A stretch of DNA of 64,000 bases from Eledone cirrhosa (lineage: Eukaryota), in NCBI GenBank assembly GCA_964016885.1, contig OZ024764.1:26164001-26228000 (forward strand), read 5' to 3'. Positions 1-64,000 of this stretch are shown piece after piece (positions within the stretch are counted from its first letter, which is position 1; every line of letters begins with the position of its first letter). The position numbers and the translations under genes were made by a program. Below the pieces are notes generated by a model. The model was not told the origin of the DNA, did not search any database, and worked only from the letters and a program-made list of their open reading frames with translations.

Positions 1-824
1 CAGTCTTTACTGTAATACTGTAAATATTCACAACAATCTGTCTACCAGTAAAGATACTATAAACATTTAGTACAAAACAACACTATGACTACATCACATT
101 AAATATTACAGTCTTTACTGTAATACTGTAAATATTCACAACAATCTGTCTACCAGTAAAGATACTATAAACATTTAGTACAAAACAACACTATGACTAC
201 ATCACATTAAATATTAAAGTCTTTACTGTAATACTGTAAATATTCACAACAATCTGTCCACCAGTAAAGATACTATAAACATTTAGTACAAAACAACACT
301 ATGACTACATCACATTAAATATTACAGTCTTTACTGTAATACTGTAAATATTCACAACAATCTGTCTACCAGTAAAGATACTATAAACATTTAGTACAAA
401 ACAACACTATGACTACATCACATTAAATATTAAAGTCTTTACTGTAATACTGTAAATTTCCACAACAATCTGTCCACCAGTAAAGATACTATAAACATTT
501 AGTACAAAACAACACTATGACTACATCACATTAAATATTAAAGTCTTTACTGTAATACAGTAAATTTCCACAACAATCTGTCCACCAGTAAAGATACTAT
601 AAACATTTAGTACAAAACAACACTATGACTACATCACATTAAATATTAAAGTCTTTACTGTAATACTGTAAATTTCCACAACAATCTGTCCACCAGTAAA
701 GATACTATAAACATTTAGTACAAAACAACACTATGACTACATCACATTAAATATTAAAGTCTTTACTGTAATACAGTAAATTTCCACAACAATCTGTCCA
801 CCAGTAAAGATACTATAAACATTT
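1..824. repeat. 108-bp tandem minisatellite (~7.5 copies, runs off window start)
   Basis: Unit cagtctttactgtaatactgtaaatattcacaacaatctg...cacattaaatatta recurs at 1, 109, ...; low-copy relatives at ~43490-43590 and ~60010-60220. Confidence 0.95.
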
Positions 825-951
825 GAATTAATAATCAAAACGACCCCCCAATATTTCAACATCACCCCACTCTGCTATCCCTTCCCTCCATCTCTGAACT
901 AACATATTAGCTGAGGTGAGAAAGAGTTAAGTTGCAGTGGGTTGACCTTAC

Positions 952-1161
952 CTGTGTGATGATCTTGTATAAAGCGCTGACTAAGACCAGGTGGTAGATG
1001 AGAGGAGACTGTGGGTTGAGACAGACCTTGGGAAGATCTCCGATGTATGGGTTGATGCGAAAGAACGACACAAAACAATCAATGTACAGGTCAATGTCTT
1101 GACCAATTGTACCCTGGCTACGACTAAACTTCGTACTGGAAGGTGGGCTGAATAGTAGGGT
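952..1161 (-). CDS. NF1: Neurofibromin exon (11th in window), 210 nt, [17 protein letters not shown]...[14 protein letters not shown]
   Basis: cag|ACC acceptor and CAG|gtaagg donor; resembles human NF1 NLLFNPSKPFSRG..DVDLMIDCLVSCFRISP..ICLAQNSPSTFHYVLVNSLHRIITN (recalled); phase 0/0. Confidence 0.93.
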
Positions 1162-1180
1162 CTGTAGAGAAGACAACAAC

Positions 1181-1476
<296 letters not shown>

Positions 1477-1825
1477 TACGATATTAAACCAATGGAAACT
1501 ACATTTATAAAACCATATTTATTTCATTATATATATTTCAGGGATATCATATTAAAAATATGGTATGCCTTCTTCAGACAAAATACAATATATAAACAGT
1601 TTTATAAATAAATTTGACATACCTTAAAATTTTACAACTTCCATTTAAAAAGTTGTTATGGAAGTTGTAAAATTTTAAGGTATGTCAAATTTATTTATAA
1701 AACTGTTTATATATTGTATTTTGTCTGAAGAAGGCATACCATATTTTTAATATGATATCCCTGAAATATATATAATGAAATAAATATGGTTTTATAAATG
1801 TAGTTTCCATTGGTTTAATATCGTA
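1477..1825. repeat. Perfect inverted repeat, 168-bp arms, 13-nt spacer (hairpin/fold-back or MITE-like)
   Basis: 1477-1644 is the reverse complement of 1658-1825. Confidence 0.92.
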
Positions 1826-1909
1826 AAATACTCCAAAACCTGTTGAGTGCTTTTATATCAGTTATAAAATATTTACTCGTTGTAACCCAACAATTTTAAA
1901 TAAAACTTT

Positions 1910-1910
<1 letters not shown>

Positions 1911-1951
<41 letters not shown>

Positions 1952-2332
1952 TATACATACATATATACATACATATATATATACATACATGTATATATAC
2001 ATACATGTATATATACATACATGTATATATACATACATATATATATACATACATATATATATACATACATATATATATACATACATATATATATACATAC
2101 ATGTATATATACATACATGTATATATACATACATGTATATATACATACATATATATATACATACATATATATATACATACATATATATATACATACATAT
2201 ATATATACATACATATATATATACATACATATATATATACATACATATATATATACATACATATATATATACATACATATATATATACATACATATATAT
2301 ATACATACATATATATATACATACATATATAT

Positions 2333-2395
<63 letters not shown>

Positions 2396-2420
2396 CATAC
2401 ACACACACATATATATATTT
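1911..2420. repeat. TA/TACA compound microsatellite
   Basis: Directly visible. Confidence 0.95.
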
Positions 2421-2596
2421 CAATATAAGACAATGACACTGGATTGAGCTCTTTGGCACCATGCAGTTATACAGAAAACCCGACTGCCATTGCATACAAA
2501 CCTACAATTAGTAGGTTTGTATGCAATGTACACCCCACCCCACCGCCACACACCCTATCCCATCCTCCCTTTCCCGTGTCGATGACACAACAGTCT

Positions 2597-5500
2597 AAAC
2601 TGTAAGGTGGTCATGTAGGAGACACAGTAAAAAGGTTCCCAGTCCACACTGTAAAGTGGTCGTGTAGGGGACACAGTAAAAAGGTTCCCAGTCCACACTG
2701 TAAAGTGGTCATGTAGGAGACACAGTAAAAAGGCTCCCAGTCCACACTGTAAAGTGGTCGTGTAGGAGACACAGTAAAAAGGCTCCCAGTCCACACTGTA
2801 AAGTGGTCGTGTAGGAGACACAGTAAAAAGGTTCCCAGTCCACACTGTAAAGTGGTCATGTAGGAGACACAGTAAAAAGGTTCCCAGTCCACACTGTAAA
2901 GTGGTCGTGTAGGAGACACAGTAAAAAGGCTCCCAGTCCACACTGTAAAGTGGTCGTGTAGGAGACACAGTAAAAAGGCTCCCAGTCCACACTGTAAAGT
3001 GGTCTTGTAGGGGACACAGTAAAAAGGCTCCCAGTCCACACTGTAAAGTGGTCGTGTAGGGGACACAGTAAAAAGGCTCCCAGTCCACACTGTAAAGTGG
3101 TCATGTAGGAGACACAGTAAAAAGGCTCCCAGTCCACACTGTAAAGTGGTCGTGTAGGAGACACAGTAAAAAGGCTCCCAGTCCACACTGTAAAGTGGTC
3201 TTGTAGGAGACAGGGTAAAAAGGCTCCCAGTCCACACTGTAAAGTGGTCTTGTAGAAGACACAGTAAAAAGGCTCCCAGTCCACACTGTAAAGTGGTCGT
3301 GTAGGAGACACAGTAAAAAGGCTCCCAGTCCACACTGTAAAGTGGTCATGTAGGAGACACAGTAAAAAGGTTCCCAGTCCACACTGTAAAGTGGTCATGT
3401 AGGAGACACAGTAAAAAGGCTCCCAGTCCACACTGTAAAGTGGTCGTGTAGGAGACACAGTAAAAAGGCTCCCAGTCTACACTGTAAAGTGGTCATGTAG
3501 GAGACACAGTAAAAAGGTTCCCAGTCCACACTGTAAAGTGGTCATGTAGGAGACACAGTAAAAAGGTTCCCAGTCCACACTGTAAAGTGGTCGTGTAGGG
3601 GACAGTAAAAAGGTTCCCAGTCCACACTGTAAAGTGGTCGTGTAGGGGACACAGTAAAAAGGTTCCCAGTCCACACTGTAAAGTGGTCATGTAGGGGACA
3701 CAGTAAAAAGGCTCCCAGTCCACACTGTAAAGTGGTCGTGTAGGGGACACAGTAAAAAGGCTCCCAGTCCACACTGTAAAGTGGTCATGTAGGAGACACA
3801 GTAAAAAGGCTCCCAGTCCACACTGTAAAGTGGTCGTGTAGGAGACACAGTAAAAAGGCTCCCAGTCCACACTGTAAAGTGGTCGTGTAGGAGACACAGT
3901 AAAAAGGTTCCCAGTCCACACTGTAAAGTGGTCATGTAGGAGACACAGTAAAAAGGTTCCCAGTCCACACTGTAAAGTGGTCGTGTAGGGGACACAGTAA
4001 AAAGGTTCCCAGTCCACACTGTAAAGTGGTCGTGTTGGAGACACAGTAAAAAGGCTCCCAGTCCACACTGTAAAGTGGTCTTGTAGGAGACAGGGTAAAA
4101 AGGCTCCCAGTCCACACTGTAAAGTGGTCTTGTAGAAGACACAGTAAAAAGGCTCCCAGTCCACACTGTAAAGTGGTCGTGTAGGAGACACAGTAAAAAG
4201 GCTCCCAGTCCACACTGTAAAGTGGTCATGTAGGAGACACAGTAAAAAGGTTCCCAGTCCACACTGTAAAGTTGTCATGTAGGACACACAGTAAAAAGGT
4301 TCCCAGTCCACACTGTAAAGTGGTCGTGTAGGGAACAGTAAAAAGGCTCCCAGTCCACACTATAAAGTGGTCATGTAGGGGACACAGTAAAAAGGCTCCC
4401 AGTCCACACTGTAAAGTGGTCATGTAGGAGACACAGTAAAAAAGCTCCCAGTCCACACTGTAAAGTGGTCGTGTAGGAAATACAGTAAAAAGGTTCCCAG
4501 TCCACACTGTAAAGTGGTCGTGTAGGGGACACAGTAAAAAGGCTCCCAGTCCACACTATAAAGTGGTCGTGTAGGAGACACAGTAAAAAGGCTCCCAGTC
4601 CACACTGTAAAGTGGTCATGTAGGAGACACAGTAAAAAGGTTCCCAGTCCACACTGTAAAGTGGTCTTGTAGGAGACAGGGTAAAAAGGCTCCCAGTCCA
4701 CACTGTAAAGTGGTCGTGTAGGGGACACAGTAAAAAGGCTCCCAGTCCACACTGTAAAGTGGTCGTGTAGGAGACACAGTAAAAAGGCTCCCAGTCCACA
4801 CTGTAAAGTGGTCTTGTAGGAGACACAGTAAAAAGGCTCCCAGTCCACACTGTAAAGTGGTCTTGTAGAAGACACAGTAAAAAGGCCTCCCAGTCCACAC
4901 TGTAAAGTGGTCGTGTAGGGGACACAGTAAAAAGGCTCCCAGTCCACACTGTAAAGTGGTCGTGTAGGGGACACAGTAAAAAGGCTCCCAGTCCACACTG
5001 TAAAGTGGTCGTGTAGGAAACACAGTAAAAAGGCTCCCAGTCCACACTGTAAAGTGGTCTTGTAGGAGACACAGTAAAAAGGCTCCCAGTCCACACTGTA
5101 CAGTGGTCATGTAGGAAACAGAGTAAAAAGGCTCCCAGTCCACACTGTAAAGTGGTCTTGTAGAAGACACAGTAAAAAGGCTCCCAGTCCACACTGTAAA
5201 GTGGTCGTGTAGGGGACACAGTAAAAAGGCTCCCAGTCCACACTGTAAAGTGGTCGTGTAGGAGACACAGTAAAAAGGCTCCCAGTCCACACTGTAAAGT
5301 GGTCGTGTAGGAGACACAGTAAAAAGGCTCCCAGTCCACACTGTAAAGTGGTCGTGTAGGGGACACAGTAAAAAGGCTCCCAGTCCACACTGTAAAGTGG
5401 TCGTGTAGGGGACACAGTAAAAAGGCTCCCAGTCCACACTGTAAAGTGGTCGTGTAGGAAACACAGTAAAAAGGCTCCCAGTCCACACTGTAAAGTGGTC

Positions 5501-8500
5501 TTGTAGGAGACACAGTAAAAAGGCTCCCAGTCCACACTGTACAGTGGTCATGTAGGAAACAGAGTAAAAAGGCTCCCAGTCCACACTGTAAAGTGGTCTT
5601 GTAGAAGACACAGTAAAAAGGCTCCCAGTCCACACTGTAAGGTGGTCTTGTAGGAGACACAGTAAAAAGGCTCCCAGTCCACACTGTACAGTGGTCATGT
5701 AGGAAACAGAGTAAAAAGGCTCCCAGTCCACACTGTAAAGTGGTCGTGTAGGAGACACAGTAAAAAGGCTCCCAGTCCACACTGTAAAGTGGTCTTGTAG
5801 AAGACACAGTAAAAAGGCTCCCAGTCCACACTGTAAGGTGGTCGTGTAGGAGACACAGTAAAAAGGCTCCCAGTCCACACTGTAAAGTGGTCGTGTAGGA
5901 GACACAGTAAAAAGGCTCCCAGTCCACACTGTAAAGTGGTCATGTAGGAGACACAGTAAAAAGGTTCCCAGTCCACACTGTAAAGTGGTCATGTAGGAGA
6001 CACAGTAAAAAGGTTCCCAGTCCACACTGTAAAGTGGTCGTGTAGGGGACAGTAAAAAGGTTCCCAGTCCACACTGTAAAGTGGTCGTGTAGGGGACACA
6101 GTAAAAAGGTTCCCAGTCCACACTGTAAAGTGGTCGTGTAGGGGACACAGTAAAAAGGCTCCCAGTCCACACTGTAAAGTGGTCGTGTAGGGGACACAGT
6201 AAAAAGGCTCCCAGTCCACACTGTAAAGTGGTCATGTAGGAGACACAGTAAAAAGGTTCCCAGTCCACACTGTAAAGTGGTCATGTAGGAGACACAGTAA
6301 AAAGGTTCCCAGTCCACACTGTAAAGTGGTCGTGTAGGGGACAGTAAAAAGGTTCCCAGTCCACACTGTAAAGTGGTCGTGTAGGGGACACAGTAAAAAG
6401 GTTCCCAGTCCACACTGTAAAGTGGTCATGTAGGGGACACAGTAAAAAGGCTCCCAGTCCACACTGTAAAGTGGTCGTGTAGGGGACACAGTAAAAAGGC
6501 TCCCAGTCCACACTGTAAAGTGGTCATGTAGGAGACACAGTAAAAAGGCTCCCAGTCCACACTGTAAAGTGGTCGTGTAGGAGACACAGTAAAAAGGTTC
6601 CCAGTCCACACTGTAAAGTGGTCATGTAGGAGACACAGTAAAAAGGTTCCCAGTCCACACTGTAAAGTGGTCGTGTAGGGGACACAGTAAAAAGGTTCCC
6701 AGTCCACACTGTAAAGTGGTCGTGTTGGAGACACAGTAAAAAGGCTCCCAGTCCACACTGTAAAGTGGTCTTGTAGGAGACAGGGTAAAAAGGCTCCCAG
6801 TCCACACTGTAAAGTGGTCTTGTAGAAGACACAGTAAAAAGGCTCCCAGTCCACACTGTAAAGTGGTCGTGTAGGAGACACAGTAAAAAGGCTCCCAGTC
6901 CACACTGTAAAGTGGTCATGTAGGAGACACAGTAAAAAGGTTCCCAGTCCACACTGTAAAGTTGTCATGTAGGAGACACAGTAAAAAGGTTCCCAGTCCA
7001 CACTGTAAAGTGGTCGTGTAGGGAACAGTAAAAAGGCTCCCAGTCCACACTATAAAGTGGTCATGTAGGGGACACAGTAAAAAGGCTCCCAGTCCACACT
7101 GTAAAGTGGTCATGTAGGAGACACAGTAAAAAAGCTCCCAGTCCACACTGTAAAGTGGTCGTGTAGGAAATACAGTAAAAAGGTTCCCAGTCCACACTGT
7201 AAAGTGGTCGTGTAGGGGACACAGTAAAAAGGCTCCCAGTCCACACTATAAAGTGGTCGTGTAGGAGACACAGTAAAAAGGCTCCCAGTCCACACTGTAA
7301 AGTGGTCATGTAGGAGACACAGTAAAAAGGTTCCCAGTCCACACTGTAAAGTGGTCTTGTAGGAGACAGGGTAAAAAGGTTCCCAGTCCACACTGTAAAG
7401 TGGTCGTGTAGGGGACACAGTAAAAAGGCTCCCAGTCCACACTGTAAAGTGGTCGTGTAGGAGACACAGTAAAAAGGCTCCCAGTCCACACTGTAAAGTG
7501 GTCTTGTAGGAGACACAGTAAAAAGGCTCCCAGTCCACACTGTAAAGTGGTCTTGTAGAAGACACAGTAAAAAGGCTCCCAGTCCACACTGTAAAGTGGT
7601 CGTGTAGGAGACACAGTAAAAAGGCTCCCAGTCCACACTGTAAAGTGGTCTTGTAGGAGACACAGTAAAAAGGCTCCCAGTCCACACTGTAAAGTGGTCT
7701 TGTAGAAGACACAGTAAAAAGGCTCCCAGTCCACACTGTAAAGTGGTCGTGTAGGAGACACAGTAAAAAGGCTCCCAGTCCACACTGTAAAGTGGTCTTG
7801 TAGAAGACACAGTAAAAAGGCTCCCAGTCCACACTGTAAAGTGGTCGTGTAGGAGACACAGTAAAAAGGCTCCCAGTCCACACTGTAAAGTGGTCTTGTA
7901 GGAGACACAGTAAAAAGGCTCCCAGTCCACACTGTACAGTGGTCATGTAGGAAACACAGTAAAAAGGCTCCCAGTCCACACTGTAAAGTGGTCTTGTAGA
8001 AGACACAGTAAAAAGGCTCCCAGTCCACACTGTAAAGTGGTCGTGTAGGGGACACAGTAAAAAGGCTCCCAGTCCACACTGTAAAGTGGTCGTGTAGGGG
8101 ACACAGTAAAAAGGCTCCCAGTCCACACTGTAAAGTGGTCATGTAGGAGACACAGTAAAAAGGCTCCCAGTCCACACTGTAAAGTGGTCGTGTAGGGGAT
8201 ACAGTAAAAAGGCTCCCAGTCCACACTGTAAAGTGGTCGTGTAGGAGACACAGTAAAAAGGCTCCCAGTCCACACTGTAAAGTGGTCTTGTAGGAGACAG
8301 GGTAAAAAGGCTCCCAGTCCACACTGTAAAGTGGTCTTGTAGAAGACACAGTAAAAAGGCTCCCAGTCCACACTGTAAAGTGGTCGTGTAGGAGACACAG
8401 TAAAAAGGCTCCCAGTCCACACTGTAAAGTGGTCATGTAGGAGACACAGTAAAAAGGTTCCCAGTCCACACTGTAAAGTGGTCATGTAGGAGACACAGTA

Positions 8501-10260
8501 AAAAGGTTCCCAGTCCACACTGTAAAGTGGTCGTGTAGGGGACAGTAAAAAGGTTCCCAGTCCACACTGTAAAGTGGTCGTGTAGGGGACACAGTAAAAA
8601 GGTTCCCAGTCCACACTGTAAAGTGGTCGTGTAGGGGACACAGTAAAAAGGCTCCCAGTCCACACTGTAAAGTGGTCGTGTAGGGGACACAGTAAAAAGG
8701 CTCCCAGTCCACACTGTAAAGTGGTCATGTAGGAGACACAGTAAAAAGGCTCCCAGTCCACACTGTAAAGTGGTCGTGTAGGAGACACAGTAAAAAGGCT
8801 CCCAGTCCACACTGTAAAGTGGTCGTGTAGGAGACACAGTAAAAAGGTTCCCAGTCCACACTGTAAAGTGGTCGTGTAGGGGACACAGTAAAAAGGCTCC
8901 CAGTCCACACTGTAAAGTGGTCATGTAGGAGACAAAGTAAAAAGGCTCCCAGTCCACACTGTAAAGTGGTCGTGTAGGGGATACAGTAAAAAGGCTCCCA
9001 GTCCACACTGTAAAGTGGTCGTGTAGGAGACACAGTAAAAAGGCTCCCAGTCCACACTGTAAAGTGGTCTTGTAGGAGACAGGGTAAAAAGGCTCCCAGT
9101 CCACACTGTAAAGTGGTCTTGTAGAAGACACAGTAAAAAGGCTCCCAGTCCACACTGTAAAGTGGTCGTGTAGGAGACACAGTAAAAAGGCTCCCAGTCC
9201 ACACTGTAAAGTGGTCATGTAGGAGACACAGTAAAAAGGTTCCCAGTCCACACTGTAAAGTGGTCATGTAGGAGACACAGTAAAAAGGTTCCCAGTCCAC
9301 ACTGTAAAGTGGTCGTGTAGGGGACAGTAAAAAGGTTCCCAGTCCACACTGTAAAGTGGTCGTGTAGGGGACACAGTAAAAAGGTTCCCAGTCCACACTG
9401 TAAAGTGGTCGTGTAGGGGACACAGTAAAAAGGCTCCCAGTCCACACTGTAAAGTGGTCGTGTAGGGGACACAGTAAAAAGGCTCCCAGTCCACACTGTA
9501 AAGTGGTCATGTAGGAGACACAGTAAAAAGGCTCCCAGTCCACACTGTAAAGTGGTCGTGTAGGAGACACAGTAAAAAGGCTCCCAGTCCACACTGTAAA
9601 GTGGTCGTGTAGGAGACACAGTAAAGTGGTCATGTAGGAGACACAGTAAAAAGGTTCCCAGTCCACACTGTAAAGTGGTCGTGTAGGGGACACAGTAAAA
9701 AGGTTCCCAGTCCACACTGTAAAGTGGTCGTGTAGGAGACACAGTAAAAAGGCTCCCAGTCCACACTATAAAGTGGTCTTGTAGGAGACAGGGTAAAAAG
9801 GCTCCCAGTCCACACTGTAAAGTGGTCTTGTAGAAGACACAGTAAAAAGGCTCCCAGTCCACACTGTAAAGTGGTCGTGTAGGAGACACAGTAAAAAGGT
9901 TCCCAGTCCACACTGTAAAGTGGTCATGTAGGGGACACAGTAAAAAGGCTCCCAGTCCACACTGTAAAGTGGTCGTGTAGGAGACACAGTAAAAAGGTTC
10001 CCAGTCCACACTGTAAAGTGGTCATGTAGGAGACACAGTAAAAAGGTTCCCAGTCCACACTGTAAAGTGGTCGTGTAGGGGACAGTAAAAAGGTTCCCAG
10101 TCCACACTGTAAAGTGGTCGTGTTGGGGACACAGTAAAAAGGTTCCCAGGCCACACTGTAAAGTGGTCGTGTAGGGGACACAGTAAAAAGGTTCCCAGTC
10201 CACACTGTAAAGTGGTCGTGTAGGGGACACAGTAAAAAGGCTCCCAGTCCACACTGTAAA
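2597..10260 (+). repeat. 49-bp minisatellite (~155 copies) related to the RTE LINE 3' UTR
   Basis: Unit cccagtccacactgtaaagtggtcgtgtaggagacacagtaaaaaggct; similar to 54530-54625 in the LINE 3' UTR. Confidence 0.95.
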
Positions 10261-10363
10261 AAACCTGCCAGAGACACAGTCTCCCGACCATTCCCACATC
10301 AAATGGAACAAAACAGTCTAACCCATGCTAGTGTGGAAGATGGACGTTAAACGATGATGATGA
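10261..10363 (+). mobile_element. RTE-type LINE 3' terminus with (GAT)n tail closing the 49-bp array
   Basis: gtctaacccatgctagtgtggaagatggacgttaaacgatgatgatga matches the LINE end at 54735-54790. Confidence 0.75.
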
Positions 10364-10570
10364 AGGCGTATGGCTGAGTGGTTAGAGTATTGGATTCGCA
10401 ATCGTCAGGTTGTGAGTTTGATTCCCAGACCAGGCGATGTGTTGTATCCTTGGGCAAGACACTTTATTTCACGTTGCTCCTTCTACCTGGAGTTGTGACC
10501 GATAGATAGTATTAGCAATTGGAAAGACCAATGGAAACATTGTTTCCTCGGTCAGATTTGACAAAAAGTC
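10364..10570 (+). mobile_element. tRNA-derived SINE (family B, alternative tail)
   Basis: A-box-like tggctgagtggttag, B-box-like gagtttgattcc, core tccttgggcaagacactttatttcacgttgctcc; similar copy at 14411-14600. Confidence 0.75.
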
Positions 10571-10610
10571 GATCAACTGTCAGTAAATACATATATATAT
10601 ATATAGATAT

Positions 10611-10956
10611 GGAGGCACATGGCTTAGTGGTTAGAGCATTGGCCTTGCAATCGAAAGGTTGTGAGTTCAATTCTCAGACCGGGTGATGTGTTGTTTCCTT
10701 GAGCAAGACACTTTATTTCACATTGCTCCAGTTTACTCAGCTGTAGAAATGAGATGATAGGGACTGGGGTCCCTATCATTCCACTGCAAAGTGGTCGTGG
10801 AGGTGCCACGGCAAAAAAACCACCCAGCACTCACTGTAAATGAGGTTGGTGTTAGGAAGGGCATCCAGCCGTAGAAATCAAGCTAGAATCAGTTCCCGTC
10901 TCACCCTTGCATGCAGGGAAAAGTGGACGTGAAATGAAATGATGATGAAATGATGA
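10611..10956 (+). mobile_element. tRNA-derived SINE (family B) with RTE-LINE-derived 3' tail
   Basis: tggcttagtggttag/gagttcaattct head; tail matches LINE 3' UTR 54525-54680; near-identical copy at 32857-33200. Confidence 0.82.
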
Positions 10957-11074
10957 TATATATATATATAGAGAGAGACAGAGATAGATAGATATAGATA
11001 CACCCCTAACTGAGGTCATGTCTCATTGATTTCATAGTGAGGTAAAGATATTGTGGTGAATAAGAGGTACAAAC

Positions 11075-11260
11075 CTTGAGGTCATGGGTCACGGATTGCA
11101 CTAGCGTAAACAAAACATTGGGCCGATCGTTAATATTGATATATGTAGATGCTTTGCACATTCGGACAAATGTCACAGCAGCCCCTTCAGTCTGAGATGC
11201 CTTGGAGCTCCCTCCGTGAGGGTTGGATATTGCTTTCCGGGCCTCATCAATGAAATGTTT
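11075..11260 (-). CDS. NF1: Neurofibromin exon (10th in window), 186 nt, KHFIDEARKAISNPHGGSSKASQTEGAAVTFVRMCKASTYININDRPNVLFTLVQSVTHDLK
   Basis: tttcag|AAA and AAG|gtttgt; resembles human KLFLDSLRKALAGHGGSRQLTESAAIACVKLCKASTYINWEDNSVIFLLVQSMVVDLK (recalled). Confidence 0.95.
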
Positions 11261-11418
11261 CTGAAACAAATATATTATTATTACTACTCATGCTATATGG
11301 TTTTTCGAAAGGTGGTTTTTCTGCCAGCATGTGTAGTGTGTATATTGATATTATACGCAGTTAGATATGATATGTCAAATAAAATCGTAATTGATAAAAT
11401 GCACAGAAATTGAATTAA

Positions 11419-13884
11419 CCCTTTAGCATTCACATTACTCTATATATACAATTATATTTTCACAGTAAAGGCTTTATCTCACATATCTCACATAACATTT
11501 ACATTACTCTATATATACTATTGTATTTTCACAGTAAAGGCTTCACCTCACATAATATCTCACATAACATTTACATTACTCTATATATACTATTGTATTT
11601 TCACAGTAAAGGCTTTACCTCACATAATATCTCACATAACATTTACATTACTCTATATATACTATTGTATTTTCACAGTAAAGGCTTCACCTCACATAAT
11701 ATCTCACATAACATTTACATTACTCTATATATACTATTGTATTTTCACAGTAAAGGCTTCACCTCACATAATATCTCACATAACATTTACATTACTCTAT
11801 ATATACTATTGTATTTTCACAGTAAAAGCTTTACCTCACATAATATCTCACATAACATTTACATTACTCTATATATACTATTATATTTTCACAGTAAAGG
11901 CTTTATCTCACATAATATCTCACATAACATTTACATTACTCTATATATACTATTATATTTTCACAGTAAAGGCTTTATCTCACATAATATCTCACATAAC
12001 ATTTACATTACTCTATATATACTATTATATTTTCACAGTAAAGGCTTTATCTCACATAATATCTCACATAACATTTACATTACTCTATATATACTATTAT
12101 ATTTTCACAGTAAAGGCTTTATCTCACATAATATCTCACATAACATTTACATTACTCTATATATACTATTATATTTTCACAGTAAAGGCTTTATCTCACA
12201 TAATATCTCACATAACATTTACATTACTCTATATATACTATTATATTTTCACAGTAAAGGCTTTATCTCACATAATATCTCACATAACATTTACATTACT
12301 CTATATATACTATTATATTTTCACAGTAAAGGCTTTATCTCACATAATATCTCACATAACATTTACATTACTCTATATATACTATTATATTTTCACAGTA
12401 AAGGCTTTATCTCACATAATATCTCACATAACATTTACATTACTCTATATATACAATTATATTTTCATGGTAAAGGCTTTACCCCACATATCTCACATAA
12501 CATTTACATTACTCTATATATACTATTGTATTTTCACAGTAAAGGCTTTACCTCACATAATATCTCACATAACATTTACATTACTCTATATATACTATTA
12601 TATTTTCACAGTAAAGGCTTTATCTCACATAACATTTACATTACTCTATATATACTATTGTATTTTCACAGTAAAGGCTTTACCTCACATAATATCCCAC
12701 ATAACATTTACATTACTCTATATATACTATTATATTTTCACAGTAAAGGCTTTATCTCACATAATATCTCACATAACATTTACATTACTCTATATATACT
12801 ATTATATTTTCACAGTAAAGGCTTTATCTCACATAACATTTACATTACTCTATATATACTATTATATTTTCACAGTAAAGGCTTTATCTCACATAATATC
12901 TCACATAACATTTACATTACTCTATATATACTATTATATTTTCACAGTAAAGGCTTTATCTCACATAATATCTCACATAACATTTACATTACTCTATATA
13001 TACTATTATATTTTCACAGTAAAGGCTTTATCTCACATAATATCTCACATAACATTTACATTACTCTATATATACTATTATATTTTCACAGTAAAGGCTT
13101 TATCTCACATAATATCTCACATAACATTTACATTACTCTATATATACTATTATATTTTCACAGTAAAGGCTTTATCTCACATAATATCTCACATAACATT
13201 TACATTACTCTATATATACAATTATATTTTCATGGTAAAGGCTTTACCTCACATATCTCACATAACATTTACATTACTCTATATATACTATTGTATTTTC
13301 ACAGTAAAGGCTTTACCTCACATAATATCTCACATAACATTTACATTACTCTATATATACTATTATATTTTCACAGTAAAGGCTTTATCTCACATAACAT
13401 TTACATTACTCTATATATACTATTGTATTTTCACAGTAAAGGCTTTACCTCACATAATATCCCACATAACATTTACATTACTCTATATATACTATTATAT
13501 TTTCACAGTAAAGGCTTTATCTCACATAATATCTCACATAACATTTACATTACTCTATATATACTATTATATTTTCACAGTAAAGGCTTTACCTCACATA
13601 ATATCCCACATAACATTTACATTACTCTATATATACTATTATATTTTCATGGTAAATGCTTTACCTCACATAATACCTCACATAACATTTACATTACTCT
13701 ATATATACTATTATATTTTCATGGTAAATGCTTTACCTCACATAATATCGAATCTATGAGATTTTGAAAGTATTTATTTTGAGAACAATAACTTAACATC
13801 AGTTTCAGTGACCAGTTACAGCCAGTTTCAACAGAAAAAGGTAGAGAATTCTGGCCGGTTTGGGCCGGTTTGAACATTAAAGGG
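11419..13884. mobile_element. TTAA-flanked MITE (piggyBac-like CCC...GGG ends) containing ~39 copies of a 60-bp unit
   Basis: TTAA|CCCTTTA at 11415-11425 and TAAAGGG|TTAA at 13878-13888; internal unit cacattactctatatatactattrtattttcacagtaaaggctttayctcacataatatctcacataacattt. Confidence 0.82.
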
Positions 13885-14159
13885 TTAATCCATGATACAT
13901 TTAAAAAAGATGATACTATATATAAACTGCATATATGATAAACTAAAATATTATGAAAATGAAAAAGGAGAAAATTAGCAACGGAAATATAAACCTTATA
14001 TAACGATGGAAATATATGAATGTTTATACAAAGTGATGTAATAAGTATTAATATTTGAAAATTTTAAAGACATGAATCTTAAAGTAAGCAATAGTTTATA
14101 TATAAGAATATTTATGTTTGGGCGCATGGCTTAGTGGTTAGAGCATTGGGCTTGCAATT

Positions 14160-14345
14160 TGGCGGGAGGGGAAAGTCGATTAAATCAACCGCAGTACGTT
14201 ACTGGTACTTTATTTTATCGACCCCCGTAAGGATGAAAGGCAAAGTTAACCTTGATGGGATTTGAACTAAGAACGTAAAGGGCCGTAACTCTATGCTGCA
14301 AAGCATGGTGTCCGACTGATACTGATACTGCCAATCCACTGCCCT
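14160..14345 (-). mobile_element. tRNA-derived SINE (family A)
   Basis: Reverse complement of 25897-26085 type (gttaactttgcctttcatccttacggggtcgataaaataaagtaccag core). Confidence 0.75.
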
Positions 14346-14410
14346 ATATATATATATATATGTGTATATACATAAGTTATATATAAGATATATATGTATA
14401 GAATTAGTGA

Positions 14411-14600
14411 AGGCGAGTGGTGGAGTGGTTAGTGAATTGGACCCTCAATCGTGAGGTTATGAGTTCGATTCCTGGACCGGGCGATGCGTTATGTCCTTGA
14501 GCAAGACACTTTATTTCACGTTGCTCCTTCTACCTAGTATTAGCAATTGGAAAGACCAATGGGATCATTGCTTCCTCGGTCCGATTTGACGAAAGTCAAA
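14411..14600 (+). mobile_element. tRNA-derived SINE (family B)
   Basis: tggtggagtggttag...gagttcgattcc...tccttgagcaagacactttatttcacgttgctcc; similar to 10364-10570. Confidence 0.75.
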
Positions 14601-14732
14601 TGTATAGAATGTATAGAATAGAATAGAACATAAAAACTATGATAGTTCTGGTCATGATGATGATGATGATTATGGTAACAGATGATGAGATTATGACAAT
14701 GATGATGATGGTTATAATAGTAAAAAGCTCAC

Positions 14733-14798
14733 CTTTTTCAACATCTGTATAGAGCACGGTGCACCTCCATCAGCGTTTTTGATTTCCTCAAGGATTTT
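14733..14798 (-). CDS. NF1: Neurofibromin exon (9th in window), 66 nt, KILEEIKNADGGAPCSIQMLKK
   Basis: aacag|AAA and AAG|gtgag; phase 0/0 joins the neighbouring exons in frame; resembles the invertebrate NF1 KVLEEIVNADSGAPCS motif (recalled); too short for the ORF track. Confidence 0.88.
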
Positions 14799-14944
14799 CT
14801 GTTATAATAAAAAAAAATAATAATAATAATAATTGTTTCTACTTTTGGCACTAGGCCAGCAATTACCCAGAGGTATTACAGGTACTTTATTTCATATTAT
14901 AATAATAATAATGGTAATAAAAAATAATAATAATAATGGTTTCT

Positions 14945-15105
14945 TATATAGGCACAAGGCCAGCAATTCTGGGGTGGGGGGAAAGTCGATTTAAATCGGC
15001 CCCCAGTGCGTGACTGGTACTTTATTTTATCGACCCTGTAAGGATGAAAGGCAAAGTTAACCTTTTGAACTCAGACCATAAAGGGTCGTAACTCTTTGCT
15101 GCAAA
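14945..15105 (-). mobile_element. SINE family A body whose head is expanded into the 45-bp array
   Basis: ctggtactttattttatcgaccctgtaaggatgaaaggcaaagttaacc leads directly into the array. Confidence 0.78.
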
Positions 15106-18100
15106 GCATGGCGTCCGGCCCTCTACCGATACTGCCAATCCACCACCCTACCATGGCGTCCGACCCTCTACCAATACTACCAATCCACCACCCTACCATG
15201 GCGTCCGACCCTCTACCGATACTGCCAATCCACCACCCTACCAATACTGCCAATCCACCACCCTACCATGGTGTCCGGCCCTCTACCAATCCACCACCCT
15301 ACCATGGCGTCCGACCCTCTACCGATACTGCCAATCCACCACCCTACCATGGCGTCCGACCCTCTACCGATACTACCAATCCACCACCCTACCATGGCGT
15401 CCGACCCTCTACCAATACTACCAATCCACCACCCTAACATGGCGTCCGACCCTCTACCGATACTGCCAATCCACCACCCTAACATGGCGTCCGACCCTCT
15501 ACCAATACTGCCAATCCACCACCCTACCATGGCGTCCGGCCCTCTACCGACTCTGCCAATCCACCACCCTAACATGGCGTCCGACCCTCTACCAATACTG
15601 CCAATCCACCACCCTACCATGGCGTCCGACCCTCTACCGATACTGCCAATCCACCACCCTAACATGGCGTCCGACCCTCTACCAATACTGCCAATCCACC
15701 ACCCTACCATGGCGTCCGACCCTCTACCGATACTGCCAATCCACCACCCTAACATGGCGTCCGACCCTCTACCAATACTGCCAATCCACCACCCTACCAT
15801 GGCGTCCGACCCTCTACCGATACTGCCAATCCACCACCCTAACATGGCGTCCGACCCTCTACCAATACTGCCAATCCACCGCCCTACCATGGCGTCCGAC
15901 CCTCTACCGATACTGCCAATCCACCACCCTACCATGGCGTCCGGCCCTCTACCGACTCTGCCAATCCACCACCCTAACATGGCGTCCGACCCTCTACCAA
16001 TACTGCCAATCCACCACCCTACCATGGCGTCCGACCCTCTACCGATACTGCCAATCCACCACCCTACCATGGCGTCCGACCCTCTACCGATACTGCCAAT
16101 CCACCACCCTACCATGGCGTCCGACCCTCTACCAATACTACCAATCCACCGCCCTACCATGGCGTCCGACCCTCTACCGATACTGCCAATCCACCACCCT
16201 ACCATGGCGTCCGACCCTCTACCAATACTACCAATCCACCGCCCTACCATGGCGTCCGACCCTCTACCGATACTGCCAATCCACCACCCTACCATGGCGT
16301 CCGACCCTCTACCGATACTGCCAATCCACCACCCTACCATGGCGTCCGACCCTCTACCGATACTGCCAATCCACCACCCTACCATGGCGTCCGACCCTCT
16401 ACCAATACTGCCAATCCACCACCCTACCATGGCGTCCGACCTTCTACCGATACTGCCAATCCACCACCCTACCATGGCGTCCGACCCTCTACCGATACTG
16501 CCAATCCACCACCCTACCATGGCGTCCGACCCTCTACCAATACTGCCAATCCACCACCCTACCATGGCGTCCGACCTTCTACCGATACTGCCAATCTACC
16601 ACCCTACCATGGCGTCCGACCCTCTACCAATACTACCAATCCACCACCCTACCATGGTGTCCGGCCCTCTACCAATACTACCAATCCACCGCCCTACCAT
16701 GGCGTCCGACCCTCTACCAATACTGCCAATCCACCACCCTACCATGGCGTCCGACCTTCTACCGATACTGCCAATCTACCACCCTACCATGGCGTCCGAC
16801 CCTCTACCAATACTACCAATCCACCACCCTACCATGGTGTCCGGCCCTCTACCAATACTACCAATCCACCGCCCTACCATGGCGTCCGACCCTCTACCAA
16901 TACTGCCAATCCACCACCCTACCATGGCGTCCGACCTTCTACCGATACTGCCAATCTACCACCCTACCATGGCGTCCGACCCTCTACCAATACTACCAAT
17001 CCACCACCCTACCATGGCGTCCGACCCTCTACCGATACTACCAATCCACCACCCTACCATGGCGTCCGACCCTCTACCGATACTGCCAATCCACCACCCT
17101 ACCATGGCGTCCGACCCTCTACCAATACTACCAATCCACCGCCCTACCATGGTGTCCGACCCTCTACCGATACTGCCAATCCACCGCCCTACCATGGTGT
17201 CCGACCCTCTACCGATACTGCCAATCCACCGCCCTACCATGGCGTCCGACCCTCTACCGATACTGCCAATCCACCGCCCTACCATGGCGTCCGACCCTCT
17301 ACCGATACTGCCAATCCACCGCCCTACCATGGCGTCCGACCCTCTACCAATACTGCCAATCCACCACCCTACCATGGCGTCCGACCTTCTACCGATACTG
17401 CCAATCTACCACCCTACCATGGCGTCCGACCCTCTACCAATACTACCAATCCACCACCCTACCATGGTGTCCGGCCCTCTACCAATACTACCAATCCACC
17501 ACCCTACCATGGCGTCCGACCCTCTACCGATACTACCAATCCACCACCCTACCATGGCGTCCGACCCTCTACCGATACTGCCAATCCACCACCCTACCAT
17601 GGCGTCCGACCCTCTACCAATACTACCAATCCACCGCCCTACCATGGTGTCCGACCCTCTACCGATACTGCCAATCCACCGCCCTACCATGGCGTCCGAC
17701 CCTCTACCGATACTGCCAATCCACCACCCTACCATGGCGTCCGACCCTCTACCAATCCACCACTCTACCATGGCGTCCGACCCTCTACCGATACTACCAA
17801 TCCACCACCCTACCATGGCGTCCGACCCTCTACCGATACTGCCAATCCACCACCCTACCATGGCGTCCGACCCTCTACCCATACTACCAATCCACCGCCC
17901 TACCATGGTGTCCGACCCTCTACCAATACTGCCAATCCACCACCCTACCATGGCGTCCGACCCTCTACCGATACTGCCAATCCACCACCCTACCATGGCG
18001 TCCGACCCTCTACCGACTCTGCCAATCCACCACCCTACCAATACTGTCAATCCACCACCCTACCATGGCGTCCGACCCTCTACCGATACTGCCAATCCAC

Positions 18101-18455
18101 CACCCTACCATGGCGTCCGACCCTCTACCGATACTACCAATCCACCACTCTACCATGGCGTCCGACCCTCTACCAATACTACCAATCCACCACCCTACCA
18201 TGGCGTCCGACCCTCTACCGATACTACCAATCCACCACCCTACCATGGCGTCCGGCCCTCTACCGATACTGCCAATCCACCACCCTACCATGGCGTCTGA
18301 CCCTCTACCGATACTGCCAATCCACCACCCTACCATGGCGTCCGACCCTCTACCAATACTACCAATCCACCACCCTACCATGGCGTCCGACCCTCTACCG
18401 ATACTACCAATCCACCACCCTACCATGGCGTCCGACCCTCTACCGATACTGCCAA
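15106..18455 (-). repeat. 45-bp minisatellite (~74 copies) made of the SINE family A 5' head
   Basis: Minus-strand unit tagggtggtggattggcagtatcggtagagggtcggacgccatgg matches SINE heads at 25898-25944 and 51585-51615. Confidence 0.93.
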
Positions 18456-18608
18456 ATGGTTTCTTTATTGGTCACAAGGGCTAACATGAAGAAAAACATT
18501 AGAGACGGCACAGGACGATACAAAGTGGCTTTTGGCCGTGTATAAAGGGGGAACCTTCTGAGGGTCACTCATGGCAAAGGCTGTAATAATGGTTTTCTGA
18601 TTTAGACT

Positions 18609-21600
18609 GGGTGAGACAGTAGGGGTTAAGTCTAAGGAGTATATTTACTGGATAAAGTCAGGTGAGAGACTGAGGGGTTATTTGGAGGGTGAGACAGTAG
18701 GGGTTAAGTCTAAGGAGTATATTTACTGAATGAAGTCGGGTGAGAAACTGAGGGGTTATTTGGAGGGTGAGACAGTAGGGGTTAAGTCTAAGGAGTATAT
18801 TTACTGAATGAAGTCGGGTGAGAAACTGAGGGGTTATTTGGAGGGTGAGACAGTAGGGGTTAAGTCTAAGGAGTATATTTACTGGATAAAGTCGGGTGAG
18901 AGACTGAGGGGTTATTTGGAGGGTGAGACAGTAGAGGTTAAGTCTAAGGAGTATATTTACTGGATAAAGTCGGGTGAGAGACTGAGGGGTTATTTGGAGG
19001 GTGAGACAGTAGGGGTTAAGTCTAAGGAGTATATTTACTGGATAAAGTCAGGTGAGAGACTGAGGGGTTATTTGGAGGGTGAGACAGTAGGGGTTAAGTC
19101 TAAGGAGTATATTTACTGGACAAAGTCAGGTGAGAGACTGAGGGGTTATTTGGAGGGTGAGACAGTAGGGGTTAAATCTAAGGAGTATATTTACTGGATA
19201 AAGTCAGGTGAGAGACTGAGGGGTTATTTGGAGGGTGAGACAGTAGGGGTTAAGTCTAAGGAGTATATTTACTGGATAAAGTCAGGTGAGACAGTAGGGG
19301 TTATTTGGAGGGTGAGACAGTAGGGGTTAAGTCTAAGGAGTATATTTACTGGATAAAGTCAGGTGAGACAGTAGGGGTTATTTGGAGGGTGAGACAGTAG
19401 GGGTTAAGTCTAAGGAGTATATTTACTGAATGAAGTCGGGTGAGAAACTGAGGGATTATTTGGAGGGTGAGACAGTAGGGGTTAAGTCTAAGGAGTATAT
19501 TTACTGAATGAAGTCGGGTGAGAAACTGAGGGGTTATTTGGAGGGTGAGACAGTAGGGGTTAAGTCTAAGGAGTATATTTACTGAATGAAGTCGGGTGAG
19601 AAACTGAGGGGTTATTTGGAGGGTGAGACAGTAGGGGTTAAGTCTAAGGAGTATATTTACTGAATGAAGTCGGGTGAGAAACTGAGGGGTTATTTGGAGG
19701 GTGAGACAGTAGGGGTTAAGTCTAAGGAGTATATTTACTGAATGAAGTCGGGTGAGAAACTGAGGGGTTATTTGGAGGGTGAGACAGTAGGGGTTAAGTC
19801 TAAGGAGTATATTTACTGGATAAAGTCGGGTGAGAGACTGAGGGGTTATTTGGAGGGTGAGACAGTAGGGGTTAAGTCTAAGGAGTATATTTACTGGATA
19901 AAGTCAGGTGAGAGACTGAGGGGTTATTTGGAGTGTGAGACAGTAGGGGGTTAAGTCTAAGGAGTATATTTACTGGATAAAGTCAGGTGAGAGACTGAGG
20001 GGTTATTTGGAGGGTGAGACAGTAGGGGTTAAGTCTAAGGAGTATATTTACTGGATAAAGTCAGGTGAGAGACTGAGGGGTTATTTGGAGGGTGAGACAG
20101 TAGGGGTTAAATCTAAGGAGTATATTTACTGGATAAAGTCGGGTGAGAGACTGAGGGGTTATTTGGAGGGTGAGACAGTAGGGGTTAAGTCTAAGGAGTA
20201 TATTTACTGGATAAAGTCGGGTGAGAGACTGAGGGGTTATTTGGAGGGTGAGACAGTAGGGGTTAAGTCTAAGGAGTATATTTACTGGATAAAGTCAGGT
20301 GAGAGACTGAGGGGTTATTTGGAGGGTGAGACAGTAGGGGTTAAGTCTAAGGAGTATATTTACTGGATAAAGTCAGGTGAGAGACTGAGGGGTTATTTGG
20401 AGGGTGAGACAGTAGGGGTTAAATCTAAGGAGTATATTTACTGGATAAAGTCGGGTGAGAGACTGAGGGGTTATTTGGAGGGTGAGACAGTAGGGGTTAA
20501 GTCTAAGGAGTATATTTACTGGATAAAGTCGGGTGAGAGACTGAGGGGTTATTTGGAGGGTGAGACAGTAGGGGTTAAGTCTAAGGAGTATATTTACTGG
20601 ATAAAGTCAGGTGAGAGACTGAGGGGTTATTTGGAGGGTGAGACAGGGGTTAAGTCTAAGGAGTATATTTACTGGATAAAGTCAGGTGAGAGACTGAGGG
20701 GTTATTTGGAGTGTGAGACAGTAGGGGTTAAGTCTAAGGAGTATATTTACTGGATAAAGTCAGGTGAGAGACTGAGGGGTTATTTGGAGGGTGAGACAGT
20801 AGGGGTTAAATCTAAGGAGTATATTTACTGGATAAAGTTGGGTGAGAGACTGAGGGGTTATTTGGAGGGTGAGACAGTAGGGGTTAAGTCTAAGGAGTAT
20901 ATTTACTGGATAAAGTCAGGTGAGAGACTGAGGGGTTATTTGGAGGGTGAGACAGTAGGGGTTAAGTCTAAGGAGTATATTTACTGGATAAAGTCAGGTG
21001 AGAGACTGAGGGGTTATTTGGAGGGTGAGACAGTAGGGGTTAAGTCTAAGGAGTATATTTACTGGATAAAGTCAGGTGAGAGACTGAGGGGTTATTTGGA
21101 GGGTGAGACAGTAGGGGTTAAGTCTAAGGAGTATATTTACTGGATAAAGTCAGGTGAGAGACTGAGGGGTTATTTGGAGTGTGAGACAGTAGGGGTTAAG
21201 TCTAAGGAGTATATTTACTGGATAAAGTCAGGTGAGAGACTGAGGGGTTATTTGGAGGGTGAGACAGTAGGGGTTAAATCTAAGGAGTATATTTACTGGA
21301 TAAAGTTGGGTGAGAGACTGAGGGGTTATTTGGAGGGTGAGACAGTAGGGGTTAAGTCTAAGGAGTATATTTACTGGATAAAGTCAGGTGAGACAGTAGG
21401 GGTTATTTGGAGGGTGAGACAGTAGGGGTTAAGTCTAAGGAGTATATTTACTGGATAAAGTCAGGTGAGACAGTAGGGGTTATTTGGAGGGTGAGACAGT
21501 AGGGGTTAAGTCTAATGAGTATATTTACTGGATAAAGTTGGGTGAGAGACTGAGGGGTTATTTGGAGGGTGAGACAGTAGGGGTTAAGTCTAAGGAGTAT

Positions 21601-24600
21601 ATTTACTGGATAAAGTCAGGTGAGACAGTAGGGGTTATTTGGAGGGTGAGACAGTAGGGGTTAAGTCTAATGAGTATATTTACTGGATAAAGTCAGGTGA
21701 GAGACTGAGGGGTTATTTGGAGGGTGAGACAGTAGGGGATAAGTCTAAGGAGTATATTTACTGGATAAAGTTGGGTGAGAGACTGAGGGGTTATTTGGAG
21801 GGTGAGACAGTAGGGGTTAAGTCTAAGGAGTATATTTACTGGACAAAGTCAGGTGAGAGACTGAGGGGTTATGTGGAGGGTGAGACAGTAGGGATTAAAT
21901 CTAAGGAGTATATTTACTGAATGAAGTCGGGTGAGAAACTGAGGGGTTATTTGGAGGGTGAGACAGTAGGGGTTAAGTCTAAGGAGTATATTTACTGAAT
22001 GAAGTCGGGTGAGAAACTGAGGGGTTATTTGGAGGGTGAGACAGTAGGGGTTAAGTCTAAGGAGTATATTTACTGAATGAAGTCGGGTGAGAAACTGAGG
22101 GGTTATTTGGAGGGTGAGACAGTAGGGGTTAAGTCTAAGGAGTATATTTACTGGATAAAGTCGGGTGAGAGACTGAGGGGTTATTTGGAGGGTGAGACAG
22201 TAGGGGTTAAGTCTAAGGAGTATATTTACTGGATAAAGTCAGGTGAGAGACTGAGGGGTTATTTGGAGTGTGAGACAGTAGGGGGTTAAGTCTAAGGAGT
22301 ATATTTACTGGATAAAGTCAGGTGAGAGACTGAGGGGTTATTTGGAGGGTGAGACAGTAGGGGTTAAGTCTAAGGAGTATATTTACTGGATAAAGTCAGG
22401 TGAGAGACTGAGGGGTTATTTGGAGGGTGAGACAGTAGGGGTTAAATCTAAGGAGTATATTTACTGGATAAAGTCGGGTGAGAGACTGAGGGGTTATTTG
22501 GAGGGTGAGACAGTAGGGGTTAAGTCTAAGGAGTATATTTACTGGATAAAGTCGGGTGAGAGACTGAGGGGTTATTTGGAGGGTGAGACAGTAGGGGTTA
22601 AGTCTAAGGAGTATATTTACTGGATAAAGTCAGGTGAGAGACTGAGGGGTTATTTGGAGGGTGAGACAGTAGGGGTTAAGTCTAAGGAGTATATTTACTG
22701 GATAAAGTCAGGTGAGAGACTGAGGGGTTATTTGGAGGGTGAGACAGTAGGGGTTAAATCTAAGGAGTATATTTACTGGATAAAGTCGGGTGAGAGACTG
22801 AGGGGTTATTTGGAGGGTGAGACAGTAGGGGTTAAGTCTAAGGAGTATATTTACTGGATAAAGTCGGGTGAGAGACTGAGGGGTTATTTGGAGGGTGAGA
22901 CAGTAGGGGTTAAGTCTAAGGAGTATATTTACTGGATAAAGTCAGGTGAGAGACTGAGGGGTTATTTGGAGGGTGAGACAGGGGTTAAGTCTAAGGAGTA
23001 TATTTACTGGATAAAGTCAGGTGAGAGACTGAGGGGTTATTTGGAGTGTGAGACAGTAGGGGTTAAGTCTAAGGAGTATATTTACTGGATAAAGTCAGGT
23101 GAGAGACTGAGGGGTTATTTGGAGGGTGAGACAGTAGGGGTTAAATCTAAGGAGTATATTTACTGGATAAAGTTGGGTGAGAGACTGAGGGGTTATTTGG
23201 AGGGTGAGACAGTAGGGGTTAAGTCTAAGGAGTATATTTACTGGATAAAGTCAGGTGAGAGACTGAGGGGTTATTTGGAGGGTGAGACAGTAGGGGTTAA
23301 GTCTAAGGAGTATATTTACTGGATAAAGTCAGGTGAGAGACTGAGGGGTTATTTGGAGGGTGAGACAGTAGGGGTTAAGTCTAAGGAGTATATTTACTGG
23401 ATAAAGTCAGGTGAGAGACTGAGGGGTTATTTGGAGGGTGAGACAGTAGGGGTTAAGTCTAAGGAGTATATTTACTGGATAAAGTCAGGTGAGAGACTGA
23501 GGGGTTATTTGGAGTGTGAGACAGTAGGGGTTAAGTCTAAGGAGTATATTTACTGGATAAAGTCAGGTGAGAGACTGAGGGGTTATTTGGAGGGTGAGAC
23601 AGTAGGGGTTAAATCTAAGGAGTATATTTACTGGATAAAGTTGGGTGAGAGACTGAGGGGTTATTTGGAGGGTGAGACAGTAGGGGTTAAGTCTAAGGAG
23701 TATATTTACTGGATAAAGTCAGGTGAGACAGTAGGGGTTATTTGGAGGGTGAGACAGTAGGGGTTAAGTCTAAGGAGTATATTTACTGGATAAAGTCAGG
23801 TGAGACAGTAGGGGTTATTTGGAGGGTGAGACAGTAGGGGTTAAGTCTAATGAGTATATTTACTGGATAAAGTTGGGTGAGAGACTGAGGGGTTATTTGG
23901 AGGGTGAGACAGTAGGGGTTAAGTCTAAGGAGTATATTTACTGGATAAAGTCAGGTGAGACAGTAGGGGTTATTTGGAGGGTGAGACAGTAGGGGTTAAG
24001 TCTAATGAGTATATTTACTGGATAAAGTCAGGTGAGAGACTGAGGGGTTATTTGGAGGGTGAGACAGTAGGGGATAAGTCTAAGGAGTATATTTACTGGA
24101 TAAAGTTGGGTGAGAGACTGAGGGGTTATTTGGAGGGTGAGACAGTAGGGGTTAAGTCTAAGGAGTATATTTACTGGACAAAGTCAGGTGAGAGACTGAG
24201 GGGTTATGTGGAGGGTGAGACAGTAGGGATTAAATCTAAGGAGTATATTTACTGGATAAAGTCAGGTGAGAGACTGAGGGGTTATTTGGAGGGTGAGACA
24301 GTAGGGGTTAAATCTAAGGAGTATATTTACTGGACAAAGTCAGGTGAAAGACTGAGGAGTTATTTGGAGGGTGAGACAGTAGGGGTTAAGTCTAAGGAGT
24401 ATATTTACTGGATAAAGTCAGGTGAGAGACTGAGGGGTTATTTGGAGGGTGAGACAGTAGGGGTTAAGTCTAAGGAGTATATTTACTGGATAAAGTCAGG
24501 TGAGAGACTGAGGGGTTATTTGGAGGGTGAGACAGTAGGGGTTAAATCTAAGGAGTATATTTACTGGATAAAGTCAGGTGAGAGACTGAGGGGTTATTTG

Positions 24601-25040
24601 GAGGGTGAGACAGTAGGGGTTAAGTCTAAGGAGTATATTTACTGGATAAAGTCAGGTGAGAGACTGAGGGGTTATTTGGAGGGTGAGACAGTAGGGGTTA
24701 AGTCTAAGGAGTATATTTACTGGACAAAGTCAGGTGAGAGACTGAGGGGTTATGTCTAAGGAGTATATTTACTGGACAAAGTCAGGTGAGAGACTGAGGG
24801 GTTATTTGGAGGGTGAGACAGTAGGGGTTAAGTCTAAGGAGTATATTTACTGGATAAAGTCAGGTGAGAGACTGAGGGATTATTTGGAGGGTGAGACAGT
24901 AGGGGTTAAGTCTAAGGAGTATATTTACTGGATAAAGTCAGGTGAGAGACTGAGGGATTATTTGGAGGGTGAGACAGTAGGGGTTAAGTCTAAGGAGTAT
25001 ATTTACTGGATAAAGTCAGGTGATAGACTGAGGGGTTATG
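18609..25040 (+). repeat. 78-bp minisatellite array 1 (~82 copies)
   Basis: Unit gagggtgagacagtaggggttaagtctaaggagtatatttactggataaagtcaggtgagagactgaggggttatttg. Confidence 0.96.
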
Positions 25041-25077
25041 TGGGTGGTGGAACAATATGTCTAAGAATTCTACTCAC

Positions 25078-25181
25078 TGGACAAAGTACCAACAGCATCA
25101 TTTGTAGTGGCCAGACTGTGGCTTTTTTCTTGGAGTTCTCTGTAAAGCTGTTGAACAGCTCAAACATTTTATCACAGTAGT
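25078..25181 (-). CDS. NF1: Neurofibromin exon (8th in window), 104 nt, (D)[34 protein letters not shown]
   Basis: tttacag|AC and CCA|gtgagt; resembles human ECAEKLFDLVDGFAESTKRKAAVWPLQIILLILCP (recalled); phase 1/0. Confidence 0.95.
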
Positions 25182-25280
25182 CTGTAAAGATGGACAACAG
25201 GGGAAAAAAAAGAAAATTTGATATTATTAAGAGTGGCGACTATAATTTAATTATTGCACACACGCATATATATGTATGTA

Positions 25281-25351
<71 letters not shown>

Positions 25352-25384
25352 ATGTATATATATATATATATATATATACATATG

Positions 25385-25427
<43 letters not shown>

Positions 25428-25454
25428 ATACATACATACATATGTGTGTGTATA

Positions 25455-25855
25455 TAAAAGCTGACCTTTGACACTTGAACCTCTCTAAGAAAATGAAACA
25501 GGATCAAGATCTTTGGCGCTATGCAGTAATACAGAAATCCTACCTTTCCCTTGCACACAGACTTAAATTTACATTCAGTAGGGACCTCTTGATCCAATAT
25601 ACACCCTACACTCCCTCCCACCTCCGCCCACACTGTAGAGAAGTGGTGGAGGGGATATGTCAGAAAGCTCCCAGTCCACACTGTAAATGTGGTTGGTGTT
25701 AAGAAGGGCATCCAGCCGTAGAAAACCTGTCAGATAGTCCCATACGAGTGAGACACGGTCACCCGACCAATCTGGCCTCAAGTGGTACAACTCCCGTCTA
25801 ACCCATGCTAGCGTGTAAGAGAGACGTTAAAAGAGATGACGATGATGATGATATA
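25455..25855 (+). mobile_element. Degenerate RTE LINE 3' fragment with (GAT)n tail
   Basis: ataaaagctgacctt...gatctttggcgctatgcagtaatacag...cccgtctaacccatgctagc...gatgatgatg parallels 54380-54790. Confidence 0.75.
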
Positions 25856-25896
25856 TATATCATCATCATCATCATTTAACGTTATTATTATTATAA

Positions 25897-26085
25897 GAGG
25901 GCGGTGGATTGGCGGCAGTATCGGTAGAGGATCGGACGCCATGCTTTCCAGCATAGTTACGTCCCTTTACGATCTGAGTTGAAATCCCGCCGAGGTTGAC
26001 TTTGCCTTTCATCCTTACGGGGTCGATAAAATAAAGTACCAGTAATGCACTGGGTAATTGCTGGCCTTGTGCCAACAGTAGAAAC
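25897..26085 (+). mobile_element. tRNA-derived SINE (family A), near-complete copy
   Basis: ggcggtggattggcggcagtatcggtag head, gagttgaaatcc B-box-like, core and tail to gtagaaacaattattatt. Confidence 0.8.
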
Positions 26086-26232
26086 AATTATTATTATTAT
26101 AATGATGGCGCTGAGGACAACAATGATATTTAGAAATATGAAATTCAAATACATATTTGTATACAGCTATGTTCGAAGCTAAATTATAATTCTGATCTAC
26201 TATAAGTTGAGCCAACTTATACAGCTTCATAT

Positions 26233-28767
26233 AAACAGGCGAAAATGTATAGTTATTTTACGTCTGTGTAAATGGGGTGATTTTTTTTGGAGATGACCTC
26301 ATTTACACAAACTATACGGTCATATAAAAAGATCAACTTGTGGTGTGAGTAGGTTATGCCTGGACGGAAGGTTCACTGGTAAGAGAAGCAGAGTCCGGCA
26401 GCCAAAACCATGGCTTGATAATGTCAACCTATGGACTGGACTTGATCTTTGCTCTTTAATCTCTGCTGTTGGTGATTGAAAAGTATTATATATTCCTGGA
26501 AGGAAGGTTGGCTGGTAAGAGAAGCAGAGTCCGGCAGCCAAAACCATGGCTTGATAATGTCAACTTATGGACTGGACTTGATCTTTGCTCTTTAATCTCT
26601 GCTGTTGGTGATTGAAAGGTATTATATATTCCTGGAAGGAAGGTTGGCTGGTAAGAGAAGCAGAGTCCGGCAGCCAAAACCATGGCTTGATAATGTCAAC
26701 CTATGGAATACAGTTTCATATACAAATAAGATTAATCACCTCTTTTACATAGACGAGAATAACTATATATTTTCGCCTGTTTCAAAGTCCAGCAGTTGCC
26801 AGAGCGGGAGAGACTCTCCTGGTGAGAACCAGTTGAGTTCGAAATGGATCGACGATTGTCCATCTTGCTTCTACTAGACACTGCTGGGTCGTGTTAGCTG
26901 CCAGTGTTTTTCATAGCTATGGCTTTCTAAATGTTTATTTATAAACATACCGTATTTCTTTAGAAATACGAAGTTTAAATACATATTTTTTGTATACAGC
27001 TATGTTCGAAGCTAAATTCTAATTCTATTTTAAGTTGAGCCAATTTATACAGCTTCATATGCAAATAAGACTTTCCTGACTCTTGTACATTATTCACCTC
27101 ATTTATTATTTGACGCTAAACTCCACTATTTGCAGACTGCTCATCAACATGAAATATTTTTCTCCACAAAGTTCCATCACCAATAACAGAGTTTAAACTC
27201 CAGTCCATAAGTTGACATTATCAAGCCATGGTTTGGGCTGCCAGCCTCTGCTTCTCTTACCAGCCAACCTTCCTTCCAGGAATATATAATACCTTTCAAT
27301 CACCAACAGCAAAGTTTAAAGAGCAAAGATCAAGTCCAGTCCATAAGTTGACATTATCAAGTCATAGTTTTGGCTGCCAGCCTCTGCTTCTCTTACCAGC
27401 CAACCTTCCTTCCAGGAATATATAATACCTTTCGATCACCAACAGCAGAGTTTAAAGAGCAAAGATCAAGTCCAGTCCATAGGTTGACATTATCAAGCCA
27501 TGGTTTTGGCTGCCAGCCTCTGCTTCTCTTACCAGCCAACCTTCCTTCCAGGAATATATAATACCTTTCAATCACCAACAGCAAAGTTTAAAGAGCAAAG
27601 ATCAAGTCCAGTCCATAAGTTGACATTATCAAGCCATGGTTTTGGCTGCCAGCCTCTGCTTCTCTTACCAGCCAACCTTCCTTCCAGGAATATATAATAC
27701 CTTTCAATCACCAACAGCAGAGTTTAAAGAGCAAAGATCAAGTCCAGTCCATAAGTTGACATTATCAAGTCATAGTTTTGGCTGCCAGCCTCTGCTTCTC
27801 TTACCAGCCAACCTTCCTTCCAGGAATATATAATACCTTTCAATCACCAACAGCAGAGTTTAAAGAGCAAAGATCAAGTCCAGTCCATAAGTTGACATTA
27901 TCAAGTCATAGTTTTGGCTGCCAGCCTCTGCTTCTCTTACCAGCCAACCTTCCTTCCAGGAATATATAATACCTTTCAATCACCAACAGCAGAGTTTAAA
28001 GAGCAAAGATCAAGTCCAGTCCATAAGTTGACATTATCAAGCCATGGTTTGGGCTGCCAGCCTCTGCTTCTCTTACCAGCCAACCTTCCTTCCAGGAATA
28101 TATAATACTTTTCAATCACCAACAGCAGAGTTTAAAGAGCAAAGATCAAGTCCAGTCCATAAGTTGACATTATCAAGTCATAGTTTTGGCTGCCAGCCTC
28201 TGCTTCTCTTACTACCCAACCTTCCTTCCAGGAATATATAATACTTTTCAATCACCAACAGCAGAGTTTAAAGAGCAAAGATCAAGTCCAGTCCATAAGT
28301 TGACATTATCAAGTCATAGTTTTGGCTGCCAGCCTCTGCTTCTCTTACCAGCCAACCTTCCTTCCAGGAATATATAATACCTTTCAATCACCAACAACAG
28401 AGTTTAAAGAGCAAAGATCAAGTCCAGTCCATAAGTTGACATTATCAAGTCATAGTTTTGGCTGCCAGCCTCTGCTTCTCTTACTACCCAACCTTCCTTC
28501 CAGGAATATATAATACTTTTCAATCACCAACAGCAGAGTTTAAAGAGCAAAGATCAAGTCCAGTCCATAGGTTGACATTATCAAGCCATGGTTTTGGCTG
28601 CCGGACTCTGCTTCTCTTACCAGTGAACCTTCCGTCCAGGCATAACCTACTCACACCACAAGTTGATCTTTTTATATGACCGTATAGTTTGTGTAAATGA
28701 GGTCATCTCCAAAAAAAAATCACCCCATTTACACAGACGTAAAATAACTATACATTTTCGCCTGTTT
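26233..28767. repeat. Large inverted repeat whose arms contain 136-bp tandem units (~2.5 copies left, ~10.5 copies right)
   Basis: 26233-~26460 is the reverse complement of ~28540-28767; the unit translates as LEGRLAGKRSR.RQPKPWLDNVNLWTGL, resembling an RTE ORF C-terminus. Confidence 0.88.
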
Positions 28768-29090
28768 CAAAGTCTGGTAGTGGCAAACGGGAAACACTGC
28801 CTCGGCAAGAACCATTTTAGTTTGAAATAAATCAACGGTTGTCCCCCTTGCTTCTGCCAAACACCACTTGGCGGCGTTCACCGCCAATGTTATGTTCATA
28901 GCTATGGCTTTCAGAATATTTATTTATAAACATACCGTGTTTCTTTAGAAATATGAAATACAAATACATAAATGATAATGATGTTTACAATAATGATGGC
29001 GATAATAACGATGATAATGAAAGTGCTGATGACAACAATGACCCTAACGAGGACAGTAACGAGGACAGTAACGATAATGAAAAGTCTCAC

Positions 29091-29166
29091 CTTGTAATTC
29101 GCTGTCTGGTTTCTGGTGTAAATTGTTAAATTCATGAGGGTAATTGTCCATCCAGTTCCAAATCGC
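29091..29166 (-). CDS. NF1: Neurofibromin exon (7th in window), 76 nt, AIWNWMDNYPHEFNNLHQKPDSELQ
   Basis: tcag|GCG and G|gtgag; resembles human AFWNWVENYPDEFTKLYQIPQTDMA (recalled); phase 0/1. Confidence 0.95.
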
Positions 29167-29199
29167 CTGACAAAACAATACCAAACATTATAAGGGGGT

Positions 29200-29830
29200 T
29201 AGTTTATTAGGGGTCAACTCTGTTGAAAGGGAGCCTCACAGGGCCAAACCCCACAGTATTTAACACCTTTAGTTTATTAAGGGTCAACTCTGTTGGAAGG
29301 GAACCACACAGGGCCAAACCCCACAGTATTTAACACCCTTAGTTTATTAAGGGTCAACTCTGTTGGAAGGGAACCACACAGGGCCAAACCCCACAGTATT
29401 TAACACCCTTAGTTTATTAAGGGTCAACTCTGTTGGAAGGGAACCACACAGGGCCAAACCCACAGTATTTTGTACCCTTAGTTTATTAAGGGTCAACTCT
29501 GTTGGAAGGGAACCACACAGGGCCAAACCCACAGTATTTTGTACCCTTAGTTTATTAAGGGTCAACTCTGTTGGAAGGGAACCACACAGGGCCAAACCCA
29601 CAGTATTTTGTACCCTTAGTTTATTAAAGGTCAACTCTGTTGTAAGGGAACCACACAGGGCCAAACCCCACAGTATTTAACACCCTTAGTTTATTAAGGG
29701 TCAACTCTGTTGGAAGGGAACCACACAGGGCCAAACCCCACAGTATTTAACACCCTCAGCTTATTAAGGGTCAACTCTGTTGGAAAGGAACCACACAGGG
29801 CCAAACCCCACAGTATTTTGTGCCCTTAGC
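29200..29830. repeat. 68-69-bp minisatellite (~9 copies)
   Basis: Unit agtttattaagggtcaactctgttggaagggaaccacacagggccaaaccccacagtatttaacaccctt. Confidence 0.93.
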
Positions 29831-30059
29831 CTAGCCCTACAATGTTCTCCTATGAACCAGAGAAGTTTCTCAGGTGTTTTAATGATAGGGACCCCAGTCC
29901 TATCATGTTGTTACAGCTCACACCTTTGTAGGTTTAGCTGGCCTCCTACAAGGTGGTATGTCATGGGCAGTTTCTCAGGTGTTTTAATGAGACAGAGTCT
30001 AGACCTATCATAAAAAACCAACACAAAATGAAATGCAGCGCCAGAAACTATCTTTCTCT

Positions 30060-32142
30060 CAATTTAGAGAAGTAGTGGTCCCTACCTGGAGTGACCCCTG
30101 ATATCTGAACTACACCTCAATTTAGAGAAGTAGTACCCTACCTGGAGTGACTCTTAATATCTGAACTACACCTCAATTTAGAGAAATAGTCCCCTACCTG
30201 GAGTGACCTCTGATATCTGAACTACACCTCAATTTAGAGAAGTAGTACCCTACCTGGAGTGACCCCTGATATCTGAACTACACCTCAATTTAGAGAAGTA
30301 GTCCCCTACCTGGAGTGACTCTTAATATCTGAACTACACCTCAATTTAGAGAAATAGTCCCCTACCTGGAGTGACCCCTGATATCTGAACTACACCTCAA
30401 TTTAGAGAAATAGTCCCCTACCTGGAGTGACCCCTGATATCTGAACTACACCTTAATTTAGAGAAGTAGTCTCCCTACCTGGAGTGACCCCTGATATCTG
30501 AACTACACCTCAATTTAGAGAAGTAGTACCCTACCTGGAGTGACTCTTAATATCTGAACTACACACCTCAATTTAGAGAAGTAGTGCTCTACCTGGAGTG
30601 ACTCCTAATATCTGAACTACACCTCAATTTAGAGAAGTAGTCTCCCTACCTGGAGTGACCCCTGATATCTGAACTACACCTTAATTTAGAGAAGTAGTCT
30701 CCCTACCTGGAGTGACTCTTAATATCTGAACTACACCTCAATTTAGAGAAGTAGTTCCCTTCCTGGAGTGACCCCTGATATCTGAACTACACCTTAATTT
30801 AGAGAAGTAGTCCCCTACCTGGAGTGACTTCTAATATCTGAACTACACCTTAATTTAGAGAAGTAGTCCCCTACCTGGAGTGACTCCTAATATCTGAACT
30901 ACACCTCAATTTAGAGAAGTAGTCCCCTACCTGGAGTGACCCCTGATATCTGAACTACACCTCAATTTAGAGAAGTAGTCCCCTTCCTGGAGTGACTTTT
31001 AACATCTGAACTACACACCTTAATTTAGAGAAGTAGTCTCCCTACCTGGAGTGACTCCTAATATCTGAACTACACACCTTAATTTAGAGAAGTAGTCCCC
31101 TACCTGGAGTGACTCCTAATATCTGAACTACACCTCAATTTAGAGAAGTAGTCCCCTACCTGGAGTGACCCCTGATATCTGAACTACACCTCAATTTAGA
31201 GAAGTAGTCCCCTTCCTGGAGTGACTTTTAACATCTGAACTACACACCTTAATTTAGAGAAGTAGTCTCCCTACCTGGAGTGACTCCTAATATCTGAACT
31301 ACACACCTTAATTTAGAGAAGTAGTCCCCTACCTGGAGTGACCCCTGATATCTGAACTACACCTCAATTTAGAGAAGTAGTCCCCTACCTGGAGTTACTT
31401 TTAATATCTGAACTACACACCTTAATTTAGAGAAGTAGTCCCCTACCTGGAGTGACCCCTGATATCTGAACTACACACCTTAATTTAGAGAAGTAGTCCC
31501 CTACCTGGAGTGACTCCTGATATCTGAACTACACCTCAATTTAGAGAAGTAGTCTCCCTACCTGGAGTGACTTTTAACATCTGAACTACACACCTTAATT
31601 TAGAGAAGTAGTCCCCTACCTGGAGTGACCCCTGATATCTGAACTACACCTCAATTTAGAGAAGTAGTCCCCTACCTGGAGTGACCCCTGATATCTGAAC
31701 TACACCTCAATTTAGAGAAGTAGTCCCCTACCTGGAGTTACTTTTAATATCTGAACTACACACCTTAATTTAAAGAAGTAGTCCCCTTCCTGGAGTGACC
31801 CCTGATATCTGAACTACACCTCAATTTAGAGAAGAAGTACCCTACCTGGAGTGACTTTTAATATCTGAACTACACACCTTAATTTAGAGAAGTAGTCCCC
31901 TTCCTGGAGTGACCCCTGATATCTGAACTACACCTCAATTTAGAGAAGTAGTCCCCTACCTGGAGTGACCCCTGATATCTGAACTACACCTCAATTTAGA
32001 GAAGTAGTCCCCTACCTGGAGTGACCCCTGATATCTGAACTACACCTCAATTTAGAGAAGTAGTCTCCCTATCTGGAGTGACTTCTAATATCTGAACTAC
32101 ACCTCAATTTAGAGAAGTAGTCCCCTACCTGGAGTGACCCCT
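30060..32142. repeat. 56-59-bp minisatellite (~36 copies)
   Basis: Unit aatttagagaagtagtcccctacctggagtgacccctgatatctgaactacacctc. Confidence 0.94.
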
Positions 32143-32477
32143 ATTCAAAACGTGGTTCAATCAGGAACATTATGATTCCATTCATTTTGAGTGAAACATT
32201 AAGAACGAACGGTAATTTCAGCAAAACATTACTTTTTGAATTTTTAAATCTTTCTAGAATTAATTTTTTTGATTTAAATGTTGTGAATTTTTAATTCTTT
32301 CTACCATAAAATTTGTCGATATTTAATTGTCGATAATTTTTTATTTACCTGTTGTGAAGGTGTGATTATTTGTACAAAACAAATTGTAGATCTCTAGAAT
32401 ATTTTTATTTTTATCAACTTCGCTCAAAGCGTCTTTAAAAAAACAGTTTGATGTCCGCTCAAAATGACTTTGCTTAA

Positions 32478-32700
32478 CCCTTAAGCATTTACATTACTCT
32501 ATATATATACTATTGTATTTTAATGTTAAAGGCTTTATCTCACATAATTATTCACATCAAATCTATGAGATCTTGATGATGTTCTTATTTACTTTAAAAA
32601 CAATACCTTAACATCAGTATGACTGGCTAGTTACAGCCGGTTTGAACAGAAAGAGGTGAGAGAATTCTGGCCAGATATGGACGGTTTAAATGATAAAGGG
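32478..32700. mobile_element. TTAA-type MITE, about one internal unit
   Basis: TTAA|CCCTTAAGCATTTACATTACTC...TAAAGGG|TTCA; same internal sequence as 11419-13884. Confidence 0.72.
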
Positions 32701-32856
32701 TTCAAATTGCAAATAATTTTAACTTCACTTAATAGGCATCACTCAAAATGACTTTGCTTGATAGTGTCTCTCAAATTGCAAATAATTTTAACTTTGCTCA
32801 ATCGACTGGACACAGGACATTCCATCTATTTGGAAAACATAGGACATGCCTCAAGG

Positions 32857-33200
32857 GAGGCACATGGCTTAGTGGTTAGAGCATTGGCTTTGCAATTGAA
32901 AGGTTGTGAGTTCAATTCTCAGACCGGGTGATGTGTTGTTTCCTTGAGCAAGACACTTTATTTCACATTGCTCCAGTTTACTCAGCTGTAGAAATGAGAT
33001 GATAGGACTGGGGTCCCTATCATTCCACTGCAAAGTGGTCGTGGAGGTGCCACGGCAAAAAAGCACCCAGCACTCACTGTAAATGAGGTTGGTGTTAGGA
33101 AGGAGGGCATCCAGCTGTAAAAATCAAGCCAGAATCAGTTCCCGTCCCACCCTTGCAAGCAGGGAAAAGTGGACATAAAATGAAATGAAATGAATGATGT
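32857..33200 (+). mobile_element. tRNA-derived SINE (family B) with RTE-derived tail
   Basis: Near-identical to 10611-10956. Confidence 0.82.
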
Positions 33201-33274
33201 GATATCGTTTTTGAGATAGTAGGATGGCACTTGAGGGTGACTTGGCTGCTATGTTTAGCATATCAAAGCAGCCA

Positions 33275-33912
33275 CATAGGTAGGTGTGTATGTACATAGG
33301 TAGATATATAGGTAGGTGTGTAGGTACATAGGTAAATATGTAGGTAGGTAGGTGTGTAGATACATAGGTAGATATATACGTAGGTAGGTGGGCATGTATG
33401 TGGGTAGATACGTAGGTGGGTAGGTAGATAGGTAGGTAGGTAGGTAGATAGGTAGATAGGTAGGTAGGTAGATAGGTAGGTAGGTAGGTAGATAGGTAGG
33501 TAGGTGGGTAGGTAAATAGGTAGGTAGGTGGGTAGGTAGGTAAGTGGGGAGGGGGGTAGGTGGGTAAGTACGTGGGTAGACAGTCGGCAGCAACAACATC
33601 TATAGCAGCAGCAGCAGCAGCAACAACAACAACTAGTGCAAAACCAACAAGGAGAATTTACAACAACAACAGCAACAACAACAGTAACACGAACAACAAC
33701 AACAACAACAGTAACACGAACAACAACAGCAACAACAACAACAGTAACACGAACAACAACAACAACAGTAACACGAACAACAACAGCAATAACAACAACA
33801 GTAACACGAACAACAGCAACAACAACAACAACAGCAACACGAACAACAACAACAACAGTAACACGAACAACAGCAACAACAACAACAGTAACACGAACAA
33901 CAACAACAGTAA
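33275..33912. repeat. (TAGG/TAGA)n then (CAG)/(AAC)n-rich microsatellites
   Basis: Directly visible. Confidence 0.9.
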
Positions 33913-33933
33913 TATGATAGAAAGTGACCAAAC

Positions 33934-34004
33934 CTTTTCTATATTGTGTGCTAATGTGTAGATTACTGATTTCTGTTTCAACGTTTTGAATTTTGAGCCA
34001 ATTT
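33934..34004 (-). CDS. NF1: Neurofibromin exon (6th in window), 71 nt, (E)IGSKFKTLKQKSVIYTLAHNIEK
   Basis: tttcag|AA and AAG|gtttgg; resembles human ETAFKFKALKKVAQLAVINSLEK (recalled); phase 1/0 fits neighbours. Confidence 0.88.
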
Positions 34005-34149
34005 CTGAAATTCAAAGAAGGAAAAACAATGAATTAACCCTTTGTTATCAAACCAGCCCTCGTACAATGAAATAAAGCCCCCCATTTTAAAGGTTTCCAA
34101 TTTAAATTAAAATCTTCCAACATAATTTTATATAAGAACCTTACGTTAA

Positions 34150-34499
34150 CCCTTTAACATTTACATTACTCTATATATACTATTGTATTGTCACAGTAAA
34201 GGCTTTACCTCACACAATATCTCACATAACATTTACATTACTCTATATATACTATTGTATTTTCACAGTAAAGGCTTTACCTCACATAATATCTCACATA
34301 ACATTTACATTACTCTATATATACTATTGTATTTTCACAGTAAAGGCTTTACCTCACATAATATCGAATCTATGAGATTTTAAAAGTATTTATTTTGAGA
34401 ACAATACCTTAATATAAGTATGAGTGACCAGTTACAGCCAGTTTCAACAGAAAAAGGTAGAGATTCTGGCTGGTTTTGGCCGGTTTGAACATTAAAGGG
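34150..34499. mobile_element. TTAA-type MITE with ~3 internal 60-bp units
   Basis: TTAA|CCCTTTAACATTTAC...ATTAAAGGG|TTAA. Confidence 0.82.
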
Positions 34500-34574
34500 T
34501 TAACCCAATATACACCCCACCTTTTTCTCCCATGTGTGTATATAGTGTGTATATATAGTGTGTATATATTAATC

Positions 34575-34895
34575 AGTATACACTGAGGATGAAAAACTCA
34601 GAGCTGTACGGGAGCATCCCAAAAGTCAGCTCAAAAGTGACACAGAGGAGACTGATGTTAGCTGGACATGCTCACCGGCATCCAGAGTTGACATTGCACT
34701 CAGTGCTCCTTTGGGAGCCCCTACATGGACACACTGGAAGAGGAAGACCAAGGTTAACATATGTTGATGCCCTAAGGACAGACACTGGTCTGTTGGAGAT
34801 GCAGGATATGGCAGCGATAATGAGGGACAGAGACCGCTGGAGAGAACTCGTCCATGGATCTCGGGAATTTTACCCGCCTTAGATAGATAGATAGT
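34575..34895 (+). mobile_element. 5'-truncated LINE (RTE-like) C-terminal fragment with (GATA)n tail
   Basis: ORF ELYGSIPKVSSKVTQRRLMLAGHAHRH...GRGRPRLTYVDALRTDTGL...MRDRDRW is typical of RTE RT C-termini. Confidence 0.75.
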
Positions 34896-34934
34896 GTATA
34901 TATATATATATATATATATAGTGTGTGTACTCAC

Positions 34935-35041
34935 CATTTAACAATTTAATCAAGCGTATCATGTCCACATTGATGTGTTGTATTAACTCTAGATCAGAGA
35001 GGTCGGACTGGTCCTCACTACAGGTGGACAATGTCGTTAAC
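34935..35041 (-). CDS. NF1: Neurofibromin exon (5th in window), 107 nt, (R)LTTLSTCSEDQSDLSDLELIQHINVDMIRLIKLLN
   Basis: cccag|G and G|gtgagt; resembles human LQELTVCSEDNVDVHDIELLQYINVDCAKLKRLLK (recalled); phase 2/1. Confidence 0.95.
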
Positions 35042-35044
35042 CTG

Positions 35045-37292
35045 GGAGAGAGAGACAGGTGTGTGTGAGAGAGACAATAAGATAGAGTAATGTGAGAGAG
35101 AGGGTGAGAGATATAGTGAAAGAGAGAGAGACAGTGAGAGGTGTCAGAGAGAGACAAAGAAGTGTGTGTGAGAGAGTGAGACAGTGAGTAATGTGAGAGA
35201 GAGAGACAGTGAGAGAGAGAGACAGTGAGAGGTGTCAGAGAGAGACAGAGAAGTGTGTGTGAGAGAGTGAGACAGTGAGTAATGTGAGAGAGAGAGACAG
35301 TGAGAGAGAGAGAGACAGTGAGAGGTGTCAGAGAGAGACAGAGAAGTGTGTGTGAGAGAGTGAGACAGTGAATAATGTGAGAGAGTGAGAGATAGAGCAG
35401 TGGGAGAGAGAGAGACAGTGAGAGAGAGAGAGACAGTGAGAGAGAGAGACAGTGAGAGGTGTCAGAGAGAGACAGAGAAGTGTGTGTGAGAGAGTGAGAC
35501 AGTGAGTAATGTGAGAGAGTGAGAGATAGAGCAGTGGGAGAGAGAGAGACAGTGAGAGAGAGAGACAGTGAGAGGTGTCAGAGAGAGACAGAGAAGTGTG
35601 TGTGAGAGAGTGAGACAGTGAGTAATGTGAGAGAGTGAGAGATAGAGCAGTGGGAGAGAGAGAGAGAGAGTGAGAGAGAGAGCGAGAGTGAGAGGTGTTA
35701 GAGAGAGCAAGAAGTGAGAGAGAGACAGTGAGGTGTTAGAGGTGTTAGTGAGAGAGTGAGAGGTGAGAGAGAGACAGTGAGAGAGAGCAAGAAGCGAGGG
35801 AGAGTAAGAGGTGTTAGAGAGAGCGAGAAGTGAGAGAGAGACAGTGAGAGAGAGCGAGAAGCGAGAGAGAGTGATAGGTGAGAGAGAGACAGTGAGAGAG
35901 CGAGAAGTGAGAGAGAGACAGTGAGAGGTGGTAGAGAGACAGTGAGAGGTAGCGAGAAGCGAGAGAGAGTGATAGGTGAGAGAGAGACACAGTGAGAGAG
36001 AGAGAGCGAGAAACGAGAGAGAGTGATAGGTGAGAGAGAGAGACACAGTGAGAGAGAGCGAGAAGCGAGAGAGAGTGATAGGTGAGAGAGACACAGTGAG
36101 AAAGAGCGAGAAGCAAGAGAGAGTGATAGGTGAGAGAGAGCGAGAAGCGAGAGAGAGTAAGAGGTGTTAGAGAGAGCGAGAAGTGAGAGAGAGACAGTGA
36201 GAGGTGGTAGAGAGACAGTGAGAGGTAGCGAGAAGCGAGAGAGAGCGATAGGTGAGAGAGAGAGACAGTGAGAGAGAGCGAGAAGCGAGAGAGTGATAGG
36301 TGAGAGAGAGAGACAGTGAGAGAGAGCGAGAAGCGAGAGAGAGCGATAGGTGAGAGAGAGCGAGAAGCGAGAGAGAGTGATAGGTGAGAGAGTGCGAGAA
36401 GCGAGAGAGAGCGATAGGTGAGAGAGAGAGACAGTGAGAGAGAGCGAGAAGCGAGAGAGAGTGATAGGTGAGAGAGAGAGACAGTGAGAGAGAGCGAGAA
36501 GCGAGAGAGTGATAGGTGAGAGAGAGCGAGAAGCGAGAGAGAGCGATAGGTGAGAGAGAGAGACAGTGAGAGAGAGCGAGAAGCGAGAGAGAGTGATAGG
36601 TGAGAGAGAGAGACAGTGAGAGAGAGCGAGAAGCGAGAGAGAGTGATAGGTGAGAGAGAGCGAGAAGCGAGAGAGAGCGATAGGTGAGAGAGAGAGACAG
36701 TGAGAGAGAGCGAGAAGCGAGAGAGAGTGATAGGTGAGAGAGAGAGACAGTGAGAGAGAGCGAGAAGCGAGAGAGAGTGATAGGTGAGAGAGAGCAAGAA
36801 GCGAGAGAGAGTGATAGGTGAGAGAGAGAGACAGTGAGAGAGAGCGAGAAGCGAGAGAGAGCGATAGGTGAGAGAGAGACAGTGAGAGAGAGCGAGAAGC
36901 GAGAGAGAGTGATAGGTGAGAGAGAGAGACAGTGAGAGAGAGCGAGAAGCGAGAGAGAGTGATAGGTGAGAGAGAGAGACAGTGAGAGAGAGCGAGAAGC
37001 GAGAGAGAGTGATAGGTGAGAGAGAGCAAGAAGCGAGAGAGAGTGATAGGTGAGAGAGAGAGACAGTGAGAGAGAGCGAGAAGCGAGAGAGAGCGATAGG
37101 TGAGAGAGAGACAGTGAGAGAGAGCGAGAAGCGAGAGAGAGTGATAGGTGAGAGAGAGAGACAGTGAGAGAGAGAGAGACAGTGAGAGAGAGAGACAGTG
37201 AGAGAGAGTTATAGGTGAGAGAGAGAGACAGTGAGAGAGAGTGATAGGTGAGAGAGAGAGACACAGTGAGAGAGAGCGAAAAGCGAGAGAAA
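35045..37292. repeat. GA-rich degenerate micro/minisatellite filling nearly the whole intron
   Basis: (GA)n with recurring gacagtgaga, gcgagaagc, gataggtgaga motifs. Confidence 0.93.
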
Positions 37293-37366
37293 GACAACAT
37301 GGAGAAGGAAACAATGGCAGACAGCTAAAACAAGCTAAAACAAGCTAAAACAGAAATCCAACTCAC

Positions 37367-37488
37367 CGAGCTGAAATTCTGTGAAATACGGCAGTGAAAT
37401 TATTTTGACTGAGAGCATATAAGACTTTGGAAGCCAATGTTTTCAACTGCAGGGCAAGTGGAGTGGCTTCTGTTGACCAGTTCAGACA
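37367..37488 (-). CDS. NF1: Neurofibromin exon (4th in window), 122 nt, CLNWSTEATPLALQLKTLASKVLYALSQNNFTAVFHRISA(R)
   Basis: ctttcag|TGT and CG|gtgagt; resembles human ELRNSASGVLFSLSCNNFNAVFSRISTR (recalled); phase 0/2. Confidence 0.93.
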
Positions 37489-37654
37489 CTGAAAGAGGAA
37501 TTTTAATAATAAAAACATTTACAATAAACCCACTGATGTAGATATAGGACATGACAACAAGGAGAGTAAAGGCCACCTCTAAAAAAGCCAAGTCTTTGCC
37601 GGTTTGAGAAAGTCCAGGGAGACGTGGGATGGATGTATTGGAGTGTGTGCGTGT

Positions 37655-37674
37655 GTGTATATGTATATATATTC

Positions 37675-37705
<31 letters not shown>

Positions 37706-37721
37706 TATATATATATATATT

Positions 37722-37809
<88 letters not shown>

Positions 37810-37902
37810 TTTTTATATATATCTATATATTTTTTTATATATATATCTATATATTTTTTTATATATATATATATATATTTTTTTATATATATATATATTT
37901 TT

Positions 37903-37934
<32 letters not shown>

Positions 37935-37945
37935 TTATATGTAAG
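37655..37945. repeat. (TA)n / poly-T low complexity
   Basis: Directly visible. Confidence 0.9.
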
Positions 37946-38006
37946 GTTGGTTTTTATGTTTAAGGTTGGTTTGATAAATTCCAACCTTACACACACCTCT
38001 AAGACA

Positions 38007-38038
<32 letters not shown>

Positions 38039-38192
38039 AAAAAATATATATATATCATGATGATGATGATGATGATGATGATATATATTTTTTTTCTTAA
38101 ATTCCTTTTTTTAAATTCCTCCCACCTTATGATATCCCCACATTATATTCTTCTGTTTTGGATTTGTTAATGCTTCTATACTCTGTATCTAC

Positions 38193-38252
38193 TCTTTAAG
38201 CTATGAAGAGTCCCACTTTTAGTGTGGACGAAACATTGTCAGCAATTAAAGA
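38193..38252 (+). ncRNA. Minimal type-I hammerhead-ribozyme-like fold with a non-canonical core
   Basis: tctttaa-gct / aTGAAGA / GTCCcact..agtgtGGAC / GAAAC att GTC / agc-aa-ttaaaga; the first core C is replaced by A. Confidence 0.5.
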
Positions 38253-38899
38253 TATACCTATGTTCTAAGCGCTCTTTGTTGTTAATTGTATTACGGCTCT
38301 GTCTTCAGACATTGAGCTAACCATATACTGCCTATCTGATAAGTTGAGTGTTACACACTCTCAATTTTCTCTTTTATATATTATATTTTTTTTTATATAT
38401 TCTTTTACTCTTTTACCTGTTTCAGCCATCCGGCTGAGGCCATGCTGTATATATATATATTTTTTTGTCTTAGAGAGGTGTAAGTGTGTAAGGTTGGAAT
38501 TTATCAAATCGTCCCAGGTTTTTCTCGGTCTACCTACTCCGTAACTTCCGTCAATTTTGATCGCCCTGTACTTAAAGTAAATACACCCTTCGGTCACTAA
38601 TGACCATAGGATTTACACCCAGAAAGTTTCCCTCCGGGGCACAAGTCTGGACAAGGTTGTTTGTGGAAGACCACCAGTCTCCCCTCTTCACGCCACCGAT
38701 GATGTCCAAGGGAAAGGTAATGACCGATACAGCTTGACGCCAGAGCCCAGCTGTATGGGGTCCAAGGATGCCTGAGCAGTGCAAAGAGGAATTTGGGCAG
38801 AAATGTTCTACTGGATCGTCATAACTGGATAGGTTTACCTGGAATACAGCTGAGCTGGGGTTAAACAACAACATTAACAGATCTTATATAGAAGATATT

Positions 38900-39362
38900 G
38901 TACCTCTGATCCTAGGTCTACCTGGATCACAGCTGACCTAGGGCTAAACAACAACAGCCCCTCTATATAATATTTAGAAAGTTTGTGGCTGGCCTACCTC
39001 TGATCCTAAGTCTACCTGGATCAGGACTGACCTAGGGCTAAACAACAACAGCCCCCCCCCCCTACATTATATAATATTTAGAAAGGTTGTGGCTAAACTA
39101 CCTCTGATCCTAAGTCTACCTGGATCAGGACTGACCTAGGGCTAAACAACAACAGCCCCCCCTACATTATATAATATTTAGAAAGGTTGTGGCTAAACTA
39201 CCTCTGATCCTAAGTCTACCAGGATCAGGACTGACCTAGGGCTAAACAACAACAGCCCCCCCCCCCTACATTATATAATATTTAGAAAGGTTGTGGCTAA
39301 ACTACCTCTGATCTTAAGTCTACCTGGATCAGGACTGACCTAGGGCTAAACAACAACAACAG
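38900..39362. repeat. ~100-104-bp tandem repeat (~4.5 copies)
   Basis: ctacctctgatcctaagtctacctggatcaggactgacctagggctaaacaacaacag recurs at ~38995, 39098, 39198, 39302. Confidence 0.9.
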
Positions 39363-39383
39363 TAACAACAATAAAGAGCTTAC

Positions 39384-39452
39384 TTTACAAATTTCTGGCA
39401 GCAGTAGCTTCACGTACATAGCTTCATCTAATCGGCTTGTGTCTTTTGGTTG
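39384..39452 (-). CDS. NF1: Neurofibromin exon (3rd in window), 69 nt, QPKDTSRLDEAMYVKLLLPEICK
   Basis: ctcag|CAA and AAA|gtaag; resembles human QPKDTMRLDETMLVKQLLPEICH (recalled). Confidence 0.96.
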
Positions 39453-39597
39453 CTGAGGACGGAAAGTACAAAGAAATTTAAATATGTGATTGTATGTAGA
39501 AGCATGTGTGCACATGTATACATATATTATCATTATCACTGTTTTACATCAATTTTTCCACGTTTGCACAGTGTATACTCCAATGTCCGATGTGCGT

Positions 39598-39756
39598 CAG
39601 GGTCGTCTTAACGCATGGGCACGCTGCGCAGTTGCCTGGAGGCCCCACGAGGGTAGGAGGACCATTTGTATTTTTATTCCTGTGAGTGGTTGTGTAGGCA
39701 GGGGCCCCAGTGCTCTGCTTTGCCCGGGGGCCTATAATGCTGTTAAGAAGGCCCTG
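39598..39756. mobile_element. Short non-autonomous DNA transposon (hAT-like MITE)
   Basis: Terminal inverted repeats cagggtcgtcttaac ... gttaagaaggccctg; no exact TSD seen. Confidence 0.55.
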
Positions 39757-39941
39757 ATGCGGCTTGCTATACAACAACAGACACTGGAGTACTTGCTTTA
39801 TTCTCCTCGGAAGAGGAGATATTAATCTGGAAATATCAGGACACAGGAATGAATTAAGGTAAACAAACAAGCCCTGTTTCTTACAATTTAATTATTCTCC
39901 GTCTAAACCTGCACTGTCGTGGCTTTCAAACTTCAAATTCT

Positions 39942-40693
39942 TTGCTAGCTGCAAAAGTCTTTTCCCTCAGAATGAAAGGCAGACTGTATGATGTGTGCAT
40001 ACGAACAGCAATGTTACATGGTAGTGAGACCTGGGCGCTGTCTGTAGAAGACTTGCGCAGATTAGAAAGAAACGAAGCCTGCATGCTCCAATGGATGTGT
40101 AATAGTAATATACGCGAACAGCAAAGTATAAACGAATTGAGAGAGAGACTGAGCATAAGAGGAACCAAATGCTGTGTGCAGGAGAGGAGGTTGTATTGGT
40201 ATGGACATGTGATGCGTATGAAGGATGACAGCTGCATAAAAAGGTGCAGAGCACTAGAAGTCGATGGAAGCCGCGGAGTGGAGAGACCCAAGAAGACCTG
40301 GGATGAGGTGATAAAAGCCGACCTTACCCAATTGCACCTCTCAAGGGCGATGACACACGACCGTGACTTCTGGCGTCACGCAGTGATACAGAAGACGCGA
40401 CTTCCCACAGGTACAAGCCGAACCTGAAGCCTATAGACAATATGCCTCCACCTCTTCCCACTGCAAAGTGGTCGTGGAGGTGCCACGGAAAAAAAGCACT
40501 CAGTCCACACTGTAAATGAGGTTGGTGTTAGGAAAGGCATCCAGCTGTAGAAATCAAGCCAGAATCAGTTCCTGTATGAGCAAGACAAGGTCAGCCGACC
40601 GGCTACTGCCCACAACAGGACAACCCGTCTAACCTATGCTAGCATGGAAGAGCAGACGTAAAACGGTGATGATGATGATGATGATGATGATGA
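39942..40693 (+). mobile_element. 5'-truncated copy of the RTE LINE (C-terminal ORF, 3' UTR, (GAT)n tail)
   Basis: Protein nearly identical to the C-terminus of ORF 51760-54492. Confidence 0.92.
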
Positions 40694-40702
40694 TATACTT
40701 AC

Positions 40703-40786
40703 TGAATTAAGTACTTGTTCCAAAGTGTCCAAAATAATCAACTGAGACTCAAAGAAATTTCTTTCAACCTCTGGGCCATTTAATCT
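40703..40786 (-). CDS. NF1: Neurofibromin exon (2nd in window), 84 nt, RLNGPEVERNFFESQLIILDTLEQVLNS
   Basis: tgcag|AGA and TCA|gtaagt; resembles human RIFGEAAEKNLYLSQLIILDTLEKCLAG (recalled). Confidence 0.95.
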
Positions 40787-40904
40787 CTGCAAGTTAAATA
40801 GAAATAATTAATTTATTAATTTATTTAACCCTTTCATGGCCATATTTCTAATGAAATACAACCATAATTAGTTAATGAAGAACCTAGAGGAATTTAAGTC
40901 AAAT

Positions 40905-42295
40905 TGGAAAGTTCTGCTGGTGACACGACAAAAACAGAGCATCCAGTCCACTCTGTAAAGTGGTCGTGTTGGTGACACAACAAAAACAGAGCACCCAGCC
41001 CACTCTGTAAAGTGGTTGTGTTGATGACACGACAAAATGTACCCAGTCCACCCTGTAAGGTGGTCTGCTGGTGACACAACAAAACGTACCCAGTCCACTC
41101 TGTAAAGTGGTCATGCTGGTGACACAACAAAACGTACCCAGTCCACTCTGTAAAGTGGTCATGCTGGTGACTAGACAAAAACAGACCACTCTGTAAAGTG
41201 GTTGTGTTGGTGACACAACAAAAAGTACCCAGTCCACACTGTAAGGTGGTCTGCTGGTGACACAAAACGTACCAAGTCCACTCTGTAAAGTGGCCCGCTG
41301 GTGACTAGACAAAAACAGACGACTCTGTAAAGTGGTTGTGTTGGTGACAACAAATGTACCCAGTCCACCCTGTAAGGTGGGCTGCTGGTGACACAACAAA
41401 AAGTGCCCAGTCCACACTGTAAAGTGGCCTTGCTGGTGACTAGACAAAAACAGACCACTCTGTAAAGTGGTTGTGTTGGTGACACAACAAAAAGTACCCA
41501 GTCCACACTGTAAGGTGGTCTGCTGGTGACACAACAAAATGTATCTAGTCCACTCTGTAAAATGGCCTTGCTGGTGACTAGACAAAAACAGACCACTCTG
41601 TAAAGTGGTTGTGTTGGTGACACAACAAATGTACCCAGTCCACCCTGTAAGGTGGGCTGCTGGTGACACAACAAAAAGTGCCCAGTCCACACTGTAAAGT
41701 GGCCTTGCTGGTGACTAGACAAAAACAGACCACTCTGTAAAGTGGTTGTGTTGGTGACACAACAAAAAGTACCCAGTCCACACTGTAAGGTGGTCTGCTG
41801 GTGACACAACAAAATGTATCCAGTCCACTCTGTAAAGTGGCCTTGCTGGTGACTAGACAAAAACAGACCACTCTGTAAAGTGGTTGTGTTGGTGACACAA
41901 CAAATGTACCCAGTCCACCCTGTAAGGTGGGCTGCTGGTGACACAACAAAAAGTGCCCAGTCCACACTGTAAAGTGGCCTTGCTGGTGACTAGACAAAAA
42001 CAGACCACTCTGTAAAGTGGTTGTGTTGGTGACACAACAAAAAGTACCCAGTCCACACTGTAAGGTGGTCTGCTGGTGACACAACAAAATGTATCCAGTC
42101 CACTGTGTAAAGTGGCCATGCTGGTGACTAGACAAAAACAGACCACTCTGTAAAGTGGTTGTGTTGGTGACACAACAAATGTACCCAGTCCACCCTGTAA
42201 GGTGGGCTGCTGGTGACACAACAAAAAGTGCCCAGTCCACCCTGTAAGGTGGTCATGCGGGTGGCACGACAAAAAGTACCCAGTCCGCACGGTGG
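40905..42295 (+). repeat. Diverged 49-bp-family array with ~275-bp higher-order period
   Basis: cccagtccacactgtaa(a/g)gtgg core; identical ORF starts at 41690, 41965, 42240. Confidence 0.88.
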
Positions 42296-42541
42296 TCCGG
42301 GTGCTTCTTGTTGTGACACCTACACGACCACTTTACAGTGTGGGCTAGATGCTTCTAGTCATGACACCTACACAACCACTTTACAGTGTGGGCTGGATGC
42401 TTTTTGCCGTGACACCTACACAACCACTTTACAGTGTGGGCTGGATGCTTTTTGCCGTGATACCTACACAACCACTTTACAGTGTGGGCTGGATGCTTTT
42501 TGCCGTGACACCTACACAACCACTTTACAGTGTGGGCTGGA
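42296..42541 (-). repeat. Inverted 49-bp-family units (~5 copies)
   Basis: gacacctacacaaccactttacagtgtgggctgg is the reverse complement of the family core. Confidence 0.85.
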
Positions 42542-42569
42542 AGTTTATATAAAACAAAACAATACATAC

Positions 42570-42713
42570 TGTATTTGATATTGACTGTAATATTTTGGTG
42601 AGTCCATTGATGACCAAAGAGAACTTGTAGTTGCTCACATTTATTATACACTCTTTGTTCTGTTCTACATTCTGAATGGACTGGGTTGTGTGTTGACCCT
42701 TTTTCACAGGTAA
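42570..42713 (-). CDS. NF1: Neurofibromin exon (1st in window; equivalent of coding exon 2), 144 nt, LPVKKGQHTTQSIQNVEQNKECIINVSNYKFSLVINGLTKILQSISNT
   Basis: ttgcag|TTA and ACA|gtatgt; resembles human LPIKTGQQNTHTKVSTEHNKECLINISKYKFSLVISGLTTILKNVNNM (recalled). Confidence 0.96.
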
Positions 42714-42814
42714 CTGCAAATAAAAACACATAAGGAATTAATTTGATGGCATATATCACCACCCAACATATTAAACCCACCTCCAACTTTTACTCAGGTA
42801 ACTGCAAATTTCTT

Positions 42815-43470
42815 CTTCTTTTATGCCCACTTATTCCTGAGTGGGTCATGCAAGCAGAGTCTTCAAACACTCCTTCCAGAAGGTCCTGTCAGAAGCAACC
42901 ATCTCCAACCGATCCGGTTGGATCCACAAGTAAGACCAGGCAAGTTCATGGATGTTATCCAACCACCTTGCCCAGGGTCTACCCCTGGATCTCATACCGG
43001 TTCGTTTTGCCCGTAAAAATCTGTCTTGCAATTCTTTCCTGTGACATTCTAACCACATGCCCACAGCATCAGAGCTGTGACCTCTAAATTTGGTGAAGTC
43101 ACGGCTCTACCAGGAGTGACACTCTGATCTGAGTTATGCACTCTATCAAGTAACTTTACTCCAAAGACCCTTTGGAGGAACCTCCATTTCAGCCGCTCGT
43201 ATTCTCTCAGTCATTACCCAAAATTCATGACCATAGGAAAGGGTTGGAACGAATACCGAATTGAAGATAGCAAGTTTCCCTTTTACGCCTACCTCCCTTC
43301 TTCTAATTACTGAATGCTGAAGATGATGCATTACTGCACCAGCTCCTGCAATTCTTGCACTTAATTCAGCCTCCTCCCTTCCATCGTTCGTGAACATTAC
43401 CCTGAGATACTTGAACTTCTCTACCTGCTTCAGTGAAACTCCATGCACATGTAGAGGGCACTGTGCGAGG
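42815..43470 (-). mobile_element. Decayed RTE LINE fragment (different subfamily), frameshifted
   Basis: LKQVEKFKYL...KLAIFNSVFVPTLSYGHEFWVMTERIRAAEM and RSRGRPWARWLDNI..LAWSYL motifs. Confidence 0.8.
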
Positions 43471-44099
43471 AATATTAACCCTTAGAAAGTATAAAACAGC
43501 ACTATGACTGCATCACATTAAATATTATAGTCTTCACTACTGCAAATGTTCACAACAATCTGTCTATTGTTGAAGATAGTATAAACACTAGCAGAAAAAC
43601 CACCCTTCCGGTAGTTTTCTGCTAGCATGTGTAGTGTGTATATTGATATTATACACAAGTATATATACATGTAGATATGATACATCAAATAACATCGTAA
43701 TTGACAATATACACAGAAATTGAACAAAGACTGCGTTACACTGTCTTATGTAATCAATAAAGTAATCCATGATACATTAAAAAAAGACGATGTTATATAT
43801 AAACTGTATTAGGAGAAAATTAGTGACGGAAATATATGAATGTTTATTTAAGCGATCGCTAACTGGAAGTGTTGACATTTGAAAATTTTAAAGAAGTGAA
43901 TCTTAAAATAACCAACAAAATTATTTATATTTAATCAAGAATAACGAAATTTACTAGATAAATTATGTAATATTCATTCCTTATTTATTCAAAGTAATCC
44001 AACTTATTTTACAAACGGGATAAAAAAAATATATTCTGGAAGCTGTCCCACACTCCTTACTTTATTGTAGTTTAGATTTGAAGTAACAAACCATATGAA

Positions 44100-45082
44100 A
44101 CCAGCACAACCACAACACCACCACCACCTTAACAACCACCATGACATCACCACAACACCACAATTACCAACACCACACCACCACAACATCACAACCACAA
44201 CACCATCACAACCACAACACCATCACAACCACAACACCATCAGCACCACAACACCATCACCAACAACACCACCACCAACACCACCACCATCACCATCACA
44301 ACCATCTTAACATCAACACCACCACCTCACAACTACCACAACTAACACCACCATCACTACACCACTACCATAACTACCACCACCACCACCACAACACCAC
44401 CACTACACACCACACTGCCACTACACCATCACCACCACCATTACACACCACCACCACCACAATTACACTACACCACTACTACACTACCACCACCAACACA
44501 ACTACACTACCACTACCACCACACCACTACACTACTACCACCAGCACCACACCACTACCACCACCACCAGCACTACACCACCACCACCAACACTACACCA
44601 CCACCACTACACCACCACACCACCACCACCACACCACCACCACCACCACCACCACACCACCACCACCACACCACTACCACCACCGCCACCACCACACCAC
44701 CACACCACCACCACTACACCACCACTACCACCACCACCACCACCACCACCACTACACCACCACCACCACCACACCACCACACCACCACCACCACTACACC
44801 ACCACCACCACCACCACTACACCACCACCACACCACTACACCACCACCACCACCACCACCACCACCACTACACCACCACCACCACCACCACACCACTACA
44901 CCACCACCACCACCACCACCACACCACCACCACCACTACACCACCACCACCACCACCACCACACCACTACACCACCACCACTACACCACCACCACACCAC
45001 TACACCACCACCACCACCACCACCACCACCACCACCACCACCACCACCACCACCACCATTACACCACCACCACCACCACCAC
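44100..45082. repeat. (CAC/CTA)n low-complexity tract
   Basis: Directly visible. Confidence 0.93.
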
Positions 45083-45306
45083 AGAGGCTACAAAATCTAA
45101 GCTGAAGTCACTGTGAGAGAGAAAAACGCTTCAACGGAAGGATTAAACATATGATGTAATTCATGAATATTCATGAGGTAGTGTTGCGTTGGGAGAAGGA
45201 GGAGGTAGAAGGGAAAGAGAGTGAACAGCGAGTGAGATACACTGACAGAGAGAGAAAGAGAGAGAGTGTGTGAGGATGAGTGAGAGGTTATGTATGTATG
45301 TGTGTG

Positions 45307-45359
<53 letters not shown>

Positions 45360-45453
45360 ATATAAAGTGAGTTAGAGAGAGAGAGAGGGGGGGGGAGGAG
45401 GAGAGTGTAAGACTGAACGGGCGTATAGGTATTTATATACGCGTGTGTGTATA

Positions 45454-45527
<74 letters not shown>

Positions 45528-45564
45528 ATATAATTATATATATTATCATTATATACACAAACAA

Positions 45565-45676
45565 ATCCCGCCGAGGTTAACTTTGCCTTTCATCCTTACG
45601 GGGTCGATAAAATAAAGTACCAGTAATGTACTGCGTACCTGCTGGCCTTGTGCCTAAAATAGAAACAATTATATAT

Positions 45677-45707
<31 letters not shown>

Positions 45708-46280
45708 CATATATATAAAACAATGTAATCTCTGATCGAGATGAAGCGTTAGTGTATTTGATTAAATACATATAAAAATGTGAAAACAGCCGTTAAAACA
45801 GCTAAATGCTGTCAAAGACGGCTATGGGTAAAAATGCCTGAGAGGACACATCATGGCGTCCGACCCTCTGCCGATTACTGCCAGTTCACCGCCTTCAATA
45901 ACAGTTGTCTCTACCTTAGACACGAGGCCAGCAATTTTGGGGGAGGGGAAAGTCGATTAAATTGGCCCCCAGTGCGTGACTGGTACTTTATTTTTTCGAC
46001 CCCCGTAAGGATGAAAGGCAAGGCTAACCTCAGCGGGATTTGAACTCACACCATAAAGGGACGTAACTCTGTGCTGCAAAGAATAGCGTCCGAGCCTCAA
46101 CCGATACTGCCAATCCACCGCCTTCAAAAATAATTGTTTCTACTTTTGGCTCAAGGCCAGCAATTACCCCAGTGTATTACTGGTGTTTTATTTTATCGAC
46201 CCCGTAAGGATGAAAGGCAAAGTTAACCTTGGCGGGATTTGAACTCAGAATGGCAAGGGCCGTAACTCTATGCGTCAAAA
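45565..46280. mobile_element. Cluster of SINE family A fragments in both orientations
   Basis: Core gttaactttgcctttcatccttacggggtcgataaaataaagtaccag on + at ~45575 and on - at ~45980 and ~46180. Confidence 0.75.
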
Positions 46281-46284
46281 ATAA

Positions 46285-46662
46285 TAATGGTTTCTTTATT
46301 GGCCACAAGGGCTAACGGGAAGAAAAACATTAGAGACAGCACAGGACGATACAAAGTGGGTTTGGGCCGTATAAAAAGGTTATAAAAGACAGAAACATGT
46401 AAAATAAATTAAAATTCAAACAACAAAAATTCCCCAATAGGGAGGGAGCTTGCGAGAGTCACTCATGGCGATAACCACACAAAAGACCACGGCCACTCTG
46501 ATCACCAGGGCAAGCAGCGCCCCTCTCTCAGTTTTCCCACTACTCAGTCTACAGGCGCATACTCAGAGTGGGCCCGTTCACTTGGACCAGATTCGCAACT
46601 TTCACCCACATTCAACAAACTTACTAGAAGACAGCAGTGACCTTTCCAGCCGCCTTCACTTA
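46285..46662 (-). mobile_element. Putative 3' end of another non-LTR retrotransposon (L1/Tx1-like)
   Basis: Minus strand has a decayed coding end (..KVANLVQVNGPTLSMRL*) then a UTR ending ggccaataaagaaacc; shorter copies of this tail at 18456-18585 and 51455-51583. Confidence 0.45.
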
Positions 46663-46937
46663 TAATTGTTTCTGCTTTTGGCACAAGGCCAACAATTACC
46701 CCCAGTGTATTACTGGAGAAATTGCTAGATTTGTTATGTCTTCATTACGTTTGAGTATTGATGCGCGTTTTGCTATTGATCAGCTCATGGTTCAATCTGT
46801 GTCCATCTAGCCTGACTTTGGAAGCAAAAGCTCGTCGGACCTTTGCTGTGGTATAGAGGATCGGACGCCATGCTTTGACGCATAGAGTTACGGCCCTTGC
46901 CATTCTGAGTTCAAAATCCTGCCGAGGTTAACTTTGC

Positions 46938-49900
46938 CTCAGTCTCTCACCTGACTTTATCCAGTAAATATACTCCTTAGACTTAACCCCTACTGTCTCA
47001 CCCTCCAAATAACCCCTCAGTCTCTCACCTGACTTTATTCAGTAAATATACTCCTTAGACTTAACCCCTACTGTCTCACCCTCCAAATAACCCCTCAGTC
47101 TCTCACCTAACTTTATCCAGTAAATATACTCCTTAGACTTAACCCCTACTGTCTCACCCTCCAAATAACCCCTCAGTCTCTCACCTGACTTTATCCAGTA
47201 AATATACTCCTTAGACTTAACCCCTACTGTCTCACCCTCCAAATAACCCCTCAGTCTCTCACATGACTTTATCCAGTAAATATACTCCTTAGACTTAACC
47301 CCTACTGTCTCACCCTCCAAATAACCCCTCAGCCTCTCACCCGACTTTATCCAGTAAATATACTCCTTAGACTTAATCCCTACTGTCTCACCCTCCAAAT
47401 AACCCCTCAGTCTCTCACCCAACTTTATCAAGTAAATATACTCCTTAGACTTAACCCCTACTGTCTCACCCTCCAAATAACCCCTCAGTCTCTCACCTGA
47501 CTTTATTCAGTAAATATACTCCTTAGACTTAACCCCTACTGTCTCACCCTCCAAATAAACCCACAGTCTCTCACCTGACTTTATTCAGTAAATATACTCC
47601 TTAGACTTAACCCCTGCTGTCTCACACTCCAAATAACCCCTCAGTCTCTCACCTGACTTTATCCAGTAAATATACTCCTTAGACTTAACCCCTACAGTCT
47701 CACCCTCCAAATAACCCCTCAGTCTCTCACCCAACTTTATCCAGTAAATATACTCCTTAGACTTAACCCCTACTGTCTCACCCTCCAAATAACCCCTACT
47801 GTCTCACTTGACTTTATCCAGTAAATATACTCCTTAGACTTAACCCCTACTGTCTCACCCTCCAAATAACCCCTCAGTCTCTCACCTGACTTTATCCAGT
47901 AAATATACTCCTTAGACTTAACCCCTACTGTCTCACCCTCCAAATAACCCCTCAGTCTCTCACCTAACTTTATCCAGTAAATATACTCCTTAGACTTAAT
48001 CCCTACTGTCTCACCCTCCAAATTACCCCTGTCTCTCACCCAACTTTATCCAGTAAATATACTCCTTAGACTTAACCCCTACTGTCTCACCCTCCAAATA
48101 ACCCCTCAGTCTCTCACCCAACTTTATCCAGTAAATATACTCCTTAGACTTAACCCCTACTGTCTCACCCTCCAAATAACCCCTCAGTCTCTCACCTGAC
48201 TTTATTCAGTAAATATACTCCTTAGACTTAACCCCTACTGTCTCACCCAAATAAACCCTCAGTCTCTCACCTGACTTTATTCAGTAAATATACTCCTTAG
48301 ACTTAACCCCTGCTGTCTCACACTCCAAATAACCCCTCAGTCTCTCACCTGACTTTATCCAGTAAATATACTCCTTAGACTTAACCCCTACAGTCTCACC
48401 CTTCAAATAACCCCTCAGTCTCTCACATGACTTTATCCAGTAAATATACTCCTTAGACTTAACCCCTACTGTCTCACCCTCCAAATAACCCCTCAGCCTC
48501 TCACCCGACTTTATCCAGTAAATATACTCCTTAGACTTAATCCCTACTGTCTCACCCTCCAAATAACCCCTCAGTCTCTCACCCAACTTTATCCAGTAAA
48601 TATACTCCTTAGACTTAACCCCTACTGTCTCACCCTCCAAATAACCCCTCAGTCTCTCACCTGACTTTATTCAGTAAATATACTCCTTAGACTTAACCCC
48701 TACTGTCTCACCCTCCAAATAAACCCTCAGTCTCTCACCTGACTTTATTCAGTAAATATACTCCTTAGACTTAACCCCTGCTGTCTCACACTCCAAATAA
48801 CCCCTCAGTCTCTCACCTGACTTTATCCAGTAAATATACTCCTTAGACTTAACCCCTACAGTCTCACCCGCCAAATAACCCCTCAGCCTCTCACCTGACT
48901 TTATCCAGTAAATATACTCCTTAGACTTAACCCCTGTCTCACCCTCCAAATAACCCCTCAGTCTCTCACCCAACTTTATCCAGTAAATATACTCCTTAGA
49001 CTTAACCCCTACTGTCTCACTCTCCAAATAACCCCTACTGTCTCACCTGACTTTATCCAGTAAATATACTCCTTAGACTTAACCCCTACTGTCTCACCCT
49101 CCAAATAACCCCTCAGTCTCTCACCTGACTTTATCCAGTAAATATACTCCTTAGACTTAACCCCTACTGTCTCACACTCCAAATAACCCCTCAGTCTCTC
49201 ACCCAACTTTATCCAGTAAATATACTCCTTAGACTTAACCCCTACTGTCTCACCCTCCAAATAACCCCTCAGTCTCTCACCTGACTTTATCCAGTAAATA
49301 TACTCCTTAGACTTAACCCCTACTGTCTCACACTCCAAATAACCCCTCAGTCTCTCACCCAACTTTATCCAGTAAATATACTCCTTAGACTTAACCCCTA
49401 CTGTCTCACCCTTCAAATAACCCCTCAGTCTCTCACATGACTTTATCCAGTAAATATACTCCTTAGACTTAACCCCTACTGTCTCACCCTCCAAATAAAC
49501 CCTCAGTCTCTCACCTGACTTTATTCAGTAAATATACTCCTTAGACTTAACCCCTGCTGTCTCACACTCCAAATAACCCCTCAGTCTCTCACCTGACTTT
49601 ATCCAGTAAATATACTCCTTAGACTTAACCCCTACAGTCTCACCCGCCAAATAACCCCTCAGCCTCTCACCTGACTTTATCCAGTAAATATACTCCTTAG
49701 ACTTAACCCCTGTCTCACCCTCCAAATAACCCCTCAGTCTCTCACCCAACTTTATCCAGTAAATATACTCCTTAGACTTAACCCCTACTGTCTCACTCTC
49801 CAAATAACCCCTACTGTCTCACCTGACTTTATCCAGTAAATATACTCCTTAGACTTAACCCCTACTGTCTCACCCTCCAAATAACCCCTCAGTCTCTCAC

Positions 49901-51431
49901 CTGACTTTATCCAGTAAATATACTCCTTAGACTTAACCCCTACTGTCTCACACTCCAAATAACCCCTCAGTCTCTCACCCAACTTTATCCAGTAAATATA
50001 CTCCTTAGACTTAACCCCTACTGTCTCACCCTCCAAATAACCCCTCAGTCTCTCACCTGACTTTATCCAGTAAATATACTCCTTAGACTTAACCCCTACT
50101 GTCTCACACTCCAAATAACCCCTCAGTCTCTCACCCAACTTTATCCAGTAAATATACTCCTTAGACTTAACCCCTACTGTCTCACCCTTCAAATAACCCC
50201 TCAGTCTCTCACATGACTTTATCCAGTAAATATACTCCTTAGACTTAACCCCTACTGTCTCACCCTCCAAATAACCCCTCAGCCTCTCACCCGACTTTAT
50301 CCAGTAAATATACTCCTTAGACTTAATCCCTACTGTCTCACCCTCCAAATAACCCCTCAGTCTCTCACCCAACTTTATCCAGTAAATATACTCCTTAGAC
50401 TTAACCCCTACTGTCTCACCCTCCAAATAACCCCTACTGTCTCACCTGACTTTATCCAGTAAATATACTCCTTAGACTGAACCCCTACTGTCTCACCCTC
50501 CAAATAACCCCTCAGTCTCTCACCTGACTTTATCCAGTAAATATACTCCTTAGACTTAACCCCTACTGTCTCACACTCCAAATAACCCCTCAGTCTCTCA
50601 CCCAACTTTATCCAGTAAATATACTCCTTAGACTTAACCCCTACTGTCTCACCCTCCAAATAACCCCTCAGTCTCTCACCCAACTTTATCCAGTAAATAT
50701 ACTCCTTAGACTTAACCCCTACTGTCTCACCCTCCAAATAACCCCTACTGTCTCACCTGACTTTATCCAGTAAATATACTCCTTAGACTGAACCCCTACT
50801 GTCTCACCCTCCAAATAACCCCTCAGTCTCTCACCTGACTTTATCCAGTAAATATACTCCTTAGACTTAACCCCTACTGTCTCACACTCCAAATAACCCC
50901 TCAGTCTCTCACCCAACTTTATCCAGTAAATATACTCCTTAGACTTAACCCCTACTGTCTCACCCTCCAAATAACCCCTCAGTCTCTCACCTGACTTTAT
51001 CCAGTAAATATACTCCTTAGACTTAACCCCTACTGTCTCACCCTCCAAATAACCCCTACTGTCTCACCTGACTTTATCCAGTAAATATACTCCTTAGACT
51101 TAACCCCTACTGTCTCACCCTCCAAATAACCCCTGTCTCTCACCTAACTTTATCCAGTAAATATACTCCTTAGACTTAACCCCTGCTGTCTCACCCTCCA
51201 AATAACCCCTCAGTCTCTCACCCGACTTTATCCAGTAAATATACTCCTTAGACTTAACCCCTACTGTCTCACACTCCAAATAACCCCTCAGTCTCTCACC
51301 TGACTTTATCCAGTAAATATACTCCTTAGACTTAACCCCTACTGTCTCACACTCCAAATAACCCCTCAGTCTCTCACCTGACTTTATCCAGTAAATATAC
51401 TCCTTAGACTTAACCCCTACTGTCTCACCCA
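46938..51431 (-). repeat. 78-bp minisatellite array 2 (~57 copies), inverted relative to array 1
   Basis: Reverse complement of the 18609-25040 unit. Confidence 0.96.
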
Positions 51432-51584
51432 GTCTAAATCAGAAAACCATTATTACAGCCTTCGCCATGAGTGACCCTTGGAAGTTTCCCCCTTTATACA
51501 CGGCCAAAAGCCACTTTGTATCGTCCTGTGCCGTCTCTAATGTTTTTCTTCATGTTAGCCCTTGTGGCCAATAAAGAAACCATT

Positions 51585-51735
51585 TGGCAGTATCGGTAGA
51601 GGGTCGGACGCCATGCTTTGCAGCAAAGAGTTACGACCCTTTATAGTCTGAGTTCAAATCCAGCCGAGGTTAACTTTGCCTTTCATCTTTACGGGGTCGA
51701 TAAAATAAAGTACCAGTCACGCAGTGGGGTTGATT
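51585..51735 (+). mobile_element. SINE family A copy with a single head unit
   Basis: tggcagtatcggtagagggtcggacgccatgctttgcagc...gagttcaaatcc...taccagtcacgcagtgggg. Confidence 0.8.
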
Positions 51736-51759
51736 CTTCCTCTATAGAAAAAATCCGCT

Positions 51760-54492
51760 GTGTTCAGACCTGGAGAGGGTTCGGCCCTGCCAGACGAACT
51801 TAAGGATAGGTTTTACGAGTCCCTAATACACACTACTGCTCTAACAGACGACAAGGACTTCCTAATCATTGCAGGAGATTTTAACGGACACGTAGGTAAA
51901 CACTGCGACGGCTTCAATAGAGTACATGGAGGCCATGGAGTTGGCACAAGGAATGAGGAAGGATTCAGACTTCTAGAATTCTGCGACGCCAATGACATGT
52001 CGATATGTAACACAAACTTTAAAAAACCCGACAACCACCTGATCACCTATAGATCAGGGGAGCACTCTAGTCAGTTAGATTTTATCCTCATCAGAGGACG
52101 TGACAGATGGACGGTCGTAAACACAAAAGCCTTCCCTAGTGAGGAATGTACATCCCAACATAGCTTTGTTGTCAGCGACCTCACGGTCAGAACTAGACGA
52201 GCCCTGAAACAGAGGCCAACCTGGAGAAGAAAGATCTGGAAGCTGAAAGTCCCCTCAACCAGTAACAGATTTAAAGATATTTTACTCAACGCCTACGACA
52301 GTAAAGAAGAACAGATAGAGACATTTAACGTAGAAGAGAACTGGGAGTTCCTAAAAAATAACTTACTAGAGGCGACGGATGAGGTTTGTGGCTGGAGTAA
52401 GACCTCAAGCAGGAGGAGAGTGACTTGGTGGTGGAACAATAAGGTAGATGAAGCAGTCAAGGCCAAGAGACAGGCATGGAAAGAATGGAAGAACGGGGGG
52501 AGCAGGGTACATTACATAGAGACCAAGAGGGAAGCTAGGCGACAAGTATACTTAGCTAGGAGGGAAGCAGAGGATAGAAAATTCAAGCATGTTTTACAAC
52601 GTGAGGACCAGAAACAGGAGGTATTCAAGATTGCGAGGCAGTGTGTCAGAGATAGTTGTGATGTCATTGGAGAGAAGTGTATCCGGAATGATAAAGGTGA
52701 GCTTGCCCTCACAAGTGCTGAGAAGAAAGATGCATGGAAAAGTCATTATGATAGATTACTAAATGAGGAGAATGCATGGGAAGAAGAGACCCTACCCCAC
52801 GTAGACCCTATAGAGGGACCAGCAGTACAAGTCAGCGGCAGCGTAGTAAGTAAGGCAATCAGAGATATGAAGATAGGGAAGGCAACCGGTCCATCGGGTA
52901 TAGCTGCCGAGATGCTGAAGGCATCTGGGTCTGTAGGTCACACTATAACCACACGTATCGTTAACCAGGTAATACTAGAGGGGGCCATACCAAAAGATTG
53001 GTGCAGTAGCATCATTGTCAACTGCTACAAAGGTAAAGGCGATGCACTAGATAGAGGAAACTATAGAGGTATAAAGTTGATGGACCAGGTCATGAAAGTA
53101 ACAGAAAGAGTTATAGCACAGCTGATTAGGGACCGGGTGAATATAGACGAGATGCAATTTGGGTTTGTACCAGGGAAAGGCACCACTGATGCGCTCTTCC
53201 TTGTGAGGCAATTACAGGAAAAGTACCTAGCTAAAAGTAAGCCACTCTACTTGGCATTTGTCGACCTTGAGAAAGCCTTTGACAGAGTTCCACGTGCAGT
53301 AATCTGGTGGGCTCTTAGAAAACTAGGAGTAGATGAATGGCTTGTGAAAGCGGTACAAGCCATGTATAGGGGAGCAGTCAGCAAAGTTAGGATTGGCAAT
53401 GAGTATAGCGAGGAATTTAGCGTACAGGTTGGGGTCCAACAGGGCTCTGTTCTTAGCCCTCTCCTGTTCATCATAGTCCTGCAGGCAATAACGGAGGAGT
53501 TTAAGACCGGATGCCCATGGGAACTCCTGTATGCTGATGACCTCGCACTCATAGCTGAATCTATGGTAGAACTAGAGAATAAATTCCAAACCTGGAAGCA
53601 GGGACTAGAGAGAAAGGGCCTCAAAGTCAACATGACAAAGACTAAGGTCCTTATAAGTAGACGAGAAAACAGAACCCAGATCCCCTCAGGGAAATGGCCT
53701 TGCTCAGTATGTAGGAAAGGTGTAGGTAGGAACTCCATTCTCTGCCCCAAATGCAAACAATGGGTACACAAGAGATGTAGCGGGATCTCAGGAAGCTTAA
53801 TTAAGAATGTAGGATTCACATGCAGCAGCTGTGCTGAAACAGCAAGCAAACAGCCACAGGAAACAAGTACCACCAATCTCTGGGAGGGCCCTGTAGAAAC
53901 AGTAGACAGCTTCTGCTACCTAGGTGACCGAATTAGCAACGGAGGTGGGTGCTCAGAAAGTACAATAACTAGGGTAAGAACGGGATGGAAGAAGTTTAGG
54001 GAACTACTACCACTGCTAGCTGCAAAAGGCTTCTCCCTCAGAATGAAAGGCAGACTGTATGATGCGTGTATCCGAACAGCGATGTTGCATGGTAGTGAGA
54101 CCTGGGCGCTGAAGGTGGAAGACTTACGTAGATTAGAGAGAAACGAAGCCTGCATGCTCCGGTGGATGTGTAACAGTAATATACGTGAACGACAAAGCAT
54201 AAAGGAATTGAGAGAGAGACTGAGCATAAGAGGAATCAAATGCTGCGTGCAGGAGAGGCGGTTACGCTGGTATGGACATGTGATGCGTATGAAGGATGAC
54301 AGCTGCATAAAAAGGTGCAGAGCACTAGAAGTTGATGGAAACCGCGGAGTGGGGAGACCCAAGATGACTTGGGATGAGGTGATAAAAGCCGACCTTACCC
54401 AACTACACCTCTCAAAGTCAATGACACACGACCGTGACTTCTGGCGTCACGCAGTAATACAGGGTACCCGACCTCCCATGGGTACATGCTGA
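51760..54492 (+). CDS. RTE-clade LINE ORF: partial APE endonuclease, reverse transcriptase, internal Cys/His (PHD-like) finger; 5'-truncated, no stops
   Basis: IIAGDFNGHVG and SQLDFIL (APE); YKGKGD..NYRGIKL, QFGF.PGKGTTDA, AFVDLEKAFDRV, QGSVLSPLLF, LYADD (RT); CSVC..CPKC..HKRC..CSSC. The start at 51760 is nominal. Confidence 0.95.
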   Translation: MFRPGEGSALPDELKDRFYESLIHTTALTDDKDFLIIAGDFNGHVGKHCDGFNRVHGGHGVGTRNEEGFRLLEFCDANDMSICNTNFKKPDNHLITYRSGEHSSQLDFILIRGRDRWTVVNTKAFPSEECTSQHSFVVSDLTVRTRRALKQRPTWRRKIWKLKVPSTSNRFKDILLNAYDSKEEQIETFNVEENWEFLKNNLLEATDEVCGWSKTSSRRRVTWWWNNKVDEAVKAKRQAWKEWKNGGSRVHYIETKREARRQVYLARREAEDRKFKHVLQREDQKQEVFKIARQCVRDSCDVIGEKCIRNDKGELALTSAEKKDAWKSHYDRLLNEENAWEEETLPHVDPIEGPAVQVSGSVVSKAIRDMKIGKATGPSGIAAEMLKASGSVGHTITTRIVNQVILEGAIPKDWCSSIIVNCYKGKGDALDRGNYRGIKLMDQVMKVTERVIAQLIRDRVNIDEMQFGFVPGKGTTDALFLVRQLQEKYLAKSKPLYLAFVDLEKAFDRVPRAVIWWALRKLGVDEWLVKAVQAMYRGAVSKVRIGNEYSEEFSVQVGVQQGSVLSPLLFIIVLQAITEEFKTGCPWELLYADDLALIAESMVELENKFQTWKQGLERKGLKVNMTKTKVLISRRENRTQIPSGKWPCSVCRKGVGRNSILCPKCKQWVHKRCSGISGSLIKNVGFTCSSCAETASKQPQETSTTNLWEGPVETVDSFCYLGDRISNGGGCSESTITRVRTGWKKFRELLPLLAAKGFSLRMKGRLYDACIRTAMLHGSETWALKVEDLRRLERNEACMLRWMCNSNIRERQSIKELRERLSIRGIKCCVQERRLRWYGHVMRMKDDSCIKRCRALEVDGNRGVGRPKMTWDEVIKADLTQLHLSKSMTHDRDFWRHAVIQGTRPPMGTC

Positions 54493-54790
54493 AGCATATA
54501 AACAATATGCCCCCCCCCCCCCACCGCAAGGTGGTCGTGGAGGTGCCACGGCAAAAAAGCACCCAGCCCACACTGTAAAGTGGACGTGTAGGCGCCACGA
54601 AAAAGCACCCAGCACTCACTGTAAATGAGGTTGGTGTTAGGAAGGGCATCCAGCTGTAGAAATCAAGCCAGATCAGTTCCTGTATGAGCAAGGCATGGTC
54701 AGCCGACCAGACACTGCCCACAACAGAACAACCCGTCTAACCCATGCTAGCGTGGAAGAACGGACGTAAAACGGTGATGATGATGATGAT
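51781..54790 (+). mobile_element. RTE LINE insertion including 3' UTR and (GAT)n tail, antisense to NF1
   Basis: ORF followed by a UTR with gttaggaagggcatccagc and aacccatgctagc..ggacgtaaaacggtgatgatgatgat. Confidence 0.9.
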
Positions 54791-54814
54791 ATATTACATA
54801 CAAAGTTATTTTAA

Positions 54815-56745
54815 TAGGCAGTGCCACCACCACCACCACCACCACAGTATAGGCAGTGCCACCACCACCACCACTACAGTATAGGCAGTGCCACCACCAC
54901 CACAGTATAGGCAGTGCCACCACCACCACCACCACAGTATAGGCAGTGCCACCACCACCACCATTACAGTATAGGCAGTGCCACCACCACCACAGTATAG
55001 GCAGTGCCACCACCACCACCACTACAGTATAGGCAGTGCCACCACCACCACCACTACCACAGTATAGGCAGTGCCACCACCACCACCACCACCACTACAG
55101 TATAGGCAGTGCCACCACCACCACTACAGTATAGGCAGTGCCACCACCACCACCACTACAGTATAGGCAGTGCCACCACCACCACCACCACTACAGTATA
55201 GGCAGTGCCACCACCACCACCACTACAGTATAGGCAGTGCCACCACCACCACCACCACCACCACTACAGTATAGGCAGTGCCACCACCACCACCACCACT
55301 ACAGTATAGGCAGTGCCACCACCACCACCACCACTACAGTATAGGCAGTGCCACCACCACCACCACCACTACAGTATAGGCAGTGCCACCACCACCACCA
55401 CCACCACCACTACAGTATAGGCAGTGCCACCACCACCACCACCACTACAGTGTAGGCAGTGCCACCACCACCACCACCCCCACTACAGTATAGGCAGTGC
55501 CACCATCACCACCACCACCCCCACTACAGTATAGGCAGTGTCACCACCACCAATGTATAGGCAGTGCCACCACCACTACAGTATAGGCAGTGCCACCACC
55601 ACCACCACTACAGTATAGGCAGTGCCACCACCACCACCACCACTACAGTATAGGCAGTGCCACCACCACCACAGTATAGGCAGTGCCACCACCACCACCA
55701 CCACCACCACCACTACAGTATAGGCAGTGCCACCACCACCACCACCACTACAGTATAGGCAGTGCCACCACCACCACCACTACAGTATAGGCAGTGCCAC
55801 CACCACCACCCCCACCACCACAGTATAGGCAGTGCCACCACCACCACCACCACCACTACAGTATAGGCAGTGCCACCACCACCACGACTACAGTATAGGC
55901 AGTGCCACCACCACCACCCCCACCACCACTACAATATAGGCAGTGCCACCACCCCCACCACCACCACCACAGTATAGGCAGTGCCACCACCACCACGACT
56001 ACAGTATAGGCAGTGCCACCACCACCACCCCCACCACCACTACAATATAGGCAGTGCCACCACCCCCACCACCACCACCACAGTATAGGCAGTACCACCA
56101 CCACTACAGTGTAGGCAGTACCACCACCACTACAGTATAGGCAGTGCCACCACCACCACCCCCACCACCACTACAATATAGGCAGTGCCACCACCCCCAC
56201 CACCACCACCACAGTATAGGCAGTGCCACCACCACCACGACTACAGTATAGGCAGTGCCACCACCACCACCCCCACCACCACTACAATATAGGCAGTGCC
56301 ACCACCCCCACCACCACCACCACAGTATAGGCAGTACCACCACCACCACCACCACCACGACTACAGTATAGGCAGTGCCACCACCACCACCCCCACCACC
56401 ACTACAATATAGGCAGTGCCACCACCCCCACCACCACCACCACAGTATAGGCAGTACCACCACCACCACCACCACCACGACTACAGTATAGGCAGTGCCA
56501 CCACCACCACCCCCACCACCACTACAATATAGGCAGTGCCACCACCCCCACCACCACCACCACAGTATAGGCAGTACCACCACCACCACCACTACAGTGT
56601 AGGCAGTGCCACCACCACCACCACCACCACCACTACAGTATCGGCAGTGCCACCACCACTACAGTGTAGGCAGTGCCACCACCACCACCACTACAGTATA
56701 GGCAGTGCTACCACCACCACCACCACCACCACCACCACCACCACT
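54815..56745. repeat. Minisatellite with fixed core acagtataggcagtg and variable (CAC)n spacer
   Basis: Directly visible. Confidence 0.93.
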
Positions 56746-56814
56746 GCTATCATGTGTAATCCACATCCTTATCAGATGCTGTTACATAAGAAGCAGGCAA
56801 GACAATGACCTCTT

Positions 56815-56845
<31 letters not shown>

Positions 56846-57232
56846 TGTAGTGGTGGTAGTAGTAGTGGTGGTGGTGGTGGTGGTGGTGGTGGTGGTGGTG
56901 GTGGTTGTAGTGGTGCTAGTAGTAGTAATAGTAGTAGTAGTAGTAGTAGTGGTAGTAGTAGTGGTTGTAGTGGTGGTGGTAGTAGTAGTAGTGGTGGTGG
57001 CGGTGGTTGTAGTGGTGGTGGTGGTAGTAGTAGTAGTAGTGGTGGTGGTTGTAGTGGTAGTGGTAGTAGTAGTAGTAGTAGTGGTAGTAGTAGTGGTAGC
57101 AGTGGTGGTGGTGGTTGTAGTGGTGGTAGTAGTAGTAGTGGTGGTGGTGGTAGTTGTAGTAGTAGTGGTGGTAGTTGTAGTAGTAGTGGTAGTAGTACTA
57201 GTAGTGGTAGTAACAACAACAACAACAGTAAC
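56815..57232. repeat. (GTA/GTG)n microsatellite
   Basis: Directly visible. Confidence 0.92.
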
Positions 57233-57317
57233 AAATCAACTGAAAATGACATTCATGTCAACAGCTCCCTACAGCAGCGCCCTCTAGCAGTACCAAATAG
57301 CATTGTTGCATTGGCCT

Positions 57318-57483
57318 ATACACATGTATATATACACATATATATATATATATATATACATACATACACATACATAAATATATATATACACACACACATA
57401 CATATATATCTATATATATAAACACATATACATATATACATAATATATACACATATATACATAATATATATATATATATATAC

Positions 57484-57521
<38 letters not shown>

Positions 57522-57721
57522 CATATTTATATACACACCATATCATATATTTACATATATATATATACACATACATAATATATATACATATATATATACA
57601 TACATATTTATATACACATCATATCATATATATATATATATATGTTGGCACCCTTAACTCGCAGTTGGGTGCGGATGCATTCATGTATATATGTGTGTGT
57701 CCGCATGTATCTGTGTGTTTC

Positions 57722-57816
<95 letters not shown>

Positions 57817-58148
57817 TGCATAATATATATATATATATATGCACACATGCATAATATATATATATATATATATGCACACATACATAATATATATATATGC
57901 ACACATACATAATATATATATATATGCACACATACATAATATATATATATGCACACATACATAATATATATATATATACACACATACATAATATATATAT
58001 ATATGCACACATACATAATATATATATATGCACACATACATAATATATATATATGCACACATACATAATATATATATATATATATATGCACACATACATA
58101 ATATATATATATGCACACATACATAATATATATATATATATACATACA
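57318..58148. repeat. TA-rich compound microsatellite (including gcacacatacataatatata units)
   Basis: Directly visible. Confidence 0.9.
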
Positions 58149-58184
58149 AGAACTTCCTGTTCCTAATTAGAAATCTCTTTCCAT

Positions 58185-58660
58185 ATAGCCACAAGTACCA
58201 CAAATTCTTGAACTTACTGTTATGGTTAGTAACTGCTGTCTAGATAACACCGTTTCAAATATCGCCTGGTTTAACAGGAAAAAAAAAAAAAAAACATGCA
58301 CCCACACAGACCCCCTATACAGCTGGTAACTGCCGAAACCCTACCAATTGTCCTCTTGGTTGAAGCTTCATCTCAAAGGGCATGGGCTGCAGAGACCACA
58401 TCCAAGCAGCCAGATGTCATTCAGAGGTATCATACAGGCCTAACAGCCAATTAATTCAAAAGTAGATTCACCCACCATGTACACTCCTTTAGATGCACAA
58501 ACAGGGAGAACTCTACTTTCCTGACCCATTTCATCTGGAGGCTCTGTGACCAATGGGACAACATCTCAAGCATTCAATGATTGTGTCCTACCGCTGTGTG
58601 GGATGCAAATGCCAACTCTGCCTCAATGAGAGGTTGTGAATGCTGCCTCAATCTTCAGTA
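58185..58660 (+). pseudogene. Decayed Penelope-like element fragment (RT C-terminal linker and GIY-YIG region)
   Basis: Broken frames read HKYHKFLN..TVMVSNCCLDN, NCRNPTNCPLG, HTGLTAN.FKSRFTHHVHSFR..NSTFLTHFIW, CQLCLNE, in the motif order of Penelope-like ORFs. Confidence 0.65.
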
Positions 58661-58665
58661 TCCAA

Positions 58666-59075
58666 CATCATCATCATCATCATCATCATTTAACGTCTAT
58701 CTTCCACACTAACGTGGGTTAGACGAGTTTGTCCCACTTGAGGCAAGTTGGGTTGGGTGACCATGTCCCGCTTGCATAGGGCTTTTTCTGGCTGGTTTTC
58801 TAAGGGTGGATGCCGTTTCTAATACCAACCGCGTTTACACTGTGTGCTGGGTGCTTTTTACCGTGTTACCTACACGACCACTTTACAGTGAGGACTGGGT
58901 GCTTTTTGTTGTGACACCTACACAACCACTTTACAGTGACTACTGAGTGCTTTTTGTTGTGACACCGACATGACTACTTTACAGTGTGGACTGGGTACTT
59001 TTTGTTGTGACACCTACACGACCACTTTAGTATGGGCTGGATGTTTTGTGGTACCAACATAACTTTACAGAGTAA
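58666..59075 (-). mobile_element. RTE-type 3' UTR fragment with several 49-bp-family units
   Basis: (CAT)n, aacgtc..gggttagacg, ggatgcc..ctaataccaacc, then repeated gacacctacacgaccactttacagtg. Confidence 0.75.
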
Positions 59076-59139
59076 AGATGGTGTGGGGTGTACATCGGAT
59101 TCAGAGGTGCCTACTGAGTAGACATTAGTGATGAAACGT

Positions 59140-59648
59140 TATACACAAATACAAATGGTATATATGTCATCAGTTTGACTTTCTACACAAGTATAAATAG
59201 TAAATATACCACCAATGTGATTTTATACACAAGTATATAGAAAATATGTCATCGGTGTGACTTATACACAAGTAAATCCAGTATATATGTAATCAGTATG
59301 GATTTATACACAAATACATATAGTCATCACTGTGACACACATATATATGGTGTATGTCGTTAAGACTTTATACACATGTGCATACAGTATATATGTTATT
59401 GGCATAACTTATACACAAGAGAATACAGTATATATGTTATTGGTGTGACTCATACACAAGTATATACAGTGTCATCAGTATGACTTCATACACAAGTATA
59501 TATGATGTATCAATGTGGCTTATACATAAATGAATACAATATATATGTTATTGGTGTGACTTTACACAAGTGGATACATTATATATGTTATTGGTGTGAC
59601 TTATACACAAGAGAATACAGTATGTTATTGGTATGATTATATACAAAA
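59140..59648. repeat. Old diverged ~38-40-bp tandem repeat
   Basis: Recurrent tatacacaag...tatatatgttattggtgtgact. Confidence 0.7.
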
Positions 59649-60269
59649 GTATGTGGAGCAAACCAAGCCAAAATACAGATCTGTCTGAGCAAGACTTGGT
59701 CTCAAAACCTGACTTGTCTCATCACATGACAAACAGTTTAACCCCTGCAAGCAAGGAAAAATAAACGGATGATAATATGATGATGATGGTGATGATGATG
59801 ATGATGGTACTATCAATGTAAAATAGTCTGAAGTCAGGTTTCTGTAGCATGAAGCAACTGAAGATACATGACTACCTATGAATAGGATGCCAGTCCATGA
59901 CAGAGTTAAACCCACAGCTATTGCTGGTACTCATTTTCAGCTGAGTTCACTGGAGCAACATGAAATAAAGTGTTTTGCATGAAATCACATTAGCAAAACA
60001 GTTTTGAAAACTACAAAACAAAACTATGACTGCATCACATTAAATACTAAAGTCTTTACTGTAATACTGTAAATGTTCACAACAATCTGTCCACCAGTAA
60101 AGATACTATAAAGATTTAGTACAAAACAACACTATGACTACATCACATTAGATATTAAAGTCTTTACTGTAATACTGTAAATTTTCATGGTGAATCCACC
60201 AGTAAAAACACCAAAAACATTTCAATTAAAAAAAAAAAACAGATAGAACCACATTGACAAGTATTTTTT

Positions 60270-61030
60270 TTTTAAAATACAAAGCAACAGTATAACTGAT
60301 CTGGAAGCCTTTGATAGGGTCCCATACTCTGTAATATACACAACTGCTTAATTGTTGTACAAGGTTTGTTGGTCACTGCTTCCACGCAAAAGATGAGATG
60401 GTTTTTTTTCAGAGCTCTTGCTGTGGAAAGTCTCCTCTACCAGAAAGTTCAGATACCAGTAATATACCATAGCAAGAGACACTGGAATTGACAAGGATGA
60501 CCTACAAACCTTGATGGGAAACAGAAACTGTTGGCATGAAGTTGTGCTTCCTGTCTTGCCTAAGAGCAATAAGATAGAGATGCAGTCAGCAAAGTGAGAG
60601 CTGGCAATGAGTAGTGACAAATTTAGTGTGTGGGTGGTAGTTGACCAGGCAGTCTTCAGTCCCCTTCTGTTTATTATTGTCCTTCAGGCTATTGGCTGTC
60701 AATAGGAACTTATATATACTAATGACCTGGTTTTCATAGCTGAATCTCTAATAGAGCTGCAGACAACATTTCATGAAAGCAGGAGTAGATGGGGGCCATA
60801 TAGGTCATATCAAGAGAGTTAGAGGGAACTCCAATATGGTTATGGCCTGGTTCTCATAGCTGAATCTGTAATTGAGTTAGGGACAAAATTTAGGGAAACT
60901 TGGCACCTTGATGGCACTTACACTCGCCTGCTTCAACACATTCAGAACGTAAGCTGGCGACATCTGACTTTGAGAGAAATATATGCCAGCCTCCCACGCA
61001 AATTTGTCGTTGTACATAAAAAGAGAGTAA
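60270..61030 (+). mobile_element. Jumbled decayed RTE LINE fragments
   Basis: AFDRVP, SPLLFIIVLQAI, ELIYTNDLVFIAES, IARDTGID..LQTLM, LDGTYTRLLQHIQNVSWRHLTLREIY motifs in broken frames. Confidence 0.7.
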
Positions 61031-64000
61031 AATTTACTGGCCACTGCCATCGTGCCACCTCTGAGGCTGTGTCCCCATTAGTGCTTTGGAATCCACAAGC
61101 AGTCACTAATAACAGGGGCCACAAGCTCTCCTATCCTAATTTACTGGCCACTGCCATCGTGCCACCTCTGAGGCTGTGTCCCCATTAGTGCTTTGGAAAC
61201 CACAAGCAGTCACTAATAACAGGGGCCACAAGCTCTCCTATCCCTAATTTACTGGCCACTGCCATCGTGCCACCTCTGAGGCTGTGTCCCCATTAGTGCT
61301 GTAGAAAACACAAGCAGTCACTAATAACAGGGGCCACAAGCTCTCCTATCCTAATTTACTGGCCACTGCCATCGTGCCACCTCTGAGGCTGTGTCCCCAT
61401 TAGTGCTTTGGAATCCACAAGCAGTCACTAATAACAGGGGCCACAAGCTCTCCTATCCTAATTTACTGGCCACTGCCATCGTGCCACCTCTGAGGCTGTG
61501 TCCCCATTAGTGCTTTGGAATCCACAAGCAGTCACTAATAACAGGGGACACAAGCTCTCCTATCCCTGATTTGCTGGCCACTGCCATCGTGCCACCTCTG
61601 AGGCTGTGTCCCCATTAGTGCTTTGGGAAACCACAAGCAGTCACTAATAACAGGGGCCACAAGCTCTCCTATCCTAATTTACTGGCCACTGCCATCGTGC
61701 CACTTCTGAGGCTGTGTCCCCATTAGTGCTTTGGGAAACCACAAGCAGTCACTAATAACAGGGGACACAAGCTCTCCTATCCTAATTTACTGGCCACTGC
61801 CATCGTGCCACCTCTGAGGCTGTGTCCCCATTAGTGCTTTGGGAAACCACAAGCAGTCACTAATAACAGGGGCCACAAGCTCTCCTATCCTAATTTACTG
61901 GCCACTGCCATCGTGCCACCTCTGAGGCTGTGTCCCCATTAGTGCTTTGGAAACCACAAGCAGTCACTAATAAGAGGGGACACATGCTCTCCTATCATAA
62001 TTTACTGGCCACTGCCATCGTGCCACCTCTGAGGCTGTGTCCCCATTAGTGCTTTGGGAAACCACAAGCAGTCACTAATAACAGGGGCCACAAGCTCTCC
62101 TATCCCTGATTTGCTGGCCACTGCCATCGTGCCACCTCTGAGGCTGTGTCCCCATTAGTGCTTTGGAAACCACAAGCAGTCACTAATAACAGGGGCCACA
62201 AGCTCTCCTATCCCTGATTTGCTGGCCACTGCCATCGTGCCACCTCTGAGGCTGTGTCCCCATTAGTGCTTTGGGAAACCACAAGCAGTCACTAATAACA
62301 GGGGCCACAAGCTCTCCTATCCTAATTTACTGGCCACTGCCATCGTGCCACTTCTGAGGCTGTGTCCCCATTAGTGCTTTGGGAAACCACAAGCAGTCAC
62401 TAATAACAGGGGACACAAGCTCTCCTATCCTAATTTACTGGCCACTGCCATCGTGCCACCTCTGAGGCTGTGTCCCCATTAGTGCTTTGGAATCCACAAG
62501 CAGTCACTAATAACAGGGGCCACAAGCTCTCCTATCCTAATTTACTGGCCACTGCCATCGTGCCACCTCTGAGGCTGTGTCCCCATTAGTGCTTTGGAAA
62601 CCACAAGCAGTCACTAATAAGAGGGGACACATGCTCTCCTATCATAATTTACTGGCCACTGCCATCGTGCCACCTCTGAGGCTGTGTCCCCATTAGTGCT
62701 TTGGGAAACCACAAGCAGTCACTAATAACAGGGGCCACAAGCTCTCCTATCCCTGATTTGCTGGCCACTGCCATCGTGCCACCTCTGAGGCTGTGTCCCC
62801 ATTAGTGCTTTGGAAACCACAAGCAGTCACTAATAACAGGGGCCACAAGCTCTCCTATCCCTGATTTGCTGGCCACTGCCATCGTGCCACCTCTGAGGCT
62901 GTGTCCCCATTAGTGCTTTGGGAAACCACAAGCAGTCACTAATAACAGGGGCCACAAGCTCTCCTATCCCTAATTTACTGGCCACTGCCATCGTGCCACC
63001 TCTGAGGCTGTGTCCCCATTAGTGCTTTGGAAACCACAAGCAGTCACTAATAAGAGGGGACACAAGCTCTCCTATCCTAATTTACTGGCCACTGCCATCG
63101 TGCCACCTCTGAGGCTGTGTCCCCATTAGTGCTTTGGAAAACACAAGCAGTCACTAATAACAGGGGCCACAAGCTCTCCTATCCTAATTTACTGGCCACT
63201 GCCATCGTGCCACCTCTGAGGCTGTGTCCCCATTAGTGCTTTGGGAAACCACAAGCAGTCACTAATAACAGGGGACACAAGCTCTCCTATCCCTGATTTG
63301 CTGGCCACTGCCATCGTGCCACCTCTGAGGCTGTGTCCCCATTAGTGCTTTGGAAACCACACGCAGTCACTAATAACAGGGGCCACAAGCTCTCCTATCC
63401 CTAATTTACTGGCCACTGCCATCGTGCCACCTCTGAGGCTGTGTCCCCATTAGTGCTTTGGGAAACCACAAGCAGTCACTAATAAGAGGGGACACAAGCT
63501 CTCCTATCCTAATTTGCTGGCCACTGCCATCGTGCCACCTCTGAGGCTGTGTCCCCATTAGTGCTTTGGAATCCACAAGCAGTCACTAATAACAGGGGAC
63601 ACAAGCTCTCCTATCCTAATTTACTGGCCACTGCCATCGTGCCACCTATGAGGCTGTGTCCCCATTAGTGCTTTGGGAAACCACAAGCAGTCACTAATAA
63701 CAGGGGCCACAAGCTCTCCTATCCTAATTTACTGGCCACTGCCATCGTGCCACCTCTGAGGCTGTGTCCCCATTAGTGCTTTGGGAAACCACAAGCAGTC
63801 ACTAATAACAGGGGCCACAAGCTCTCCTATCCTAATTTGCTGGCCACTGCCATCGTGCCACCTCTGAGGCTGTGTCTCCATTAGTGCTTTGGGAAACCAC
63901 AAGCAGTCACTAATAACAGGGGCCACAAGCTCTCCTATCCTAATTTACTGGCCACTGCCATCGTGCCACCTCTGAGGCTGTGTCCCCATTAGTGCTTTGG
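61031..64000 (+). repeat. 107-109-bp minisatellite (~27 copies, runs off window end) derived from RTE RT C-terminal coding sequence
   Basis: Unit aatttactggccactgccatcgtgccacctctgaggctgtgtccccattagtgctttgg...ctcctatcct is in frame with the upstream LINE fragment (FTGHCHRATSEAVSPLVLWNP..KLSYP). Confidence 0.93.

Follow-up and report, generated by a model that had tools for sequence, protein, structure and literature searches.

Two inverted arrays of a gene-private 78-bp minisatellite in the NF1 gene of the octopod Eledone cirrhosa: a probable outcome of repeat turnover

Introduction

Why does one octopod gene carry two multi-kilobase arrays of the same 78-bp unit, in opposite orientation, on either side of a block of exons, and does this arrangement act on the RNA? 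The question arose at the NF1 (neurofibromin) gene of the octopod Eledone cirrhosa, where a sequence-only reading had taken the arrays as a candidate dsRNA loop and back-splicing scaffold around eight exons. Here, we analysed the whole stretch of DNA in which the arrays were noticed (64,000 nt, OZ024764.1:26,164,001-26,228,000, from a 3.0-Gb genome; hereafter the window), together with its genomic background, the available transcript contigs and the known systems that resemble it.

Results

The NF1 gene and the exons between the arrays

The window contained NF1 exons 2-12 on the minus strand, as eleven AG/GT exons with 413 stop-free codons. By protein match, exon 2 corresponded to residues 21-67 of human neurofibromin, and the closest named proteins were the Octopus sinensis models P0001 (98% over exon 2) and P0011. 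The features of the gene that are needed below were the following.

Window-equivalent 81676-81617 (outside the window), minus strand: NF1 exon 1, located 17.6 kb past the window end
42714..64000, minus strand: the part of NF1 intron 1 in the window (whole intron 38,903 nt, holding array 2)
42570..42713, minus strand: NF1 exon 2, 144 nt, with the acceptor of the proposed circle
40703..40786, minus strand: NF1 exon 3, 84 nt
39384..39452, minus strand: NF1 exon 4, 69 nt
37367..37488, minus strand: NF1 exon 5, 122 nt
34935..35041, minus strand: NF1 exon 6, 107 nt
33934..34004, minus strand: NF1 exon 7, 71 nt
29091..29166, minus strand: NF1 exon 8, 76 nt
25078..25181, minus strand: NF1 exon 9, 104 nt, likely source of the repeat unit; its donor was used in transcript contig X4
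14733..14798, minus strand: NF1 exon 10, 66 nt, spliced to exon 9 in contig X4

Intron 9 was 10,279 nt long and held array 1. The claim that eight exons totalling 777 nt, in phase 0 at both ends, lie between the arrays was confirmed, all borders being AG/GT. The circle proposed from donor 25078 to acceptor 42713 was indeed a stop-free loop of 259 codons, with 0 stops over three rounds of frame 0 and with 6 Met codons. Phase symmetry was common in this gene: 37 of the 66 contiguous blocks among exons 2-12 were a multiple of 3, and the block of exons 2-10 (843 nt) was likewise. Thus, the 0/0 phase of exons 2-9 was not special here.

Two inverted arrays of a private unit

The array borders were determined by TRF with a period of 78. 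The arrays and their surroundings were as follows.

18609..25043, plus strand: array 1, NF1 intron 9, about 83 units (TRF 18609-24753 and 24733-25043, 78.9 + 4.0 copies)
46937..51430, minus strand: array 2, NF1 intron 1, about 58 units (57.9 copies), inverted relative to array 1
18424..18608, plus strand: outer flank of array 1, made up of the terminal part of a short dispersed repeat, another repeat fragment and some 60 private bp
51432..51615, minus strand: outer flank of array 2, with 5 mismatches in 184 positions relative to the flank of array 1
15001..15137, plus strand: rest of the short dispersed repeat (presumably SINE-like), matching 51729-51585

The reverse complementarity of the arrays was borne out both by TRF and by the best minus-strand self-alignment (18424-23112 against 51615-46937), which covered 4,699 bp at 95.6% identity and included 185 bp of the outer flank. 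The distance from arm to arm was 21,893 nt. Array 1 ended 35 nt from the exon 9 donor, close to the 40 nt estimated earlier, and the edge of array 2 was 4,224 nt from the exon 2 acceptor. It had also been stated that each array has a shared unique flank. This was correct in that the outer flanks were shared (about 330 bp common to both copies at 96-97%); sharing was confined to the outer side, and the first ~93 bp of the flank belonged to a dispersed repeat (433 first-look candidates, of which 40 were scored). The full flank-to-array composite was found at the two array sites only. At array 1, a 3.3-kb array of a 45-bp unit, absent at the second copy, separated the repeat at 15001..15137 from the flank. 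Array 2, at its inner end, passed into a further copy of this dispersed repeat.

A genome search with a 156-bp query of the unit returned 62 matches in 2 candidate regions, all of them inside the two arrays. An exact 21-mer of the unit occurred 123 times in the genome (66 forward and 57 reverse), and the counts were the same in the window alone. The 78-bp unit thus appeared private to the NF1 locus, and the arrays appeared to have no other genomic partner.

Probable origin of the unit at the exon 9 splice junction

The sequence-only reading overlooked that the unit resembles the splice junction of exon 9. We compared a 32-mer of this junction (10 nt from the end of exon 9 plus the adjoining 22 nt of intron 9) with the unit and found 25 of 32 positions identical, and up to 27 of 32 for single units. 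Every 32-mer outside the arrays in a 264-kb region was then scored against all unit registers on both strands. A score of 25 was reached at one position out of 252,974, namely the exon 9/intron 9 junction, and both positions scoring 24 were its neighbours. The junction itself lay in the following feature.

25007..25087, minus strand: degenerate edge unit, which starts 10 nt before the end of exon 9, includes the real donor and continues for 71 nt into intron 9

This edge unit aligned in register with an internal unit over one period (56 of 71 letters with one 7-nt gap, as counted from the alignment). Its exonic part was 10 nt only, and the match was degenerate. These comparisons suggest that the 78-bp unit was likely copied from the exon 9/intron 9 junction.

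Read on the sense (minus) strand, each unit of array 1 consisted of a copy of the exon 9 end followed by a weakened donor. Accordingly, this strand displayed 83 GT pseudo-donors (73 + 10), the first 71 nt past the real donor and the others every 78 nt. The pseudo-donors had neither -1G nor +5G, while the 4 of the 11 real donors without -1G all carried +5G. They differed from the real exon 9 donor at positions +3 and +5 and looked weaker when rated by the U1 consensus.

Since the unit resembles the junction, array 1 can be described as a splice-donor mirage minisatellite. It contained the copied boundary, adjoined it and kept the splice dinucleotides, and splicing occurred at the authentic site (in one contig). 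Array 2 did not adjoin the copied boundary and was likely a displaced copy. Elsewhere in NF1, across 34 partly approximate exons, 13 other arrays were located within 120 bp of an exon edge, and none of them was accepted as junction-derived; their best 24-mer matches were 13-17 of 24, compared with 18 of 24 at exon 9.

A separate observation concerned Octopus sinensis. Model P0001 read through the exon 9 donor as V-N-I, which fitted the unit and not the E. cirrhosa donor (V-S-R), a hint that comprised three codons only.

Transcripts across the locus

Sequencing evidence came from assembled contigs of 4 runs of one study (two samples). Run X4, with no tissue stated, was counted as RNA solely because its contig is spliced. 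This contig was 7,106 nt long at a depth of 19.5 and started 68 nt before the ATG. It linked exons 1 and 2 over array 2, and exons 8-9-10 through the authentic donor at 25078, while its offsets (128; exon 9 piece at 800-905; 128 + 673 nt) fitted the inclusion of all exons 2-8. The earlier assumption that exon 1 lies upstream of array 2 was therefore correct. With exon 1 beyond the window and joined to exon 2 in this contig, both arrays belong to one pre-mRNA, whose exons are in collinear order and whose main product is a normal mRNA.

Among the contig ends listed at the donors of exons 9 and 1, none corresponded to a back-splice or a skip, rare forms being lost in assembled contigs, and the X4 contigs did not cover the 78-bp unit. 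DNA contigs from three runs of one sample, which may be the source of the assembly, joined array 1 to exon 9.

The inverted arms were thus situated in both flanking introns of one pre-mRNA, in a geometry that matched that of circRNA-producing genes. Their ability to form a duplex, assumed before, was supported by prediction: a 156-nt duplex between the arms had a predicted energy of -262 kcal/mol, compared with -13 and -25 for the self-folds. The arms were A-rich (27% and 29%). Taken together, the structural premises of the dsRNA and back-splicing reading held, but the only transcript found was the normal linear mRNA.

Inverted pairs in the genomic background

As a control, we searched 15 hand-picked 100-kb blocks, 14 of them from contigs shorter than 56 Mb, for inverted pairs with at least 90% identity and a gap of at most 30 kb. 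Pairs of at least 500 bp were common (22 in 8 of 15 blocks); those of at least 1 kb numbered 6 (in 5 of 15 blocks), one reached 2 kb and none reached 3 kb. One control pair had the same layout as that of NF1, with a common 217-bp outer flank and a 28-kb gap. Three control pairs were checked for locus-private units, and the units of all three matched other blocks. Complex arrays were generally abundant, 83 of them making up 36% of the 264-kb region.

Within NF1, introns 1-21 were compared in 210 pairs (the borders past exon 12 being approximate), and 38 of these contained reverse matches of 100 bp or longer. The top reverse-complement pair was intron 1/9 (7,498 bits), which was 3.4 times the next-best pair, 10/21 (2,209), and was followed further by 17/21 (2,159) and 1/10 (1,386; 926 bp). 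Closer but shorter pairs also occurred in the gene, one of 136 bp in intron 8 with a 492-bp gap and one of 72 bp with a 5.7-kb gap. The NF1 pair is therefore ordinary in kind and beyond the background in size. A survey of 49 species, in which octopus is not mentioned, reported that even pre-mRNAs are depleted of long, near-perfect inverted pairs (PMC7006430). In the light of this depletion, the 4.5-kb pair of NF1 was notable.

Divergence of the arrays and a possible course of events

Altogether, 82 units of array 1 and 57 of array 2 were parsed. There were 19 distinct unit types in array 1 and 26 in array 2, with 4 common to both; among variants seen at least twice, 14 were shared, 9 occurred in array 1 only and 10 in array 2 only. 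Divergence between the arrays (3.7%) was close to that within them (3.2% and 3.7%). The longest exact run common to both arrays was 157 bp, and each contained a long internal exact repeat (2,355 and 827 bp). Array 2 also had higher-order blocks of its own. The internal exact duplications point to recent array expansion, and the inverted copy itself looks young, judging from the 5 mismatches in its 184-bp flank. Array 1 merges into exon 9 and for this reason was likely the source, and array 2 would be a reverse templated local copy.

These data can be arranged into the following putative course of events. First, a tandem duplication of the exon 9 junction would have seeded array 1, and the real junction would have stayed as an un-homogenised edge unit. 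Second, a templated local copy, made by break repair or by template switching between repeat copies, may have placed the flank and several units in reverse orientation into intron 1. Third, the two arrays would then have expanded separately. Finally, pairing over 21.9 kb would compete with the splicing of intron 1 and with ADAR, and circles, skipping or hyper-editing, if any, would arise as minor by-products.

Discussion

Mirages, inverted repeats and circNF1 in other animals

The two gene-private inverted minisatellites in one pre-mRNA were probably a neutral outcome of repeat turnover, that is, of mirage formation combined with local inverted copying. The first of these processes has precedents. 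Mirage minisatellites of amphioxus have been described in Adh3, the globin genes BflGb6 and BflGb9, troponin C and PGBD5 (PMC3087553, PMC3902484), and the mirages described leave normal splicing undisturbed (PMC3087553, PMC3902484, PMC1557585). As in amphioxus, the NF1 repeats spanned an exon-intron boundary, kept the splice dinucleotide and had an un-homogenised edge unit, and splicing was normal. Unlike in amphioxus, array 1 had about 83 units, compared with 3-6 in BflGb6, and a different intron, at a distance of 22 kb, held an additional inverted array of about 58 units. A similar case is the 37-bp VNTR in intron 7 of human F7, where the first element spans the border, the most upstream donor is used and the downstream pseudo-donors are silent (PMC1557585). 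However, in F7 the pseudo-donors have the same sequence as the real donor, whereas those of NF1 differed from the real NF1 donor and lay in an array with an inverted partner. In this reading, two common processes coincide at the locus on a large scale, namely splice-junction minisatellites and local inverted copying.

The arrangement also resembled inverted Alu pairs such as those of HIPK3, where inverted intronic repeats flank a block of exons starting at exon 2 (PMC12093144). Unlike Alu pairs, the NF1 arms were gene-private minisatellites of 4.5 and 6.4 kb. The arms of Alu-type SINE pairs are about 300 bp long.

The earlier statement that circRNAs arise from the 5' exons of mammalian NF1 proved right for human: circNF1 (hsa_circ_0042881) comprises exons 2-8, and its biogenesis is ascribed to EIF4A3 (PMC10457341, PMC11955112). 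The human circle and the one proposed here come from the same gene and use the same acceptor, octopod exon 2 starting at human residue 21. Octopod exon 11 started at human residue 297, which we take to be the start of human exon 9, so that the human circle would correspond to octopod exons 2-10 (843 nt). This is one exon more than the arrays bracket, and octopod exons 2-10 are flanked by the weaker intron 1/10 pair, not by the 78-bp arrays alone.

Alternative explanations

The main alternative was that introns 1 and 9 pair in a working RNA structure, tuned by ADAR, which yields substantial amounts of circNF1(2-9), an in-frame skip of exons 2-9 with the loss of 259 residues, or both. We considered this unlikely, although several observations speak for it. 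Intron 1/9 was the strongest reverse-complement match in NF1, both arms were transcribed in one unit, and the pair was in the tail of the background, where 0 of 15 blocks had a pair of at least 3 kb and one reached 2 kb. The arms were poorly self-folded and A-rich, and any register can pair. The gene had a circRNA-like geometry, with the exon 2 acceptor, flanking introns of 38.9 and 10.3 kb and an arm that ended 35 nt from the donor; the 777-nt loop was open and carried its Met codons, and the human circle with the same acceptor has been validated (PMC10457341). On the other hand, the transcript present was the full linear form (rare forms being still possible), the arms were separated by 21.9 kb and seven introns, the phase symmetry was commonplace, the inverted copy looked young, and pairs of at least 1 kb were found in a third of the control blocks. 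Moreover, octopus circRNAs are reportedly scarce, with 296 left after filtering and low levels overall (PMC9699675). The supplementary text of that study, which probably does not cover the list of 296 circles, did not name NF1 or neurofibromin as a circRNA.

Literature on the underlying processes was mixed. In favour of the alternative, metazoan editing occurs chiefly on the dsRNA of young repeats (PMC9989829), and octopus editing falls mostly in introns and 3'UTRs (PMC9699675). Against it, editing of Alu pairs is favoured below 2 kb and within one intron (PMC4761006), compared with the 21,893 nt between the NF1 arms, and inverted repeats are only modest predictors of circles (PMC12093144). 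A search of the open-access literature for minisatellite pairs that drive circRNA formation in cephalopods gave no paper. It seemed quite improbable that a gene-private dsRNA clamp drives an abundant neural circNF1(2-9) with an endless 259-codon frame, or an N-terminal in-frame skip, under an ADAR switch and in convergence with human circNF1.

An effect mainly at the DNA level was very improbable. According to this explanation, the 4.5-kb arms with 96% identity recombine ectopically, which results in inversion of exons 2-9 (and an in-frame deletion joining exon 1 to exon 10) or in exchange of variants. The length and identity of the arms would allow it, and the 14 shared variants and the similar divergence between and within arrays would fit exchange, but a seed copy of several units also explains the shared variants, and the longest exact shared run was just 157 bp. 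In O. sinensis, NF1 is represented on one contig by two models with the break at this intron, P0001 ending after exon 9 and P0011 starting in exon 10; nevertheless, exon 1 is still joined to exons 2-9 in P0001, and the X4 contig was collinear.

There was hardly any chance that array 2, or its orientation, was an assembly error. Multi-kilobase arrays are assembly-prone, and no read was seen crossing array 2 from flank to flank. However, the 10 private variants and the own higher-order blocks of array 2 argue against an assembly duplicate, as do the 5 differences in 184 flank sites; in addition, the DNA contigs from the three runs (of a sample that is possibly the assembly source) join array 1 to exon 9, and the X4 contig confirms the exon order. 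Least credible was the view that exons 2-9 were captured by a foldback-type mobile element whose terminal inverted repeats are the two arrays: common outer flanks and inverted tandem-array arms would suit such an element, but it was largely refuted, since the arms did not belong to a dispersed family (both candidate regions of the DNA search being the arrays, with 123 of 123 exact 21-mer matches inside them), the unit matched a host exon junction, array 1 merged into exon 9, and the enclosed exons were the gene's own and collinear.

Implications

Neutral repeat turnover thus stays our preferred explanation, and the locus has a value of its own for the study of RNA structure. Because the unit is limited to the two arrays, a read that maps to it identifies a single gene and a single partner, unlike a read from an Alu-type repeat. 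The NF1 locus is therefore a clean test of whether very long arms can beat a 22-kb distance to pair, be edited and back-splice, in an animal whose RNA is heavily edited and whose circRNAs are few. Minisatellite pairs were frequent in the small chromosomes sampled and, if an abundant circle exists, they would become candidates for producing dsRNA and circRNA in octopods. Should the arms indeed act as a clamp that yields abundant neural circNF1, minisatellite pairs would be the octopod counterpart of Alu pairs.

Other inverted repeats and arrays in NF1

Besides the inverted 78-bp arrays in introns 9 and 1, NF1 of Eledone cirrhosa contained further inverted repeats, and other arrays and an insertion were located in the window:

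window 26233-26707 and 28292-28767: second inverted pair, intron 8 (arrays 26355-26707 and 27199-28644)
window 11414-13888 (intron 10) and window-equivalent 75675-76600 (intron 1, on L007, a stretch outside the window): inverted arrays of a 72-bp family
window 1500-1830 (intron 11): near-perfect ~300-bp palindrome, noticed on reading through the sequence
window 2591-10260, 15107-18455 and 40943-42541: arrays with units of 45, 48/49 and 138 bp
window ~51790-54780, plus strand: reverse-transcriptase-like insertion of ~3 kb

The intron 8 pair had a unit of 136 bp, which was also present elsewhere in the region, and its arrays were located 492 bp apart. Together with the outer flanks common to both copies, the inverted match was 476 bp long (96.8%). 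This pair is a candidate hairpin for editing, with copies that lie much closer to each other than the 78-bp arrays. The 72-bp family arrays of introns 10 and 1 produced an inverted match of 926 bp (94%) that bracketed exons 2-10, and a self-inverted match of 290 bp in intron 18 was similar to the intron 11 palindrome.

The 45-, 48/49- and 138-bp arrays were expanded pieces of common dispersed repeats; for example, the 45-bp array grew out of the short repeat beside the flank of array 1. The ~3-kb insertion adjoined the outer flank of array 2 and was putatively LINE-like, as judged from reading its sequence.

The sense strand of array 2 (window 46937-51430) contained 37% G, with a GC skew of ~0.7, and a strong donor-like 9-mer (8/9 to the consensus) occurred in it 31 times. 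As transcribed, array 2 is a possible R-loop or cryptic-donor region.

In Octopus sinensis, NF1 was annotated as separate models with a break at intron 9: one model (P0001) read through the exon 9 donor, and exon 10 was the start of the next (P0011).

A homologous exon pair in the Ras-GAP domain

Two Ras-GAP-domain exons of NF1 were found on stretches past the left end of the window:

L020:1141-1017, minus strand: 125 nt, ~49 kb past the end
L022:7291-7155, minus strand: 137 nt, ~63 kb past the end

They were homologous (48% amino-acid identity), and both had AG/GT borders and an open frame. Because the length of each was 2 mod 3, their joint use would shift the frame. One of them was contained in P0011 (100%), and the other matched human NF1 1357-1397 and showed 95% conservation in two other records. 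The match to 7pgp, a human NF1 isoform with a longer GAP domain, was limited to query residues 16-42; thus, the 7pgp insert seems to fall within this exon stretch. A literature search on the pair found nothing. The two are candidate mutually exclusive exons, and this pair is possibly of greater interest than the inverted 78-bp arrays.
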